Assembly: GCF_964355755.1 (NCBI RefSeq)
Contig: NC_092673.1
Span: 25,045,648 to 25,109,647 of the forward strand
Direction of reading: 5' to 3'
Source: Antedon mediterranea
Taxonomy: Eukaryota > Animalia > Echinodermata
DNA: 64,000 nt
The position numbers were made by a program, and so were the translations under genes. The notes beneath the pieces were generated by a model. The model saw only the letters and a program-made list of their open reading frames with translations. It was not told the origin of the DNA and ran no database searches. Positions 1 through 64,000 of this stretch are shown here, piece after piece; within the stretch, counting starts at the first letter, position 1, and the number at the start of each line of letters is the position of its first letter.

Positions 1-338
1 AAGATTTACCAAATAGTATCTTTAGTAATTTAGCTGTAAGCTAATAATTTAGCTATTACATTTGTAAGAGCTTTATCACCCCTGTAAAAATGTCTACTAG
101 TAGCAGGCCTTGTCTTTTAAGGTGAGCGTGATCACTCACTTAACACACTCCAAACAAACAGCACACCTGCAGCATCCCTGAATGTATTGAGGAGTGCAAT
201 TTGTAGTACACACTATCATTTTCAAAAGACAAGGCCTGAGTTACTAGGTTTAAAACATTCTGTGAAAATGGCCAGAAACAAACCCAGTACCGTTATCTAT
301 TAGAATAACAAAGATGAGTAATTATAAGCAAAGCTTAC

Positions 339-458
339 AAGTTTTTGGCAGCACCAAATCCACCCGGGAAGATGACCGCATCGTGATTATTAACGTCAAG
401 TGTCGACAAAGCAGCAATCTTTCCACGTGCAATTCTTGCCGATTCCACCAAAACATTC
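339..458 (-). CDS. GATD3: GATD3/ES1 (DJ-1/PfpI superfamily) coding exon 4; gene continues beyond window start
   Basis: Translates (R)[40 protein letters not shown], the ES1/ElbB signature. AG at 460-459, GTAAG donor from 338; phase matches exon 3. Confidence 0.93.
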
Positions 459-1019
459 CTGAAACAAAATATAGATGTATTTTTGTTGTATAATAATTAA
501 TAAATCCATCAATGTTGATATAAAGCTTGCGGTACACCATGTGTATTAGTTCTGATAAGAACTGTTGAGTTTCTCTCTAAATTCATCAAATAACCTGTTG
601 TAATGTCAAATGGCGTTTTGGTTTAGATAAACAGCATTTAGTCACACATTCAATGCAAGATGAACTCAAAACAAGATACAGTAGAACCTCTATTAAAGAG
701 ACACTTTTGCTAACCCAACAAGATGTCCCTTAATAAGGTTTCTCCTGAATAAGGTTTCTCCTGAATAGAGATTTGCCATAATTTTAAACAACATATTGCC
801 TCTTGTTCGTTTCATAAGCAGTGTCCTCTGAATAGGGGTGTTCCACTGAAGAGGTTGTACAGTGCATTAGTTTGTTTAAGCCTAATATAAATGAATATTA
901 AAAATAAAAATTATGTGTTGTTGTTGGCTCTCTACTTAATTGTGTATCATTCATAACAATTGTTGTTCGTAGCATTATCGCCTCCTTTTGGGGTTGTCGT
1001 GTAAAAAAACTGTACTAAC

Positions 1020-1130
1020 CTGGTCTCTTTGGTAGGCTCTCCCTTAGTATGGTCAATCACATGCATCTGTTGCTTGTCAGGGGCGAACATAGCAACATTG
1101 GCATCACTCCTGCTGAGATGAACCAGCACT
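1020..1130 (-). CDS. GATD3: GATD3/ES1 coding exon 3
   Basis: (A)[37 protein letters not shown]; 111 bp, AG/GT flanks, phase 2 at both ends. Confidence 0.93.
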
Positions 1131-1625
1131 CTATGTAAAGAAATGTATGAAGCGTTATACAGTAATATTGTTTATCATCATTGCAAGAGAAAGCGTTTGT
1201 TCATTCCAATTTTTGCTAATAATGCCCTCAAAATATCAAGAAATTCTAATTATTGGTATGTAAACTGGGAAATGTACAGTAGCTACTTATAAATGATGAA
1301 CCAAGTAATGTTATACCCTTACAATTTATAATACAGGCCAGTATATAATATGTGAGAATACAGTATGCATTGCATAATATATATAATCTCTTTATTTCCA
1401 AAAATACTGACCAATTTACATCTCTTGGCCAAATTGGCAAAATTGTAAAAAACACGTCAAAAATATTGCCTAAAGAAGTGTAACTGTAAGAATTAAAACA
1501 AACAATAAACAAAAGAAACAGTCAAAGGAGCAGTGGAAAGTCAGCATGGAAGGTAAAAAGTACTGTAGTTGATTTTGCACCTTGGCCTATTACAACCCAC
1601 CACAAAGAGAATAAAAACCACATAC

Positions 1626-1678
1626 GCAGACGCTTCATGGACTTCAGTTCCATCGTAGACACCTGATCCCGAGAAAAC
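1626..1678 (-). CDS. GATD3: GATD3/ES1 coding exon 2
   Basis: VFSGSGVYDGTEVHEAS(A), matching the conserved SGxGVYDGxExHE motif; 53 bp, TAG acceptor and GTATG donor. Confidence 0.92.
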
Positions 1679-1974
1679 CTATTTGGATAAAATAGCTGAG
1701 TTAAGGAATTAATAGCTCCTATGTATGTACTGTATAAAAACATTCATTACAAATCAGCAATATCTAAAACTAAATATAGTAATAATAATAGACCGTAGGC
1801 CTCGTCCTATTAAACCAATACTACATGTACAGTAGGAGGCTACTGTTACAGCAGTAAAAAAACACTAAACTGTAAACATAAAATAAAGATAGGCCTAGTC
1901 ACTACAAACTGTTAACTAGGTGGCTAGGCCCTAATCCTACATTACAAATGTTGGTGACTTTCAGAGTTACTTAA

Positions 1975-3550
1975 AGGGGGGTTCCGGGTTTAAAATGAAT
2001 AGTAAAAAATGTAAAATATATTTGTTTGTCTCTTGAACGGTAAAAGTTTCAATTTATATAAGCGCCCAGTGAAGCAGAACGAAGGCTGTGAAATCAGGCC
2101 AGATTACAAGTGCAGCTACGGCAAAATCACACTGTGGTTACAAAATAGGAAATTCGTGAAATGGTCCATCTTCCGACGACTCGTTATCATAAACCATATC
2201 AATTAATTTTGTAAAATTATACTTATCTGATGTAATTTTAGTCGGTCTTCCCATTTATAAAGTCAATTTTTTATGAGAATTCATCAAAACAGTGAAAAAT
2301 TAGATATGTTTGCACTTTACGTTTGCCGATTTTAGCACCGACTTAGGGAAAAATCAAAATCAATGAAGCGTAACGTATACTGTACATTCCTGCTGAGGAT
2401 CGAGCGAGACGACGATACACGTGCTCTCTCTGCTGCCCATGTCTGGCATCGTCACGTGATAAGCAGATACAACAATACCAAACTGGTCGGGTCGAGTATA
2501 CCCCGTCTATAATCACAACATGAACGATGTACAGTATTTGATTGAAGGTTGACTCGACCTACCGGAATGGTATAGATAATATAGCTCGAATGAGAGAGTT
2601 GGAATATTTGTGTATTGCAGCCTATAGTAAAAGGCCTGGTAGTATCAATTCGCATAGGGTCTACTACACTAGCTAGCTCAATTTTTAACTGGGCCGGATC
2701 GGCTAGGTCTCCTTCCTACTACCTGGTCTACTTGCTTGATGCATGAGTATCCGCTTTTTTGGAGAGTAAACTAAACCTATTTATTTTAGGCCTACTTAGA
2801 CGATCGGGACACCATACGTGTGGACGGCGATCGGACCTTGTTTTGCTTCAATATTTACAGCCGATTTTGTAGAATGTTTTAGGTTTAGATTGTTTAGGAG
2901 TTTGGTTGATAGGATGGGTTTTGTTATTTATGGGCCAATCGTCTAGTAGTAGGCTAGCTAGGCCCATGGGCCCCATTGTTTTAACGTAGCCATCGTGGCA
3001 TGGAATCCCTAGTCAGAATGGCTCTCGCCCATATTATTATTAGGCTAGGCCTAGAGTAGTATTGTACGTGAAGCCGATAATACGATCTGTACTACAGAGG
3101 TATAAAAATAGTATAATTTATGACTCCGTATCTGTACTAAATTTTGTATTTCATTAAATGTCAAATAAATATATGCTACTACTGTTATTATTACACTTTA
3201 GGCCTAGCTTAGAAAATCTACAAAAAATGTATTTCACAATGATCACAATGGTGGTCGTCGTTTGACAGGGGAGAGAGATGTAAATTAGTTGACAAACACA
3301 ACGTACATGACGTCGCGAGTTTGGAATCCACTGGTGACGTGATTTTGTGAATATCTCATGAATATTAATGAGCTTCCCTAAGCTGCTAAAAAACAGACTT
3401 TCCATGAATTTACCCTAAAATGTATATGAAATTTAATTTTTTTAATTTCTCGTTATTACTTCTTCATTCTGAAATGTCTATATTGTTATAATATTTTTTA
3501 TTTAATAAAGAAACGATATTTAAAAGCAATTTTAAACCCAGAATCCCCCT
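1975..3550. mobile_element. Non-autonomous TIR element (Kolobok-like) in GATD3 intron 1
   Basis: 22-bp TIRs AGGGGGGTTCCGGGTTTAAAAT / ATTTTAAACCCAGAATCCCCCT (2 mismatches) flanked by TTAA at 1971-1974 and 3551-3554. TTAA with RR termini fits Kolobok; no long ORF. Confidence 0.7.
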
Positions 3551-4025
3551 TTAAGGAGCCTAAGTGCTGTCCCATTGGAAAGTATATTAAGTGAAAAATA
3601 AAATGGTGTTTAAATAATCATATTTAGTATTCACTGAGCTATTGCAGCTTACAGTATAAATTGAGCTATTGCAGCTTACAGTATAAATTGTACTATGGTT
3701 CAATTTTTTTTTCTGTCATTTTTGATTTTGTATTCATCACCATATAATAAAATGTTGACAATGAATGGATGAAAATGATATAAACTAAATTTGATATCAT
3801 TGTAAAAAAACAATTCATTTTTGCATTGTGACAGATAGGATCGCTCAAATTTACATTATTATTATTATTATTAGCATCCCTACCTACTGTAGACTAAAGC
3901 AGGGCTGTGCGAACATTTTATGGACAGTATACATTAATAATTAACCCATTGAGGACACAGAATTGTTGACATTTTCGGTGATTTTACAATTTGATTTTGA
4001 CATGTTAAATTTTAGTTGCCTGACG

Positions 4026-4374
4026 AATTTTTTTGGTTGCCGTGGGACGTCGGGCAAGCGATTCTGCGAGCCCTGGTTGGACTACTAAAATTATATAAAA
4101 ATAACTGAATATTTCCTGAAATTGAGGATGAATATTTTGTTAAAGATATGTTTTCCTCCAAAAAAAATAACTTGTTTTGTGTTTTTAATGTCACATAAAA
4201 TTTTTTTGGTTGCCGTGGGACGTCGGGCAAGCGATTCTGCGAGAGCCCTGGTTGGACTACTAAAATTATATAAAAATAACTGAATATTTCCTGAAATTGA
4301 GGATGAATATTTTTTAAAAGATGTTTCCCTCCAAAAAAAATAACTTGTTTTGTGTTTTTAATGTCACAAAAAAA
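4026..4374. repeat. Two-copy tandem duplication, unit ~174 bp
   Basis: TTTTTTGGTTGCCGTGGGACGTCGGGCAAGCGATTCTGCGAG... occurs at ~4030 and ~4202 with near-identical continuations. Confidence 0.85.
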
Positions 4375-4828
4375 GTTATTTTCCATATTTTTAGGGGACA
4401 ATAAATCTCGTCTCAACAGTTCACTGGGTTTTTTGTTTTAAATGTTATTTTACTTCTAGAGTCCAGTCTTTTTAGCTGCATACGATGCAAAAACATTTCA
4501 TTTTGTTGTTCTTTTTTTCCAATTTCTCAACAAGATGACCTGCGACCCTTTCAAAATTTGGGCCACAGCCTTGATTTTGAATTTGGGAAACCTCAGTCTA
4601 CAGACATAATAGAGACTTCCTAGAGGCTAGGCCTAGACACGATGTTAGGCCTACTCTCTGGCTGCTATCTAACTAGGGCCGCCTAGCCTAGATAGACCTA
4701 CAATACAGGCTTGGCATTGTGGCTTGTTATCCGGTCCGTCGGAGAGCAATACCCGCCCGGTCATATTATTATTATTAATTATATGCCAATCCCTTTTTTT
4801 AAATGTTAATCAATTGTATTGGTCTTAC

Positions 4829-4942
4829 CACAGCGACTCTCGCCTTGCTATGGAGATCTCTTGATCCAGACATACTACAAGAACTGCTACGTAATATGTG
4901 TATATACAAAGGTTTTTTCCAAATTTGTAGGCGCGACAGCAT
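4829..4942 (-). CDS. GATD3: GATD3/ES1 coding exon 1 with probable mitochondrial presequence
   Basis: ATG at 4942; MLSRLQIWKKPLYIHILRSSSCSMSGSRDLHSKARVAV (38 codons, basic and Ser-rich); GTAAG donor, phase 0, joins VFSGSG of exon 2. Confidence 0.85.
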
Positions 4943-6012
4943 GTTACTCTTAGTAGGCCTAACCTTCTTTCACAGCAGTCAAAAACAGTGTGTGCTTCAA
5001 TAGGCTAAAACGCTCGAGAAAAAGTCAACTCGAGCGTGCTTTCAAATATATGAAACGCAATCAGTGCCTTATTATTAAGTTCTAAAGGTACACACAACCA
5101 AACTAGGTAGATACAAGAGTGATTACGCATAGTCTGACAAAGGTCATATAAACGGTTAGATGAATAAAACATTTTGGAGCAAAAATATTTTTTCTCTATT
5201 TCTGCTAAAAAAGTAAAAATAAAACACAGAAAAGCGGGTTTGTTAATAACAAAGATCACGGGTCATAAACTCTAGTTTGATGCAGCTTTCCTGCTTTATT
5301 GGAGTAAAATGATCCCGATCCAGATCACGTTGCAGCTAATTTTTTACTCAAAATAAAACCGGGTTTGGTTGGTGATTTTTTGTGTAATGACGTCATTATT
5401 ATCTACTGAAATTTAAAGATTCGATCAAATCAATTATTGTCTTATGCCAGAAAAAAACGTCTCTAACTATACAGGTTAAATCATCACCAATCCACCAATG
5501 CTTAAAGTTTACTTTTAAACAAATTGACCAAATTAAAGATTCATGAAAAAAAAAAATATTAATGAATATAAAAAAATTATTCATAAATCATATATTTAAA
5601 TTATTATTATTATATGCCTTATGTTAAAGGGTTGTTAAGTAGTACAGTTGGTATGATGTAGACAATTGAACTCAAATTGAGTTTATATTGATGGTTATAG
5701 TTAGTAGGTAATGTAACATCAACTATATTAGCAGTGCCATATGTCATACTATTAGCAAAGTTATTATACAACAAGTGGCACTTTTGGGTTAAAACTTAAC
5801 CTGACATTCCACTGGTAAACTAAAAAAAAAAATCGATAACAATGTTGGCCTTCTGAGCCTCTTCCGCAACGACCACCACCTTTCCCCATGGACCTGAGGG
5901 TGTCCGTTTAATATACAACTGTCCTATTCTCTGATGTATCATTAATTTATTCTTTTCGAATTAAAGCATTTTGTTCGTGTTTATAACAACTTAGGAAACA
6001 GTCTTCCATTGC

Positions 6013-6193
6013 CATATGGATGTTTAATAAACACTTTAGTTGATGGTACTACTTCAATAGAATGTTTAGGCTAGAATAAGACCAGGAAAAAACAAAAAAT
6101 TGTGCTCCGAATGCTATATAAACAGCGGCAAAAATGGGAACTGGAGTAGTTTGTGTTTTCAATATTATAGGAAGAGCGGCAATAGCAATCCAG
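6013..6193 (+). promoter_or_regulatory. Gene A promoter and non-coding exon 1
   Basis: CATATG 6013, TAAACAC ~6028, TATATAAA 6115-6122, CAG|GTAAGA donor at 6194; intron 6194-6370 ends in AAACAG four bases before the ATG. Confidence 0.75.
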
Positions 6194-6374
6194 GTAAGAA
6201 CAATTTGTTTTAGTTTTTATTTTAATCCATACAGGACTATATAAAGAAATACACGATATTATAATCATTTTACTTTAATAAATATTTATACTGTACACGT
6301 AATTTGTTGAAATATAATAATTATGATAAGGCCTACTATTGATAGTTTTTTTTAAATATATTTTAAACAGAATC

Positions 6375-9300
6375 ATGTCCTGGATTCGGATCGCCCTGTT
6401 TTCTATTTTAGTTGTATTAGCCGTAAGAGGCCAATCTGTGGAAAATGACCAAAATGACGTCAATTTGGTTTCTCGTCCTGACGTTAATTTGGAGAGAAAA
6501 TCCGACAGTAGACCTGATATCAGCTTGAGTGAAAAAGAGCAACCACTGGTTGCTTCTCCTCCTCTGAATATCATTGATTCTGAAGGAACTGACAAAGTAA
6601 GAGCTTGCTGTAGACGTCGCAGAGTACGTCGATGCAGACGATGTCGCCGCCGATGTCATCGGTGTAGAAGACGACGCTGTCGATGTAGAAGACGAGTAGT
6701 ACGCCGTCGATGTAGAAGACGAGTAGTACGCCGTCGATGTAGAAGACGAATAGTACGCCGTCGATGTAGAAGACGAGTAGTACGTCGCCGTCGATGTAGA
6801 AGACGAAGAGTGTGCTGCCGTTATCGACTGTTCCGACGACGAGGCGCCTACTATCTCCGTATACAATGCGGTAGGCGTGTTCGTGTAGTACGTGTAAGAT
6901 GCCGAAGACGTGGTGGAAGGTTTTATTATTACTTTGGTGGAAGATGGAGGTTAGCTGGAGGAGTACGAAGAATACGCTGCAGCTATCGTCTGTTTAGAAG
7001 AGGAAATGCATATTACCTCCGTATAAAATGCGGTAGGCGTGTTCGTGTAGTACGTGTAAGATGCCGAAGACGTGGTGCAAGGTTTTATTATTACTTTGGT
7101 GGAAGATGGAGGTTAGCTGGAAGATTTAGAGGACGCACTACATACAGAGTGTGTTGGAGAAACAACCGTTTCTACATTCGTATACAATGTGGTAGACGTG
7201 TCCGTTATGTCCGTGTAAACTACAGAAGACGTGGTGGTAGATTGTATTACTATTATGGTGGAAGATGGAGAATTATCACACGCTTCATAAGAAACGGAAA
7301 ATGGGTAAGCTGGCGCCACTTTAGAGTACGCATCACCTACAGAGTATGTTGGAGACACAACCGTTTCTACCTCCGGGTACAACGTGGTAGACGTGTCCGT
7401 TATGTCCGTGTAAACTACAGAAGACGTGGTGGTAGATTGTATTACTATTATGGTGGAAGATGGAGAATTATCACACGCTTCATAAGAAACGGAAAATGGG
7501 TAAGCTGGCGCCACTTTAGAGTACGCATCACCTACAGAGTATGTTGGAGACACAACCGTTTCTACCTCCGGGTACAACGTGGTAGACGTGTCCGTTATGT
7601 CCGTGTAAACTACAGAAGACGTGGTGGTAGATTGTATTACTATTATGGTGGAAGATGGAGAATTATCACCCGCTTCATAAGAAACGGAAGATGGGTAAGC
7701 TGGCGTCACTTTAGAGTACGCATCACCTACCGAGTATGTTGGAGACACAACCGTTTCTACCTCCGGGTACAACGTGGTAGACGTGTCCGTTATGTCCGTG
7801 TAAACTACAGAAGACGTGGTGGTAGATTGTATTACTATTATGGTGGAAGATGGAGAATTATCACCCGCTTCATAAGAAAAGGAAGATGGGTAAGCTGGCG
7901 CCACTTTAGAGTACGCATCACCTACAGAGTATGTTGGAGACACAACCGTTTCTACCTCCGGGTACAACGTGGTAGACGTGTCCGTTATGTCCGTGTAAAC
8001 TACAGAAGACGTGGTGGTAGATTGTATTACCATTATGGTGGAAGATGGAGAATTATCACCCGCTTCATAAGAAACGGAAAATGGGTAAGCTGGCGCCACT
8101 TTAGAGTACGCATCACCTACAGAGTATGTTGGAGACACAACCGTTTCTACCTTCGAGTACAACGTGGTAGACGTGTCCGTTATGTCCGTGTAAACTACAG
8201 AAGACGTGGTGGTAGATTGTATTACCATTATGGTGGAAGATGGAGAATTATCACCCGCTTCATAAGAAACGGAAAATGGGTAAGCTGGCGCCACTTTAGA
8301 GTACGCATCACCTACAGAGTATGTTGGAGACACAACCGTTTCTACCTTCGAGTACAACGTGGTAGACGTGTCCGTTATATCCGTGTAAACTACAGAAGAC
8401 GTGGTGGTAGATTGTATTACTATTATGGTGGAAGATGGAGAATTATCACCCGCTTTATAAGAAAAGGAAGATGGGTAAGCTGGCGTCACTTTAGAGTACG
8501 CATCACCTACAGAGTATGTTGGAGACACAACCGTTTCTACCTCCGGGTACAACGTGGTAGACGTGTCCGTTATGTCCGTGTAAACTACAGAAGACGTGGT
8601 GGTAGATTGTATTACTATTATGGTGGAAGATGGAGAATTATCACCCGCTTCATAAGAAAAGGAAGATGGGTAAGCTGGCGCCACTTTAGAGTACGCGTCA
8701 CCTACAGAGTATGTTGGAGACACAACCGTTTCTACCTCCGGGTACAACGTGGTAGACGTGTCCGTTATGTCCGTGTAAACTACAGAAGACGTGGTGGTAG
8801 ATTGTATTACTATTATGGTGGAAGATGGAGAATTATCACCCGCTTCATAAGAAAAGGAAGATGGGTAAGCTGGCGTCACTTTAGAGTACGCGTCACCTAC
8901 AGAGTATGTTGGAGACACAACCGTTTCTACCTCCGGGTACAACGTGGTAGACGTGTCCGTTATGTCCGTGTAAACTACAGAAGACGTGGTGGTAGATTGT
9001 ATTACTATTATGGTGGAAGATGGAGAATTATCACCCGCTTCATAAGAAAAGGAAGATGGGTAAACTGGCGCCACTTTAGAGTACGCATCACCTACAGAGT
9101 ATGTTGGAGACACAACCGTTTCTACCTTCGAGTACAACGTGGTAGACGTGTCCGTTATGTCCGTGTAAACTACAGAAGACGTGGTGGTAGATTGTATTAC
9201 TATTATGGAGGAAGATGGAGAATTATCACCCGCTTCATAAGAAAAGGAAGATGGGTAAGCTGGCGCCACTTTAGAGTACGCGTCACCTACAGAGTATGTT

Positions 9301-11927
9301 GGAGACACAACCGTTTCTACCTCCGGGTACAACGTGGTAGACGTGTCCGTTATGTCCGTGTAAACTACAGAAGACGTGGTGGTAGATTGTATTACTATTA
9401 TGGAGGAAGATGGAGAATTATCACCCGCTTTATAAGAAAAGGAAGATGGGTAAGCTGGCGGCACTTTAGAGTACGCATCACCTACCGAGTATGTTGGAGA
9501 CACAACCGTTTTTACCTCCGGGTACAACGTGGTAGACGTGTCCGTTATGTCCGTGTAAACTACAGAAGACGTGGTGGTAGATTGTATTACTATTATGGAG
9601 GAAGATGGAGAATTATCACCCGCTTCATAAGAAAAGGAAGATGGGTAAGCTGGCGTCACTTTAGAGTACGCGTCACCTACAGAGTATGTTGGAGACACAA
9701 CCGTTTCTACCTCCGGGTACAACGTGGTAGACGTGTCCGTTATGTCCGTGTAATCTACAGAAGACGTGGTGGTAGATTGTATTACTATTATGGTGGAAGA
9801 TGGAGAATTATCACCCGCTTCATAAGAAAAGGAAGATGGGTAAGCTGGCGTCACTTTAGAGTACGCGTCACCTACAGAGTATGTTGGAGACACAACCGTT
9901 TCTACCTCCGGGTACAACGTGGTAGACGTGTCCGTTATGTCCGTGTAAACTACAGAAGACGTGGTGGTAGATTGTATTACTATTATGGAGGAAGATGGAG
10001 AATTATCACCCGCTTCATAAGAAAAGGAAGATGGGTAAGCTGGCGCCACTTTAGAGTACGCATCACCTACCGAGTATGTTGGAGACACAACCGTTTTTAC
10101 CTCCGGGTACAACGTGGTAGACGTGTCCGTTATGTCCGTGTAAACTACAGAAGACGTGGTGGTAGATTGTATTACTATTATGGAGGAAGATGGAGAATTA
10201 TCACCCGCTTCATAAGAAAAGGAAGATGGGTAAGCTGGCGCCACTTTAGAGTACGCGTCACCTACAGAGTATGTTGGAGACACAACCGTTTCTACCTTCG
10301 AGTACAACGTGGTAGACGTGTCCGTTATGTCCGTGTAAACTACAGAAGACGTGGTGGTAGATTGTATTACTATTATGGAGGAAGATGGAGAATTATCACC
10401 CGCTTCATAAGAAAAGGAAGATGGGTAAGCTGGCGCCACTTTAGAGTACGCGTCACCTACAGAGTATGTTGGAGACACAACCGTTTCTACCTACGGGTAC
10501 AACGTGGTAGACGTGTCCGTTATGTCCGTGTAAACTACAGAAGACGTGGTGGTAGATTGTATTACTATTATGGTGGAAGATGGAGAATTATCACCCGCTT
10601 CATAAGAAACGGAAAATGGGTAAGCTGGCGCCACTTTAGAGTACGCATCACCTACAGAGTATGTTGGAGACACAACCGTTTCTACCTCCGGGTACAACGT
10701 GGTAGACGTGTCCGTTATGTCCGTGTAAACTACAGAAGACGTGGTGGTAGATTGTATTACTATTATGGAGGAAGATGGAGAATTATCACCCGCTTCATAA
10801 GAAAAGGAAGATGGGTAAGCTGGCGCCACTTTAGAGTACGCATCACCTACAGAGTATGTTGGAGACACAACCGTTTCTACCTCCGGGTACAACGTGGTAG
10901 ACGTGTCCGTTATGTCCGTGTAAACTACAGAAGACGGGGTGGTAGATTGTATTACTATTATGGTGGAAGATGGAGAATTATCACCCGCTTCATAAGAAAC
11001 GGAAAATGGATAAGCTGGCGCCACTTTAGAGTACGCATCACCTACAGAGTATGTTGGAGACACAACCGTTTCTACCTTCGAGTACAACGTGGTAGACGTG
11101 TCCGTTATGTCCGTATAAACTACAGAAGACGTGGTGGTAGATTGTATTACTATTATGGAGGAAGATGGAGAATCCTTACCCGCTACAGAATAAACGGAAG
11201 ATGGGTAAGCTGGCGTCACTTTAGAGTACGCACCACCTACAGAGTATGTTGGAGACACAACCGTTTCTACCTCCGGGTACAACGTGGTAGTCGTGTCCGT
11301 TATATCCGTGTAAACTACAGAAGACGTGGTGGTAAATTGTATTACTATTATGGTGGAAGATGGAGAATCTTTACCCGCTACATAAGAAACGGCAAATGGG
11401 TAAGCTACCGATATCGCTTTACACATAACTCTAAAGTATTACAAAGGTATACCATTTGTTGGAGGCACGGCCATTTCTATCTTCAAATAAGATATGGTTT
11501 AAGTACCCGTTATGTCCGTGTAAACTACAGAAGACGTGGTGGTAAATTGTATTACTATTATGGTGGAAGATGGATAATCTTTACCCGCTACAGAAGAAAC
11601 GGTAAATGGGTAAGCTGTTCAAGCTTTCGAGTAAGTAGTTCAAGTCACACAGTTCACCACCACCACTATTACGGCACCCACGTAAGCCACTATCACCACT
11701 ATTCAAGCCACGGCTTCAGCTCAAGCAGCAGCTCAAGTGGAGGGTCCCACGTAATCCACCACTCTTCCAGTCACGGTTCCAGCTCAAGCGGAGGCTTTCA
11801 CAGTTCTGGTGGTTCAAGCTTTTCTTCGGGCGGCAGCGGCGGTGGTCACTCCTCAACTTCGACTCATACCGTTCACACTTCCGGTGGTGGAACGGTCGTC
11901 ACTACAACAACATATCATCACTATTAG
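6375..11927 (+). CDS. Gene A: secreted 1850-aa Arg/Tyr/Trp-rich tandem-repeat protein
   Basis: Real start is ATG 6375 after the acceptor. Signal peptide MSWIRIALFSILVVLAVRG, acidic pro-region, CC + Arg/Cys/Val tract, ~22 65-aa repeats, Ser/Gly/His tail; AATAAA at 12014. Confidence 0.9.
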   Translation: MSWIRIALFSILVVLAVRGQSVENDQNDVNLVSRPDVNLERKSDSRPDISLSEKEQPLVASPPLNIIDSEGTDKVRACCRRRRVRRCRRCRRRCHRCRRRRCRCRRRVVRRRCRRRVVRRRCRRRIVRRRCRRRVVRRRRCRRRRVCCRYRLFRRRGAYYLRIQCGRRVRVVRVRCRRRGGRFYYYFGGRWRLAGGVRRIRCSYRLFRRGNAYYLRIKCGRRVRVVRVRCRRRGARFYYYFGGRWRLAGRFRGRTTYRVCWRNNRFYIRIQCGRRVRYVRVNYRRRGGRLYYYYGGRWRIITRFIRNGKWVSWRHFRVRITYRVCWRHNRFYLRVQRGRRVRYVRVNYRRRGGRLYYYYGGRWRIITRFIRNGKWVSWRHFRVRITYRVCWRHNRFYLRVQRGRRVRYVRVNYRRRGGRLYYYYGGRWRIITRFIRNGRWVSWRHFRVRITYRVCWRHNRFYLRVQRGRRVRYVRVNYRRRGGRLYYYYGGRWRIITRFIRKGRWVSWRHFRVRITYRVCWRHNRFYLRVQRGRRVRYVRVNYRRRGGRLYYHYGGRWRIITRFIRNGKWVSWRHFRVRITYRVCWRHNRFYLRVQRGRRVRYVRVNYRRRGGRLYYHYGGRWRIITRFIRNGKWVSWRHFRVRITYRVCWRHNRFYLRVQRGRRVRYIRVNYRRRGGRLYYYYGGRWRIITRFIRKGRWVSWRHFRVRITYRVCWRHNRFYLRVQRGRRVRYVRVNYRRRGGRLYYYYGGRWRIITRFIRKGRWVSWRHFRVRVTYRVCWRHNRFYLRVQRGRRVRYVRVNYRRRGGRLYYYYGGRWRIITRFIRKGRWVSWRHFRVRVTYRVCWRHNRFYLRVQRGRRVRYVRVNYRRRGGRLYYYYGGRWRIITRFIRKGRWVNWRHFRVRITYRVCWRHNRFYLRVQRGRRVRYVRVNYRRRGGRLYYYYGGRWRIITRFIRKGRWVSWRHFRVRVTYRVCWRHNRFYLRVQRGRRVRYVRVNYRRRGGRLYYYYGGRWRIITRFIRKGRWVSWRHFRVRITYRVCWRHNRFYLRVQRGRRVRYVRVNYRRRGGRLYYYYGGRWRIITRFIRKGRWVSWRHFRVRVTYRVCWRHNRFYLRVQRGRRVRYVRVIYRRRGGRLYYYYGGRWRIITRFIRKGRWVSWRHFRVRVTYRVCWRHNRFYLRVQRGRRVRYVRVNYRRRGGRLYYYYGGRWRIITRFIRKGRWVSWRHFRVRITYRVCWRHNRFYLRVQRGRRVRYVRVNYRRRGGRLYYYYGGRWRIITRFIRKGRWVSWRHFRVRVTYRVCWRHNRFYLRVQRGRRVRYVRVNYRRRGGRLYYYYGGRWRIITRFIRKGRWVSWRHFRVRVTYRVCWRHNRFYLRVQRGRRVRYVRVNYRRRGGRLYYYYGGRWRIITRFIRNGKWVSWRHFRVRITYRVCWRHNRFYLRVQRGRRVRYVRVNYRRRGGRLYYYYGGRWRIITRFIRKGRWVSWRHFRVRITYRVCWRHNRFYLRVQRGRRVRYVRVNYRRRGGRLYYYYGGRWRIITRFIRNGKWISWRHFRVRITYRVCWRHNRFYLRVQRGRRVRYVRINYRRRGGRLYYYYGGRWRILTRYRINGRWVSWRHFRVRTTYRVCWRHNRFYLRVQRGSRVRYIRVNYRRRGGKLYYYYGGRWRIFTRYIRNGKWVSYRYRFTHNSKVLQRYTICWRHGHFYLQIRYGLSTRYVRVNYRRRGGKLYYYYGGRWIIFTRYRRNGKWVSCSSFRVSSSSHTVHHHHYYGTHVSHYHHYSSHGFSSSSSSSGGSHVIHHSSSHGSSSSGGFHSSGGSSFSSGGSGGGHSSTSTHTVHTSGGGTVVTTTTYHHY
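7126..11415 (+). repeat. Coding tandem repeat, 195 bp x 22 (degenerate units on both sides)
   Basis: TTAGAGTACG recurs at 7321, 7516, 8101 ... 11221 (exact multiples of 195); first variant unit at 7126. Confidence 0.95.
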
Positions 11928-12330
11928 GAATCCAGATTTAAAAGATAAGTCATCTATAAATCCAATGTGTTATAGTTGATAAGTAATAATAACGTTGATA
12001 AAATATTAATGCAAATAAATTGATTTATGAAGAATATTAATAATCTTGTTATCATAAATTTTTTCTGCTCTAACCTTTATTATTATCCGATGTTTTTTAT
12101 TAATTAGTATAATTACATCTTTATACAGCAGAACTTTTGTTGTATTATTCCTTTCGAAAATAAAATTAACGCAATATTGTGTCTGTTTACCGATTTTTTA
12201 AATTCAAAACGATGTCTCAATGACATATTTCGTAATACACTCTCTTTTATATTAATATTTATTTAATTATAAATTATAGAAGGCCTAATTTCCATGACTT
12301 TAAGGGCAACTTGATCATTTTAATGTATTA

Positions 12331-14019
12331 GGGATGTACGGACAATCGCGAGATTTACGATGTCGCCGCGCGCGCTCGTCGTACATCCGTCGCCGTAAAT
12401 TACTATGACGTCACAAGTCCATGGAAAAATCTACCTCATGAAATTTCACTGTTGTTAACACAAAAGAGATAGGTACTGTCACTTCAATTGCTAATTTGAC
12501 CTGTATTAAGCTTAAATTTGCCAAAATGTTCAGTCTGGTATTTTGAAGAAACACTTTAATATCCAGATAGGCAAAAGAAACAATAACAAAATTCAACATT
12601 TATATTTTAAAGATTTATTTAAAAGGTTTGTTTACTAGAAATGTTCGCTCTTTGCATGGATTAAAGAATAGAATATTCTTTAATTAATCCATGCTCTTTG
12701 CGAGACTTGTCTATCGACCCACGAGGTAGCTGGAAGTATGACGTATATGATGACGCGTTGGAATCACTCAAAACGTTCCGATCCTCTGTAGTGGCGTGAC
12801 ACACGACGGTCGTCGATGTGTGGCGGCGACTCTGCATCATCCTATTGATATGCCTCCACTAGGGCGCCTATGCCTAGCCTCCTAGGCCTCGGCTAAGCTA
12901 CCTACACTACTAGCTAGGTATCAAGTCGGTCTGTATGAACGCCTAAATTCATGAACTTTTAAAATTTACTCACCATCGTCTTTGAATACAAGAGTTTAGG
13001 CCGGTGGAGAACTATAAACACCATCGTCTTTATTCACCGAAAATCACCGCGATCGTCGCGTATTAAAAAATAAATATTTCTTACAAAAAACGCTGCTCCT
13101 GCTCGCTTATTGAAAATTATTTTTTATTTCAAATGTTTTTTAATGTGTCATTTTATTGTCACATAATAGTTATTTTACCGGAAAAAAATGTAATTTCAAG
13201 CAACAAATACTTAAATTGTCTGTCAGACAATGGTTTTTGGGTTTCTTTTCTTTTTTTATATGTGAATAAATATTATATTTTTGTTACAGAAGTGAATACT
13301 CAATTTCTGTCACTTTAGTTAATTTTATTGCTAAGGTCAAATCTGGGGGTCACTTCATCACCCTAGATATTTCAATTGTGAAGTATCCTATTACAAACAC
13401 AAACTTTAATGGACTGTTTCGATAATAATTCAATGAATATCTGACAGTGAATATACCAGAAATGCTTAGGGATTTGTAATTTAGCATGACATGTCCTAAT
13501 AGACTCTTTCCCAGACGTTTTTTGGGTCTACTGTGAATCAATAAATTATAGTAGAGTTTCCATTTTCACAAAACTGTCTGTCCTTAGAACTATAACTGCT
13601 GTTTGCTTTAGCTTCTGATTGAGTAGTCCTAATGGGACGTAGCGGGCTAGAGCAGCAGCGTGAAAAGTTTTAAGTGCGATATGGTTGAAAGATTCCAGAG
13701 CATCATACGTCATGTTTCTAGCTGTTTCGGGTCAATAGACAAGTCTGGCAAATCGTGAATATTTTTAGTAAACACAATTTTTAAATAAATCGTAAAAATA
13801 TAAATGTTGAATTTATTTATTGTTTCTTCAAAATACCAGACAAATTTTATACAGGTTAAATTGACGGTGCCTATCTCTTGTATGCATTTTTAACAACAGT
13901 GAAAACTCATGATGTAGATATTATTTTGCCATGCACTTGTGATGTCACAGCAACGGTACGTCGAGCCCGCGCGGCGATATTGTAAATCTCACGATTGTTC
14001 TGAAATGAATGTACAACCC
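12331..14019. mobile_element. Degenerate non-autonomous TIR DNA element (~1.7 kb)
   Basis: Left end GGGATGTAC..ACAATCGCGAGATTTACGATGTCGCCGCGCG is the inverse of the right end CGCGCGGCGATATTGTAAATCTCACGATTGT..GTACAACCC. Diverged arms run several hundred bp; TTA/TAA flanks. Right-arm fragments recur at ~26185-26335 and ~43550-43700. Confidence 0.65.
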
Positions 14020-14177
14020 TAATTATTTCGTTAAATATTTCCCAGAAATGATGACATGAATTAGAAGATGGTGTAATTTATAAGCATGTAAATGAAATGT
14101 TGTGTCAACGGTTTTTACAGGCTAGTTCTTGACTGAATGGAGACTCCACTGATAACATTTAGCATTATTTGTATATA

Positions 14178-14372
14178 TAGAAAGTGTTTTAAAATAAACT
14201 TACAGCACAAATTTAACATACATTGAATTTTCGACACGTGTCATCATCAGAAGAATCCTAGGAGTAAATCTCACAACACTCCTAGTATGCTTCTGATGAA
14301 GACACGCGACATCGACATTTCACAGTATGTCGAATTTGTGATGTAAGTTTATTCCAGTACGCATGCACTTTC
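14178..14372. repeat. ~200-bp imperfect palindrome with CTGATGA..GAAA-like cores
   Basis: TCATCAGAAGAATCCTAGGAG (14244) pairs with CTCCTAGTATGCTTCTGATGA (14279). Copies at ~35545-35680 and ~50345-50480. Confidence 0.6.
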
Positions 14373-14954
14373 ATTCGATATAGCATTATTTTCAGCCAAA
14401 TCTAACAACCTGTTTATTAACGCATGCTCACATACCGTCCTCTAATATAGCCAAAAATACGTATACCCTAATACTGTATTTGTTGCTTACATCAGCATTT
14501 TTCCGATCACTGGGCCATCTCCAATTTAATATTTAATATAAATATGTAACTTATAGAAACCGCCTCTTCAATTTGAATTAAAATCATACTGTATCCATTA
14601 GGTGGTTTGTACTTCGTTATAACGTACGTACATTACACAATCGTAATTATTTAACTTTTATGTTAAAAGAAGTGTTCACATCCTATCCAAACACTTTACT
14701 CACAATGTCAATAATATATGAAATTTAAAAAAAAATGTCATTTAATAACAAAAGTTTATGCAAACATTTTTAAAGGTTTTACGGTATTTTATGAATACAA
14801 TACAGAAACAGTTGACACAAACATAAATGTCGTATATGAAACACATACTAAACATGACCAATGAACAGACAAAAATGTTAAAATTGAATATGATGAACGA
14901 GTCCATGATACTGATTATCTCCCATATAACTTACGGGGCACCGTAAATTAACAT

Positions 14955-15210
14955 GATAATAACATATATAACGCATATAATGTTTGAAACATCTAAGCGC
15001 TGAACATTATTACCCCAGTCATTTTTTGGGATCAAAAACGTACGGTAACATAATGCATCTAGTAATCAGCGCAAAGTTGTGTCTAGATCTAACCGGGTAC
15101 CCATTAAACACCTGGGTGGAGAGAGGCAAACGTAAGTAAATTATCTTGCCTAAGGATACAAGCAATGTAGCGAGAGTTGGATTATTCGAACCTCGATCTC
15201 TCCAACGTCG
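14955..15210 (-). mobile_element. tRNA-derived SINE relic
   Basis: Minus strand shows B-box GGTTCGAAT, CCTTAGGCAAG, CTCTCCACCCAGGTGTTTAATGGGTACC core and an AGCGCTTAGA..TATTAT tail. Internally deleted copies at ~37025-37205 and ~51640-51825. Confidence 0.6.
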
Positions 15211-15467
15211 AACATTTGTTAGGTTTTTTGTTGTTGTTGTAATCGTATCTATCGTTATTGTTTTGCATACATTATATTAGAGAAACAAATTAATTTCTTC
15301 ACTGTGTATAAAGATCATTGTAGTAGTAAACCATTGCCTACCGACAGATGTCGATGGCGCAATGCTATAAGGACCAACTCTTAAACAAAATTATATACTA
15401 GTGTACTATCTATTGTTTCAATATTTCTATTCATTTACCGATAACTAATTATAATTATATTGTCAAC

Positions 15468-15651
15468 CATATGGGTGTCCATTTAAGAAGAAAACACTTT
15501 AGATGATGATACTTTATTAAGAAGATGACCACCAGTATAAAAAAAAATCGGATGATTCGAATGCTATATAAACGGTGACAAATTTGAGATAACTACATCA
15601 GCTTTGGGCTATATCAATATCATTAAAAAAAGCAGAGCAACAGAAATCAAG
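15468..15651 (+). promoter_or_regulatory. Gene B promoter and non-coding exon 1
   Basis: CATATG 15468, TATATAAA 15565-15572, AAG|GTAAGA donor at 15652; intron ends TTTCAG at 15848. Confidence 0.75.
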
Positions 15652-15852
15652 GTAAGAATAACGACTTTTGCATACCTCTTTTGATAACTCCATTAAATTG
15701 AATATTCTCTAACAAGTTTGAGAGAAATCTTTGTAGAGTAAACATCGACTAGGACTTTTGCTTTTCCAAAAAAAAAAAGATAAAAATATAATATTACAAT
15801 TCGGTACAATCCGTTGTCTAAAATGGTATATCTATATATTTCTTTCAGAACT

Positions 15853-17325
15853 ATGTCTTGGTTTCGGCTTGCCCTAACCGCTATTTTAGTTGTGTCGGCC
15901 TTAAGCGGCGAAACAGTAGAAAATGACAGAGAGAACGTTAACTCGGTTTCCCATCCTGAAATTAATCTGGAGAGTAAATCCGACAATCAATATGTTATCA
16001 GCTTGAGTGAAAAAGAGCAACCACTGGTAGTTTCCTCTTCTCAGAATATAATTAAATCTTACCACCAACACAATCGATTTAGAGTACGACATCATCGAAG
16101 TACATACTATGGTCTCAGCTTAAGTGAAAAAGAACAAAGACTGGCAGATTCCCTTCCTCAGAACATAATTAAATCTGAGGGAGCTGACAAAGTATTAGCT
16201 TGTTGTAGACATCGCAGATACCGCCACCACTACCATCACTATCACCATATCCACTACCACCACCACTATCATATTCACCACCACCACCACATCCACCATC
16301 ACTACATCCACCACTATCATGTCCATCACTACCACATCCACCACCACCACTATAACATTCACCACCATCACTACCACCACCACTATCATGTCTACCACCG
16401 CCATCGATTTAGAAGACGACGTCATCGACGTACAACCTATGGTCTCAGCTTAAGACAAAAACAACAAAGTCTGGCAGATTCCTTTCCTCAGAACACGATT
16501 AAATCTGAGGGAGCTGACAAAGTATCAGCTTGTTGTAGACGTCACAGAGTTCGTTGTAGACGATGCCACTACCACATCCACATTCACCACCACTACCACA
16601 TTCACCACCACTTCCACCATCACTACCACCGCCACCACCACCGGTGTCGTCGATATAGAAGACGACACCGTCGACGTAGAAGACGTATAGCACGCCGCCA
16701 ACGTAGAAGGCGAAGAAAACTCCGTCGCCGTAGAAGACGAATGGCACGCCGTCAACGTAGAAGACGAAGACGACATCATCGACGTAGAAAACGAATGGCA
16801 CGTCGTCAACGTAGAAGACGAAGACGACAGCATCGGCGTAGAAGACGAATTGCACGCCGTCAACGTAGAAGACGAAGACGACACCATCGACGTAGCAGAC
16901 GAATGGCACATCGTCTACATAGAAGACGAAGACGACAGCATCGGCGTAGAAGACGAATAGCACGCCGTCAACGTAGAAGACGAAGACGACACCATCGACG
17001 TAGAAGACGAATAGCACGCCGTCAAAATAGAAGACGAAGACGACACAATCGACGTAGAAAACGAATAGCACGCCGTCAACGTAGAAGACGAAGACGACAC
17101 TGTCGACGTAGAAGACGGATAGCACGCCGTCTACGTAGAAGAGGAGTATATTGGAGACACAACCATTTCTACATTCGAGTACTATGTGGTAGACATGCTC
17201 ATTATGTTAGCATAAACTCCAGGAGACGTGGTGGTAGATTGTTTTATTTTTATGGTGGAAAATGGAGATTTTTTACTCGCTACAGAAGAAAAGGAATATG
17301 GATAACCTGCCCAAGATCAGGTTAA
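15853..17325 (+). CDS. Gene B: secreted 490-aa His-rich / poly-Arg protein
   Basis: ATG after TTTCAG AACT. Signal peptide MSWFRLALTAILVVSALSG, two spacer+CC-His modules, 8 x 18-aa Arg repeat, one C-terminal copy of the 65-aa-type domain. Confidence 0.88.
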   Translation: MSWFRLALTAILVVSALSGETVENDRENVNSVSHPEINLESKSDNQYVISLSEKEQPLVVSSSQNIIKSYHQHNRFRVRHHRSTYYGLSLSEKEQRLADSLPQNIIKSEGADKVLACCRHRRYRHHYHHYHHIHYHHHYHIHHHHHIHHHYIHHYHVHHYHIHHHHYNIHHHHYHHHYHVYHRHRFRRRRHRRTTYGLSLRQKQQSLADSFPQNTIKSEGADKVSACCRRHRVRCRRCHYHIHIHHHYHIHHHFHHHYHRHHHRCRRYRRRHRRRRRRIARRQRRRRRKLRRRRRRMARRQRRRRRRHHRRRKRMARRQRRRRRRQHRRRRRIARRQRRRRRRHHRRSRRMAHRLHRRRRRQHRRRRRIARRQRRRRRRHHRRRRRIARRQNRRRRRHNRRRKRIARRQRRRRRRHCRRRRRIARRLRRRGVYWRHNHFYIRVLCGRHAHYVSINSRRRGGRLFYFYGGKWRFFTRYRRKGIWITCPRSG

Positions 17326-20300
17326 ACTGCAAGATGAATTTTCTTTTTAATTCAAAACTACCGATATAAATAAAATGTGCATTGAGTAAAATTACCGATA
17401 ACATTATTCTCTGTACATAATCAATGTTATACAAATTACATTCTCTTATTGAATAATAAATCTAAATACGAATATTATCACTAATCTTTTATTGTTTTAA
17501 CTCGTTTTGTTGTCTGACCAGTTTTATCCTTATGCTGATTATCCTGTTTACAGTTGTAGTGAATTGATAAACATTATTACACTACAAATCTATATTTAGA
17601 GTAACCATGAGGTGATTTTGGTATTGACACAGAGGGACAGGTGTAAGGTCCTATTGTTTTTTAAAACTATAATTGGCTGAATCACGATTTAAAAGAATAT
17701 GTGTGGTTTAATCATTTACAGTACCCAAATGACTGCAATTTAATTGTTAAGTTCAAAGTATGGAGCCTGCAAAGTAATATTTTCATTAAAGTAGAGTGTT
17801 CGGACTGTTTTGTTAATTATCAGTAACATTAAATCAATCAGTGTGTCCAAAGCAAAAGTTGAAATGGACTAAGGGTATGTTCAGACCTACGGAGTTATGC
17901 TTTCGTATCACAGCCAAGGTCATATTTTAATGAGCGTCGTAAGAGCAAAGTGTTCAGATTCATTGCAACGAAGTTGCGTTACAAACGGATATGATGTCAC
18001 TCGCTGGCGATTAATCAAACTCTAACGCACGCATAGACCTACCTTCGTTGTTATTAAAAGTAGTAGTGGTTGGTTTAGGAGTTACAGGCCTAGACCAAAC
18101 ACTTGGGCTCGGCATTATCGATTGGTTGTCAGGCATACCAACCAGCCGATCGTTTTGGGGTTTGGGTTTATATTTGGTCTATGACCTAAAATATCATTTA
18201 TGGCAGAAAAATGTTCAAATCCCGTACTTGCACCGGCTCCAGATTTATTTACTCGGTCTTTCACCGCTATACGACGACCCCTTCAATTTCGTTTGGATAT
18301 TAAATCCTTCTTTAATATGAGGATGGCATGACTTGGTTATACTGATGGGTGTGATAAATGTTTATTTATTAGTTCCGTGACCGTAAGAATAACGACTTTT
18401 GCATAAATTATTCGATAATTCTATTTAATTGAATATTCTATAAGTTTGAGAGAATTGTTTGTAGAGTATAAATCGACTAGGACTCTTGCCTTTCCAGTGA
18501 GAAACGTCGATTTGACTTCGTTCGCTGCGTAACCAGATATTGTATAATCACCTACACTTTAATTGGTTGATTTCGTATCACATGCGGCTAACTATTAGTT
18601 CTCCATGTTAAAAGTTATATTTACCTCGCCAAGGAGTTTATGTTTAATGGTTCTTTACAGGCAGCTTTTTATAGAAATGTTTAGATTCTTGTGATACGAG
18701 AGGCTGGTAACTTTTGCGCGCTATAAAGACAACATGTAGTGCCGTTAATAACTATTTCTAATCATCCCTGGCCAAAATTGAAGGGATACACTTTTTAATG
18801 TCATAGACTTCGACATGGATTAAAGATGGAAAATCGGTGTAATTGAATAACAGTTTACTTTCGACCAGCAGGTGTTTGAAAAACAACTAATTTTTTTAAT
18901 TCATTGAAATCGGTTTCCATTTGTGCATACTTTTATTTTGATTTGTAATGCATGATATGGACATTCGTAATGTCCCTTTAATCAACTTGTATTGTCTTTT
19001 AAATTGTGATTTTATAAACGAATAAAAAAAGTTACACGTGAGTGTGGGGGTCAGTGAGTGAGCATACACATGCGCGACAAAAGGCTGCTTGTCATATATA
19101 TTTCATATTTTCGCCATTCCACTCAAAAACATTCATTATCTGTACCATTCCACTCAAAAACATTCATTACAATATACGTTACAATTCGGTACAATCTGTT
19201 CCCTAAAATGGTATATTTATATATTTCTTTCAGAACCATGTCTTGGTTTCGGCTTGCACTGACCGCTATTTTAGTTGTGTCGGCCTTAAGCGGCGAAACA
19301 GTGGAAAATGACAGAGAGAAAGTTAACTCGGTTTCTCATCCTGAAATTAATTTGGAGAGTAAATCCTACAATCAACATGTTATCAGTTTGAGTGAAAAAG
19401 AACAACCATTGGTAGTTTCCTCTTCTCAGAATATAATTGATTCTGAAGGAACTGACAAAGTAAGAGCTTGCTGTAGACGTCGCAGAGTACGTCGATGCAG
19501 ACGATGCCGCCGCCGATGTCGTCGGTGTAGAAGACGACGCTGTCGATGTAGAAGACGAGTAGTACGCCGTCGATGTAGAAGACGAGTAGTACGCCGTCGA
19601 TGTAGAAGACGAGTAGTACGCCGTCGATGTAGAAGACGAAGAGTGTGCTGTCGTTATCGACTGTTCCGACGACGAGGCGCCTACTATCTCCATATAAAAT
19701 GTGGTAGGCGTGTTCGTGTAGTACGTGTAAGATGCCGAAGACGTGGTGCAAGGTTTTATTATTACTTTGGTGGAAGATGGAGGTTAGCTGGAGGACTAAG
19801 AGTACGCACCACGTACAGAGTATGTTGGAGAAACAACCGTTTCTACCTTCGAGTACAATGTGGTAGACGTGTCCGTTATGTCCGTGTAAACTACAAAAGA
19901 CGTGGTGGTAGACTGTATTACTATTATGGTGGAAGATGTAGAATTATCACCCGCTACAGAATACACGGAAGATGGGTAAGCTGGCGTCATTTTAGAGAAC
20001 CCATTACCTATAGAGTGTGTTGGAGACACAACCGTTTTTACCTCCGGGTACAACGTGGTAGACGTGTCCGTTATGTCCGTGTAAACTACAGAAGACGGCG
20101 TGGTAGATTGTATTACTTTATGGTGGACGATGGAGAATTATCATCCGATACATAAGAAACGGAAGATGGGTAAGCTGGCGTCACTTTAGAGTACCCATCA
20201 CCTATAGAGTGTGTTGGAGACACAACCGTTTCTACCTTCGAGTACAATGTTGTAAACGTGTCCGTTATGTCCGTGTAAACTACAGAAGACGGCGTGGTAG

Positions 20301-21341
20301 ATTGTATTACTATTATGGTGGAAGATGGAGAATTATCACCCGCTACAGAATAAACGGAAGATGGGTAAGCTGGCGTCACTTTAGAGTACCCATCACTTAC
20401 ACAGAGTTTGCTGGAGACACAACCGTTTCTACCTTCGAGTACAACGTGGTAGACGTGTCCGTTATGTCGGTATAAACTACAGAAGACGTCGTGGTAGATT
20501 GTATTACTATTATGGTGGAAGATGGAGAAATATCACCCGCTACAGAATAAACGGAAGATGGGTAAGCTGGCGTCACTTTAGAGTACCCATCACTTACAGA
20601 GTGTGCTGGAGACACAACCGTTTCTACCGTCGAGTACAGCGTGGTAGACGTGTCCGTTATGTGGGTGTAAACTACAGAAGACGTCGTGGTAGATTGTATT
20701 ACTATTATGGAGGAAGATGGAGAATTATCACCCGCTACATAAGAAAAGGAAGATGGGTAAGCTGGCGTCACTTTAGAGTACTCATCACCTATAGAGTGTG
20801 TTGTAGACACAACCGTTTCTACCACGTCCACCACTATCACATTCACCACCAACACTACCACCACCACTATCATGTCCACCACCGCCATCGATTTAGAAGA
20901 CGACGTCGTCGAAGTACATACTGTGGTCTCAGCTTAAATGAAAAAGAACAAAGACTGGCAGATTCCCTTCCTCAGAACATAATTAAATCTGAAGGAGCTG
21001 ACAAAGTATTAGCTTGTTGTAGACGTCGCAGACACCACCACCGCCACCACCAACACTTCGGCTTCCATCTCCAAATTCACCACCACTACCAATACAATGG
21101 TCTCAGCTTAAGTGAAAATGAACAAAGCCTGGCAGATTCTCTTCCTCAGAACATAATTAAATCTGAAAGAGCTGACAAAGTATTAGCTAGTTGCAGATGT
21201 GGCAGATTACGTAGAAGACGAAGACGGCATAGAAGACGAATAGCACGCCGTCAACGTAGAAGACGAAGACGAAACCGTCGACGTAGAAGACGGATAGCAC
21301 GCCGTCTACGTAGAAGACGAGTATATTGGAGACACAACCAT

Positions 21342-24300
21342 TAGTCCAAGAGCATTAGTTCATAAGTATAGGCAGACCCGGACATTTCTGGTAACAAGCT
21401 AATTTTTTCAGGAAAGGTCCAGAACTATGATTGGAACATCATACTAAAAGTCCTGAAAAATCCTCCTTGTGCTCTCCGAGAAATTCAAGATGGCGTCCAA
21501 AATGGTTGCCATTTTAATTAGTCTATAACTTTGTAACCGCTTGTCGTAGAGTATTGATTTTGGTGTCAAATAGTTCACAGTATATACATTCCTATTTGCT
21601 CTAACAGAAAATTTTGTAAAAAAATGGCTGCTACTACAGTTTCTGGTAGTATGACCTTTGACCTGGTCTTATCATATCTCGGTAATGGCTTGTCATAGAG
21701 AATTAAGATTAGGCCCAAATTGTTCAGAACATGCATATTTATATTTGGTGTAATAAAATATTTTATCTCAAAATGACCGGAAGTGAGGTTATTGACCTCT
21801 TATTGACCTATTCAAATATATTTTACCGTATCTCAAGAAATATTTACCGTATAACGTTACTTTTGGTGTCAAATTGTTTGGAACATATACATTTCTATTT
21901 AGTCTAATACAAAAGTTTTCCCTAAAATGCTCGGAAGTAAGTTAAATTATTGAACATTTTAAAAATCAAAGAGCTGCATAGGCAGAGTATATGAATACTG
22001 TAGATAAAATCAAAAACAACATTTTAACTCTGCCTTAAAACATGTTTTTGGCGTAGTACATCATCAGGTAAAGTGAATTGTTACAAAAAGAAAATATAAA
22101 GTCAATAAATTACAAAGAACAACTGTCAGTGGCTAATCAAAGTTGGTTAAGTAAGCAAAAGACAATTGGAAAATAGCTATGTACATGGCACATATCCGGA
22201 TTGTAAAAAACAAATGTCAAAGACCCTTTATCTGCAATACGATGTCGGTTGGTAAACACTAACTCATATTCATATTTTTTCGTTATTTTTACACTGGATG
22301 TTAATACTTGGAGGCAAATATAAATGTTTTTAAACATTTTTCAAATTTTTTTAACATTTTCAGCAATTTCGGTCGGTTGGTCAGTTAGTAAACACTAACT
22401 CATATTCATATTTTTCCGTTATTTTGACACTCGATATTAATATGTTTTTAAACATTTTAAAACATTTTTAAACATTTTCAGCAATTTCGGTTAGTCGGTC
22501 GGTCGGTAAAGACTAACTCATATTCATATTTTTTCGTTATTTTGACAGTGGATATTAATACTTGGAGGAAAATATACATGTTTTAAAATTTTATCAACAT
22601 TTTCAAACATTTCCACCAATTTCGGTCGGTTGGTCGGTCGGTAGGTTGGTCGGTAGTTCAGTAAACAATAACTCAAATTTGCACACGCGCATGCAGCCAT
22701 GTATATGGACTGACTTATTAAAAATAATGCATTTTGAAACATTACTTGTTTTAAATGTTCGTTATATGGTTTATTTATGAAAAAAAGAGAATGTACCCTA
22801 GGTATTTCGCATCAAACACCCTTTACCAAGCATGCATAGACTTTTTTTTCAGATTCAGATTTTATTTGGTACTTGTGGAAATCCATGAAAAAATAGATTG
22901 AAAGACGCAGGCAATGATCCCGGTACCTCTACTAAGTGAGTGCTCTATCATTTGAGCTAGTCCCCCAGTTACATATTTAACTGTTTAAAGATGAAAAAAT
23001 GATCGCCATTTGCCTTTTATAGGATTTATTATATATTGAAAATAATGCAAAATAAGGGTCTTTAAATCTCTGTAACATTGATCAGCAGCATTCTGTTACA
23101 GTCATTCATCATCTGATGTTGCATCTTCAACAACTTGGTGTTTGTTGCTTTTTTCACATCATTATCATGTTCATCTGTAGGTGTTGTTGCATGTTTGCCC
23201 AAAACAGTTATGACGTTAATTTGTTTTCATCTTTAAACAGTTAAAAGGTGAAAGTCTAGGCTTGCCAGTTAGAGAACATTCAAGGGTGCATTCTCTTTTA
23301 AAACAAGGAATGACCTGGTTTCCTGTTTTAAAATACATTATTTTTACAAATAAAATGGTCTTTACATTTGTTTCTGACAATCCTGAGTATAATATATGCC
23401 ATGTACATACTGTAGTGTTTGCCAATTGGGCATTTTCATGCGAAATGTATATGACCTGAACATTTCATTTTCACAGTATCATAAAGTCTATACATTTCCT
23501 AATTACATAAAAGTTATACTTTTATGAACAAAAATAATAAAATAACAAAAACAACGACGTGATTTCAACAAAGCACTAATTCGCGTATATAACGTGAGTT
23601 AAAGACGAATAAAGCATTTAAAATGTATTCATGACATCTACATATGGGTGACATTTTGCAGCAATAACATTTCAACCATAACTAGTATGAGAATTTACGT
23701 TTCCCTGTTTTTAGTTCATGTCCATTTTTTGTAACAAGTGTTACCGATATTCTTTGTTCTATCAAAGTAAAATTTACCCTCAAGGTTATCGTTGAAAACA
23801 ACAAAACACTCTTCAACTACCCAATAAAATGTAACGCTTGTTGTGGAATAACACTTTTTTTTTTTAAATTAACCAACTTAGTTATTGACTATGCAGCTCT
23901 TTGATTTGTTTAATTTTTAATAATTTAATTTACTTTCGAGTATTTTAGGGCAAAATGTTGTATTAGACCAAATAGAAATGTATATGTTCCAAACAATTTG
24001 ACACCAAAAGTAACGCTATACGATAAATATTTCTTGAGATACGGTAAAAGATATATGAATAGGTCAATAAGAGGTCAATAACCTCACTTCCGGTCATTTT
24101 GGGATAAAATATTTCATTACACCAAATAAAAATATGCATGTTCTGAACAATTTGGGCCTAATCCCAATTTTCTATGATAAGCCATTACCGAGATATGATA
24201 ATACCAGGTCAAAGGTCAAACTGCCAGAAACTGCAGTAGCGACCATTTTTTGACAAAATTTTCTGTTAGAGTAAATAGGAATGTATATATCGTGAACTAT

Positions 24301-24517
24301 TTGACACCAAAATCAATACTCTACGACAAGCGGTTACAAAGTTATAGACTAATTAAAATGGCAGCCATTTTGGACGCAATCTTGAATTTCTCGGAGAGCA
24401 CAAGGAGGATTTTTCAGGACTTTTAGTATGATGTTCCAATCATAGTTCTGGACCTTTCCTGAAAAAATTAGCTTGTTACCAGAAATGTCCGGGTCAAACC
24501 CTAATGCTCTTGGACTA
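21342..24517. mobile_element. Non-autonomous DNA transposon with ~640-bp TIRs (Academ-like termini)
   Basis: Ends TAGTCCAAGAGCATTAG / CTAATGCTCTTGGACTA; CAT duplicated at 21339-21341 and 24518-24520; paralogue D reads AACCATTACTAC (empty site). Arms ~21342-21981 and ~23889-24517. Confidence 0.85.
22899..22966 (-). pseudogene. tRNA-Ala-derived relic inside the transposon
   Basis: GGGGGACTAGCTCAAATGATAGAGCACTCACTTAGTA-----GAGGTACCGGGATCATTGCCTGCGTCTTTCA aligns by eye to metazoan tRNA-Ala(AGC), with a 5-nt anticodon-arm deletion and several transitions. Confidence 0.7.
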
Positions 24518-26337
24518 CATTACTACCTTCGAGTACTATGTGGTGGACACGCTCATTATGTTAGCATAAATTCCAGAAGACGTGGAGGTAGATTGTATTA
24601 TTTTATGGTGGAAGATGGAGAATCTTTACCCGGTACAGAAGAAACGGAATATGGATAACTTGCCCAAGATCAGGTTAAACTGCAAGATGATAGGTTTTAC
24701 CTTTGAATCTTCTTTTTAATTGAAAACTACCGATATAAATAAAATGTGCATTGAGTAAAATTACCGATATAATATTAGAAAGAAGTCTATTATAGAAAAT
24801 ATTGACTAATAAATCTAAATACAAATATTATCACAAATCTGTTGTCATTGTTTTAACTCGTTCGTAGTTTAACCATGCCTCCGTCGCCTAATTGCCTATA
24901 CCAGGGAAGAGTTTAACTCTTCCCTGCCTATACTAAGTTTTGTTGTCTGACCAGTTTTATCCTTATGCTAATGTTTACTATACAAACACGTATAAGAACA
25001 TTCATTCACAAAACAGTAATGATCCAAGATAAATGGAATGCTAATAAACAAATTAATTGTCATCAATTACCTAACCTCCGGAATATCTATAACGTTTTTT
25101 GATTCATTGAAATAAACCCAATGGTTGAACTTTTTTTTAAAGACAGAATAGAACAGACACCTGAATAAAGTCATAACGAAGTACATTAGATTTGAACTCG
25201 CCACAGTTAGGACACAGTTCAATGCATTGTCGATCGAATTACGATACTGACTGACAAGTTTACGAACACATTTCTATCATTATCTATTGGTAAACACAAA
25301 AGCATCGGGCCCAACATCGATCGTTTTCTCTACTCTCGACTATTATGCTTGAACGGAAGCATTTAAAGTATTTAATAAATCAACTGAAGCCAGGATATTT
25401 TTTTATGATTACTGTTGACAACTTGTATTTACTAGTAATAAATTTAAAATCATTTACGCATGCGTCATGCCGAAATCGGGAACAGAGATTATTCGACTGA
25501 TTATTATTTTCAGAAAATATTTGGCAAATTATGCCATAGTACAACTACACCCTGGACACCCACACCTCTAGGACAAATGCCCACATACTGTTCATCGTGG
25601 TAACCATGTTATTTTATCTATTACTGATATTACTTTGTTTTTCTTTTTTGTACGAAAGAAAATCTTAAGACCGACTAGAACAACCCCACGTGAAAGCCAA
25701 CAGCGCCGCCTGTTGTTTTTGCGACCATTTTGGCCATAAACTATACTATTATATTCTAAATCGCACTCGATCGTCGACGGAACTAACATTTTTGGAGAAC
25801 AAAATGCAGTAATTTAGACCAAAAACAAAAAAAGCACTTAAATTTTGATTAATTAATGGGAACAACTCTTCAAGACGTAGAATCGTTGGAAGAATTGTAA
25901 TTTACATCGCTGCCTTTCTAGCATAGGCCAACAAAGCTAGTTGTTGTCGTGGTTTTATGCAGGATCCTTGTTATCAGTTGTATTGCAAATATGATGTAAT
26001 TGATGACTAAATAAATGTGGAATAAATGAAAATGAAATGAAATGGAAGAAATGTAATTGGCCAAGATCAGTTTCATTTTCCTGGCGTAATCTACATCGCT
26101 GCCTATCTAGCATAAGCAAACCAAGCTAGTTTTTTGTCGTAGTTTATGGCTCTAACCCAATGCTTATATGTATCATCATCACATATCTCTTGTATTTATT
26201 TTTAATAAAAGTGAAAACTCTTGAGGTAGATTTTATTTTGCCATGCACAGAAATTTACGGCGACGGCTGTACGACGAGCGCGCGCGGCGATATTTTAAAT
26301 CTCGCGATTGTTCTGAAAAGGACTGTACATCCTTAAT

Positions 26338-27181
26338 TTATAAAATTATAAATAAAATATAATTTAAAAAAATTAATGAATTTATACTATCTGTTGGTCA
26401 TGACCGATATGTGTTTATTTTGCTGCATTATTTCAAAGAATAATATTCTTCCCTTAACTCTAATATGAAAGCAATACCAAAACGGTCTAATTAAAGATAA
26501 AAACGCTTTTTAATTTGTATTTATTTTCAAGGAAAGCAAGAATTAAAAAGATAAAATTGTTAAAAGAAAATTTTTGTTAATTGATAACGTATGTATAAAA
26601 AAAAATATAAGTATAATTAATGTATAAGATTATAAAAGAAAGGAAATGTATTAATGATGACATGTATAAAAATTAATTAAAGATAAAAACGCATCTTAAT
26701 TGTATTTATGAAAAAATTGTTTAAAGAGAAAACAAAATTGTGTTAATTGATAACGCAGGTATAAATAAAGGTATATAAGATTAAAAAAGAAAGAAAATGC
26801 ATTAACGTTAACATGTATAAAAATTAATTAAAGATAAAAACGCATTTTAAGTTGTATTTATTTTCAAGCAAAAGTAAAAATTAAAAATATAAAAATGTTA
26901 AAAAGAAAAAAAAATTGTTAATTGATAATGTATGTACAAAGAATATAAGTATAATTAATATATAAGATTATAAAATAAATGAAATGCATTGATGATGACA
27001 TGTAAAAAAAATAGAAAATAATTATGGTGAATAATGATAATAGGTATAGAAACAAATACAAAAATCATTAGTAATTCAAACAGATGATAACAAAAATGCA
27101 ATTGTATAAATGTATATTACTGTTTTTATATGATGTTTGTTTGAAATAAAAGTGGGATGCTCCCACATAAAGAAAAAAAAA
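26338..27181 (+). mobile_element. 5'-truncated non-LTR retroelement tail (AT-rich 3' UTR + polyA); second copy 43703-49150 is interrupted by the LINE
   Basis: Ends AATAAAAGTGGGATGCTCCCACATAAAG(A)n. 14-bp TSD TGTACATCCTTAAT at 26324/27182 (1 mismatch) and perfect at 43689/49151. Confidence 0.7.
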
Positions 27182-27216
27182 TGTACATCTTTAATACGTT
27201 GTTAAAATATGGTTCT

Positions 27217-30200
27217 CTATGGCAAGCCTCAGCTGTCTGAAGTATTCAAAATATTATATTATTATATCATTTTTTTATTATATTATATATTGTATTGTAA
27301 TGAATTATACATTTTGCATTATATTACTTGGTTTTAGCATTATATTATATCTATTTCTAATATATTATGTGAAAAATGTAACAAATTATTGACTTTTTGT
27401 ATTATATTATTTGGTTTTAGCATTATATTATGAACATTTAATATTATATTATTAATAAAATACATTATATTATAATATAATTGTATTATATTAAACGCAT
27501 TTACTTTACTTTATAACATACAACATTATTATATTATACGGATTCGTTAGTTATATTATTATGTTGTACATGTTTATTATACGTCACGGCTTATTTCAGT
27601 TCTTCTAACTCTTTCTCTCCCTCCCCCTGTTCACTAGCAATCAGCGGCCGGCAGAATCTGAATTGTGACTGTTGAAGAATAACTACGTACTAGGCCTAGC
27701 CTAGGCCTACTAGGGGATCTAGACAAGTGACCAAGGATCACCGGACAGCTACAACTAATACTACAATACAATAATACTACTACAATAACTACTACTGCTA
27801 CTACCTAGGCCTAGCTAGTGAGTAGTAGGTAGCTACTACTAGGCTCTAGGGCGTATGTATGATGTTAACTACTAGGTAGGGCTAGGCCTAACTAGAGGCC
27901 TACTAGTACTAGGCTAGGCCTAGACTTAAGTTGTAGTAGGCTAGGGCCGGGCCTGCTGCCTTAGGCTAGGCTACTACTACTACTAATACTACTAGGCAGC
28001 CCATGATGGGTACGAGTAAGCCAAAATTTTGGATACTGTATATGTAAACCAAAATTTGGGTACGAGCGTGTTGGCATGGCATGCGTACGGGTTAACCTGT
28101 ATCCTTCTAGCTAATCGTACTATGCCTAGGCCTCAAGTAAGTCTACGCTACCCAGTCCGGCTACAATATGGTCTATTTTGTTTTATAGCTTTATTGATAG
28201 CTGGGTTCAAATCTGGGTTGGGACGGCTTTTTCTCATTCTAAAACAGATTTCCTTATAATAAAATAATATATGAATTTATTTGTAATATTGTAATGTATA
28301 CATAATATAAGTAATTGCCATTGCCTTTATTACTATTAATTATGTATTAATAATTATACGGTTACCCCTTAATTATACTATATTATAATTTCATTGTTAT
28401 ATTTTACAATATTTTCTTCCTAATTCTACAATTTTGTCTTTCACAGCACAAATTTATCATACTGAATCATCACACACCAAGTCTCATAAATCTCTACTGT
28501 ATTTGTCCAAGCTACTCCAGCTACATGGTATTGCCTTGAGGCTAAATTACACGGTATACTGGCACTACCATCATTCCTGGCTCGTCAACCTGTACCACAT
28601 AAGCACAGTTTCAGTTTCAGTTTATTTACCATTTCAATTTCTGAACATAAGAGATGAACAACTTATATGGATGGATAACCGTAAGAGCGAAGCTCGTTTA
28701 CCGGTCACCCGTTAGTGCAGTGACATTACAGACAACATAAAGACAGGACAAAGGTGCAATACTTAACAAGACATGTGAACACTTGTGTTTGCAACCCCTT
28801 GGATAAAATAATATATTTATATAATGGAGAAAGTTAGATATTATAATATTTCTTTTTGATCATACAATGATAATTTTTAAATTACTTCTTAAGAAGTCAT
28901 ACTACTGATTCAAAATAGTGACTTACACCCTGTGGTCAAGGCTTTCTTTGCTCTTATGCTTATTTCCTCCAACATACAGAGTACATAGGACTTTTTTTAT
29001 TCATAACTGTTGAATTGTTTCCCAATACATAGTACCTATTGGTATTATATCTAAAAATACAAAGGCGGCTAACACAGATAGTTCCATATATACAGTACTC
29101 TTTTATAAATAAATGTATCTCTCCAAACTACTCCCAACTACCTAATCTAATAATAGTACTATTAGCATACTACTATACACTTTGTAGACAAGAAATAAGT
29201 TGTATACACTAGAGGACTTATGGTAGTACAGTCGATCGCCCTCTAACTGGCCCGGTCAACATAATCTATACCTAGATTATTACAGTAATTAAAGTACATT
29301 ATTACAGAGTTTTTTTTTTTTTGCAGAAATCAAAATTATGTGTATAGAAAGCAGTACTCGTATTAAAAACTAAGCAGGTTTTTGAACGCAAACTGGCAGG
29401 ATATTTTGAATATTTTTTGTTGTTGAAACGATGGAATCCTAACTTCAATTTCCACGAACCCTTTTATTTAAATTTATTTGAATAGACCTCCATGTAAACT
29501 CATTAAAGGCTACATGATTGTTTTATATTTTAATATGTGATAGTAGAAAATCATTGTGTATAATGAGGACTATGAATCTGATATTTACTTGCATTCTCAT
29601 CTTTTTAAATTATTATTTATAATGCCGGTAATGAGTTTAAAATTTAATTATATTGACTATTTTTGATAATCATCATGTCCTTATAAATTCATTTATATTT
29701 CTTTTGTGTAATATAGTTCATATATTATGTATTAAGTAAATTGGTAAGGCCCTATACTGTTACTATTTAAGGAAAGTTTATATACACTATTATTTTATGC
29801 CTACCAATATTAGTATTAATTGTTTATGTAAATATTTTGTCTAATTGCCTTGATTTTTTGTATAGGCCAATGGCATCAATGTTTTTCTCAAAGCAAATTA
29901 GCCTAATAATGCCACATTTAGACACATGATTCATTGATTTCTGATATTCTGTACTTGTGTATGCATTACTAAAATAGTAGTTAATATATTTCATTTATAA
30001 TGTATGTATAAACATATATTCATATTTTTTTAAACATTTTTAAATTTAAAAATTATTACAATACCTATCTACCTTTCTGATATTGTTACTATTATATATT
30101 ATTTTTTGAGGCAGCAATAAAAAAAAAATTAGAACAATTAATTTGAGTTATACTGTACTATGTTAGTTCAGGAGATGAAGTGTGTGTGGGCAGAAACTAG

Positions 30201-33200
30201 TGTGTTGGAGGTTGGTGGTGTGAGGTGTATAGTTGTCACTTTAAGATCTAAATTAGATGTTTTCTGAAGAAAAGAAGTAAGCGCATACGCTTTCAAACAA
30301 CTCCAAGAAGATTCACACAAAAATAATTACTTTCCAATAAAGTAGTATAACAGTGTATATTACAGTACATTGAATAAACTCGAGCGGAATAATAACGCAC
30401 ATAAAAAAACATTCATTTTCTTTTCGAAAAGTGCCCTCTCTAGTTTTCTATTAATTTATTAATAATTATTATTAATTAATGAGTAATATGAACATATTTT
30501 TAACATTCAATGCTGGAAGCTGGTTCTACTCCTAACAAAGTTTCATATCTCCAAATTTCATCAACGTATTCAAAGCACTTCAATATTAAATATCACATTT
30601 AACATAAAAATTCGGGTTTTGGATAGAATTTTGCTTAAAAACATATACAAAAAACATCGATAAAAAATACTTTTCGTATTCAAAAACATTTGATACTTGG
30701 TATAAATGTTCACTATAGGTTGCTCTATTCACAGAAAAAAAATTGCATTCATGAACGTTTTTTGTTGGTTGTTTTTTCAAAATAGTTATTAGCTTGAAAA
30801 AAACGAGTTGGAATTGTATGGTCTTTCATAAGTGTACATTTTGTAAAAACGTAAATTTAAAAAATCAGTGATATGGCTTGATAGTTATTTTTGGTTTGCA
30901 ATATGGATGGAGCAACCTATATTGAACATTTATACCAAGTATAAAATGTTTTTGAATACGAAAAGTATTTTTTATCGATGTTTTTTGTATATGTTTTTAA
31001 GCAAAATTATATCCAAAACCTGAATTTGTAATGTTAAATGTAATTTATTTAAGTGCTTTGAATACGTTGATGAAATTTGGAGATATGAAACTTTGTTAGG
31101 AGTAGATACAGTTTCCAGCATTAAATTTTAAAAATATGTTCATATTACTCATTAATTGATAATAATTATTAATAAATTAATAGAAAACTAGAGAGGGCAC
31201 TTTTCGACAAGAAAATGAATGTTTTTTTATGTGTGTTATTATTCCGCTCGAGTTTATTCAATGTACTGTAATATACACTGTTATACTATTTTATTGGAAA
31301 GTAATTATTTTTGTGTGAATCTTCTTGGAGTTGTTTGAAAGCGTATCCGCTTACTTCTTTTCTTCAGAAAACATCTAATTTAGGTCTTAAAGTGACAACT
31401 ATACACCTCACACCATCAACCTCCAACACACTAGTTTCTGCTCACACACACTTCATCTCCTGAACTAACATAGTACAGTATAAGTCAAATAAATTTTTTA
31501 ATTTTTTTTTATTGCTGCCTCCAAAAATATTATATAATAGTAACAATATCAGAAAGGTAGATAGGTATTGTAATAATTTTTAAATTTAAAAATGTTAAAA
31601 AAAATATGAATATATGTTTATACATACATTATAAATGAAATATATTAACTACTATTTTAGTAATGCATACACAAGTACAGAATATCAGAAATCAATGAAT
31701 CATGTGTCTAAATGTGGCATTATTAGGCTAATTTGCTTTGAGAAAAACATTGATGCCATTGGCCTATACAAAAATCAAGGCAATTAGACAAAATATTTAC
31801 ATAAACAATTAATACTAATATTGGTAGGCATAAAATAATAGTGTATATAAACTTTCCTTAAATAATAACAGTATAGGGCCTTACCAATTTATTTAATACA
31901 TAATATATAAATAGTCAATATAATTAAATTTTAAACTCATTACCGGCATTATAAATAATATTTTAAAAAGATAAGAATGCAAGTAAATATCAGATTCATA
32001 GTCCTCATTATACACAATGATTTCCTACTATCACATATTAAAATATAAAACAATCATGTAGCCTTTAATTTCTTTACATGGAGGTCTATTCAAATAAATT
32101 TAAATAAAAGGGTCATAATATGTCTTCGTCTCCAGTTCGTGGAAATTGAAGTTAGGATTCCATCATTTCAACAACAAAAAATATTCAAAATATCCTGCCA
32201 GTTTGCATTCAAGACCTGCAACCTGCTTAGTTTTTAATACGAGTACTGCTTTCTATACACATAACTTTGATTTCTGCAAAAAAAAAAAAAACTCTGTAAT
32301 AATGTACTTTAAATACTGTAATAATCTAGGTATAGATTATGTTGACCGGGCCAGTTAGAGGGCGTTCGACTGTACTACCATAAGTCCTGTAGGTGTATAC
32401 AACTTATTTCTTGTCTACAAAGTGTATAGTAGTATGCTAATGGTACTATTATTAGATTAGGTAGTTGGGAGTAGTTTGGAGAGATACATCTATCTATAAA
32501 AGAGTACTGTATATATGGAACTATCTGTGTTAGCCGCCTTTGTATTTTTAGATATAATACCAATAGGTACTATGTATTGGGAAACAATTCAACAGTTATG
32601 AATAAAAAAAGTCCTATGTACTCTGTATGTTGGAGGAAATACGCATAAGAGCAAATAAAGCCTTGACCACAGGGTGTAAGTCACTATTTTGAATCAGTAG
32701 TATGACTTCTTAAGAAGTAATTTAAAAATTATCATTGTATGATCAAAAAGAAATATTATAATATCTAACTTTCTCCTTTATATAATAAATATATTATTTT
32801 ATCCAAGGGGTGGCAAACACAAGTGTTCACATGTCTTGTTAAGTATTGCACCTTTGTCCTGTCTTTATGTTTTCTGTAATGTCACTGCACTAACGGGTGA
32901 CCGGTAAACGAGCTCCGCTCTTACGGTTATCCATCCATATAAGTTGTTCATCTCTTATGTTCAGAAATTGAAATGGTAAATAAACTGAAACTGTGCTTAT
33001 GTGGTACAGGTTGACGAGCCAGGAATGATGGTAGTGCCAGTATACCGTGTAGTTTAGCCTCAAGGCAATACCATGTAGCTGGAGTAGCTTGGACAAATAC
33101 AGTAGAGATTTATGAGACTTGGTGTGTGATGATTCAGTATGATAAATTTGTGCTGTGAAAGACAAAATTGTAGAATTAGGAAGAAAATATTGTAAAATAT

Positions 33201-34376
33201 AACAAGGAAATTATACTATAGTATAATTTAGGAGTAACCGTATAATACATAATTAATAGTAATAAAGGCAATGGCAATTACTTATATTGTGTATACATTA
33301 CAATAATATTACAAATAAATTCATATATTATTTTATTATGATAAGGAAATCTGTTTTAGAATGAGAAAAAGTCGTCCCAACCCAGATTTGAACCCAGCTA
33401 TCAATAAAGCTATAAAACAAAATAGACCATATTGTAGCCGGACTGGGTAGCGTAGACTTACTTGAGGCCTAGGCATAGTACGATTAGCTAGAAGGATACA
33501 GGTCAACCCGTACGCATGCCATGCCAACACGCTCGTACCCAAATTTTGGTTTACATATATCCAAAATTTTGGCTTACTCGTACCCATCATGGGCTGCCTA
33601 GTAGTAGTAGTAGTAGTAGTAGCCTAGCCTAAGGCAGCAGGCCCGGCCCTAGCCTACTACAACTTAAGTCTAGGCCTAGCCTAGTACTAGTAGGCCTCTA
33701 GGCCTAGCCTAGGCCCTAGTAGTTAACATCATACATACGCCCTAGAGCCTAGTATATTCCTACCTACTACTCACTAGCTAGGCCTAGGTAGTAGCAGTAG
33801 TAGTTATTGTAGTAGTATTATTGTATTGTAGTATTAGTTGTAGCTGTCCGGTGATCCTTGGTCACTTGTCTAGATCCCCTAGTAGGCCTAGGCTAGGCCT
33901 AGTACGTAGTTATTCTTCAACAGTCACAATTCAGATTCTGCCGGCCGCTGATTGCTAGTGAACAGGGGGAGGGAGAGAAAGAGGTAGAAGAACTGAAATA
34001 AGCCGTGACGTATAATAAACATCATACAAAATAATAATATAACTAACGAATCCGTATAATATAATAATGTTGTATGTTATAAAGTAAAGTAAATGCGTTT
34101 AATATAATACAATTATATTATAATATAATGTATTTTATTAATAATATAATATTAAATGTTCATAATATAATGCTAAAACCAAATAATATAATACAAAAAG
34201 TCAATAATTTGTTACATTTTTCACATAATATATTAGAAATAGATATAATATAATGCTAAAACCAAGTAATATAATGCAAAACGTATAATTCATTACAATA
34301 CAATATATAATATAATAAAAAAATGATATAATAATATAATATTTTGAATACTTCAGACAGCTGAGGCTTGCCATAG
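27217..34376. mobile_element. 7.2-kb foldback (near-total palindrome) insertion
   Basis: Ends CTATGGCAAGCCTCAGCTG / CAGCTGAGGCTTGCCATAG; arms ~3.5 kb around a ~175-bp spacer (~30731-30905). Empty site AATATGGTTCTCGGTCC at ~49175; TSD TTCT or GTTCTC. Confidence 0.92.
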
Positions 34377-34415
34377 TTCTCGGTCCAGTTGTCCTTTAAC
34401 ATGATTTCGTTACAT

Positions 34416-35020
34416 GATGATGACATGAATTAGAAGATGGTGTAATATATAAGCATGTAAATGAAATGGTATGTACATCCCTAATACGTTGTTAAAATGT
34501 GGTTCTCGGTCAAGTTTTCCTTCAAAATTATTTCGTTAAATATATCCCAGAAATGATGACGTGAATTAGGAGATGGTGTAATATATAAGCATGTAAATGA
34601 AATGGTATGTACATCCCTAATACGTTGTTAAAATGTGGTTCTCGGTCAAGTTTTCCTTCAACATTATTTCGTTAAATATATCCCAGAAATGATGACGTGA
34701 ATTAGGAGATGGTGTAATATATAAGCATGTAAATGAAATGGTATGTACATCCCTAATACGTTGTTAAAATGTGGTTCTCGGTCAAGTTTTCCTTCAACAT
34801 TATTTCGTTAAATATATCCAAGAAATGATGACATGAATTAGGAGATGGTGTAATATATAAGCATGTAAATGAACTGGTATGTAGGCCTACATCCCTAATA
34901 CGTTGTTAAAATTTGGTTCTCGGTCAAGTTTTCCTTCAACATTATTTCGTTAAATATATCCCAGAAATGATGACATGAATTAGGAGATGGTGTAATATAA
35001 TTATAAGCATGTAAATGAAA
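34416..35020. repeat. 136-bp minisatellite, ~4.5 copies
   Basis: RTGAATTAGGAGATGG at 34561, 34697, 34833 (136-bp period). Confidence 0.9.
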
Positions 35021-36206
35021 TGTTGTGTCAACGGTTTTTACAGGCTAGTTCGTGACTGAATGGAGACTCCAGTGATAACATTTAGCTTTATTTGTATAAA
35101 TAGAAAGTGTTTTAAAATAAACTCCGTTATAGCGGTGTTAAATTATATAATGACCTTCCTCCTGAAATCATTGCAACCCCCTCCAGGAAAATTTTCTCTC
35201 ATAAAGCCAAACAATTTCTTTTGTCAAAATATGATTTATTAAATGTATTTATACCATCCTCAGCTTTTTTTTTTATCACATGATCGTTTATTCTTTTTTT
35301 GCTTTTTACTTGCCCTGTCCTGTCTGTGTGTTTGTGTACGTTAAAGAATTTGTAATTTTTCTTTATATCATTCATTTAGGGCTAGCTCGCCACAAGGTCT
35401 TATGATTAATAGAATTTCTGTTTTTCATCTGCCGTTACTTTTTTAGTTTTGCCCTCTTCCTTCATTTTACAATTTATTCTGCTGTTTATTTGTTATTTAT
35501 TGTGGAAGAAATAAATGTTGAATTGATTTGCTTTGATTTGATTTGAAATTCAACATACTTTGAATTTTTGACACTTGTCTTCATCAGAAGAATCCAAGGA
35601 GTGAATCTCCTATGATGCTTCTGATGAAGACACGTGACATCGAAAGTTTGTTTAAAAACACTTTTTTATTCCAGTACGTATGATCTGATCGTACGAATAT
35701 ATATATAGCATTGTTTTCAGTCAAACCTAACAACCTGTTTATTAATTCATGATGCTCACATACCGCCCTCTAATACAGCCAAAAAAGATACGTCTACCCT
35801 AACGTCTGTTGCTTGCACCAGCATTCTTCCAACCACTGGCCACTCTCTAATATACATATCACTGATACCTGTCGGACTTGAATATACATATCACTGATAC
35901 TTTTTTTTAATATTATTATTTAATTTCCAAAAATCACTGATACATGTCGGACATTATATACATATACATGCAACCTATTTTAATATACATACTTTTCTTT
36001 TTTCCTTTTTAATACAACAATATTAAAAATTATACAACAATATCACATGATCCAGAAAATCGCCTGTATTACTTCGCAGATGATATTCATTTAAACACAA
36101 AAAGAGCCTGTACAACGAAACATTTATATGAAAGAATCTTCCAGGCATTATTTGTTAATGCTTGGATCCCATCAGAGACGCAACACAAGGACGTAGCGCA
36201 ACGTAA

Positions 36207-36385
36207 AGCGTGGTTCCCACTAGCGACGCAACACAAGGACGTAACGCAATGCAATTGAATTGACCAATCACAAGCGATGGCTTATTCGCTTGTGATTGCT
36301 AACTGTCTATAACTTCGCTTGTCATTGGTTAAAACGCTTGCGTTGCGTTTACGTCATTGCGTTACGTTCTAGTGGGAACCAAGCT
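36207..36385. mobile_element. 179-bp MITE (PIF/Harbinger-like) nested in a related older MITE
   Basis: TIR AGCGTGGTTCCCACTAG / CTAGTGGGAACCAAGCT with TAA/TCA flanks; absent from the duplicate at ~51004 (GCAACGTAAGTGATGG). Confidence 0.75.
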
Positions 36386-37451
36386 TCAGTGATGGATGGA
36401 TTATTCGCTTGTTGCTTTTCATTAGGCAACTCGCATGCGTTGCGTCTATGCCATCGCGTTGCTTCTCAAGTAAACCAACCTTAATTCCGATAGGAAACAG
36501 TTTTCCCATATTGCATTGCATTCCAAATGATGTAGTTGAAGTTTTATTTTTATTGATTTTAAAAAACTTTCTATATCAACACTAATTTTCCGGCCACACA
36601 TGTAACTTATAGAAGCCGCCCCTTCAATTTGAATTAAAATCATACTGTATCCATTGGGTGGTACAGTGTACTTCGTTATAACGTACGTACTTTACACAAT
36701 CGTAATTATTGGACTTTTATGTTAAAAGAAGTGTTCACATCCTATCCACACATTTTAGTCACAATGTAAATAATATATGAAATTAAAAAAAAAATGTCAC
36801 TCAATAACAAAAGTTTATGCAAATATTTTTAAAGGTTTTACGGTATTTTATGAATACGATAGGCCTACGGAAATAGTTTATAAGCAAACATAAATGTCTT
36901 ATATGAAAAACACAATAAACATGACCAATGTACAGACAAAAATGTTAAAACTGAATATGATGTCCCACAAGTCCACGATACTGATTATCTCCCATCTAAC
37001 TTATGGGGCACCGTAAATCAACATAATAATAATATCCTGAATTTATATAGCGCCTAATGTTTGAAACCTCTAAGCGCTGAACCCCAGTCATTTTTTTTTT
37101 ATCAAACACGTATGGAAACATACTCCCATAATATAGCTAGTAATCAGCGCAAAGCAAAGAGTTGGATTCATACCTCGATCTGACGATCAGTAGCCCAACG
37201 TCCAACATTTGTTAGGTTATTTGTTGTTGTTTTTAATCGTATCTATCATTATTATTTTGCATAAATTAATAGAGAAACAATTTAATTTCTTCTCTGTGTA
37301 TAAAGATCATTGTAGTAGTAAACCATTGCCTACCAACAGATGTCGATAACGCAATGCCATAAGTGCCTCCTCTTAAATAGAAAAATGTACTATCTCTTGT
37401 TTCAATATTTCTATTCATATACCGATAACGAATTATAATTATACTGTACAC

Positions 37452-37635
37452 CATATGGGTGTCCATTTAAGAAGAAAACACTTTAGATGATGATACTTTA
37501 TTAAGAAGATGACCACCAGTATAAACAAAAATCGAATTATTCGAATGCTATATAAACGGCGAAAACATTGAGATAACTACATTAGGTTTGGGCTATATCA
37601 ATATCATTAAAAAAAGCAGAGCAACAGAAATCAAG
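37452..37635 (+). promoter_or_regulatory. Gene D promoter and non-coding exon 1
   Basis: CATATG 37452, TATATAAA 37549-37556, AAG|GTAAGA at 37636; intron to TTTCAG 38987. Confidence 0.75.
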
Positions 37636-38459
37636 GTAAGAATAACGACTTTTGCATAACTCTTTCAATAATTCTATTTAATTGAATATTATCTAAATTT
37701 GAGAGAATTGTTTGTAGAGTAAACATCGACTAGGACTTTTGCCTTTAACAGCGAGAACGGTCGATTTGACTTGGTTCGATGCGTAAAAAGATATTGTCTA
37801 ATAACCCACACTTTATCGTTCTAATTTAATCGGTTGATTTCGTATCACATGCGGCTCACTATTAGTTCTGCATGTTAAAAGTTATATTTACCTTCGCTTA
37901 GGAGTTTATATTTAATGGTTCTTTACAGGCAGCTTTTTATAGAAATGTTTAGATTCTTGTGATACGTGAGGCTGGTGACTTTTGCGCGTTAAAGACAACC
38001 TGTAGTGCCGTTTATAACTATTTCTAATCCCTAGACTAAATTAGAGGGATACACCTTTGAATGTCCTAGACTTCGACATTGATTAAAGATTGAACATATA
38101 TGTAATTGAATAACAGTTTACTTTCGACCATCTGGTGTTAAAAAACAAATAATGTTTCGAATTCGTTGAAATCCGTTTGTTCATACTTTTATTTTTGATA
38201 TGTCCATGATATGGATATTCGTAATGCAACGCAACTTGTGTTGTCTTTTAAATTGTGATTTTATTGTCATTTTCTCTCCTTTTTAAAAAGTTGAATCAAT
38301 TGAATTATTACAATTACCATAATAGGTTTTTTAGAATCGAGCATCAGAATAACTAAAAAAAAGTATTTTCTAAACCTTAATTCATTATGAATATTCTAAC
38401 ACAATGATAAGCAACTTCGTGAATGAATTTCTTTAGCAAATTCTCGAAACGAATAAAGA

Positions 38460-38583
38460 ACAAGGCCATATACATGGCTGCAGTCGCGTGCTCAAATTAA
38501 TGTTAGTGTTTACCAACCAAACGACTGACCGACCGACCAACCAACCGACAGACCGACATAGTGAGCTGTAGATTCGCGTTGCA
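38460..38583. repeat. Interspersed repeat with (GACC/CAAC)n microsatellite, possibly Helentron/DINE-like; also 53062-53185, related inverted sequence at ~22620-22715
   Basis: CCATATACATGGCTGCA..GACCGACCGACCAACCAACCGACAGACCGACATAGTGAGCTGTAGA. Family assignment is pattern recall only. Confidence 0.4.
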
Positions 38584-38991
38584 TTGCGCACTCCTCCTTC
38601 AAAGGTGCACAAAATAGAAGGCCTTAATTTATGAGGACAATGAAGTTAATAAGATTTATAGAGTCGTGTTATCATTCTATATTTTAACACGCCTAAATAG
38701 ATTATTTTCATTTGATTGGACGGTTGTGGGTCACATGAAAAGACAAGTGATGTAGCAAACTCGTGTAAATTATTATGTAAATCGAGTAGGCCTACTACAA
38801 CTTTGTTAATTGTTGTTACACAGTGAGTATGGGGGTCAGTGAGTGAGCATACACACGCGCGACAAGAGGGTGCTTGTCATATATTTTTCCTATTTTCTTC
38901 ATTCCACTCAAAAACAATCATTACAATATACGATACAATTCGGTCCAATCCGTTCCCTAAAATGGTATATTTATATATTTCTTTCAGAACT

Positions 38992-41900
38992 ATGTTTTGG
39001 TTTCGGCTTGCCCTGACCGCTATTTTAGTTGTGTCGGCCTTAAGCGGCGAAACAGTGGAAAATGACAGAGAGAGAGTTAAAGAGAACGTTAACGAGGTTT
39101 CCCATCCTGAAATTTATTTGGAGAGTAAATCCGACAATCAACATGTTATCAGATTGAGTGAAAAAGAACGACCAATGGTAGTTTCCTTTCCTCAGAACAT
39201 AATTAAATCTGTCCTCCACCGCAATCGATTTAGAGTACGACATCGTCGAAGTACATACTATGGTCTCAGCTTAAGTGAAAAAGAACAAAGAGTGGCAGAT
39301 TCCCTTCCTCAGAACATAATTAAATCGGAAGGAGCTAACAAAGTATTAGCTTGTTGTAGACGTCACAGATACCACCACCACTACTACCATCACCATATCC
39401 ACCACCACCACCACTACCACATCCACCATCACCACGTTCACCACCACCACTACCACATCCACCGCCACCACCACATTCACCACCACCACTACCACTACCA
39501 CCACTATCATGTCCACCACCGCCATCGATTTAGAAGACGACGTCGTCGAAGTACATACTGTGGTCTCAGCTTAAGTGAAAAAGAACAAAGACTGGCAGAT
39601 TCCCTTCCTCAGAACATAATTAAATCTGAAGGAGCTGACAAAGTATTAGCTTGTTGTAGACGTCACAGATACCACCACTACCATCACCACCATATCCACC
39701 ACCACCACCACCACCACTATCACATTCACCACCATCACTACCACATCCATCACCACCACCACCACTATCACATCCATCACCACCACTATCACATTCACCA
39801 CCACCACTACCACCACCACTATCATGTCCACCACCCTCGTCGATTTTGTAGACGGCATCGTCGAAGTACATACTATGGTCTCAGCTTAAGTGAAAAAGAC
39901 CAAAGACTGGCAGATTCCAAAACAATTAAATCTGAAAGAGCTGACAAAGTATTAGCTTGTTGTAGACGTCACAGAGTGCATTGCAGACGATACCACCACC
40001 GACACCACATTTACCACCACTTTCACCATCACCACCACTACCACCACCGCTATCATGTCCTCCACCGCCATCGATTTAGTAGACGGCGTCGTCGAAGTAC
40101 ATATTATGGTCTCAGCTTAGGTGAAAATGAACAAAGACTGGCAGATTCACTTCCTCAGAACATAATTAAATCTGAAGGGGCTGACAAAGTATTAGCTTGT
40201 TGTAGACGTCACAGATACCACCACCACCACTACCATCACCATATCCACCACCACCACCACCACTATCACATTCACCACCACCACCACATCTACCACATCC
40301 ACTATCACCACATTCACAACCACCACTACCACATCCACCACCACGACCACCACTATCACATTCACCACCACTACCACCACCACTATCATGTCAACCGCCA
40401 TCGATGTAGAAGACGACGTCGTCGAAGTACATACTGTGGTCTCAGCTTAAGTGAAAAAGAACAAAGACTGGCATATTCCCTTCCTCAGAACATAATGAAA
40501 TCTGAAGGAGCTGACAAAGTATTAGCTTGTTGTAGACGTCACAGATACCACCACCACCACCACTACCATCACCATATCCACCACCACCACCACCACTATC
40601 ACATTCACCACCACCACTGCAACATCCACCATCACCACCACCACCACCACCACCACTATCACATCCACCACCACCACTATCACATTCACCACCACTACCA
40701 CCACCGCTATCATGTCCTCCACCACCATCGATTTAGTAGACGGCGTCGTCGAAGAACATATTATGGTCTCAGCTTAGGTGAAAAAGAACAAAGACTGGCA
40801 GATTCCCTTCTCCAGAACATAATTAAATCTGAAGAGGCTGACAAAGTATTAGCTTGTTGTAAACGTCACAGATACCACCACCACCACTACCATCACCATA
40901 TCCACCACCACCACCACCACTATCACATTCACCACCACCACCACAACTACCACATCCACTATCACCACACTCACAACCACCACTACCACATCCACCACCA
41001 CCACCACCACTATTACATTCACCACCACTACCACCACCACTATCATGTCCACCGCCATCGATTTAGAAGACGACGTCGTCGAAGTACATACTGTGGTCTC
41101 AGCTTAAATGAAAAAGAACAAAGACTGGCATATTCCCTTCCTCAGAACATAATTAAATCTGAAGAAGCTGACAAAGTTTTAGCTTGTTGTAGACGTCACA
41201 GATACCACCACCACTACTACCATCGCCATATACACCACCACCACCACTATCACATTCACCACCACCAATACCACATCCACCATATTCACCATCACCACTA
41301 CCAAATCCACCACCACCACTACCACATTCACCACCACCACTACCACCACTATCATGTCCACTACCGCCATCGATTTAGAAGACGACGTCGTCGAAGTACA
41401 TACTGTGGTCTCAGCTTAAGTGAAAAAGAACAAAGACTGGCAGATTCCCTTCCTCAGAACATAATTAAACCTGAAGGACCTGACAAAGTATTAGCTTGTT
41501 GTAGACATCACAAAGTGCATTGCAGACGATACCACCACCGCCATCATTATCACCACCACCACCACTATCACATTCACCATCACCACTACTACATCCATCA
41601 CCACATCCACCACCACCACATTCACCACCACTACCACCACCACCACTATCATGTCCACCGTCGCCATCGATTTAGAAGACGGCGTCGTCGAAGTACATAC
41701 TATGGTCTCAGCTTAAGTGAAAAAGAACAAAGATTGACAGATTCCCTTCCTCAGAACATAATTAAATCTGAAGGAGCTGACAAAGTATTAGCTTGTTGTA
41801 TATGTGGCAAAATACGTAGAATACGAAGACGACATAGAAGACGAAAAGCACGCCGTCAACGTAGAAGACGAAGACGACACTGTCAACATAGAAGACGAGT

Positions 41901-42078
41901 ATATTGGAGACACAACCATTACTACCTTCGAGTACTATGTGGTGGACACGCTCATTATGTTAGCATAAACTCCAGGAGGCGTGGTGGTAGATTGTATTAT
42001 TATTATGGTGGAAGATGGAGAATCTTTACCCGCTACAGAAGAAACGGAATATGGATAACTTGCCCAAGATCGGTTTAA
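38992..42078 (+). CDS. Gene D: secreted 1028-aa poly-His modular protein (8 His modules)
   Basis: Signal peptide MFWFRLALTAILVVSALSG; nine KVLACC spacers, eight followed by His/Tyr/Ile tracts ending in an Arg run; terminal Arg tract and one 65-aa-type domain; intact ORF. Confidence 0.9.
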   Translation: MFWFRLALTAILVVSALSGETVENDRERVKENVNEVSHPEIYLESKSDNQHVIRLSEKERPMVVSFPQNIIKSVLHRNRFRVRHRRSTYYGLSLSEKEQRVADSLPQNIIKSEGANKVLACCRRHRYHHHYYHHHIHHHHHYHIHHHHVHHHHYHIHRHHHIHHHHYHYHHYHVHHRHRFRRRRRRSTYCGLSLSEKEQRLADSLPQNIIKSEGADKVLACCRRHRYHHYHHHHIHHHHHHHYHIHHHHYHIHHHHHHYHIHHHHYHIHHHHYHHHYHVHHPRRFCRRHRRSTYYGLSLSEKDQRLADSKTIKSERADKVLACCRRHRVHCRRYHHRHHIYHHFHHHHHYHHRYHVLHRHRFSRRRRRSTYYGLSLGENEQRLADSLPQNIIKSEGADKVLACCRRHRYHHHHYHHHIHHHHHHYHIHHHHHIYHIHYHHIHNHHYHIHHHDHHYHIHHHYHHHYHVNRHRCRRRRRRSTYCGLSLSEKEQRLAYSLPQNIMKSEGADKVLACCRRHRYHHHHHYHHHIHHHHHHYHIHHHHCNIHHHHHHHHHHYHIHHHHYHIHHHYHHRYHVLHHHRFSRRRRRRTYYGLSLGEKEQRLADSLLQNIIKSEEADKVLACCKRHRYHHHHYHHHIHHHHHHYHIHHHHHNYHIHYHHTHNHHYHIHHHHHHYYIHHHYHHHYHVHRHRFRRRRRRSTYCGLSLNEKEQRLAYSLPQNIIKSEEADKVLACCRRHRYHHHYYHRHIHHHHHYHIHHHQYHIHHIHHHHYQIHHHHYHIHHHHYHHYHVHYRHRFRRRRRRSTYCGLSLSEKEQRLADSLPQNIIKPEGPDKVLACCRHHKVHCRRYHHRHHYHHHHHYHIHHHHYYIHHHIHHHHIHHHYHHHHYHVHRRHRFRRRRRRSTYYGLSLSEKEQRLTDSLPQNIIKSEGADKVLACCICGKIRRIRRRHRRRKARRQRRRRRRHCQHRRRVYWRHNHYYLRVLCGGHAHYVSINSRRRGGRLYYYYGGRWRIFTRYRRNGIWITCPRSV

Positions 42079-44508
42079 ACTGCAAGATGATAGGTTTTAC
42101 CTTTGATTCTTCTTTTTAATTTAAAACTACGGATATAAATAAAATGTGCATTGAGTAAAATTACCGATATAACATTAGAAAGAAGTCTTTTTGTCATACA
42201 AACTATTGACTAATAAATTTAAATACGAATATTATCACAAATCTTTTGTCATTGTTTTAACTCGTTCGTAGTTTAACCATGCCCCCATCACCTATTTTCC
42301 TAAGTTTTGTTGTCTGACCAGTTTTATCCTTATGCTCATGTTTACTATACAAACACGTATAAGAACATTCATTCACAAAACAGTAATGATCCAAGATAAA
42401 TGGAATGCTAATAAACAAATTAATTGTCATCAATTACCTAACCTCCGGAATATCTATAACGTTTTTTGATTCATTGAAATAAACCCAATGGTTGAACTTT
42501 TTTTTAAAGACAGAATAGAACAGACACCTGAATAAAGTCATAACAAAGTACATAAGATTTGAACTTGCCACAGTTAGGACACAGTTCAATGCATTGTCGA
42601 TCGAATTACGATACTGACTGACAAGTTTACGAACACATTTCTATCACATGTTTGGTAAACACAAAAGCATCGGGCCCAACATCGATCGTTTTCTCTACAC
42701 TCGACTATTATGCTTGAACGGAAGCATTTAAAGTATTTAATAAATCAACTGAAGCCAGGATATTTTTTTATGATTACTGTTGACAACTTGTATTTACTAG
42801 TAATAAATTTAAAATCATTTACGCATGCGTCATGCCGAAATCGGGAACAGAGATTATTCGACTGATTATTATTTTCAGAAAATATTTGGCAAATTATGCC
42901 ATAGTACAACTACACCCTGGACACCCACACCTCTAGGACAAATGCCCACATACTGTTCATCGTGGTAACCATGTTATTTTATCTATTACTGATATTACTT
43001 TGTTTTTCTTTTTTGTACGAAAGAAAATCTTAAGACCGACTAGAACAACCCCACGTGAAATCCAACAGCGCCGCCTGTTGTTTTTGCGACTATTTTGGCC
43101 ATAAACTATACTATTATATTCTAAATCGCACTCGATCGTCGACGGAACTAACATTTTTGGAGAACAAAATGCAGTAATTTAGACCAAAAACAAAAAAAGC
43201 ACTTACATTTTTATTAATTAATGGGAACAACTCTTCAAGACGTAGAATCGTTGGAAGAATTGTAATTTGCATCGCTGCCTTTCTAGCATAGGCAAACAAA
43301 GCTAGTTGTTGTCGTGGTTTTATGCAGGATCCTTGTTATCAGTTGTATTGCAAATATGATGTAATTGATGACTAAATAAATGTGGAATAAATGAAAATGA
43401 AATGAAATGGAAGAAATGTAATTGGCCAAGATCAGTTTCATTTTCCTGGCGTAATCTACATCGCTGCCTATCTAGCATAAGCAAACCAAGCTAGTTTTTT
43501 GTCGTAGTTTATGGCTCTAACCCAATGCTTATATGTATCATCATCACATATCTCTTGTATTTATTTTTAATAAAAGTGAAAACTTTTGAGGTAGATTTTA
43601 TTTTGCCATGCACAGAAATTTACGGCGACGGCTGTACGACGAGCGCGCGCGGCGATATTTTAAATCTCGCGATTGTTCTGAAATGGAATGTACATCCTTA
43701 ATTTATAAAATTATAAATAAAATATAATTTAAAAAAATTAATGAATTTATACTATCTGTTGGTCATGACCGATATCTGTTTATTTTGCTGCATTATTTCA
43801 AAGAATAATATTACTCCCTTAACTCTAATATGAAAGCAATACCAAAACGGTCTAATTAAAGATAAAAACGCTTTTTAATTTGTATTTATTTTCAAGGAAA
43901 GCAAGAATTAAAAAGATAAAATTGTTAAGAGAAAATTTTTGTTAATTGATAACGTATGTATAAACAAAAATATAAGTATAATTAATGTATAAGATTATAA
44001 AAGAAAGGAAATGTATTAATGATGACATGTATAAAAATTAATTAAAGATAAAAACGCATCTTAATTGTATTTATGAAAACATTTTTTAAAAAGAAAACAA
44101 AAATCTGTTAATTGATAACGCAGGTATAGGCCTAAAGAAAGGTATATAAGATTATAAAAGAAAGAAAATGCATTAACGTTATAAAAATTAACTAAAGATA
44201 AAAACGCATTTTAAGTTGTATTTATTTTCAAGCAAAAGTAAAAATTAAAAATATAAAAATGTTAAAAAGAAAAAAAAATTGTTAATTGATAATGTATGTA
44301 CAAAGAATACTTATACAAAGTATAATTAATATATAAGATTATAAAAGAAATGAAATGCATTGATGATGACCTAATGATGAAAATAATTATGGTGAATAAT
44401 GATAATAGGTATAGAAATAAATACAAAGATCATTAGTAATTCAAACAGATGATAACAAAAATGCAATTGTATAAATGTATATTACTGTTTTTATATGATG
44501 TTTGTATG

Positions 44509-47500
44509 TTTAACAAAAATATCGAAAGAAACACATGCGTGTTTGTTAATTTTTTGTATTATATGTGTTTGGTCATCCAATGGGTATATAAGGAGGTATT
44601 CTGTATATATGCATATATATTGAATGAAAAAACAAAAAAATATAAATAATTCTCTACATTTAATATCTCTAAATGTTAGAGGTATTAGAGAAAAGTATAA
44701 AAGGAAGAAGATATTCAATTGGTTAGATGACCAAAAGTTCGACATTGTTTTTCTACAAGAAACGCATCTTGATAAAAATGTTGTAAACTATAATAAGACG
44801 TTGTGGAAAGGCGCATCGTATCATAGTTTTGGAACGACGAAAAGTAGAGGCGTCTCAATATTTTTTAAATCAGGGTTTGATCCCAACGATATTGAGTGCA
44901 AATATAGTGATGATGAGGGTAGACTGATCATCCTTAGAGTAAAATATAATGATAAAATGTTTTACTTCTTTAACATATATGCACCCAACAATTACAAAGA
45001 AAGGTATCTCTTTTTTAATAAATTAGAAAGAAAGATTGATAACTTAAGTATTACCAATGACGAATTTATAATTATTGGAGGAGATATGAATTGTATCTTA
45101 GATAGAAAATTGGATCAGAACAATAGTGTAAATCTATATGACAGTTCACCGTCTGCTTTAAAAAAATGTATGACTAAACATAACTTAATCGATATATGGA
45201 GACATAAGAATAAAAATAAAACACAGTTTACATGGAGAAGGACAGATACATATAGAAGACTCGATTTTTGGTGCATATCGAGTTCCCTCAATAAAAATGG
45301 TGATGTTTTGTCTACAGACATTAGACCTTCGATATGCTCAGATCATCAGGCCATATCACTAAAAATATCCAATGATCAACATCAAGAAAAAAGAGGTCCA
45401 GGAGTATGGAAAATCAACAATAGTATCCTAAACGATAAAGAATACGTCCGAAAAATAAAAGGAATAATTGAAAATACAAAAAAAAATGAAAACAATCTGA
45501 GACCAGACGTGCTCTGGGAATTACTTAAAGTAAAAATAAAAGAATGTTCTGTAAAATTTTGTAAAAAAAAGAAAATGGAAAGAAATTTGGATAAAGTAAG
45601 CTTAATAAAAGAAGTCAACGAGCTTACACAAAAGCTTAATCAAGTATACGATGAAAGAATCGAAAAACAATTAATTACAAAAAGGGATAACTTAGAGAGC
45701 ATATATTTAGTTGAAGCAAAAGGTGCAATTGTCAGATCCAGAATTGATTGGTTTGAAAAAGAAGAAAAAAATAATAAATTCTTCTTAGGGTTAGAAAAGA
45801 ATAATGCTAAAAGAAAACACATTAAATCTGTTTTAAAAAGTAATGGAAAATATACATCTAACAATGATGAAATTCTGAAAGAAGAAGTTCTATTTTATAA
45901 AAACATATACTCTAATAAAGAAATACCTCTAAACGATATGAACAAATATCTAAAGCACACAAAATTAAAAACGTTGTTAGAGGAAGATGTAATAAAATGT
46001 GAAGGTCTTGTAACAGTCGAAGAATGCACAAAAACGATTTTTAAAATGAAAATAAATAAGAGTCCTGGTATTGATGGATTAAGTGTAGAATTTTATCGTA
46101 CATTTTGGGAGAATGTAAAATATTTATTGTGTGATTCATTGAATTATAGCTTAGTTAAAGGCATGTTATCAACAACACAAAGGAGAGGTATTATTAATCT
46201 TTTATACAAAAATGGACAGAGGGAAAACCTAAACAATTGGAGACCAATAACACTACTTAATGTGGATTATAAAATATTGGCTCACATTCTAGCTAATAGG
46301 TTACACAACGTTATAGGTTCCATTATAAATGAAGATCAAAAAGGTTATATTAAGAAAAGGTTTGGAGGAGAAAATGTAAGACTGGTAAACGACATACTAG
46401 ACTACACAAAAGCAAAAAGTATGACAGGTGCTATTGTTTTTCTTGATTATGCGAAAGCTTTCGACTCAATAGACAGAATACTGCTGTTTAAGGTTTTAAA
46501 ACTCTTTGGTTTTGGAAATTCATTTATCAAATGGATAAAGGTTATGTATAAAGAAACAGAATGTGTCATAGTAAACAACGGATGGTTGTCAGAAAAGTTT
46601 AAAATGGAGTGTGGTGTGAGACAAGGCTGCCCATTATCTGCTTTGCTATTTATTCTGGTATCAGAAATAATGGCAGTAAATATCAGAAATAATTCTAAAT
46701 GTATAGGAATTACGTTACCTAATAGCAATGACGATGATGATAATATCGTTAAAATTGCTCAATTAGCGGATGACACCGTAATTTTTTCACATGACGAAGG
46801 TAGTTTAAAATATTTCTTTAATGAGATTGAGTCTTTTTGTAGTGTTTCAGGGTTAACATTAAATAGAAAAAAGACAAATGGTATGTGGATTGGTGTAAAC
46901 GAAAATAGTGTTTCAAAACCATTAGATATTACATGGACTAGTGAACCTGTTAAATTTTTAGGAATCCATATAGGTTACAATAAGCATTTATGTGAAAAGA
47001 GAAACTGGGACAAAAAAATTACCAACCTAGAAAACGTATTAAATTTATGGAAAAGAAGGAATCTTACCTTTTTTGGTAAAATAACTATTATTAAAACACT
47101 TGCATTGTCTAAGTTTATATATAACGCAAGTATAATTGATGTTCCCAAAGATATAGTTAAACAAATAGAAAAATTATTATATACGTTCCTATGGGGAACC
47201 AGAAGGGAAAAGATAAAGAGAATAACCTTAATTAAAAATATTAAGGAAGGTGGTTTAAACATGCCAGATATTAGCTCTGTGGTTGAATCACTTAAACTGA
47301 ATTGGGTCAAGCGACTGTTAAGTCCAGATCCAGGTAAATGGAAATGCATACCAAAATATTTCCTTCACCCAATTGAATATACAATAAAAAGTACTAAACT
47401 TAATGTACATGATCATGCTAACTTGAGAGATATGCCTACATTCTACAAGAACATGATTAATGCTGTTGTAAAATTTAATAATATTGTGTATTCAGAACCA

Positions 47501-49098
47501 ACAACTTTAATAGAAATAAAAAATCAACAACTATGGGAAAATAAGTTTATACTATCTAACAATAAATCATTGTACTTCAAATCATGGTTATATTCTGATT
47601 ATAAAATAATTGGTGACATATTTATAAATGATAGAGTATGTACCGCAGGTGAAATAATCTCAAATTTGTATAAAAAACATAATGGTTTAATTGAATATTT
47701 ACAGCTTATGAATGCCATACCAAATGGGTGGAAAGAAATTATTAGAAAAGACAATACAAATAATCAAGATGTAGGTAATAATGACTCATTGTTGCATAAG
47801 AACATTAAAGGATCTATCTACTATAAATATTTTATAAACAAACGTTCCACTGAACCAGGTTCACAAAGAAAATGGGAATGTGAGCTAAATAACGTAGAAA
47901 TAGATTGGAATAAAGTATGGTATTATAAGGTATACAAGATGAAACATATAGTTAAAGTTGCTCAATTCAACTTTAAACTCTTACATCGAATATTACCGTG
48001 TAAAAAAAGATTAAAATTATGGAATTTGGCAGAAAATAATTTATGTGACAATTGTATAAATCAGATAGAAAGTGAACAGCACATGCTGTTTGAATGCAAT
48101 GCCATTCAATGGACATGGCACAAATTTAAAGGTGTGCTGGCTAATTGCTTTCCAGCTGAAGATAATATTACATGGTTTAAAATTGTTACAGGAACAAAAA
48201 ACAATATTGTAAATGAATTGATTTCTATGTTTTTATTCTGTATATACAAGGTACACATAATATCCAATGGTGGAAGAAAAGATAAAGATGATAAAAAAAA
48301 GATCTGGATTCTTTTCACTGCTGAAGTTAAAAATCTAATAGAAAATGAACATATGTGTAACTTCATTAAGGCACAACGTAAATGGGGTGCAAAAAAGGAA
48401 ACTCTGTTACAATTGATAGCATGAATATAATCTGTATGAAGTGTTTTTTTTTCATGTTTTCTAAAATGCAATATGTTTTGTTTATTTCCCAATTACAAAT
48501 TGTATACAGAAGTAGAAGTAGTATTATAATAAGATGTCATCGGGTATGAAGCGTCTCACATACACACAGAGCCAAAATGGCATCTTGGACTTGCACGGTG
48601 TATGGACTCTAACCTTACGGTTTTCATTTAAATATTTCATTCCACTCTATCATCCTTATCTAGTTTTCAAACTTTTGCATTCCTCTTTTTTCATCTCATC
48701 CTTTTTGTCTTGGTGAAAAGGGAGGATATTTTATATTTCTCCTCTGAGTTTATAGCCTCTCTACCAGAACATGAACAAGATTTTATAAGTACGTTTTTAA
48801 TGACAGTTCATAGACTTTTATTACCATCTTTTATCTTTATATTTTAATTAACATCTTTTTAAAATTGTAAATGAAAGCATGGTTATTATATTGAAATTAA
48901 TCATCTTTTTATGTAAATATGCCTACTTTTTAACTACTTGTTAACTTGTAACAATCTTAGTAATATACAACAGAAATAGAAATATTCATACAAATAATTA
49001 ATTGCTACAATGTACCTTTATTTTATATATAATATATATACATATAAATCTGAGAATTATAATAAAAGTGGGAAGACCCCACACAAGACAAAAAAAAA
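44509..49098 (+). mobile_element. 5'-truncated L1/Tx1-type LINE (ORF2 + 3' UTR + polyA)
   Basis: TSD ATGATGTTTGTATG at 44495-44508 and 49099-49112; empty site at ~27129; polyA after AATAAAAGTGGGAAGACCCCAC. Confidence 0.9.
44624..48424 (+). CDS. LINE ORF2: APE endonuclease + reverse transcriptase + Cys/His knuckle (L1/Tx1 group)
   Basis: SLNVRG, FLQETH, GGDMN, RLD, SDH (APE); KSPGIDG, WRPITLLNVDYKI, LDYAKAFD, GVRQGCPLS, LADD (RT); CDNC..EQHMLFEC; 1266 aa uninterrupted. Confidence 0.96.
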   Translation: MKKQKNINNSLHLISLNVRGIREKYKRKKIFNWLDDQKFDIVFLQETHLDKNVVNYNKTLWKGASYHSFGTTKSRGVSIFFKSGFDPNDIECKYSDDEGRLIILRVKYNDKMFYFFNIYAPNNYKERYLFFNKLERKIDNLSITNDEFIIIGGDMNCILDRKLDQNNSVNLYDSSPSALKKCMTKHNLIDIWRHKNKNKTQFTWRRTDTYRRLDFWCISSSLNKNGDVLSTDIRPSICSDHQAISLKISNDQHQEKRGPGVWKINNSILNDKEYVRKIKGIIENTKKNENNLRPDVLWELLKVKIKECSVKFCKKKKMERNLDKVSLIKEVNELTQKLNQVYDERIEKQLITKRDNLESIYLVEAKGAIVRSRIDWFEKEEKNNKFFLGLEKNNAKRKHIKSVLKSNGKYTSNNDEILKEEVLFYKNIYSNKEIPLNDMNKYLKHTKLKTLLEEDVIKCEGLVTVEECTKTIFKMKINKSPGIDGLSVEFYRTFWENVKYLLCDSLNYSLVKGMLSTTQRRGIINLLYKNGQRENLNNWRPITLLNVDYKILAHILANRLHNVIGSIINEDQKGYIKKRFGGENVRLVNDILDYTKAKSMTGAIVFLDYAKAFDSIDRILLFKVLKLFGFGNSFIKWIKVMYKETECVIVNNGWLSEKFKMECGVRQGCPLSALLFILVSEIMAVNIRNNSKCIGITLPNSNDDDDNIVKIAQLADDTVIFSHDEGSLKYFFNEIESFCSVSGLTLNRKKTNGMWIGVNENSVSKPLDITWTSEPVKFLGIHIGYNKHLCEKRNWDKKITNLENVLNLWKRRNLTFFGKITIIKTLALSKFIYNASIIDVPKDIVKQIEKLLYTFLWGTRREKIKRITLIKNIKEGGLNMPDISSVVESLKLNWVKRLLSPDPGKWKCIPKYFLHPIEYTIKSTKLNVHDHANLRDMPTFYKNMINAVVKFNNIVYSEPTTLIEIKNQQLWENKFILSNNKSLYFKSWLYSDYKIIGDIFINDRVCTAGEIISNLYKKHNGLIEYLQLMNAIPNGWKEIIRKDNTNNQDVGNNDSLLHKNIKGSIYYKYFINKRSTEPGSQRKWECELNNVEIDWNKVWYYKVYKMKHIVKVAQFNFKLLHRILPCKKRLKLWNLAENNLCDNCINQIESEQHMLFECNAIQWTWHKFKGVLANCFPAEDNITWFKIVTGTKNNIVNELISMFLFCIYKVHIISNGGRKDKDDKKKIWILFTAEVKNLIENEHMCNFIKAQRKWGAKKETLLQLIA

Positions 49099-49150
49099 AT
49101 GATGTTTGTATGAAATAAAAGTGGGATGCTCCCACATAAAGAAAAAAAAA

Positions 49151-49825
49151 TGTACATCCTTAATACGTTGTTAAAATATGGTTCTCGGTCCAGTTGTCCT
49201 TTAACATGATTTCGTTACATGATGATGACATGAATTAGAAGATGGTGTAATATATAAGCATGTAAATGAAATGGTATGTACATCCCTAATACGTTGTTAA
49301 AATGTGGTTCTCGGTCAAGTTTTTTTTCAACATTATTTCGTTAAATATATCCCAGAAATGATGACATGAATTAGGAGATGGTGTAATATATAAGCATGTA
49401 AATAAAATGGTATGTACATCACTAATACGTTGTTAAAATGTGGTTCTCGGTCAAGTTTTCCTTCAACATTATTTCGTTAAATATATCCCAGAAATGATGA
49501 CATGAATTAGGAGATGGTGTAATATATAAGCATGTAAATAAAATGGTATGTACATCACTAATACGTTGTTAAAATGTGGTTCTCGGTCAAGTTTTCCTTC
49601 AACATTATTTCGTTAAATATATCCCAGAAATGATGACATGAATTAGGAGATGGTGTAATATATAAGCATGTAAATGAACTGGTATGTAGGCCTACATCCC
49701 TAATACGTTGTTAAAATTTGGTTCTCGGTCAAGTTTTCCTTCAACATTATTTGGGTTAAATATATCCCAGAAATGATGACATGAATTAGGAGATGGTGTA
49801 ATATATAAGCATGTAAATGAAATGT
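49151..49825. repeat. 136-bp minisatellite, ~5 copies (duplicate of 34416-35020, first unit uninterrupted)
   Basis: TGTACATCCCTAATACGTTGTTAAAATGTGGTTCTCGGTCAAG... repeated. Confidence 0.9.
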
Positions 49826-52070
49826 TGTGTCAACGGTTTTTACAGGCTAGTTCGTGACTGAATGGAGACTCCACTGATAACATTTAGCTTTATTTGTATA
49901 TATAGAAAGTGTTTTAAAATAAACACCGTTATAGCGGTGTTAAATTATATAATGACCTTCCTCCTGAAATCATTGCAACCCCCTCCAGGAAAATTTTATC
50001 TCATAAAGCCAAACAATTTCTTTTGTCAAAATACGATTTATAAAATGTATTTATACCATCCTCAGCTTTTTTTTTATCACATGATCGTATGGTCTTTTTT
50101 TGCTTTTTACTTGCCCTGTCCTGTCTGTGTGTTTGTGTACGTTAATGCATTTGTAACTTTTCTTTATATCATTCATTTAGGGCTAGCTTGCCACAAAGTC
50201 TTATGATTAATATAATTTCTGTTTTTCATCTGCCGTTACTTTTTGAGTTTTGCCTTCTTCCTTCATTTTACAATTTATATTGCTGTTTATTTGTTATTTT
50301 ATTGTGGAAGAAATAAATGTTAAATTGATTTGCTTTGATTTGATTTGAAATTCAACATACTTTGAATTTTTGACACGTGTCTTCATCAGAAGAATCCAAG
50401 GAGTGAATCTCCTATGATGCTTCTGATGAAGACACGTGACATCGAAAGTTTGTTTAAAAACACTTTTTTATTCCAGTACGTATGATCTGATCGTACGAAT
50501 ATATATATAGCATTGTTTTCAGTCAAACCTAACAACCTGTTTATTAATTCATGATGCTCACATACCGCCCTCTAATAATAGCCAAAAAAGATACGTCTAC
50601 CCTAACGTCTGTCGCTTGCACCAGCATTCTTCCAACCACTGGCCACTCTCTGATATACATATCATTGATACCTGTCGGACTTGAATATACATATCACTGA
50701 TACTTTTTTTTATATTATTATTTCATTTCCAAAAATCACTGATACCTGTCGGACATTATATACATATACATGCAACCTATTTTAATATACATACTTTTCT
50801 TTTTCCTTTTTAATACAACAATATTAAAAATTATACAAGAATATCACATGATCCAGATAATCGCCTGTATTACTTCGCAGATGATATTCATTTAACACAA
50901 AAGGAGACTGTACAACGAAACATTTATATGAAAGAATCTTCCAGGCATTATCTGTTAATGCTTGGATCCCATCAGAGACGCAACACAAGGACGTAGCGCA
51001 ACGTAAGTGATGGATGGATTATTCGCTTGTTGCTTTTCATTAGGCAACTCGCTTGCGTTGCGTCTATGCCATCGCGTTGCGTCTCAAGTAAACCAACCTT
51101 AATTCCGATAGGAAACAGTTTTCCCATATTGCATTGCATTCCAAATGATGTAGTTGAAGTTTTATTTTTATTGATTTTAAAAATCTTTCTATATCAACAC
51201 TAATTTTCCGGCCACACATGTAACTTTTAGAAGCCGCCACTTCAATTTGAATTAAAATCATTCGGTATCCATTAGGTGGTACAGTGTACTTCGTTATAAC
51301 GTACGTACTTTACACAATCGTAATTATTTAACTTTTATGTTAAAAGAAGTGTTCACATCCTATCCACACACTTTAGTCACAATGTAAATAATAAATGAAA
51401 TTTAAAAAAAAATGTCACTCAATAACAAAAGTTTATGCAAACATTTTTAAAGGTTTTACGGTTTTTATGAATACGATAGGCCTACGGAAACAGTTTATAA
51501 GCAAACATAAATGTCTTATATGAAAAACACAATAAACATGACCAATGTACAGACAAAAATGTTAAAACTGAATATGATGTCCCACAAGTCCATGATACTG
51601 ATTATCTCCCATCTAACTTATGGGGCACCGTAAATCAACATAATAATAATATCCTGGATTTATATAGTGCCTAATGTTTGAAACCTCTAAGCGCTGAACC
51701 CCAGTCATTTTTTTTGGATAAAACACGTATGGAAACATACTCCCATAATACAGCTAGTAATCAGCGCAAAGCAAAGCGAGTTGGATTCGAACCTCGATCT
51801 GACGATCAGTAGCCCAACGTCCAACATTTGTTAGGTTATTTGTTGTTGTTTTTAATCGTATCTATCATTATTATTTTGCATAAATTAATAGAGAAACAAT
51901 TTAATTTCTTCTCTGTGTATAAAGATCATTATAGTAGTAAACCATTGACTACCGACAGATGTCGATAACGCAATACTATAAGGGCATACTCTTAAATAGA
52001 ATTATGTACAATCTATTGTTTTAATATTTCTATTCATACACCGATAACGAATTATAATTATACTGTACAC

Positions 52071-52254
52071 CATATGGGTGTCCATTTAAGAAGAAAACAC
52101 TTTAGATGATGATACTTTATTAAGAAGATGACCACCAGTATAAACAAAAATCGAATTATTCGAATGCTATATAAACGGCGAAAACATTGAGATAACTACA
52201 TTAGCTTTGGGCTATATCAATATCATTAAAAAAAGCAGAGCAACAGAAATCAAG
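52071..52254 (+). promoter_or_regulatory. Gene E promoter and non-coding exon 1
   Basis: CATATG 52071, TATATAAA 52168-52175, AAG|GTAAGA at 52255; intron to TTTCAG 53593. Confidence 0.75.
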
Positions 52255-53597
52255 GTAAGAATAACGACTTTTGCATAACTCTTTCGATAATTCTATTTAA
52301 TTGAATATTATCTAAGTTTGAGAGAATGTTTGTAGAGTAAACATCGACTAGGACTTTTGCCTTTCCAGCGAGAAACGTCGATTTGACTTCGTTCGCTGCG
52401 TAACAAGATATTGTATAATCACCTAAACTTTAATCTGTTGATTTCGTATCACATGCGGCTAACTATTAGTTCTGCATGTTAAAAGTTATATTTACCTTCG
52501 CTTAGGAGTTTATGTTCAATGGTTCATTACAGGCAGCTTTTTATAGAAATGTTTAGATTCTTGTGATACTTGAGGCTGGTGACTTTTGCGCGTTAAAGAC
52601 AACTTGTAGTGCCGTTTATAACTATTTCTAATCCCTAGACAAAATTGGAGAGATACACTTTTGAATGTCCTAGACTTCGACATTGATTAAAGATTGAAAA
52701 TATATCTAATTGAATAACAGTTTACTTTCGACCATCTGGTGTTAAAAAACAAATAATGTTTCGAATTCGTTGAAATCCGTTTGTTCGTACTTTTATTTTT
52801 GATATGTCCATGATATGGATATTCGTAATGCAACGCAACTTGTATTGTCTTTTAAATTGTGATTTTATTGTCATTTTCTCTCCTTTTTAAAAAGTTGAAT
52901 CAATTGAATTATTACAATTACCATAATAGTTTTTTTAGAATCGAGCATCTGAATAACTAAAAAAAGTATTTTCTAAACCTTAATTCATTATGAATATTTT
53001 AACACAATGATAAGCAACTTCGTGAATGAATTTCTTTAGCAAATTCTCGAAACTAATAAAGAACAAGGCCATATACATGGCTGCAGTCGCGTGCTCAAAT
53101 TAAAGTTAGTGTTTACCAACCAAACGACTGACCGACCGACCAACCAACCGACAGACCGACATAGTGAGCTGTAGATTCGCGTTGCATTGCGCACGCCTCC
53201 TTCAAAGGTGTACAAAATAGAAGGCCTTAAATTATGAGGACAATGAAGTTAATAAGATTTATAGAGTCGTGTTATCATTCTATATTTTAACACGCCTAAA
53301 TAGATTATTTTCATTTGATTGGACGGTTGTGGGTCACATGAAAAGACAAGTGATGTAGCACACTCGTGTAAATCATTATGTAAATCGATTAGGCCTACTA
53401 CAACTTTGTTAATTGTTGTTACACAGTGAGTGTGGGGGTCAGTGAGTGAGCATACACACGCGCGACAAGAGGGTGCTTGTCATAATATATTTTTCATATT
53501 TTCTTCATTCCACTCAAAAACAATCATTACAATATACGTTACAATTCGGTCCAATCTGTTCCCTAAAATGGTATATTTATATATTTCTTTCAGAACT

Positions 53598-56500
53598 ATG
53601 TTTTGGCTTCGGCTTGCCCTGACAGCTATTTTAGTTGTGTCGGCCTTAAGCCGCGAAACAGTGGAAAATGACAGAGAGAGAGTTAAAGAGAACGTTAACT
53701 CGGTTTCCCATCCTGAAAATTATTTGGAGAGTAAATCCGACAATCAACATGTTATCAGATTGAGTGAAAAACAACGACCAATGGTAGTTTCCTTTTCTCA
53801 GAACATAATTAAATCTGTCCTCCACCGCAATCGATTTAGAGTACGACATCGTCGAAGTACATACTATGGTCTCAGCTTAAGTGAAAAAGAACAAAGAGTG
53901 GCAGATTCCCTTACTCAGAACATAATTAAATCGGAAGGAGCTGACAAAGTATTAGCTTGTTGTAGACGTCACAGATACCACCTCCACTACTACCATCACC
54001 ATATCCACCACCACCACTACCACATCCACCATCACCACGTTCACCACCACCACTACCACATCCACCGCCACCACCACATTCACCACCACCACTACCACTA
54101 CCACCACTATCGTGTCCACCACCGCCATCGATTTAGAAGACGACGTCGTCGAAGTACATACTGTGGTCTCAGCTTAAGTGAAAAAAAACGAAGACTGGCA
54201 GATTCCCTTCCTCAGAACATAATTAAATCTGAAGGAGCTGACAAAGTATTAGCTTGTTGTAGACGTCACAGATACTACCACCACCATCACCACCATATCT
54301 ACCACCACCACCACTATCACATTCACCACCACCACTACCACATCCACCATCACCACCACCACTATCACATCCACCACCACCACTATCATATTCACCACCA
54401 CCACTACCACCACCACCACTATCATGTCCACCACCGCCGTCGATTTAGTAGATGGCGTCGTCGAAGTACATACTATGGTCTCAGCTTAAGTGAAAAAGAC
54501 CAAAGACTGGCAGATTCCAAAACAATTAAATCTGAAGGAGCTGACAAAGTATTAGCTTGTTGTAGACGTCACAGAGTGCATTGCAGACGATACCACCACC
54601 GCCATCATTATCACCACCACCACCACCACTATTACATTCACCACCACCACTACTACATCCATCACCACATTTACCACCACTATCACATTCACCACCACTA
54701 CCACCACCGCTATCATGTCTTCCACCGCCATCGATTTAGTAGACGGCGTCGTCGAAGTACATATTATGGTCTCAGCTTAGGTGAAAAAGAACAAAGACTG
54801 GCAGATTCACTTCCTCAGAACATAATTAAATCTGAAAGGGCTGACAAAGTATTAGCTTGTTGTAGACGTCACAGATACCACCACCACCACTACCATCACC
54901 ATATCCACCACCACCACCACCACTATCACATTCACCACCACCATCACAACTACAAAATCCACTATCACCACATTCACAACCACTACTACCACATCCACCA
55001 CCACCACAATCACATTCACCACCACTACCACCACCACTATCATGTCCACCGCCATCGATTTAGAAGACGACGTCGTCGAAGTACATACTGTGGTCTCAGC
55101 TTAAGTGAAAAAGAACAAAGACTGGCATATTCCCTTCCTCAGAACATAATTAAATCTGAAGGAGCTGACAAAGTATTAGCTTGTTGTAGACGTCACAGAT
55201 ACCACCACCACCACTACCATCACCATATCCACCACCACCACCACCACTATCACATTCACCACCACCACTACCACATCCACCATCACCACCACCACCAACA
55301 CCACCACCACTATCACATCCACCACCATCACTATCACATTCACCACCACTACCACCACCGCTATCATGTCCTCCACCGCCATCGATTTAGTAGACGGCGT
55401 CGTCGAAGTACATATTATGGTCTCAGCTTAGGTGAAAAAGAACAAAGACTGGCAGACTCTCTTCCCCAGAACATAATTAAATCTGAAGGGGCTGACAAAG
55501 TATTAGCTTGTTGTAGACGTCACAGAAACCACCACTACCACTACCATCACCATATCCACCACCACCACCACCACCACCATCACCACTATCACATTCACCA
55601 CCACCACCACCACAACTACCACATCCACTATCACCACATTCACAACCACCACTACCACATCCACCACCACCACTATTACATTCACCACCACTATCATGAT
55701 CACCGCCATCGATTTAGAAGACGACGTCGTCGAAGTACATACTGTGGTCTCAGCTTAAGTGAAAAAGAACAAAGACTGGCATATTCCCTTCCTCAGAACA
55801 TAATTAAATCTGAAGGAGCTGACAAAGTATTAGCTTGTTGTAGACGTCACAGATACCACCACCACCACTACCATCACCATATCCACCACCACCACCACCA
55901 CTATCACATTCACCACCACCACTACCACATCCACCATCACCACCACCACCACCACCACTATCACATCCACCACCATCACTATCACATTCACCACCACTAC
56001 CACCACCGCTATCATGTCCTCCACCGCCATCGATTTAGTAGACGGCGTCGTCGAAGTACATATTGTGGTCTCAGCTTCGGTGAAAAAGAACAAAGACTGG
56101 CAGATTCCCTTCCCCAGAACATAATTAAATCTGAAGGGGCTGACAAAGTATTAGCTTGTTGTAGACGTCACAGAAACCACCACCACCACTACCATCACCA
56201 TATCCACCACCACCACCACCACCACCACCATCACCACTATCACATTTACCACCACCACCACAACTACCACATCCACTATCACCACATTCACAACCACCAC
56301 TACCACATCCACCACCACCACTATTACATTCACCACCACTATCATGATCACCGCCATCGATTTAGAAGACGACGTCGTCGAAGTACATACTGTGGTCTCA
56401 GCTTAAATGAAAAAGAACAAAGACTGGCATATTCCCTTCCTCAGAACATAATTAAATCTGAAGGAGCTGACAAAGTTTTAGCTTGTTGTAGACGTCACAG

Positions 56501-57377
56501 ATACCACCACCACTACTACCATCGCCATATCCACCACCACCACCACTATCACATTCACCACCACCAATACCACATCCACCATATTCACCACCACCACTAC
56601 CAAATCCACCACCACCACTACCACATTCACCACCACCACTACCACCACTATCATGTCCACCACCGCCATCGATTTAGAAGACGACGTCGTCGAAGTACAT
56701 ACTGTGGTCTCAGCTTAAGTGAAAAAGAACAAAGACTGGCAGATTCCCTTCCTCAGAACATAATTAAACCTGAAGGAACTGACAAAGTATTAGCTTGTTG
56801 TAGACATCACAAAGTGCATTGCAGACGATACCACCACCGCCATCATTATCACCACCACCACCACCACTATCACATTCACCACCACCACTACTACATCCAT
56901 CACCACCTCCAACACCACCACATTCACCACCACTACCACCACCACTATCATGTCCACCGTCGCCATCGATTTAGAAGACGGCGTCGTCGAAGTACATACT
57001 ATGGTCTCAGCTTAAGTGAAAAAGAACAAAGATTGACAGATTCCCTTCCTCAGAACATAATTAAATCTGAAGGAGCTGACAAAGTATTAGCTTGTTGTAT
57101 ATGTGGAAGAATACGTAGAATACGAAGACGACATAGAAGACGAAAAGCACGCCGTCAACGTAGAAGACGAAGACGACACTGTCAACATAGAAGACAAGTA
57201 TATTGGAGACACAACCATTACTACCTTCGAGTACTATGTGGTGGACACGCTCATTATGTTAGCATAAACTCCAGGAGGCGTGGTGGTAGATTGTATTATT
57301 ATTATGGTGGAAGATGGAGAATCTTTACCCGCTACAGAAGAAACGGAATATGGATAACTTGCCCAAGATCGGGTTAA
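53598..57377 (+). CDS. Gene E: secreted 1259-aa poly-His modular protein (10 His modules)
   Basis: Close paralogue of D; eleven KVLACC spacers; intact ORF; same C-terminal domain ending ITCPRSG. Confidence 0.9.
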   Translation: MFWLRLALTAILVVSALSRETVENDRERVKENVNSVSHPENYLESKSDNQHVIRLSEKQRPMVVSFSQNIIKSVLHRNRFRVRHRRSTYYGLSLSEKEQRVADSLTQNIIKSEGADKVLACCRRHRYHLHYYHHHIHHHHYHIHHHHVHHHHYHIHRHHHIHHHHYHYHHYRVHHRHRFRRRRRRSTYCGLSLSEKKRRLADSLPQNIIKSEGADKVLACCRRHRYYHHHHHHIYHHHHYHIHHHHYHIHHHHHHYHIHHHHYHIHHHHYHHHHYHVHHRRRFSRWRRRSTYYGLSLSEKDQRLADSKTIKSEGADKVLACCRRHRVHCRRYHHRHHYHHHHHHYYIHHHHYYIHHHIYHHYHIHHHYHHRYHVFHRHRFSRRRRRSTYYGLSLGEKEQRLADSLPQNIIKSERADKVLACCRRHRYHHHHYHHHIHHHHHHYHIHHHHHNYKIHYHHIHNHYYHIHHHHNHIHHHYHHHYHVHRHRFRRRRRRSTYCGLSLSEKEQRLAYSLPQNIIKSEGADKVLACCRRHRYHHHHYHHHIHHHHHHYHIHHHHYHIHHHHHHQHHHHYHIHHHHYHIHHHYHHRYHVLHRHRFSRRRRRSTYYGLSLGEKEQRLADSLPQNIIKSEGADKVLACCRRHRNHHYHYHHHIHHHHHHHHHHYHIHHHHHHNYHIHYHHIHNHHYHIHHHHYYIHHHYHDHRHRFRRRRRRSTYCGLSLSEKEQRLAYSLPQNIIKSEGADKVLACCRRHRYHHHHYHHHIHHHHHHYHIHHHHYHIHHHHHHHHHYHIHHHHYHIHHHYHHRYHVLHRHRFSRRRRRSTYCGLSFGEKEQRLADSLPQNIIKSEGADKVLACCRRHRNHHHHYHHHIHHHHHHHHHHHYHIYHHHHNYHIHYHHIHNHHYHIHHHHYYIHHHYHDHRHRFRRRRRRSTYCGLSLNEKEQRLAYSLPQNIIKSEGADKVLACCRRHRYHHHYYHRHIHHHHHYHIHHHQYHIHHIHHHHYQIHHHHYHIHHHHYHHYHVHHRHRFRRRRRRSTYCGLSLSEKEQRLADSLPQNIIKPEGTDKVLACCRHHKVHCRRYHHRHHYHHHHHHYHIHHHHYYIHHHLQHHHIHHHYHHHYHVHRRHRFRRRRRRSTYYGLSLSEKEQRLTDSLPQNIIKSEGADKVLACCICGRIRRIRRRHRRRKARRQRRRRRRHCQHRRQVYWRHNHYYLRVLCGGHAHYVSINSRRRGGRLYYYYGGRWRIFTRYRRNGIWITCPRSG

Positions 57378-59619
57378 ACTGCAAGATGATAGGTTTTACC
57401 TTTGAATCTTATTTTAATTTAAAACTACGGATATAAATAAAATGTGCATTGAGTAAAATTACTGATATAACATTAGAAAGAAATCTTTCTGTCATACAAA
57501 ACATTGACTAATAAATTTAAATACGAATATTATCACAAATCTTTTGTCATTGTTTTAACTCGTTCGTAGTTTAACCATGCCCCCATCACCTATTTTCTTA
57601 AGTTTTGTTGTGTGACCAGTTTTATCCTTATGCTCATGTTTACTATACCGTATAAGAACATTCATTCGCAAAATAGTAATGATCCAAGATAAATGGAATG
57701 CTAGTAAACAAATTATTCGTCATCAATTGCCTAACCTCAGGAATATCTGTAACTTTTTGGATTCAAAATCAATACACAGTACATTAGATTTTAACTCGCA
57801 ACAGTTAGGACACAGTGAAATGCATTGTCGATCGAATTCAAGATACTGACTGACAAGTTTTTTCTATCGTTTTCTCTACTCTCGACCATTATGCTTGAAC
57901 GAAAGCATTTAAAGTATTTAATAAATCAACTGAAGCTAGAATGTTTTTTTATGATGACTGTCGACTAGTATTTACTAGTAATAAAGTTAAAATTATTTAG
58001 GCATGCTACACACCGGACACCCTCACCTCAAGGACAAATAACCATCTACTGTTAAAAAACCAAACTATTCATTGTGGTAACCATGTTATTTTATCTATTA
58101 CTGATAATACCTTGTTTTTGTACAAAAAAAAATTCTCACGACCGACTGTGAACAACCCCACGTAAATCAACAGCGCCGCCTGTTGTTTTCGCGACCACTT
58201 TAGCATACATGAATAATAACATTCGAAATCGCACTCGATCGTCGACGGAACTAACATTTTTGGAGAATAAATGTACTAATTTAGACCAAAAACAAAAAAG
58301 CACTTAAATTAGCTTTAAATTGTTTGTAGTATTTTGATTAATTATTTGGAACAACTCTACAAGACGTAGACTCGTTGGAAGAAATAGAATTGGCCAAGAT
58401 CAGTTTCAGTTTCCTGGCGTTTCTAGCCTAGGAAAACCAAAATAGTTTTTTTGTCATGGTTTTATGGTTGTAACCCAATGAATGCATTGTAAAAATGTGG
58501 TGAACGGTTTAAAAAAATATATATAGACCCATGAAACGAATGTTTTGAATGCTAAACACCAAACGGCACTCATTCGTCTGTCCACATGAATTGTCATTAG
58601 ATTAAGTTTAAATTAGTTGTTACTTATTACTATTTAAGTGAACCAGTCGTCACTTTGTAATGTAGTATGCTAATAGTATAATAATATGAACTTCAGCTAA
58701 GTGAACAATATATTTACTAACTAACAGTACGGCTATTCCTGAGTAATTGACAAGTTTTGTATTAGGAATTCGAAACCTCAAATTAGATCAATTGCATAAC
58801 GTCAAGAGCTAGGTCGTAAAGAAGCTTTTAAGCAAATAATGTTACAGCAATATCCATCTTTTAAGAAATAATTAATCAAACCCTCAAAAAGCACCAATCA
58901 TAACAGAAACTATCGCAAAAAAGTACAGGTAATAAGATTCGCCGCCTAATGTGTTTAGTTGTAACTTTTTTTCCCTCTAACATGTCGTACAGCAGTAGTC
59001 ACCAAACGGCGCTCGTGTGTCTGTCACGATGAATGCCAAGATGGACCAGTACACAGGGGTAACCCCCTACTCTTTCCTTTCGAAAGGACTCCAGAGCGGT
59101 GTACTCTTGACCAGTATTGATTTATGCGACATTATGTTTTATTGTCTTCTAAAATGTTGTAATAATCAAAAATAAATTATTAACATTATGTTTTCATTGA
59201 TATTTAGAAACATAAACAATGACTAATTTGCAGAAGAACATTAAAATACAATCGATACGGTGTCCTATAACTATAAGTTCATGGTAATATTGTCTTAGAC
59301 GATCATTGTTGTTACCGTAAATCAACATAACTTAATTATGTTAGTTATTAATATACCCAAAGTTTTGCCTATCTAATAACACGATGTGAATACACAGATA
59401 TATATAAACAAGAAATATTTCTTACAAAAAACGCCGCTCGACATTTTAAAATTGTTCTTTCTTCAGATATATTAAATGATTATTAACAAGATGTCCTTTA
59501 ATCGCAAAAATACATACAAATCAAAGATAGTTCTTTATTTATGAATCACATAATGCCCATTTTTCACTAGTTAATTGTATACTATAAATACAAAATTTTT
59601 AATAATTTATTGAAAATAT

Positions 59620-60296
59620 TTATTTATTTTTATTTATTTATCCAAGATCCAACAGTGTAAAGAAAAACACCAAAACAGGATCGCCATAAAATATACATTA
59701 GATTTACATAAATAAGAACAAGGAACAAACAAATTTATATATTATTAAAATTACATTAAAAGCAGAAGTATTACAACTAAAAATATCGATGTAAAGAAAC
59801 ATTTGAACTAAATTATTGTATGAATGAGCAACCCGACAAAAAATACAGTTTTTACATACATTAATACGAGAAAACTGCACTTTTAAAAGATTATTAATAC
59901 GGAGTTTACACACAAGGACAGGAAATGAAATTGAGAGACAAATTTACAATCAAACTTTGAATTTAAGCATTAAAAAGAAAAATCATGTCGGTTCGTGTGC
60001 GTCTAGTACTTGGCAAGAATTTACTGGTGTGAACCGGCTGCTGGGCCGAGGAACTTGATAAATTTAGTATGAATCCGATCGATTCTTGTGGCATGAATTT
60101 GGGATATTGAGTTGTAGATAACAGAACAGAAGTCCAAGGACGGAGTAATTAATGAGGTATAAAGGGCAAATTTAGCCGGAGGTGAAAGATATTTGCACTG
60201 TCTCCACATCAGCCCGAGCAGCCGGTTCGCTTTTTTAGCGATAGTATCCACGTGAGTAGAAAAAGTTAATTGTGGGTTAATCACAAAAATACACAA
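59620..60296 (-). mobile_element. 3' fragment of a CR1/L2/Jockey-type LINE
   Basis: LTFSTHVDTIAKKANRLLGLMWR..LYTSLITPSLDFCSVIY resembles the post-RT region of these clades; (AATA)n-like tail near 59620. Confidence 0.75.
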
Positions 60297-60893
60297 AATC
60301 TAACAGCTATTTAATTATAAATCACATCATTCCCATTTTGGTAGGTGTTAGTAATCTGGTTGCATTTCATTAAATGATTGATATTTCTGCTAATTGTCAA
60401 CAGCATTTGAAAGAAGACATGTGTACCTTCCAACAATGTTTTATTTGCCACCAAATATCAATCTACTAATTAAAAAATGGCATTTAAAATGTGTGTGTGA
60501 CCTCAACCTGTAGGCATGCAACTGAATACCCTCTAGAGACAACGTGACTTCACGGCGGTACAAGTGAGAAAATTCTTACGCAGTCTGTTGATTCGCGTCA
60601 ACCAATAAAGGGCGAGAATCCAAAATCGTTTAACCGTGAGCCCTCATAGACTCATAAACTCTCCTTTCCCAGACGTTTTTTCCAGCAGCTAGGACCTATA
60701 AATTATAGTCGAGTTTACAAATTCCCAAAACTGTTCGGCCTTAGAACTATAGCTACCGCGATGATAACGCTTCTTAATGAGTATGTCCTCTTAGGACATA
60801 GCTGGCTAAAGCCGCGGCGCGAAAATCTTACCGACGGTAAAATAATCGATTATTTTATGATTTCAATGCGTATGATGTTAAACATTTCTACAA

Positions 60894-61138
60894 CATATGG
60901 CGAAAGTAAACACTCTGGTTGTTTTCGACCTTTTTCAACATTATAATGTTTATATGTATGGAATGTTTAATAAACAAAACAAAATGATAATACTTCAATA
61001 GCAGGTTCAAGTTTTAAGACCACCCGTATAATAAAAAAAAATCGTATGAAGCAAGCTATATAAACGGCAAAAACATATTGCCACTTAATTAGTTTTTGGT
61101 CGTCAAAATTATTCTTAGCAGAGCGACAGTATATCAAG
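60894..61138 (+). promoter_or_regulatory. Gene F promoter and non-coding exon 1
   Basis: CATATG 60894, TAAACAC ~60907, TATATAAA 61057-61064, AAG|GTAAGA at 61139; intron to TTACAG 62498. Confidence 0.72.
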
Positions 61139-62502
61139 GTAAGAAAAAATAATCTGTTTTTATATCTCGTCATTAGTTCTAATCGACGCTAAAAGTTCTA
61201 TTTTTATTGATTTTATTACATGGCACTTTCAAAACCCGTAAACCTGTGGTGTGGGACGTCTATAACTTTTCAATTCTCCGCGGCCAAAATATGAGCGGTA
61301 ATTTTTTTAATGACCGAGCCCTTGGCATTAATCAAATATAAAAAAAAAATGAATAAATGTTTTCAAATCAGGAAAAAAAAAAACATTCCAAAATACCGTT
61401 ATATAATACAAACAGAATGGTCACACTACGGTATGCAATTTGGTGTCACTTAAATATGTGTTAAAATTATAATTATTATTATTTCTTCGAGAAGTTTTTA
61501 AATTCACAGTATATGGCGGATATGGCAACTCTGATAATTCGATACTATTCCGTGGTAATAGACTCATTGCAGCTAGTAATCATTATATTATTTTAACGAG
61601 ACGAGCTCAAGTTTAATATTGAATATCGAAACGTGGCAGGCTATAGGCGCTTGCTTGACCTTTGACAGGATCGCCTAAAATTTATAATTTAAAACTACGA
61701 TACTTACTGTATATTCATGAATAGCCGCTTCATAGTCTCTTTGCTTTTCTTCCTTATATCTTATTCTTATTAACTCAAAATTATTTATACTAAGAAACAT
61801 TACTATTTATATGCCTAGTGTGTAAACATTATTGACATAATTTCATTAAACATCCACATAAAGTACAACTCTTCTTAACAATTTTTTTTTCAATCTTCTA
61901 TCAACTAAAAGTCGTAGTTAGTCATGTCTCGGGTCACATTCTATGGTCACCGTACATATAGGCTACTACTTCAGTACTTCTATGAATGGATGACAATAGT
62001 TGGTGACAAGAACGCTAGTTGGTCATACTCAGTACCGTTTTGATTTTACGATCATTCGGGAAATCGCCTCAAAACGGGGAAAAGCAATAGATTTGAAAAG
62101 AATAGAAAATGCTGCAATCCTTTCGAAGTTAACTTCGACACAACTCTATGACGTAGACATTTAGTTGACTAATCACCACTAGCTACATCTCAGGTGGTAC
62201 AATGAATCGCACAATAAATTCTAAACCGCCCGGTGAAATACTGATATATGTATAATTATATAAATCCAAAGGCAAATTACTGAAAAAATGTCAGTGGCTG
62301 GATCTCAACAGAGATAAAAAAAAAAAAAGCAAAAAGCTAAATCAAAACGATAAAGTAAAACAGCCCTTCATATATATATATATAATATATATATATATAT
62401 ATAATATATATGATAAAAAATACTGTCCTTTTTAGACACAATATCAATAGAGAACTACGGTACAATTCGTTCAATACAATTTGTAAATTTCTTTACAGAA
62501 CT

Positions 62503-64000
62503 ATGTCTTGGCTTGGGCTTACCATGTTCGCTATTTTAGCTGTGTCAGCCGTAAGAGGCAGAGCAGTGAAGAGTAAATCCGAAAGTAGACCTGATATCAG
62601 CTTGAGTGAAAAAGAACATCCACTGGTTAATTTCCCTCCTCGGCAAATAATTGATTCTGAAGCCGAAAGCAGCTTGAGTGAAAAAGAACAGCCATTAGCT
62701 GATTTCCCTCCTCGGGAAATAATTGATTCTGAAGCCGAAAGCAGCTTGAGTGAAAAAGAACATCCACTGGTTAATTTCCCTCCTCGGCAAATAATTGATT
62801 CTGAAGCCGAAAGCAGCTTGAGTGAAAAAGAACAGCCATTAGCTGATTTCCCTCCTCGGGAAATAATTGATTCTGAAGCAGCCGAAAGCAGCTTGAGTGA
62901 AAAAGAACGGCCATTAGCTGATTTCCCTCCTCGGGAAATAATTGATTCTGAAGCCGAAAGCAGCTTGAGTGAAAAAGAACATCCACTGGTTAATTTCCCT
63001 CCTCGGCAAATAATTGATTCTGAAGCCGAAAGCAGCTTGAGTGAAAAAGAACAGCCATTAGCTGATTTCCCTCCTCGGGAAATAATTGATTCTGAAGCCG
63101 AAAGCAGCTTGAGTGAAAAAGAAAAGCCACTAGGTGATTTCCCTCCTCAGGAAATAATTGATTCTGAAGCTGAAAGCAGCTTGAGTGAAAACGAAGAGCC
63201 ATTAGCTGATTTCCCTCCTCAGGAAATAATTGATTCTGAAGCAGCCGAAAGCAGCTTGAGTGAAAAAGAACGGCCATTAGCTGATTTCCCTCCTCGGGAA
63301 ATAATTGATTCTGAAGCCGAAAGCAGCTTGAGTGAAAATGAAAAGCCACTAGCTGATTTCCCTCCTCGGGAAATAATTGATTCTCAAGCCGAAAGCAGCT
63401 TGAGTGAAAAAGAACAGTCACTAGCTGATTTCCCTCCTCGAGAAATAATTGATTCTGAAGCCGAAAGCAGCTTGAGTGAAAATGAAAAGCCACTAGCTGA
63501 TTTCCCTCCTCGGGAAATAATTAATTCTGAAGCCGAAAGCAGCTTGAGTGAAAAAGAACGGCCATTAGCTGATTTCCCTCCTCGGGAAATAATTGATTCT
63601 GAAGCCGAAAGCAGCTTTAGTGAAAAAGAACAACCATTAGCTGATTTCCCTCCTCGGGAAATAATTGATTCTGAAGCCGAAAGCAGCTTGAGTGAAAAAG
63701 AACAACCATTAGCTGATTTCCCTCCTCGGGAAATAATTGATTCTGAAGCCGAAAGCAGCTTGAGTGAAAAAGAACAGCCACTAACTGATTTCCCTCCTCA
63801 GGAAATAATTGATTCTGAAGCAGCCGAAAGCAGCTTGAGTGAAAAAGAACGGCCATTAGCTGATTTCCCTCCTCGAGAAATAATTGATTCTGAAGCCGAA
63901 AGCAGCTTGAGTGAAAATGAAAAGCCACTAGCTGATTTCCCTCCTCGGGAAATAATTGATTCTGAAGCCGAAAGCAGCTTGAGTGAAAAAGAACAGTCAC
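62503..64000 (+). CDS. Gene F (3'-partial): secreted protein with ~19 acidic 24-aa repeats
   Basis: Manual translation MSWLGLTMFAILAVSAVRGRAVKSKSESRPDI(SLSEKEQPLADFPPREIIDSEAES)n; 72/75-bp units; no stop seen before the window end, and the ORF track omits it. Confidence 0.88.
   Translation, partial: MSWLGLTMFAILAVSAVRGRAVKSKSESRPDISLSEKEHPLVNFPPRQIIDSEAESSLSEKEQPLADFPPREIIDSEAESSLSEKEHPLVNFPPRQIIDSEAESSLSEKEQPLADFPPREIIDSEAAESSLSEKERPLADFPPREIIDSEAESSLSEKEHPLVNFPPRQIIDSEAESSLSEKEQPLADFPPREIIDSEAESSLSEKEKPLGDFPPQEIIDSEAESSLSENEEPLADFPPQEIIDSEAAESSLSEKERPLADFPPREIIDSEAESSLSENEKPLADFPPREIIDSQAESSLSEKEQSLADFPPREIIDSEAESSLSENEKPLADFPPREIINSEAESSLSEKERPLADFPPREIIDSEAESSFSEKEQPLADFPPREIIDSEAESSLSEKEQPLADFPPREIIDSEAESSLSEKEQPLTDFPPQEIIDSEAAESSLSEKERPLADFPPREIIDSEAESSLSENEKPLADFPPREIIDSEAESSLSEKEQS

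Follow-up and report, generated by a model that had tools for sequence, protein, structure and literature searches.

The precursors of antimicrobial peptides in marine invertebrates, as outlined in passages of PMC10608444, consist of a signal peptide, a short pro-spacer, and a cationic tract, and are encoded by clustered genes. According to the same passages, anionic propeptides neutralise the mature peptide, and β-hairpin peptides are stabilised by cation–π contacts. Arenicin, tachyplesin, and polyphemusin are, in excerpted descriptions, 17–22 aa long, with one or two disulfides and with strands of Arg, aromatic residues, and Val joined by tight turns. In the parts of PMC5940198 that describe the sea urchin SpTransformer (Sp185/333) family, two-exon genes with mosaic blocks encode secreted proteins, exon 1 encodes the leader, and a Gly-rich multimerisation region precedes the His-rich region, for which binding to negatively charged, phosphate-bearing targets has been proposed. 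The sabellariid cement proteins Pc-1 to Pc-5 comprise secreted polycations, some of them His- or Tyr-rich, as well as a phosphorylated polyanion with ~70% Ser; co-packaging through complex coacervation and curing by DOPA are further features of this cement.

The cluster described here consists of six paralogous loci arranged in tandem on the plus strand of a 64-kb window (the whole stretch of crinoid DNA analysed), one of which (C) is broken. Like the β-hairpin antimicrobial peptides, its module 3 is predicted to have strands of Arg, aromatic residues, and Val with tight turns, and it is part of a precursor with a predicted secretion signal; unlike them, it is 65 aa long, with eight strands and one Cys, is found in up to 25 tandem copies, and is accompanied by neither BRICHOS nor any other Pfam prodomain. 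With SpTransformer the cluster shares an echinoderm host, two-exon genes for secreted proteins, mosaic blocks, and a His-rich region. It differs in an exon 1 that is free of ATG in 5/5 cases, in the low Gly content of B, D, and E (2.5–2.7%), as well as in its abundant Cys, predicted β module, and polyanionic paralogue, and no sequence match between the two was found. Our best explanation, to which we assign a probability of about 0.35, is that a crinoid protein family with predicted secretion signals is encoded here, probably condensed in granules and processed by convertases, and that it would serve as a cationic defence secretion binding anionic surfaces such as those of microbes.

Organization of the Gene Cluster

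In five of the six loci, with the exception of C, a TATA promoter (GCTATATAAA) is accompanied by an exon 1 that lacks any ATG and by a predicted intron with GT..AG borders that ends 4 nt upstream of the ATG, which is thus located in exon 2 (Table 1). The hydrophobic N-termini are alignable across all six paralogues, and in the five that were tested the maximal Kyte–Doolittle values of 11-mers are 2.5–3.1, with no later 19-mer above 0.9. A sequence-only reading of this DNA had proposed a cluster of six paralogues with homologous signal peptides, and both proposals agree with these data, the signals being predicted; the shared gene structure that it also proposed extends to five loci but not to C.

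Between the paralogues A, B, D, and F, the 120 bp upstream of the TATA box can be aligned (z 5.2–6.8 in 5/5 distant pairs), whereas a control segment at −420..−300 yields no alignment among the paralogues (z −2.0 to 0.6). The view that the cluster genes may be regulated together gains support from this conservation. The neighbour gene of the cluster, ES1/GATD3, is an exact match to that of Antedon mediterranea, so that the DNA comes from a feather star; a search for LINE homologues and a cluster look-up pointed to no taxon.

A spacer common to the six paralogues precedes each cationic tract. The three modules named earlier (spacer, CC with its low-complexity tract, and module 3) are shared by the family in general, but F displays within the window only the first of them, with neither CC tract nor module 3, its C terminus lying beyond the window. 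Amplification of a different module in each paralogue is confirmed: module 3 in A, an Arg 18-mer in B, the spacer with CC and His tract in D and E, and the spacer in F.

Table 1. Features of the cluster, in window positions; rows of coding sequences (CDS) and of gene C begin at the respective ATG.
Feature	Position	Strand	Description
5′ region of gene A: TATA box, untranslated exon 1	6113..6193	+	upstream 120 bp conserved in paralogues
Gene A intron	6194..6370	+	177 bp, GT..AG, predicted
Gene A CDS	6375..11927	+	1850 aa with net charge +570; signal and pro-region, then spacer and Cys/Arg tract, 25 copies of module 3, and a tail of His, Ser, and Gly
Module-3 array of A	6813..11633	+	predicted β-meander; two short Cys-rich variants, 22 near-identical units, one divergent last unit
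His/Ser/Gly-rich tail of A	11610..11927	+	
5′ region of gene B: TATA, untranslated exon 1, intron (predicted)	15563..15848	+	intron 15652–15848
Gene B CDS	15853..17325	+	490 aa with net charge +151; besides the signal, three spacers and two His tracts, as well as Arg 18-mer ×9 and one module 3
Gene C, pseudogene	19238..24680	+	A-like 5′ half, D-like 3′ half; mosaic
Non-coding DNA element, 3.2 kb	21342..24517	.	643-bp terminal inverted repeats, 3-bp target duplication; inside last domain of C
5′ region of gene D: TATA, untranslated exon 1, intron (predicted)	37547..38987	+	intron 37636–38987
Gene D CDS	38992..42078	+	1028 aa, 309 His; eight units of spacer, CC, and His/Tyr/Ile tract, each closed by an Arg run, before an Arg tract and a single module 3
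5′ region of gene E: TATA, untranslated exon 1, intron (predicted)	52166..53593	+	intron 52255–53593
Gene E CDS	53598..57377	+	1259 aa, 396 His; ten His units with an Arg tract and a single module 3
5′ region of gene F: TATA, untranslated exon 1, intron (predicted)	61055..62498	+	intron 61139–62498
Gene F CDS, still open where the window stops	62503..64000	+	at least 499 aa; signal, then about 19 copies of acidified 24-aa spacer

Gene A and Module 3

The window contains 35 copies of module 3, with 25 in A, seven in C, and one each in B, D, and E. The regular unit of A (65 aa, 195 bp), present in 22 near-identical copies that follow one another with no spacers, is rich in Arg, Tyr, Val, Gly, and Trp (31% Arg; 12 of 65 residues Tyr or Trp), strongly cationic, and carries a single Cys. 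Gene A also includes a protamine-like Cys/Arg tract, and AATAAA signals are located 3′ of it at 12014 and 12159.

The structure model of module 3 (pLDDT 88.7, pTM 0.69) consists of eight strands with short turns and predicts a folded domain in the form of a β-meander, a row of β-hairpins. The prediction of a folded domain was a point missed by the sequence-only reading. Alternation of basic and apolar residues does not differ significantly from that in 20000 shuffles (p 0.11–0.13), so no amphipathic face is demonstrated. Foldseek returned no match to the model at E 0.001, and VIA-align returned none among 48161 chains at Z 5, its best alignments reaching Z 3.9 (59 aligned, rmsd 5.5) and Z 3.1 (49 aligned, rmsd 1.9); with such scores, neither a new nor a known fold is established. 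Prediction of a complex of module 3 with two F repeats, run with alignments unused, gave no answer (score 0.00).

Other Members of the Cluster

Gene B is a mosaic of His tracts and an Arg 18-mer, the latter encoded by a 54-bp repeat present nine times (16658–17142), and E is a recent tandem duplicate of D. An Arg run closes all 18 His units (eight in D and ten in E). The motif R-x-[RK]-R, which we take to be a multibasic, convertase-like site, directly precedes S/T-T-Y eight times in D, ten times in E, and once in B. Like convertase-processed polyproteins, D and E have these sites at their repeat boundaries, and they are predicted to be such polyproteins, cleavage itself being a prediction only. 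The sequence-only reading had missed this plan.

His accounts for 16–31% of residues in B, D, and E (~30% in D and E), and Tyr for 9–11% in A, D, and E, with Cys counts of 31–44. Arg dominates in the cationic paralogues (its share over Lys is 0.80–0.95), where Lys amounts to 1.5–3.4% and Gly to 2.5–9.4%; Met is limited to 0.1–0.8% in the cluster proteins.

F is the only polyanion of the family and consists, in the 499 aa seen, of the spacer alone after the signal, with a net charge of −85, no Cys, and no Tyr. Ser makes up 17% of this part, in which S-x-x-E/D occurs 59 times and S-x-E does not occur. All 19 spacer windows of F have charges of −3 to −7, whereas 21 of the 24 in B, D, and E fall between −2 and +2, and the other three (+2, +5, and +6) are the first of each gene, reaching into the short Arg tract. 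The spacer, described earlier as acidic, is therefore acidic in F and near neutral in B, D, and E.

Gene C, counted among the six genes in the sequence-only reading, which missed the damage, is a pseudogene. It is frameshifted near 20117, 20399, and 24602, its last domain is split by the inserted transposon, and 17326–19237 contains neither a promoter copy nor one of exon 1.

Searches for Relatives

A profile of modules 1–3, a check that the sequence-only reading had proposed, gave no matches among 1.84 billion representatives, and the N-terminal alignment gave none among 7998 candidates sought in longer proteins. No match was found in Pfam for a single 65-aa repeat, in NCBIfam at E <0.03 for five cluster queries, or, in usable form, in the ESM Atlas for two. 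Five exact cluster motifs were absent from the literature text searched, and four motifs from all seven supplements of PMC9793003; the titles and abstracts found, a search outside which subscription papers lie, do not describe such a protein family. The earlier impression that no named family is involved thus agrees with the homologue, Pfam, fold, and literature searches. The five cluster ORFs queried against an exact collection of 15 billion entries are all missing from it, although the neighbour ES1 is present; since even these ORFs are missing, the blank profile and N-terminal searches are no evidence that other crinoids lack the family.

Several candidates were rejected. Whole-protein scores for Pfam SAF (A) and Dynein_IC2 (F) exceeded the cut-offs, but no single stretch did so alone, as expected of summed repeat noise. 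PDB sequence matches to Pur-alpha (E 0.035–1.4) and to a Fab were dismissed, and the one of 150 candidates that passed a metagenome scan, presumably FHA-like, was a chance match.

Functional Interpretation

In the defence secretion that we favour, one secretory cell type would transcribe all genes from the common promoter, and the cargo would be kept soluble or condensed through cation–π contacts (Arg with Tyr or Trp), His protonation or metal binding, as well as through pairing with F or with sulfated polyanions. Proprotein convertases would then cleave after the Arg runs, freeing His peptides of ~100 aa that may chelate Zn, Cu, or Ni at the pH of seawater, while CC and free Cys would cross-link and the Arg-rich hairpins would bind lipopolysaccharide, phospholipid, mucus, or particles. 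Microbes would be trapped or killed, or foulers deterred, and new mixtures of modules, such as B and C, would be continually created by unequal crossing-over. The convertase-like sites, the model of module 3, promoter conservation, coding constraint, and the mosaics B and C speak for this reading, as do the match between the precursor plan of the cluster and that of antimicrobial peptides, the target binding proposed for the His-rich regions of SpTransformer, and the weak hint that A is transcribed. Against it, the near-neutral spacers of B, D, and E could not neutralise the tracts in the way anionic propeptides do, and A, a homogenised polymer of 1850 aa, is closer to a material protein than to hairpins of 17–22 aa. 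The echinoderm part of a review of antimicrobial peptides (PMC11767717) includes, in the portion consulted, no crinoid peptide, and the cluster provides concrete, seemingly unannotated candidates for crinoid antimicrobial peptides or for the content of saccules.

The main rival, possible but not preferred, is an adhesive or structural kit in which the polycations A, B, D, and E form coacervates with the polyanion F in granules and are cured through His–metal, disulfide, and Tyr cross-links to yield larval cement, glue fixing eggs to pinnules, or feeding mucus of the tube feet. The long homogenised repeats, the Tyr, Cys, and His contents given above, and a polyanionic paralogue under the same promoter would suit such a kit; moreover, in parts of PMC11336682, Antedon larvae are described as using an adhesive pit and embryos as being fixed to pinnules. 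Proteins of opposite charge, along with His-rich ones, are likewise used in tubeworm cement, and polycations of Lys and Tyr coacervate by themselves at the salt level of seawater. The comparison with sandcastle cement, drawn in the sequence-only reading, nevertheless fails on composition. Sabellariid polycations have a high content of Lys, His, Gly, and Tyr, of which His and Tyr but not Lys or Gly are abundant in the cluster proteins, Arg taking the place of Lys, and F, based on Glu and Asp, is not of the phosphoserine type. In addition, all charges in the cluster stem from one paralogous family, the visible charge is unbalanced (+570, +151, +123, and +153 in A, B, D, and E versus −85 in F), and the convertase-like sites would chop D and E into short pieces. 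The likeness to Nereis Nvjp-1 and the His-rich domains of mussels, also invoked earlier, lies in 27–31% His with 7–9% Tyr, and metal-triggered assembly is plausible; however, the cluster proteins lack Gly–His repeats, and their His tracts are broken by Tyr and Ile and bordered by CC motifs and by runs of Arg. To our knowledge, crinoids have neither byssus nor jaw, which indicates organs other than those in the earlier comparisons.

What saccules do has been an open question since the 19th century; they are said to be missing in Comatulidae such as Anneissia. They are refractile bodies along the food grooves, with a function stated to be unknown in parts of a preprint (bioRxiv 10.1101/2024.08.14.607903), and they bind sense RNA probes non-specifically. 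We can speculate, while regarding it as doubtful, that the cluster proteins are the bulk filling of saccules, condensed as granules of very high refractive index, one lineage-born gene having given rise to a polycation, poly-His, and polyanion kit with a new tandem β-meander polycation fold. If true, this would explain both the non-specific binding of RNA probes and the high refractivity of saccules, and would open the hypotheses of defence, mucus, and lens to direct testing.

Immune effectors of coelomocytes, that is, infection-induced, His-rich mosaic opsonins that would act not at the surface but within the coelomic fluid, are an unlikely alternative. SpTransformer genes are expressed in phagocytes after immune challenge. 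The two-exon clustered genes, mosaic patterns, and His-rich region recall SpTransformer, but the leader is in exon 2, B, D, and E have no Gly-rich region, Cys is abundant, and the repeats within the proteins have been homogenised instead of diversifying.

A filler of high refractive index, by which stored proteins would turn saccules into lenses or light guides above opsin-bearing nerves, is more improbable still. Reflectins possess a Met-rich repeat motif; the cluster proteins, in which the polarisable residues Arg, Tyr, Trp, His, and Cys are enriched as in crystallins and reflectins, resemble these in composition only, having a signal peptide, less than 1% Met, and no Greek-key or reflectin repeat that could be seen. 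Predicted dn/dc values, from a per-residue table of which two values are sourced, are 0.209 for A and 0.213–0.218 for the 18 His tracts, compared with a human mean of 0.1899 and 0.2084 for the top crystallin (PMC4047532), and the preference for Arg over Lys, as well as the high refractivity and proposed lens role of saccules (in parts of the same preprint), would fit. However, any protein rich in Arg, His, and Tyr scores high, F scores 0.184, and a lens needs neither convertase-like sites nor CC motifs. Just as improbable is a secretion linked to gametes (from the cortical granules or coat of the egg, or an acrosomal protein of sperm or a seminal protein) or a granule for metal storage: fast turnover and the protamine-like tract of A would agree with the former and His with metal binding, but the signal peptide excludes a nuclear protamine role and Pfam detected no egg-coat domain.

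Whatever the function, one small gene appears to have produced both poles of a polyelectrolyte pair together with a putatively metal-binding polyprotein by amplification of modules. The predicted small, very cationic β repeat may merit attention in work on adhesives for use under water, coacervates, coatings of high index, and host-defence peptides.

Coding Constraint and Possible Transcription

That non-coding tandem repeats or an assembly artefact were mistaken for genes is hardly credible: the lack of cluster ORFs in the exact collection and the decay of C would fit, but the array of A has no stops in the coding frame versus 3–168 in the other five, promoters and splice sites are conserved, dN/dS is below 1, and DNA coverage at the 3′ end of A is single-copy. 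Open frames of 1.5–5.6 kb amid surroundings of 32% GC are more than chance would produce. Values of dN/dS are below 1 in 35 of 36 module-3 pairs, which are not independent, the 36th being identical, and amount to 0.36–0.44 between A and D/E. Indels are multiples of three in 33/33 cases in 17 His-unit alignments versus 4/21 in the flanks, with the reservation that these alignments share one reference unit and that CAC-type repeats slip by three bases regardless. Constraint is not uniform, since the ends of D and E differ by 11 non-synonymous versus two synonymous codon changes and dN exceeds dS in the signal peptide of F compared with B–E.

The 3′ end of A is found at single-copy depth in the DNA-like runs X2–X4, which supports the assembly there. 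Run X1, taken as RNA by guess alone and derived from one study, does not cover the start of exon 2 of B and is at background level on the shared spacer bin, neither of which is counted as evidence here. At the 3′ end of A, its depth is 36–472 times that of the DNA-like run X3, compared with 0–0.45 in all 26 other bins, and its contig ends at 12159, at the AATAAA signal, while DNA contigs continue past this point, a weak hint that gene A is transcribed.

Gene Organization, Promoters, and Transcription

The six paralogous loci, A to F, all lie on the + strand, in keeping with the cluster of related genes described in the sequence-only reading. The common structure that it attributed to all of them is present in A, B, D, E, and F, in which GCTATATAAA is followed by an ATG-free exon 1 of about 55–65 nt and by a predicted GT..AG intron (177–1360 bp) that ends 4 nt 5′ of the ATG. 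C departs from it, being a chimaera, A-like first and D-like after; since it carries frameshifts and its last domain is interrupted by a 3.2-kb element, and since no promoter copy was found upstream, C is a pseudogene. The TAG...CTA ends of that element resemble those of Academ transposons.

Genes A, B, D, and F share a conserved stretch, the 120 bp upstream of the TATA box (z 5.2–6.8 in the five distant pairs, 25 for B–D), whereas the control region, −420 to −300, is unconserved (z −2.0 to 0.6 in distant pairs, 10.4 for B–D). About 55–90 bp above the TATA box, A and F have in common a near-palindromic TGTTTAATAAACA and then TACTTCAATAG, a stretch that resembles paired Forkhead sites and is kept just in part in B, D, and E.

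Antedon mediterranea is a feather star (Crinoidea, Antedonidae). Gene A is arranged head to head with an ES1/GATD3 homologue, the start of which, at 4942, lies ~1.2 kb from the A TATA box. A single ES1 exon used as query retrieved one protein only, XP_071947921.1 of the same species, which all four exons match at every residue as far as the splice junctions, N-terminal leader included. This neighbour provides a synteny anchor for other crinoids.

Words of A occur in five sequencing runs, none recorded as RNA, of which X1 is RNA by guess. At the 3′ end of A, X1 reaches 36–472 times the depth of the DNA-like reference X3, compared with 0–0.45 in the remaining 26 of 30 bins, and its contig stops at 12159, the start of an AATAAA, past which the DNA contigs run on; X2–X4 behave like DNA over 11620–16200. 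This comparison, made on contigs from one study, gives a weak hint, for A only, that the gene is transcribed.

Features of the window (gene positions are those of the ATG)
Feature	Position	Strand	Description
ES1/GATD3, first four exons	338–4942	−	
A, F shared stretch	6022–6060; 60964–61000		
A	6375	+	1850 aa (Arg 30%, net charge +570); spacer, Cys/Arg tract, 25 module 3 copies, His/Ser/Gly tail
Antisense frame of A array	7113–10490	−	open 1125 codons; Ser/Thr/Val/Tyr/Asp-rich
High-copy repeats	12940–13760; 14980–15290		interspersed; hundreds to few thousand × single-copy depth (X2–X4)
136-bp repeat, one partial copy	14021–14200		upstream of B
B	15853	+	490 aa; spacer (×3), His tract (×2), Arg 18-mer (×9), module 3 (×1)
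C	19238	+	frameshifts near 20117, 20399, 24602
Element in C	21342–24517		non-coding; 643-bp inverted repeats, 3-bp target duplication
Palindrome, C–D	27218–34375		near-perfect; arm identity 93%, 6-bp target duplication, no long ORF
136-bp tandem repeats	34417–35022; 49222–49824		4.4 copies; about 2.3–2.5 kb above D and E TATA boxes
D	38992	+	1028 aa, 30–31% His; 8 units (spacer, CC, His/Tyr/Ile tract, Arg run), Arg tract, one module 3
LINE, D–E	44509–49098		intact-looking; poly-A end, 14-bp target duplication
LINE ORF	44624–48424		1266 aa; endonuclease, reverse transcriptase, zinc-finger
E	53598	+	1259 aa, 30–31% His; 10 units as in D, Arg tract, one module 3
F	62503	+	about 19 spacer copies, no Cys/Tyr; runs past window end

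Modules of the Encoded Proteins

The N-termini of the paralogues are hydrophobic and can be aligned, as expected of the homologous signal peptides proposed earlier, and the five proteins tested have neither a membrane-length segment beyond the N-terminus nor an N-glycosylation site. Each paralogue does amplify its own module: the 65-aa module 3 in A, an Arg 18-mer in B, the spacer (module 1) with the CC and His-rich tract (module 2) in D and E, and the spacer in F. The spacer had been called acidic, which holds for F (−3 to −7 per 24 aa) but not for B, D, and E, where 21 of 24 windows are near neutral (−2 to +2). R-x-[RK]-R immediately precedes S/T-T-Y eight times in D and ten times in E; the short first unit supplies one of these in each, and a variant Arg run closes one His unit in each.

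Three A repeats modelled alone are predicted to be all-beta (pLDDT 75, pTM 0.35), their packing left undefined, and one module 3 unit modelled with a 16-row paralogue alignment yields eight strands with two-residue turns (pLDDT 88.7, pTM 0.69). Alternation of basic and apolar residues is not significant. The open antisense frame of the A array is probably a shadow of repeat codon use.

Possible Function

PMC10608444 describes invertebrate defence-peptide precursors as signal, pro-spacer, and cationic tract, and the cluster is like them, with the plan repeated behind multibasic sites and the genes clustered. The polyanion sibling, the homogenised repeats, and the presence of free Cys, CC, His, and Tyr are also hallmarks of condensing granule cargo and of marine materials (PMC12621633 and PMC9999432). 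Both likenesses point to dense granules and differ in end use. The proteins would be packed in dense secretory granules, D and E may be cut into short peptides, as their build appears to suggest, and the Arg/aromatic hairpins and His-rich regions could bind anionic microbial surfaces, as such elements do in known systems (PMC10608444 and PMC5940198). Beyond the secretion signal and module content, we infer all of these steps.

A surface defence secretion is ranked first (probability about 0.35), because D and E seem made for cutting into short peptides and the proteins do not qualify as a cement. The same two points weigh against an adhesive or structural use, a tentative second choice. An opsonin of coelomocytes is unlikely.

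Antedon saccules are abundant, highly refractive, and functionally still unexplained, with mucus, reserve, light, and lens among the proposals (bioRxiv 10.1101/2024.08.14.607903); their non-specific binding of sense probes (PMC9793003) is what a polycation store would do. Predicted dn/dc values of A (0.209) and of the His tracts (0.213–0.218) exceed those of all 128 control proteins (mean 0.194, maximum 0.196) and the top crystallin value, 0.2084, in PMC4047532 (Table 1), any Arg/His/Tyr-rich protein scoring high in such a comparison. It is doubtful, on this circumstantial evidence, that saccules contain the cluster proteins. Comatulidae are not known to have saccules. A refractive filler is improbable, as is a gamete secretion or metal store, and an artefact is very improbable.

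Relationship to Known Families

No named family had been recognised, and profile, word-seeded, Pfam, NCBIfam, Atlas, PDB, and metagenome searches likewise returned no relative; five cluster motifs have zero occurrences in the searchable literature. The sole passing metagenome candidate for module 3 (L001:730–960) is an FHA-like bacterial protein with one common hairpin-like word, a chance match. Five cluster ORFs are absent from the exact 15-billion collection, in which ES1 of the same species is present, so that the ORFs seem unannotated and the blank homologue searches say little about other crinoids. The cluster represents a real crinoid family that is apparently undescribed; in its workings it resembles both defence-peptide polyproteins and polyelectrolyte secretion kits but is a member of none tested (further background: PMC11336682, PMC11118217, bioRxiv 10.64898/2026.08.22.746458, PMC11767717, PMC9027906, PMC7351957).

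Constraint and History of the Cluster

Of the 36 pairs of module 3 copies compared, which are not independent, 35 have dN/dS values under 1 (0.22–0.90), with 0.36–0.44 for A against D/E; the D and E copies are identical. Indels keep the frame in 33 of 33 cases in the His units versus 4 of 21 in the flanks, although triplet repeats slip by three anyway and the comparisons are not independent. Two observations argue against uniform constraint: the ends of D and E differ at 11 non-synonymous and 2 synonymous codons, and the signal peptide of F has dN > dS against B–E.

The 3′ flanks of C and D are 95% identical over 2.6 kb, and the regions above D and above E match at 97% and 93%. The C–D and D–E gaps are the same sequence, interrupted by a 7.2-kb palindrome in the former and by a LINE in the latter. 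Judging from these sequences, the cluster grew by tandem duplication and module shuffling. The palindrome is a foldback-type insertion. The LINE insertion site resembles the 3′ tail of the LINE itself, the nearest full-length relatives of which show about 37–39% identity.

What the first reader, a model, noticed from the sequence alone, without database searches (positions are those of the whole stretch)
7126..11630. Unrecognised 65-aa Arg/aromatic repeat with beta-hairpin patterning, one Cys per unit and no acidic residues
Seen: each unit has ~20 Arg, 8 Tyr, 4 Trp, 3 Phe and 1 Cys. Alternating Arg/hydrophobic strands are separated by HN, RG, GG, GG and NG/KG turns; no Asp or Glu occurs after the pro-region (~1770 aa). 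RGGRLYY recalls protegrin-1 (RGGRLCY) and the strand pattern recalls arenicin/tachyplesin hairpins, probably by convergence. Inference: a folded beta-domain array acting as a cation-pi adhesive, or a polyprotein antimicrobial precursor, with the free Cys for inter-unit disulfides.
Basis: partly seen in the sequence, partly recalled or inferred. Interest (0 to 1): 0.8.

Follow-up and report, generated by a model that had tools for sequence, protein, structure and literature searches.

The report
Polycationic beta-domain chain, secreted gene cluster
An animal gene encodes a 1,850-residue, likely secreted protein made of 25 strongly positive, aromatic-rich repeats predicted to fold as a small all-beta domain with no match found in the databases searched; it sits among related histidine-rich and acidic genes and likely helps build a glue-like or protective material outside the cell.

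Summary
6375-11927 (+) is an animal gene of 1,850 aa: signal-like N-terminus, short acidic pro-segment, Arg/Cys block, 25 repeat units (2 x 54 aa, 22 x 65 aa, one divergent last unit) and a Ser/His/Gly tail. No Asp/Glu occurs in the last 1,777 residues. The repeats are under purifying selection, and one RNA-like run covers the single-copy 3' end deeply. AlphaFold2 folds one unit as an 8-strand beta meander (pLDDT 88.7); three units show no fixed packing. Sequence and fold searches gave no credible relative. Three are His-rich, two of them clear polyproteins, and end in one copy of the unit; one is broken; one is built only of acidic pro-segment repeats. Strict Arg/hydrophobic alternation is not above chance, and the protegrin/arenicin likeness fails membership. 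Best reading (0.5): an intact polycationic component of a co-secreted extracellular material that sets by cation-pi and charge pairing. Antimicrobial defence is the main rival (0.3). Organism, tissue and function are not shown.

The parts
6115..6122 (+). TATA-like box
   Evidence: Sequence; the same element lies 288 nt before the ATG of paralog g2
6194..6370 (+). Likely 5'-UTR intron (GT..AG, 177 nt), ending 4 nt before the ATG
   Evidence: Donor at 6194, and an AT-rich acceptor just before the ATG in all six paralogs; splicing not shown by reads
6375..11927 (+). g1 coding sequence, 1,850 aa, about 240 kDa, net R+K-D-E = +570
6375..6431 (+). Likely signal peptide (residues 1-19)
   Evidence: Only hydrophobic stretch: best 11-aa hydropathy 3.13 at residue 6 vs 1.23 after residue 25; conserved in six paralogs
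6432..6599 (+). Acidic pro-segment (residues 20-75, net -6), holding all 12 D/E of the protein
6600..6812 (+). Arg/Cys block (71 aa, 66% Arg, 17% Cys; 27-nt repeat)
6807..7124 (+). Two 54-aa units lacking the last hairpin, with extra Cys
7125..11414 (+). 22 tandem 65-aa units, each predicted as an 8-strand antiparallel beta meander
11415..11618 (+). Divergent last unit with two Cys
11619..11927 (+). Ser/His/Gly/Thr-rich tail (102 aa; S 34%, H 20%, G 17%) and stop
12159..12164 (+). AATAAA, likely poly(A) signal (a second one at 12014)
   Evidence: the deep contig of run X1 ends at 12159
15853..17325 (+). g2: paralog, 490 aa, His- and Arg-rich, one terminal unit with a Cys pair
19238..21344 (+). 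g3: broken paralog (g1-like start, units, then His-rich part), two frame changes near 20120 and 20395, cut at 21342
24518..24660 (+). Relic of a terminal unit, likely the 3' end of g3 beyond an inverted-repeat insertion
38992..42078 (+). g4: His-rich polyprotein, 1,028 aa, 30% His, 9 internal pro-segments each after R-X-X-R, one terminal unit
53598..57377 (+). g5: His-rich polyprotein, 1,259 aa, 31% His, 11 internal pro-segments, one terminal unit
62503..64000 (+). g6 (runs off the window): same signal, then about 20 acidic 24-aa pro-segment repeats; net -85, pI 4.1

Best explanation
This is a likely secreted, 1,850-residue polycation whose 25 repeats are each predicted to fold as a small all-beta domain, and it most likely works intact as a glue- or coat-forming component of an extracellular material, together with likely co-secreted His-rich and acidic paralogs from the same cluster. 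Shown: gene, composition, repeat structure, purifying selection, shared signal and pro-segment across six genes. Predicted: beads-on-a-string beta domains with Arg and Tyr/Trp on the surface. Inferred mechanism: after the signal and pro-segment are removed, Arg binds anionic surfaces or polymers (possibly the acidic g6 product); Arg-aromatic cation-pi contacts condense the chains once salt screens their charge; Cys, and possibly His-metal or oxidised-Tyr links, then cure the material.
For: Coding and constrained: in the 19 internal units 11 distinct synonymous vs 8 non-synonymous variants, against 130:455 possible (ratio 0.21, p=0.0008; all 22 units 17 vs 25, 0.42, p=0.006); the other five frames give 3-8 synonymous of 19. 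dN/dS 0.30 between a g1 unit and the g4/g5 terminal unit. Fold: one unit with a 15-row alignment, pLDDT 87.9-88.7 in all five models, pTM 0.67; three units from the single sequence repeat the same 8 strands, best pLDDT 74.9, pTM 0.35. Intact array: one pro-segment for 25 units, no spacers, while g4 and g5 repeat pro-segment plus polybasic site 9 and 11 times; [RK]R pairs are 3 per unit vs 6.9 in shuffles, p=0.03. Transcription hint: in run X1 a 377-nt contig with 1 difference covers 11783-12159 at depth 2,157, while the five intergenic pieces listed for that run have depth 3-21; in X2, X3 and X5 the same place has ordinary single-copy depth (54, 35, 27 vs 42-50, 23-36, 20-26). Analogues in print: sea cucumber adhesive proteins are orphan, long tandem repeats predicted all-beta (PMC10120082); polycationic recombinant MFP-1 self-coacervates at seawater salt through cation-pi contacts, and sandcastle-worm glue pairs polycationic with polyanionic proteins (PMC9999432).
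Against: Organism, tissue and habitat are unknown; 'seawater' is an assumption. No protein, cleavage, DOPA or adhesion data exist. X1 is only guessed to be RNA, and contig depth cannot rank genes, so co-expression with g2-g6 is not shown. Signal plus short anionic pro-segment, clustering and cationic hairpins are also typical of antimicrobial precursors (PMC10608444). Each unit has one R-X-[RK]-R and one RRR near predicted turns. The 88.7 pLDDT rests on an alignment of close paralogs with no shuffled control, and only 1 of 5 single-sequence models exceeded pLDDT 60.
Confidence: 0.5

Rival explanations
1. Antimicrobial or anti-fouling defence family: g1 acts whole as a microbe-binding polycation or is cut at RGRR and RRR into cationic hairpin peptides, while g4 and g5 release His-rich peptides from polyproteins.
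For: Cationic aromatic hairpins. Short anionic propeptides that neutralise cationic peptides, and clustering of precursor genes, are described for marine antimicrobial peptides (PMC10608444, passages). R-X-X-R stands before 9 of 9 (g4) and 10 of 11 (g5) internal pro-segments. R34-R35 are invariant in all 15 aligned units, next to a predicted turn.
Against: g1 has no spacer between units. The RGRR site is followed by Val and is absent from the terminal units of g2, g4, g5 and the last g1 unit. Pfam finds no BRICHOS, cathelin or defensin family. One Cys per unit cannot staple a hairpin as in the named peptides (their disulfide pattern is recalled). Units are homogenised and under purifying, not diversifying, selection.
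Confidence: 0.3
2. A secreted polyanion-binding condenser rather than a load-bearing glue: it cross-links acidic mucus, an egg or sperm coat, or particles, using the protamine-like Arg/Cys block and the repeats.
For: Net charge +570; a 66% Arg, 17% Cys block behind a signal peptide.
Against: No tissue data. It does not explain the His-rich polyproteins or the conserved hydrophobic face of the unit (V8, W10, F15, L17, V19, V28, V30).
Confidence: 0.15
3. A non-functional tandem repeat or an assembly artefact that happens to be open.
For: Units are about 98% identical; paralog g3 is broken; a 1,121-aa antisense ORF also exists.
Against: Synonymous excess only in the sense frame (antisense ORF frame 4 of 19); complete gene anatomy; units differ at many sites; both flanks are covered by contigs of DNA-like runs. 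The exact copy number was not checked independently.
Confidence: 0.04

Closest known systems
[quoted passage not shown]
   Same: Orphan proteins with no known domain, mostly long tandem repeats, predicted as serial antiparallel beta-sheets; three of the four have neighbouring gene numbers.
   Different: Their repeats are 33-46 aa and predicted as a continuous cross-beta array; here units are 65 aa and predicted as separate domains. Their repeat sequences are in figures I could not see; three short motifs of this family were absent from the 4 supplement files held as text.
Mussel foot proteins and sandcastle-worm Pc-1 to Pc-5 cement proteins (PMC9999432, PMC12817120, passages)
   Same: Polycationic, Tyr-rich and His-rich secreted proteins; pairing with a polyanion; cation-pi condensation.
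   Different: No sequence relation found. Those proteins are mainly short-motif repeats with DOPA or phosphoserine; modification here is untested, and the polyanion here is Glu/Asp-rich and homologous to the pro-segment.
Macrostomum adhesion protein Mlig-ap1 (PMC8621496, passages)
   Same: Very large secreted cohesive protein, two-thirds Lys/Arg-rich repeats.
   Different: It has a core of known binding domains, and its repeats are low-complexity; g1 has no known domain and a predicted folded unit.
Beta-hairpin antimicrobial peptides: protegrin, arenicin, tachyplesin (PMC10608444 passages; protegrin features recalled)
   Same: Arg/aromatic hairpins; cation-pi stabilisation.
   Different: They are short disulfide-stapled peptides from small precursors (BRICHOS for arenicin; cathelin for protegrin, recalled). 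None of these pro-domains is present, and the unit is 65 aa with one Cys.
Sea urchin SpTransformer family (PMC5491942, passages)
   Same: Tight cluster of secreted, repeat-rich, His-rich genes in a repeat-dense region.
   Different: SpTrf genes are under 2 kb with the leader on exon 1, a Gly-rich region and RGD, and the protein is disordered; here the coding sequence is one exon of 1.5-5.5 kb, and g1 has no Asp after residue 73.

Membership tests
Protegrin (cathelicidin) | Cathelin pro-domain (feature recalled) | tested here: not met
   Pfam on the full protein, residues 1-250 and the six N-termini gives no such family; the pro-segment is only 56 aa
Protegrin / tachyplesin | Short mature hairpin with four Cys in two disulfides (feature recalled) | tested here: not met
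   One Cys per 65-aa unit. The solved-structure sequence library omits chains under 20 residues, so direct sequence hits were not possible
Arenicin-type polychaete peptides | BRICHOS pro-domain of about 100 residues (PMC10608444) | tested here: not met
   No BRICHOS hit
Multipeptide antimicrobial precursor | Each cargo flanked by a spacer and a convertase site | tested here: not met
   Not met in g1 (one pro-segment, 25 units); met in architecture by g4 and g5
Multipeptide antimicrobial precursor | Released peptides with antimicrobial activity | not testable with these tools
   Needs mass spectrometry and assays
SpTransformer | Small two-exon gene, Gly-rich region, RGD, His-rich region (PMC5491942) | tested here: not met
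   Single coding exon of 5.5 kb; no Asp after residue 73; no N-terminal Gly-rich region
COOLP-type amyloid-patterned adhesives | Orphan long tandem repeats predicted all-beta | tested here: met
   a likeness of kind, not homology
COOLP-type amyloid-patterned adhesives | Continuous cross-beta stacking of repeats | tested here: inconclusive
   Three-unit model has pTM 0.35 and structural matches fall within single units
Marine adhesive proteins in general | Presence in an adhesive secretion; DOPA or other modification | not testable with these tools
   No tissue or proteome data
Any solved fold (Kelch, choline-binding repeat, lipocalin, Fn1, PUR repeat) | Significant structural or sequence match | tested here: inconclusive
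   Foldseek best E 0.31 for one unit and 0.0012 (TM 0.13) for three; VIA best Z 3.2 (rmsd 2.2, 52 aligned) and 3.9 (rmsd 5.5, 59 aligned); PUR-alpha E 0.1

The most novel reading that the evidence does not exclude
One ancestral gene has been shuffled into a complete complex-coacervate kit: a chain of folded polycationic beta domains of a new fold (g1), His-rich metal-binding polyproteins (g2, g4, g5) and a polyanion made by amplifying the family's own charge-masking pro-segment (g6), co-secreted to form an underwater glue or coat.
Probability: 0.2. Interest if true: 0.78.

Novelty: new variant of a known kind. Interest (0 to 1): 0.55.

Why it matters
Orphan, repeat-rich secreted proteins are a known kind in invertebrates, so the class is not new. 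Two things stand out. A 65-residue unit with +21 charge and no acidic residue is predicted to fold stably, with no relative found by sequence or fold; most cationic glue proteins are short-motif repeats. And the cluster shows modules being shuffled into polycations, His-rich polyproteins and a polyanion that share one pro-segment. If confirmed, it gives a small, makeable scaffold for testing cation-pi adhesion or antimicrobial activity, and a clear case of how opposite-charge partners of a biomaterial can arise from one gene.

Tried and rejected
Sequence searches without a credible relative: Pfam (SAF at E 8.8e-08 and, for g6, Dynein_IC2 have no stretch passing alone and are sums over repeats; 1 of 15 members with a hit, E 0.38; 0 of 6); solved-structure sequences (best E 0.1); word-based search of 5.8 billion proteins with two units against longer proteins (12 candidates, none at E<=0.01) and with residues 1-445 (the 7,981 best candidates, none); exact look-up of 10 translations (0 of 10); profile search of 1.84 billion representatives (1 hit, P0159, rejected because it is an unrelated repetitive ORF matching 17 residues seven times, hhalign probability 23%); metagenome contigs with the unit and with the N-termini (214 and 134 pattern matches, none confirmed); ESM Atlas by features (no usable hit, which shows neither absence nor novelty). 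The His-rich cargo was not searched in the large protein sets, and the Atlas query for it did not complete. Fold searches gave no match above background; this does not prove a new fold. Homodimer prediction of one unit: no verdict, score 0.01. Sequencing runs: no RNA holder listed; X1 has no cover at 5890-6411 and only a paralog-like contig at 6467-6721, which proves nothing; summed depth over the array cannot give copy number. Placing the organism through the LINE failed: 120 listed homologues at 39-61% identity, none naming an organism. No whole genome is held. Rfam: 0 matches. Earlier findings: nothing in five look-ups. Nine paper searches listed no description of this family; the library lacks most subscription journals. 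One row (g3a) was out of register by one residue and was dropped.

Full report
Observation. The array is real: period 195, 23.0 copies, 96% matches, no indels, 7125-11617, in frame within one ORF. From the only Met (6375) the protein has 1,850 aa and a net charge of +570. Core units have 20-21 Arg, 7-9 Tyr, 4 Trp, 2-3 Phe and 1 Cys. No Asp, Glu or Pro follows residue 73: 0 of 1,776 codons are GAN where 7.6% would be expected. Two shorter 54-aa units precede the array, so the total is 25. The claimed strict Arg/hydrophobic alternation is not above shuffles (p=0.47 overall; p=0.13 within strands). It describes only the first three strands, where the hairpin register read from the model's strands puts V8, W10, F15, L17, V19, V28, V30 on one face and R7, C9, R11, R14, Y16, R18, Y27, R29 on the other.

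It is an animal gene. The window is AT-rich and gene-poor, has CpG o/e 0.92 outside the ORFs and holds an endonuclease-RT LINE. g1 has a TATA-like box at 6115, a GT..AG interval at 6194-6370 just before the ATG and AATAAA at 12014 and 12159. Residues 1-19 are the only hydrophobic stretch, so the protein is likely secreted and not membrane-anchored. An invertebrate is my inference; the organism was not identified.

It is under constraint. The 19 internal units carry 11 distinct synonymous and 8 non-synonymous variants against 130:455 possible (p=0.0008); with all 22 units it is 17 and 25 (p=0.006). The other five frames, including the long antisense ORF, show 3-8 synonymous of 19. dN/dS between a g1 unit and the terminal unit of g4/g5 is 0.30; other in-register pairs with that unit give 0.26-0.73. 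Unit identity (about 98%) does not fall with distance, as expected from homogenisation.

Transcription. No run is on record as RNA. X2, X3 and X5 behave as DNA, with even depth over intergenic sequence. In X1, guessed to be RNA and from another study, intergenic pieces have depth 3-21, while a contig with one difference covers the single-copy 3' end (11783-12159) at 2,157 and stops at the AATAAA. I take this as a good hint of transcription, not proof, and not a ranking of genes. A further g1-like N-terminus is present in all four runs laid and has no match within 2 mismatches in the window, so it is another paralog or an allele.

Fold. One unit with a 15-row alignment of window paralogs gives pLDDT 87.9-88.7 in five models, pTM 0.67 and eight strands with turns at HN, GR, GG, GG and NG. 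Three units from the single sequence repeat these strands (best pLDDT 74.9; the other four models 42-60) with pTM 0.35, so there is no fixed packing between units. Neither model has a structural match above background.

Six genes share the signal and pro-segment (45-68% identity to g1). g2, g4 and g5 are His-rich and end in a single unit that lacks the g1 Cys but has two others 41 residues apart, which suggests the whole unit is the module. g4 and g5 repeat a pro-segment 9 and 11 times, nearly always after R-X-X-R, each followed by His/Tyr/Ile cargo: polyprotein architecture. g3 is a broken hybrid. g6 consists, as far as the window goes, of about 20 acidic copies of the pro-segment (129 D/E vs 40 K/R). 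g1 has one pro-segment and no spacers, so by the family's own grammar it is the member least like a polyprotein.

Mechanism. I favour an intact structural polycation (0.5). In print, from passages only: sea cucumber adhesive proteins are orphan tandem repeats predicted all-beta (PMC10120082); polycationic recombinant MFP-1 self-coacervates at or above seawater salt through cation-pi contacts, sandcastle-worm cement combines polycationic Lys/His/Gly/Tyr proteins with polyanionic Pc-3, and His-rich proteins harden jaws and beaks (PMC9999432); a flatworm cohesive protein is two-thirds Lys/Arg repeats (PMC8621496). The array's 33% R+K and 23% aromatics, the His-rich paralogs and the acidic paralog fit that pattern. 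Every functional step is inferred. The antimicrobial rival (0.3) is serious: short anionic propeptides and gene clusters are typical of such precursors (PMC10608444), and each unit has basic sites near turns. The two roles could coexist.

Comparison and novelty. Membership in protegrin, arenicin, tachyplesin and SpTransformer (PMC5491942, passages) fails on tested features; some of those features are recalled. No relative turned up among 1.84 billion representatives except one spurious repeat, nor in the other searches; these collections are mainly microbial, and eukaryotic assemblies could not be searched directly. Nine literature searches listed no description of the family. I also read one section and passages of PMC12817120 and passages of PMC12472103. 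The COOLP repeat sequences are in figures I could not see, which bears on the claim of no homology. Verdict: a real, apparently undescribed repeat domain and gene family, within a known kind (lineage-restricted repetitive secreted proteins). Interest 0.55.

Noticed in passing
27217-34376: A near-perfect palindrome of about 7.1 kb: nested arms (27217-30731 and 30904-34376) 94-100% complementary around a 172-nt loop. Foldback element or inverted duplication inside the cluster.
   Followed up: no
21375-21984 and 23886-24495: 610-nt inverted arms, 94% complementary, at the point where g3 breaks off (21342); the gene's 3' end resumes at 24518. Likely a DNA transposon insertion.
   Followed up: partly
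62503-64000: g6: a secreted-type polyanion built only of the family's pro-segment (72-nt repeat, 19.3 copies), open at the window end.
   Followed up: partly
38992-42078 and 53598-57377: His-rich polyproteins (30-31% His) with a conserved pro-segment ending in CC before each cargo; not searched in the large protein sets.
   Followed up: partly
44624-48424: Intact 1,266-aa endonuclease-RT LINE ORF with zf-RVT; best full-length homologues 47-49% identical over the region searched.
   Followed up: partly
34373-41800 vs 49178-56490; 24518-27143 vs 41917-44508: Segmental duplications at 93-97% and 95% identity, including a 136-bp tandem repeat of 4.4 copies.
   Followed up: no
13020-13660 and 14940-15260: High-copy interspersed repeats: summed depth of tens of thousands in DNA-like runs against 25-54 for single-copy DNA; no Rfam match.
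   Followed up: no
whole window outside the family ORFs: The 8-mer TAGGCCTA occurs 24 times against 0.4 expected from base composition.
   Followed up: no

Follow-up and report, generated by a model that had tools for sequence, protein, structure and literature searches.

Genes D and E, which lie within the 64,000-nucleotide stretch of DNA analysed here (the window), are, to judge from their sequences, recently duplicated genes for predicted secreted proteins. Each encodes a chain of poly-His modules with conserved spacers, as the first-pass annotation had proposed, and we count eight such modules in D and ten in E. We tentatively read the products as secreted polyproteins that would be cut at furin-type sites into units of about 13.5 kDa, providing pH- and metal-switched blocks of a hardening or adhesive material; we favour this reading while giving it somewhat less than an even chance. 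The two genes belong to a six-gene tandem family, A to F, in which signal and spacer are common and the cargo is exchanged.

Organization of the gene cluster

The features of the cluster are as follows.

6375..11927, + strand: paralogue A, 1850 aa; TATA at 6113
15853..17325, + strand: paralogue B, 490 aa; TATA at 15563
19238..24660, + strand: paralogue C, broken
37547..37635, + strand: gene D TATA box and putative non-coding exon 1, ending at a GT donor
37636-38987, + strand: gene D putative intron; acceptor AG 5 nt upstream of the ATG
38992..42078, + strand: gene D coding exon, 1028 aa; AATAAA 60 nt 3' of the stop
39250..41691, + strand: D His modules 1-8, starting at 39250, 39550, 39865, 40096, 40426, 40753, 41083 and 41395
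41692..42078, + strand: D terminal module (spacer, CC, Arg-rich stretch, single Arg/Tyr beta, or RY, unit)
52166..52254, + strand: gene E TATA box and putative non-coding exon 1
52255-53593, + strand: gene E putative intron
53598..57377, + strand: gene E coding exon, 1259 aa; AATAAA 59 nt 3' of the stop
53856-56990, + strand: ten E His modules, preceded by a predicted signal peptide and a pro-region
56991-57377, + strand: E terminal, non-His module; last residue Gly
62503..64000, + strand: paralogue F, incomplete at the window end; TATA at 61055

Exon 1 and the introns of D and E are deduced from conserved sequence signals: genes A, B, D, E and F all have this TATA motif and donor ahead of them, and across the five paralogues the promoter, both splice signals and the signal peptide have been conserved. 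The only open frame of the six across the D and E spans is in each case the ORF itself, and alternative reading frames are ruled out by the stops in the others (22-143 in D, 25-189 in E). Gene D encodes a predicted signal peptide, a pro-region, the eight His modules and the terminal Arg-rich plus RY module. The signal peptide was predicted from a hydrophobicity profile, with hydrophobic residues 7-17 reaching a KD of 2.56 against 1.65/1.59 for the next best stretch in the chain; the presence of signal peptides led us to drop a protamine reading. The interval 39250..57100, first annotated as the polyprotein region, runs from the first STY of D to a point within the last, non-His module of E, and also contains intergenic DNA and a LINE, both outside the finding on D and E; a search with the LINE pointed to a single organism, at 43% identity.

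The other family members carry different cargoes. Paralogue A consists of a signal, one spacer, CC, an Arg/Cys stretch, about 25 RY units (including a 23 x 195-nt tandem) and a His/Ser/Gly tail; AF2 predicts it to be all-beta (pLDDT 80), with the RY units as beta-hairpins. Paralogue B has a signal, two spacers, two His tracts (the first of them or the other full, its partner short), a long poly-Arg repeat and an RY unit. Paralogue C is a pseudogene; its intron starts at 18383, where both TATA and exon 1 are missing. It has frameshifts near 20100-20400, and its last unit holds a 3.2-kb inverted-repeat element (21342-24517). In paralogue F the signal is followed by some 20 acidic versions of the spacer, each 24 aa long, with 17% Ser in these Glu/Asp repeats and no poly-Ser within the 499 aa inside the window. 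Net charges are about +570 for A, +151 for B, +123 for D, +153 for E and -85 for those 499 aa of F. B, E and the C remnant terminate in Gly, a possible amidation signal.

Two aspects of the family had been overlooked earlier. The spacer, single in A and amplified in F, is read as a family-wide pro or sorting segment rather than an active peptide, and Arg runs are cargo in B, which has 54 R-X-K/R-R matches (36 in A); because of this, Arg runs need not be cut sites.

We found no credible relative of the family with Pfam or word searches, the Pfam matches SAF (A) and Dynein_IC2 (F) being repeat artefacts that passed cut-offs only as sums, with no single stretch passing. An RY-unit HMM run against 1.84 billion proteins gave only two matches (P0121 and P0122), both dismissed as resembling translated tandem DNA. 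Metagenome collections gave no credible match, an Atlas search no usable one and Rfam none; the best PDB sequence match had an E of 0.29, and a fold search (best E 0.036, best Z 3.1) gave no credible match, with Foldseek choline-binding-repeat matches (E at least 0.036, TM 0.17) and VIA matches (Z at most 3.1) dismissed. The collections represent animals unevenly, and a missing match does not equate to a new fold. Among the papers listed in literature searches, none seems to describe the family.

Anatomy of the D and E modules

Gene structure, modules, motif placement, composition and calculated charge can be read directly from D and E. Each module opens with a spacer of 31-34 aa, continues through Cys-Cys into a Gly-free tract of 32-62 aa made up mainly of His, Tyr and Ile, and closes with an Arg run; there are nine spacers in D (eight His modules and one terminal Arg/RY module) and eleven in E (ten and one). 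In the His tracts (1001 residues, 18 modules), His makes up 66%, Tyr 15% and Ile 9%, with no Gly in 1073 residues of His core and His runs of up to 10-11; the whole chains contain 309 (D, 30.1%) and 396 (E, 31.5%) His residues. Y-H-I occurs 47 times compared with 8.8 +/- 2.8 in shuffles, although the copies counted are related to each other. AF2 modelled two His modules at a pLDDT of 41, too low to give a confident structure. The anticipated charge switch is large by calculation, with D going from about +360 at pH 5.5 to +112 at pH 8.1, and one His module from +41 at pH 5.5 to about +7 near pH 8.

A furin-type site between modules had also been proposed, and at the sequence level this holds: a strict R-X-K/R-R (the furin motif as defined in excerpts of PMC2148113) stands ahead of STY/RTY at 19 of 20 boundaries and is followed by Ser or Thr, the lone deviant being RWRRR at E residue 290. 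The RRHR described after the CC is there in 15 of the 20 modules. The idea that the released peptides are capped by CC fares badly, in that V-L-A precedes the CC in 20/20 modules and a basic site in 0/20, with R-X-X-R located after the CC in 15/20. A convertase would therefore leave the CC inside a unit starting with STY, or on the spacer; from motif placement, furin alone would give units of about 13.5 kDa beginning STY.

Sequence variation and selection

The description of the spacers as nearly invariant suits their DNA (94-95% identity) and the constant L-A-C-C, but is slightly strong for the protein (88-91%), as computed on 18 full-length spacers with two 31-aa spacers excluded. With a pN/pS of 0.50 (p=0.06) for D/E spacers, this constancy is about what recent duplication would yield and is a weak indication of function. 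Variation of the His tracts by whole codons is likewise real, in that 13 of 13 indels in eight paired D/E modules are multiples of 3 versus 1 of 10 in the flanks (p=1.2e-5), but it is a weak sign of function because CAC-repeat slippage yields such indels without selection. The non-His coding DNA has no indels between D and E in 1605 nt, with 5.4 expected at the flank rate. Purifying selection is indicated for the A tandem repeats (pN/pS 0.35, p=0.002), and in A-D comparisons of the spacer (0.33, p=0.04) and the RY unit (0.39, p=0.04); there was none when the N-terminus and last module of D and E were compared (1.63, p=0.74), and no test on signal peptides was significant. The selection on A and in the A-D comparisons and the indel-free coding DNA speak for the favoured material reading; the marginal D/E spacer result, the lack of selection on the D-E N-terminus plus last module and the non-significant signal-peptide tests speak against it.

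Alternative explanations

That D and E are non-functional repeat expansions, or that E is an assembly duplicate of D, seems very improbable. In its favour, the D and E flanks are 96.9% identical, and 23 of 38 tested read variants upstream of D are E-type; other individuals may therefore differ in copy number. Four read runs that appear to be DNA span intergenic sequence and contain no intron joint, which has no bearing on expression. Against this explanation, the ORFs are intact over 3.1 and 3.8 kb with promoter and splice signals, whereas neighbouring C has decayed. E carries two modules more than D, and the D 3' flank changes from E-like to C-like near 42300-42340, as predicted by unequal crossing-over, a junction for which the evidence is a single read contig that spans it gaplessly (run X1; 42132-42400, 4 differences). 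Secreted metal storage or detoxification, in which granules or mucus would hold Zn, Cu or Ni sequestered by His tracts plus CC, would account for the abundance of His and the invariant CC, and Helicobacter Hpn, which is poly-His with CC pairs, is a comparable case; we nevertheless find it improbable, as it leaves unexplained why the promoter is shared by A, B and F, whose cargoes are Arg/Tyr or acidic. The tandem spacer-plus-peptide design of D and E also has counterparts in the multi-copy apidaecin and magainin precursors, and poly-His peptides are released in the case of the viper poly-His/poly-Gly peptides, but these, like Hpn, are unrelated to D and E in sequence and organism.

Two further alternatives keep the secreted architecture and are unlikely rather than remote. 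The chains may play the same material part without being cut, as multiblock polymers of 130-160 kDa whose Arg runs serve as cation-pi and electrostatic stickers. Arg makes up about 30% of A and B, and cutting at every motif would shred B; the Arg run ahead of STY resembles the F-R-V-R-x-T-Y linker of the RY units of A and is perhaps inherited cargo; and known His-rich material proteins are reported as intact 30-40 kDa chains (excerpts of PMC9999432). However, the site keeps its position in 19 of 20 modules and is followed by Ser/Thr, which does not hold for A, where Val follows in 22/27, or for B, where the residue is mixed. We see a slightly better, still low, chance that the family encodes host-defence precursors, in which a conserved signal and pro-segment carries variable cationic peptides and D and E free many His-rich, pH- or Zn-activated antimicrobials. 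This would fit a lineage-restricted tandem family with a pseudogene and varying module number, the Gly ends and the predicted hairpins. From excerpts of PMC5577615 and PMC10608444, myticalins and clavanins likewise place variable cationic cargo behind a constant signal and pro-segment, and also share the convertase site, the pseudogenes and a first exon that is non-coding; myticalins have the intron just upstream of the ATG (PMC5577615), and pH-dependent His-rich clavanins exist (PMC10608444). Myticalins and clavanins differ in having a single short mature peptide and a clearly anionic propeptide. D and E have 8-10 long modules per chain, their cargoes are low-complexity tracts of 46-77 aa, and their spacers are near neutral (-2 to +2, versus 9-14 Arg/Lys in each His cargo), unable to mask +10 of Arg or +40 of His; nor do about 25 spacer-less RY units in the 1850 aa of A resemble a peptide precursor.

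A proposed convertase-cut, pH- and metal-switched material

Under the favoured reading of D and E as precursors of material blocks, which retains the earlier proposal of processed metal-binding or hardening peptides for its secreted architecture, sites and charge switch but not for CC caps, the two genes would be co-expressed with A, B and F, as the common promoter and exon 1 suggest. The proteins would be stored in acidic granules, where protonated His tracts would be soluble or would coacervate with acidic F, and cleavage at R-R-R-R|S-T would make each unit a spacer, Cys-Cys and a His tract. On release to about pH 8 the modules would lose most of their charge and His would take up Zn or Cu, Y-H-I alternation could favour beta-sheet packing, and the invariant Cys-Cys plus Tyr cross-links would lock the material. 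On this reading the blocks would probably bind metal and stiffen a glue-like secretion. The Y-H-I excess over shuffles supports it, as do the conserved promoter, splice signals and signal peptide and the furin motif with Ser/Thr next at 19 of 20 D/E boundaries. On the other side, the motif could be a by-product of Arg runs that are family cargo, one E site is degenerate, F runs out of the window before its end, and the two His modules modelled lack a confident structure.

Known materials offer analogies. Nvjp-1 of Nereis adopts a beta-rich form at the pH of seawater and assembles into fibrils with Zn; MTP of Glycera undergoes phase separation with Cu (excerpts of PMC9999432). Both are secretory, repetitive and His-rich (27-40%, compared with 30-31% in D and E), and the pH- and metal-triggered assembly of these proteins and of squid DgHBPs is what D and E would share. 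In the same excerpts, Nvjp-1, MTP and DgHBPs are Gly/His proteins with the repeats GGH, GH and GHGXY, which are missing from the Gly-free D/E cores and so count against the analogy; in MTP, moreover, at most two His stand in a row. D and E are set further apart from the jaw and beak proteins by their Tyr/Ile spacing, their CC and a spacer that recurs along the chain together with furin motifs, and no sequence homology of D or E to Nvjp-1, MTP or the DgHBPs was found. A family comprising an 1850-aa polycation, a polyanion and His proteins also recalls the make-up of sandcastle-worm glue (excerpts of PMC9999432). Its cement proteins Pc-1 to Pc-5 are polycationic and polyanionic secreted low-complexity proteins with Tyr-rich cations and a pH shift upon secretion (excerpts of PMC9999432 and PMC12621633), and A, B, D and E versus F would be oppositely charged secreted partners of this kind if co-expressed. 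Unlike the Pc set, A-F are all paralogues of one tandem cluster, the cations are Arg- and His-based, and the polyanion F is, in the 499 aa within the window, an amplified Glu/Asp-rich pro-spacer rather than polyphosphoserine.

A bolder version, which we consider a long shot, is that module shuffling behind one promoter and pro-segment has produced a full self-assembling material kit: the Arg/Tyr beta-repeat polycation A, a polyanion from the amplified pro-segment, and furin-freed Gly-free His/Tyr/Ile blocks that would form Zn/Cu cross-beta fibrils at seawater pH. Such fibrils might also have catalytic activity, which would make them nature's parallel to the Zn catalytic amyloids that have been designed, IHIHIQI among them, in which His also alternates with Ile or Tyr; as described in excerpts of PMC10510724, those are synthetic, strictly alternating heptapeptides, whereas alternation in D and E is short (Y-H-I) and lies inside His runs.

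Implications

Jaws and beaks hardened with metal, and marine glues, depend centrally on His-rich proteins, and those described consist of Gly/His chains. A poly-His polyprotein that lacks Gly, carries its own cut sites and is encoded beside a polycation and a polyanion of its own family would be a new design, and one that a single 105-aa module makes directly testable. If the defence reading is true, the family would instead be a new family of AMP precursors. The cluster also illustrates the origin of such proteins: in the broken paralogue C, RY units and spacers are combined with a His tract within a single gene and frame.

Architecture of the poly-His genes

This is AT-rich DNA of an animal, with a GC of 0.32 and a CpG observed/expected of 0.94 in the non-coding part of the window. 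There the palindrome TAGGCCTA, probably a motif typical of echinoderm-like genomes, occurs 24 times against 0.75 expected. The window has eight long forward-strand open reading frames, one of which is that of a LINE. Genes discussed by coordinate are the following:

6375–11927, gene A, predicted to encode a secreted polycation, 1850 aa long and made up of Arg/Tyr/Trp beta repeats of 65 aa each
38992–42078, gene D, poly-His, 1028 aa with 309 His
53598–57377, gene E, poly-His, 1259 aa with 396 His
62503–64000, gene F, a putative pro-spacer amplified into a polyanion; it runs off the window end, with any cargo beyond

In D and E a leader of 86 aa precedes eight and ten His modules respectively, and each gene has one terminal Arg-rich module. 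Modules run from a 34-aa spacer (shorter, at 31 aa, in module 3 of both genes) through Cys-Cys, usually R-R-H-R (15/20) and a His tract of 32–62 aa to an Arg run, and a strict R-X-K/R-R motif is present at 19 of 20 module boundaries. Only the annotated frame is open over D and E, and the module layout described in the first-pass annotation is correct, as are, at the sequence level, its furin-type sites. The calculated charge per module falls from +41 at pH 5.5 to +7 at pH 8.1. The His tracts show patterning: Y-H-I occurs 47 times in them versus 8.8 in shuffles, these copies not being independent, and its reverse occurs five times.

Proprotein convertases are described as cleaving after R-X-K/R-R or R-X-X-R (PMC2148113), and cutting at the boundaries would yield units of about 13.5 kDa with an S-T-Y N-terminus. 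No basic residue lies ahead of Cys-Cys and a minimal convertase motif falls after it, so the CC-capped peptides originally proposed would require a second protease. R-X-K/R-R is also frequent in A and B, but there without a following Ser. The C-termini of B, E and the remnant of pseudogene C are Ser-Gly, a possible amidation signal; that of D is Ser-Val.

Gene signals and the shared spacer

Genes A, B, D, E and F have a common upstream TATA motif, the same splice donor 80–90 nt past it, an acceptor AG 5 nt 5' of each ATG and a hydrophobic signal-like stretch at the start of each protein; AATAAA lies shortly past the stop in A, B, D and E. With these signals D and E look like real genes. The decayed state at this locus is illustrated by gene C: its promoter and exon 1 are gone, its frame is broken by frameshifts, and it contains an insertion. 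The sequencing read runs mapped to the window behave as DNA.

Family membership alters how D and E are read. A single spacer in A precedes an Arg/Cys stretch with some 25 Arg/Tyr units, B has two spacers preceding its His and poly-Arg cargo, and F carries about 20 copies of an acidic spacer variant. We interpret the spacer as a pro-segment common to the family and the cargo as its variable part; net charge ranges from +570 (A) to -85 (F, first 499 aa). Gene A is arguably as unusual as D and E: its repeats are, on sequence evidence, under purifying selection, and neither a homologue nor a fold match was found. An AF2 model of two Arg/Tyr units is all-beta (pLDDT 80, pTM 0.45) and gave no match in a fold search; two His modules gave no confident model (pLDDT 41).

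Duplication and selection

D and E are evidently tandem duplicates, with upstream flanks 96.9% identical across 2587 nt. The 3' flank of D resembles that of E to about 42300 and that of C past about 42340, a switch of the kind that unequal crossing-over leaves; it is spanned gap-free by one contig of run X1. E modules 5–6 are similar to modules 7–8, which explains the two extra modules of E. Among read variants upstream of D, 23 of 38 tested (from 40 listed of 206) are E-type, which weakly suggests that copy number or alleles vary. Repeats and mobile elements in the cluster are as follows:

34417–35022 and 49222–49824, tandem repeat with a 136-nt unit present in 4.4 copies, located 5' of both D and E; a partial copy lies upstream of B
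36206–36388 and 38459–38583, short interspersed repeats, high-copy by read depth; the first is in the D unit and missing from the E unit
44509–49099, forward strand, apparently intact L1/Tx1-like LINE between D and E, with a poly-A tail and a 1266-aa ORF matching endonuclease, RT and zinc-finger, and flanked by a 13-nt target-site duplication; closest relatives about 50% identical
27217–34376, 7.2-kb foldback element with arms of about 3.5 kb (96% identical), a short centre, a 6-nt flanking duplication and no ORF of at least 150 aa, about 70 nt off the LINE's insertion site in the next unit
21342–24517, non-coding element inserted in gene C, similar to Academ-type transposons; its terminal inverted repeats of about 640 nt begin with TAG, and its target duplication is 3 nt long

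The spacers, described as nearly invariant in the first-pass annotation, have a DNA identity of 94–95%, about that of the flanks, and distinct spacer variants (12 synonymous, 21 non-synonymous) give a pN/pS of 0.50 (p=0.06). Similarly, module indels are multiples of three in 13/13 cases versus 1/10 in flanks, but CAC slippage alone already predicts such whole-codon variation. Better evidence comes from the 1605 nt of non-His coding DNA, with zero indels versus 5.4 expected, and from dN/dS of 0.33–0.39 in three deeper comparisons (p 0.002–0.04); six other comparisons, D–E at 1.63 among them, were not significant.

Proposed role

The databases searched yielded no homologue and the literature searches turned up none either, which given the uneven coverage of animals is weak evidence of absence; family A–F is apparently undescribed. 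Beyond gene structure and composition, we infer every step. A defence role is doubtful: the gene layout matches that reported for myticalins (PMC5577615) and His-rich clavanins, as described, are a fitting precedent (PMC10608444), but the D/E spacer is neutral, where AMP precursors feature an anionic propiece, and gene A is not peptide-like. A parallel between the tracts and catalytic amyloids, as outlined in PMC10510724, may serve as a lead only.

Most likely, by analogy with known materials, D and E would supply metal- and pH-switched blocks to a secreted material, a reading that we hold tentatively if the proteins are cut and consider unlikely if they are not. Among these materials, Nvjp-1 is reported to turn rich in beta structure at the pH of seawater and to assemble into fibrils with Zn, and MTP to undergo phase separation with Cu (both PMC9999432); in sandcastle glue, polycations have polyanions as partners (PMC9999432, PMC12621633). 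D and E lack the Gly/His character of jaw and beak proteins, and are best filed with His-rich secreted material proteins, as a variant.

Follow-up and report, generated by a model that had tools for sequence, protein, structure and literature searches.

A repeated, acidified spacer in the sixth gene of a polycationic cluster: a candidate counter-polyanion

The window analysed here, 64,000 nucleotides of Antedon mediterranea contig NC_092673.1, is AT-rich, animal-type DNA with many repeats, and it carries a tandem, + strand cluster of six paralogous genes in the order A, B, C, D, E, F. Their start codons lie at 6375 (A), 15853 (B), 19238 (C), 38992 (D), 53598 (E) and 62503 (F), each with a splice acceptor directly 5' of it. 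The five members upstream of F are as follows:

6375..11927, + strand: paralogue A, 1850 aa, net charge +568; one spacer (6522-6584), then about 25 Arg/Tyr/Trp beta-hairpin modules
15853..17325, + strand: paralogue B, 490 aa, net charge +150; His-rich and Arg-rich blocks and one terminal beta module
19238..21344, + strand: paralogue C, broken; frameshifted, without TATA or intact donor, C-terminal module split
21342-24517: 3.2-kb insertion in paralogue C with 610-nt inverted arms (94%); it splits the last module, whose remnant begins at 24518
38992..42078, + strand: paralogue D, 1028 aa, net charge +122, 31% His; nine near-neutral spacers and a terminal beta module
53598..57377, + strand: paralogue E, 1259 aa, net charge +151, 32% His; 11 near-neutral spacers and a terminal beta module

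The polycationic members contain 6-11% Tyr, and net charge per residue reaches +0.31 in A and +0.32 in B. A beta module stands at or near the C-terminus of all four intact paralogues (A, B, D and E), and C keeps its remnant. The module that has been amplified differs between paralogues (195-, 54-, ~330- and 72-bp units): a 65-aa Arg/Tyr/Trp module in A, an 18-aa Arg-rich one in B, spacer plus His-rich block in D and E, and the spacer alone in F. In A the roughly 25 copies of the 65-aa, Arg/Tyr/Trp/Gly module (6819-11633) are arranged head to tail without spacers and are followed by a low-complexity Ser/Gly/His/Thr-rich tail (11634-11927) that was not found in B, D or E. The beta module is modelled as a seven-strand hairpin meander (pLDDT 87.6), for which searches among known folds, choline-binding/CROP repeats for example, gave a best Foldseek E of 0.95 and a best VIA Z of 3.2 among 48,161 chains; it may be the cluster's more distinctive orphan domain. 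D and E arose by a recent duplication (93% alike across 5.5 kb) and have polyprotein-like repeats of spacer, His block and poly-Arg, with poly-Arg-then-ST junctions ahead of the spacers (six in D, ten in E). A His- and Tyr-rich composition is the pattern of metal- or DOPA-cured materials, and D and E are possible metal-binding hardening proteins. Upstream of each, within the duplicated block, lies a 136-bp tandem repeat of 4.4 copies (34417-35022 and 49150-49824). A reverse-strand ORF over A (7113-10490) and short ones over F were taken as repeat shadows, not genes.

Other elements share the window with the cluster. An intact L1/Tx1-like endonuclease/reverse transcriptase ORF of 1266 aa (44624-48424) lies between D and E; among the 120 matches listed, the best relatives of its reverse transcriptase region are 48-60% identical, and the list includes Mytilus (mussel) at 43% and Paramuricea (octocoral) at 41%. 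A near-perfect 7.2-kb palindrome at 27217-34376 (arms 93% alike overall, short central loop, without a long ORF) could be either a fold-back element or an artefact of assembly. The window has no Rfam matches.

The sixth paralogue, F, runs off the downstream edge of the window, and its features are these:

61055..61065, + strand: TATA box, motif GCTATATAAAC; one of five family copies, aligned with those of the paralogues
61085..61138, + strand: predicted non-coding exon 1, its start placed from TATA spacing; homologous to exon 1 of A, B, D and E
61139..62498, + strand: predicted 5'-UTR intron, 1360 nt, with GT..AG ends placed as in the paralogues
~61593-62411, + strand: high-copy repeat pieces within the intron, and an (AT)n tract at 62370-62411 (from repeat depth and TRF)
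62503..62559, + strand: predicted signal peptide, aa 1-19 (hydropathy and homology); intact in a contig from organism B
62560..62598, + strand: short pro-stub, aa 20-32, by alignment; without ~17-21 aa present in A-E
62599..64000, + strand: acidic array, 19 complete units of 24/25 aa followed by a partial unit, with no end inside the window; disorder predicted

The original prediction described F as a hidden gene, missing from the ORF track and possessing a full promoter, an intron, an ATG and an A-like signal peptide. F is indeed absent from that track, but its hiddenness is an effect of the window edge: no stop codon occurs within the window, so the gene looked hidden, and the ORF appears once open ends are allowed. 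From 62503 to the end of the window the frame is stop-free for 499 aa (net charge of the whole stretch -86), and the other five frames across the array contain 4-81 stops. The predicted gene elements were all located. The TATA motif occurs exactly five times in the 64 kb when both strands are scanned, once ahead of each of A, B, D, E and F, and the donor motif C[A/C]AG|GTAAGAA likewise occurs exactly five times, ahead of the same genes; neither motif lies on the minus strand. The acceptor ends at 62498, ahead of the ATG at 62503, and the predicted exon 1 holds no upstream ATG. Besides TATA and donor, F and its paralogues have an upstream promoter motif in common, and when the promoter and exon 1 of F are compared with those of A, B and D in turn, the real score exceeds all 3000 shuffles each time. 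The TATA, exon 1, 5'-UTR intron and signal-like leader of the A-E family are all present in F. The signal peptide is predicted from a 19-aa hydrophobic leader with a hydropathy peak of 2.7 and from its homology to the leaders of A-E (45-46 of 57 nt identical to each). The pro part is nearest to that of A (85/102 nt), and no Cys occurs past residue 19 within the window.

Counted to the window end, the array consists of 19 complete 72-bp units and one 8-aa partial unit, in agreement with the predicted minimum of at least 19 copies, and the expectation that its indels would be in-frame and of 3 bp also held, with a single extra Ala codon in 3/19 units as the sole indel. The unit that had been quoted, with seven acidic and two basic residues, is the majority form, but it occurs exactly in just 3/19 units; across the array, units carry 5-8 acidic and 0-3 basic residues each. 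The array has a net charge of -87 over 459 aa, and in its unmodified form (f+ 0.09, f- 0.27, NCPR -0.18) F is a net-negative polyampholyte of only moderate anionic character; it would count as a dense polyanion only with phosphorylated serines. By calculation, about 124 unmodified units would be needed to balance one A chain, which corresponds to about 6.5 F chains of the length seen in the window, or about 2.4 were every Ser phosphorylated. Ser makes up 17% of the array, four per unit, while the charge is supplied by Glu/Asp; S-x-x-D/E motifs number 55, and S-x-E, the motif of the secretory kinase Fam20C, is found zero times. None of the 19 units contains an R-x-L, R-x-x-R or dibasic site. 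As F has no dibasic processing site within the window, the array would remain a single chain. A single-sequence AF2 model of 133 aa of F has no secondary structure (pTM 0.11), in line with the predicted disorder of the array.

Variation among the units, which are 94% alike on average, is indistinguishable from neutral. Five of 21 distinct site-alleles are synonymous against 4.2 expected, charge-changing variants run in both directions, and the probability of finding no stop in the array under neutrality is 0.37. Because the variants look neutral, the open frame is not proof of selection, and the combination of in-frame-only indels with an absence of stops is weak evidence for function.

The unit had been matched to the single spacer of A. 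That match stands, with 16/21 residues identical and a score reached by 0/20,000 shuffles, but A is not the sole counterpart: the spacer motif SLSEKE..II(D/K)SE of the A-E family, present in F, recurs in 26 spacer copies across A-E and is a mobile module of the family. In a midpoint-rooted tree of all 45 spacer cores (19 from F and 26 from A-E, 63-nt alignment), every F unit falls into a single clade (support 90.9/97) whose neighbours are the first spacers of A and C. The earliest branches under the midpoint root, with moderate support (52/84), are the three least acidic units (1, 3 and 6; net -3), which are nearer to the A spacer (53 of 63 nt vs 50.2 for the other units); the remaining 16 have gained two further acidic residues. 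Averaged over 21 aa, the spacers of F carry a net charge of -3.6 and those of A and C -3, against -0.5 in B, -0.56 in D and -0.09 in E. These relationships support descent of the F units from one A/C-type first spacer of the family and indicate that the acidity of the array is largely an F-specific gain, both as read from sequence comparison.

Parts of the stretch occur in ten public sequencing runs from three organisms, none of them registered as RNA, and we compared four of these (X1, X5, X8 and X10), treating gaps in their contig coverage as no evidence of absence. A 244-nt contig of X5, from organism B, spans the F leader and first unit with 13 differences, K23E among them, and no gap. With the leader unbroken in this contig, a second organism has an F orthologue whose start is preserved. 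X1 and X5 also contain a leader variant (aligned to 62479-62559) whose five listed differences fit none of A-F, and which likely marks a further, seventh paralogue outside the window in both organisms. In X1, four unit variants have a depth of 144-243 per copy when their counts in the window are used as divisor; the last unit type then comes by rough estimate to 23-45 copies, six of them in the window, which suggests that the window shows about half or fewer of the units. No exit from the array appeared in the listed loose contig ends (9 of 11), and no contig of the four runs shows exon 1 splicing of F.

X10 stands apart in the ratio of unit depth to intronic-repeat depth (11.9, vs 0.004 in X5, 0.013 in X1 and 0.029 in X8), and it has no coverage of the single-copy promoter and intron bins of F. 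It is probably RNA rich in F-type units, although its run type is unrecorded and expression is poorly gauged from contig depth. X10 also yields a 276-nt contig of an A orthologue, with 29/30 flank letters matching A; together with the unit depth, this is a hint that both types are transcribed in one sample. In the RNA-like runs X8 and X10, from two studies, the unit is covered and the F leader is not, whereas X1 and X5 continue through the leader, a weak hint that the abundant unit transcript may come from another unit-bearing paralogue and not from F.

Searches returned no confirmed relatives of the family. No homologue was found for the N-terminal 130 aa of F (7993 candidates) or, by profile, for the beta module (7988 candidates), and PDB sequences held none (best E 0.36). 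An ESM Atlas search with A had no match, exact look-ups of A, B, E and the reverse transcriptase in the protein collection gave 0/4, NCBIfam matched 0/3 proteins, and among JGI metagenome contigs none of 251 protein pattern matches was confirmed and the DNA pattern matched none. The sole match of an HMM search in 1.84 billion representatives, P0121, is a bacterial RTX/cadherin-type repeat protein with no passing stretch, and was rejected. Pfam gave three rows for F with no passing stretch in any (sums over repeats), and the rows Dynein_IC2, DUF5827, Phage-tail_3 and SAF were set aside as repeat-sum artefacts. Five family motifs were absent from the literature searched, most of it outside the subscription journals, and no paper on such a family was found there. 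Neither the family nor the route from linker to counter-ion was found in these searches, in which eukaryote proteins may be thinly covered; the chemistry of oppositely charged proteins is known.

The original prediction drew on defensins, in which an acidic pro-piece neutralises a cationic peptide. The alpha-defensin HNP-1 carries an anionic pro-segment that offsets, in cis, the charge of its 30-aa peptide (PMC11858525), and the resemblance is that of an acidic segment behind a signal peptide in a cationic secreted family. The analogy fails for this family. The HNP-1 pro-piece is described as single-copy, in cis and approximately matched to the charge of its 30-aa peptide (PMC11858525), whereas the family spacer is close to neutral in B, D and E, reaches 11 copies in one gene (E) and accompanies cationic parts of +119 to +573. 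Whole pro-regions against cationic parts come to -5/+573 in A, -2/+152 in B, +3/+119 in D and +4/+147 in E, so in none of the four does the pro-region balance the charge in cis. Nor was the small six-cysteine domain of a mature defensin found: F, A, B and E have no defensin Pfam match. Since the cis pro-regions are far too weak for the charge of A-E, we infer that a trans counter-ion of some kind would be needed. A role for F as that counter-ion is plausible from its sequence because F alone is net-acidic (-86), the other intact members being polycations (A +568, B +150, D +122, E +151).

Cement and mineral systems offer closer parallels. The cement protein Pc3 has a high Ser share; F is not a serine-dominated phosphoserine polyanion of that type, and no sequence link from F to Pc3 cement proteins was found. 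In the available account of the sandcastle worm, polycations are charge-balanced in granules by Pc3 and sulfated polyanions (PMC11277488), and Phragmatopoma/Sabellaria cement (Pc1/2/4/5 with Pc3) resembles the present family in its secreted, repetitive proteins of opposite charge, some of them His- or Tyr-rich (PMC11277488, PMC12817120). By this analogy F and A-E would most likely work like sandcastle-worm cement. There are differences: the charge of Pc3 is described as coming from phosphoserine (PMC11277488), whereas F is Glu/Asp/Pro-based with 17% Ser, and F, unlike the cement's polyanion, is paralogous to the polycations themselves. Diatom silacidins, as far as their source describes them, are likewise a repetitive, Asp/Glu/Ser-rich secreted precursor that serves as polyanion for polycation phase separation, but they are cleaved at RXL and pair with polyamines in silica formation (PMC4557024), unlike F, an animal protein with no dibasic site and no RXL release site in its units. 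F belongs to none of these three families (defensin pro-pieces, Pc3 and silacidins), and by analogy it likely works like the latter two. Fish polysialoglycoprotein (PSGP) and semenogelin, both secreted, disordered tandem-repeat proteins, came out of the Atlas with a feature score of 0.77 each, a lead only, this being below 0.8, a level that one third of shuffled proteins reach; unlike in F, the charge of PSGP is reported, in the text available, to come from polysialic acid (PMC3528131).

We lean, tentatively, towards F being an intact-looking paralogue whose acidified spacer array would form a disordered, secreted counter-polyanion co-packed with A-E, Pc3-like but unrelated to Pc3. A broader and more doubtful proposal is that a previously undescribed family made its own counter-polyanion, through gene duplication and amplification and acidification of a linker, to give a two-component coacervate from one cluster with one promoter type, the two charges going back to a common ancestor. 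To judge from the shared promoter, F would be expressed in the same gland cells as A-E, where it would condense with the Arg-rich chains by charge (complex coacervation) in secretory granules and keep the polycations soluble and harmless. Phosphorylation of the four serines per unit would perhaps raise its negative charge, and after release a glue, tube, capsule or hard part might set through His-metal and Tyr cross-links of A-E. F may also carry a terminal beta module, one copy of which would not flip its sign. The promoter motifs and donor that F shares with A-E argue for this counter-polyanion role, as do the further acid gains of 16 units, the leader kept in organism B, the unit depth in X10 and the sandcastle-worm precedent; neutral unit variation, an NCPR of -0.18, zero S-x-E sites and a leader uncovered in X8 and X10 argue against it. 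A sulfated polysaccharide is an equally good candidate for the counter-ion, by analogy with Pc2 and Pc5 in the sandcastle worm, with which sulfated polyanions are described as pairing (PMC11277488).

F could instead be a self-neutralising diblock in which the acidic array, as a giant pro-piece or block, masks in cis a long cationic stretch lying past the window edge, as the original prediction had also allowed. We consider this unlikely. It draws on the cationic beta module found at or near the C-terminus in 4/4 intact paralogues and, as a remnant, in C, on the kinship of the F pro part with A, whose spacer runs directly into a long cationic region, on the HNP-1 case as described (PMC11858525), and on the rough X1 allele depths, by which 23-45 copies of one unit type would let the gene extend far. 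Adding one terminal module like that of B, D or E, worth about +15 by its sequence, would still give F a strong negative charge, and only an A-sized array would balance it; moreover, A-E offer no record of cis neutralisation, and F has no dibasic release site within the window. It is also improbable, in our view, that the array is a by-product of unequal crossing-over, with F either tolerated or acting as a filler that binds ions and hydrates, and not specifically partnered with A-E. Such turnover would be at home in a cluster in which each paralogue has amplified a different module (195-, 54-, ~330- and 72-bp), D and E have recently duplicated and C has broken, and it would suit the neutral variation among units 94% alike. 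Against it stand the leader and frame kept in a second organism, the promoter and splice sites that F retains whereas C lost them, the amplification of the more acidic form of the unit, and the strong enrichment of the unit in RNA-like run X10.

A further possibility, which strikes us as quite improbable, is that A-E are host-defence precursors, with Arg-rich beta-hairpins and with His-rich peptides released at poly-Arg sites, and that F is either a decoy shielding host cells or quenching these products once released, or a releasing agent for a cationic adhesive. The six and ten poly-Arg-then-ST junctions of D and E recall the multipeptide precursors of hymenoptaecin and apidaecin, with their repeats of spacer and cationic unit and their Arg processing sites (PMC3415428), and mussel myticalins are Arg-rich and are described with a similarly placed intron, in the 5'-UTR just 5' of the ATG (PMC5577615). 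No Pfam sequence match links the present family to these, and the available portions of those sources describe no spacer-only member (PMC3415428, PMC5577615). For a releasing agent there is the negative molecule proposed, in the text available, to free the K/R-rich Mlig-ap1 of Macrostomum (PMC6410801), whereas the promoter shared by F and A-E would argue for the same cell and not for a separate releasing cell. The 65-aa modules of A, head to tail and without spacers, speak against defence precursors. So does a composition of 30% His and 9-11% Tyr, a better fit to metal- or DOPA-cured materials.

Glues and hard parts built from oppositely charged proteins are known, and in the cases compared here each of the two charges is supplied by a different kind of molecule. 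Should F prove to be a partner of A-E, module amplification inside one cluster would be a simple route to a second component. Were its expansion neutral, F would still illustrate clearly how repeats turn over in an orphan family of secreted proteins. The family is a new source of sequence-defined polyelectrolytes, among them a 65-aa Arg/Tyr/Trp beta-hairpin repeat, His-rich blocks and a 24-aa acidic unit. If the partnership is true, the origin of coacervation becomes testable across the three organisms that carry the locus.
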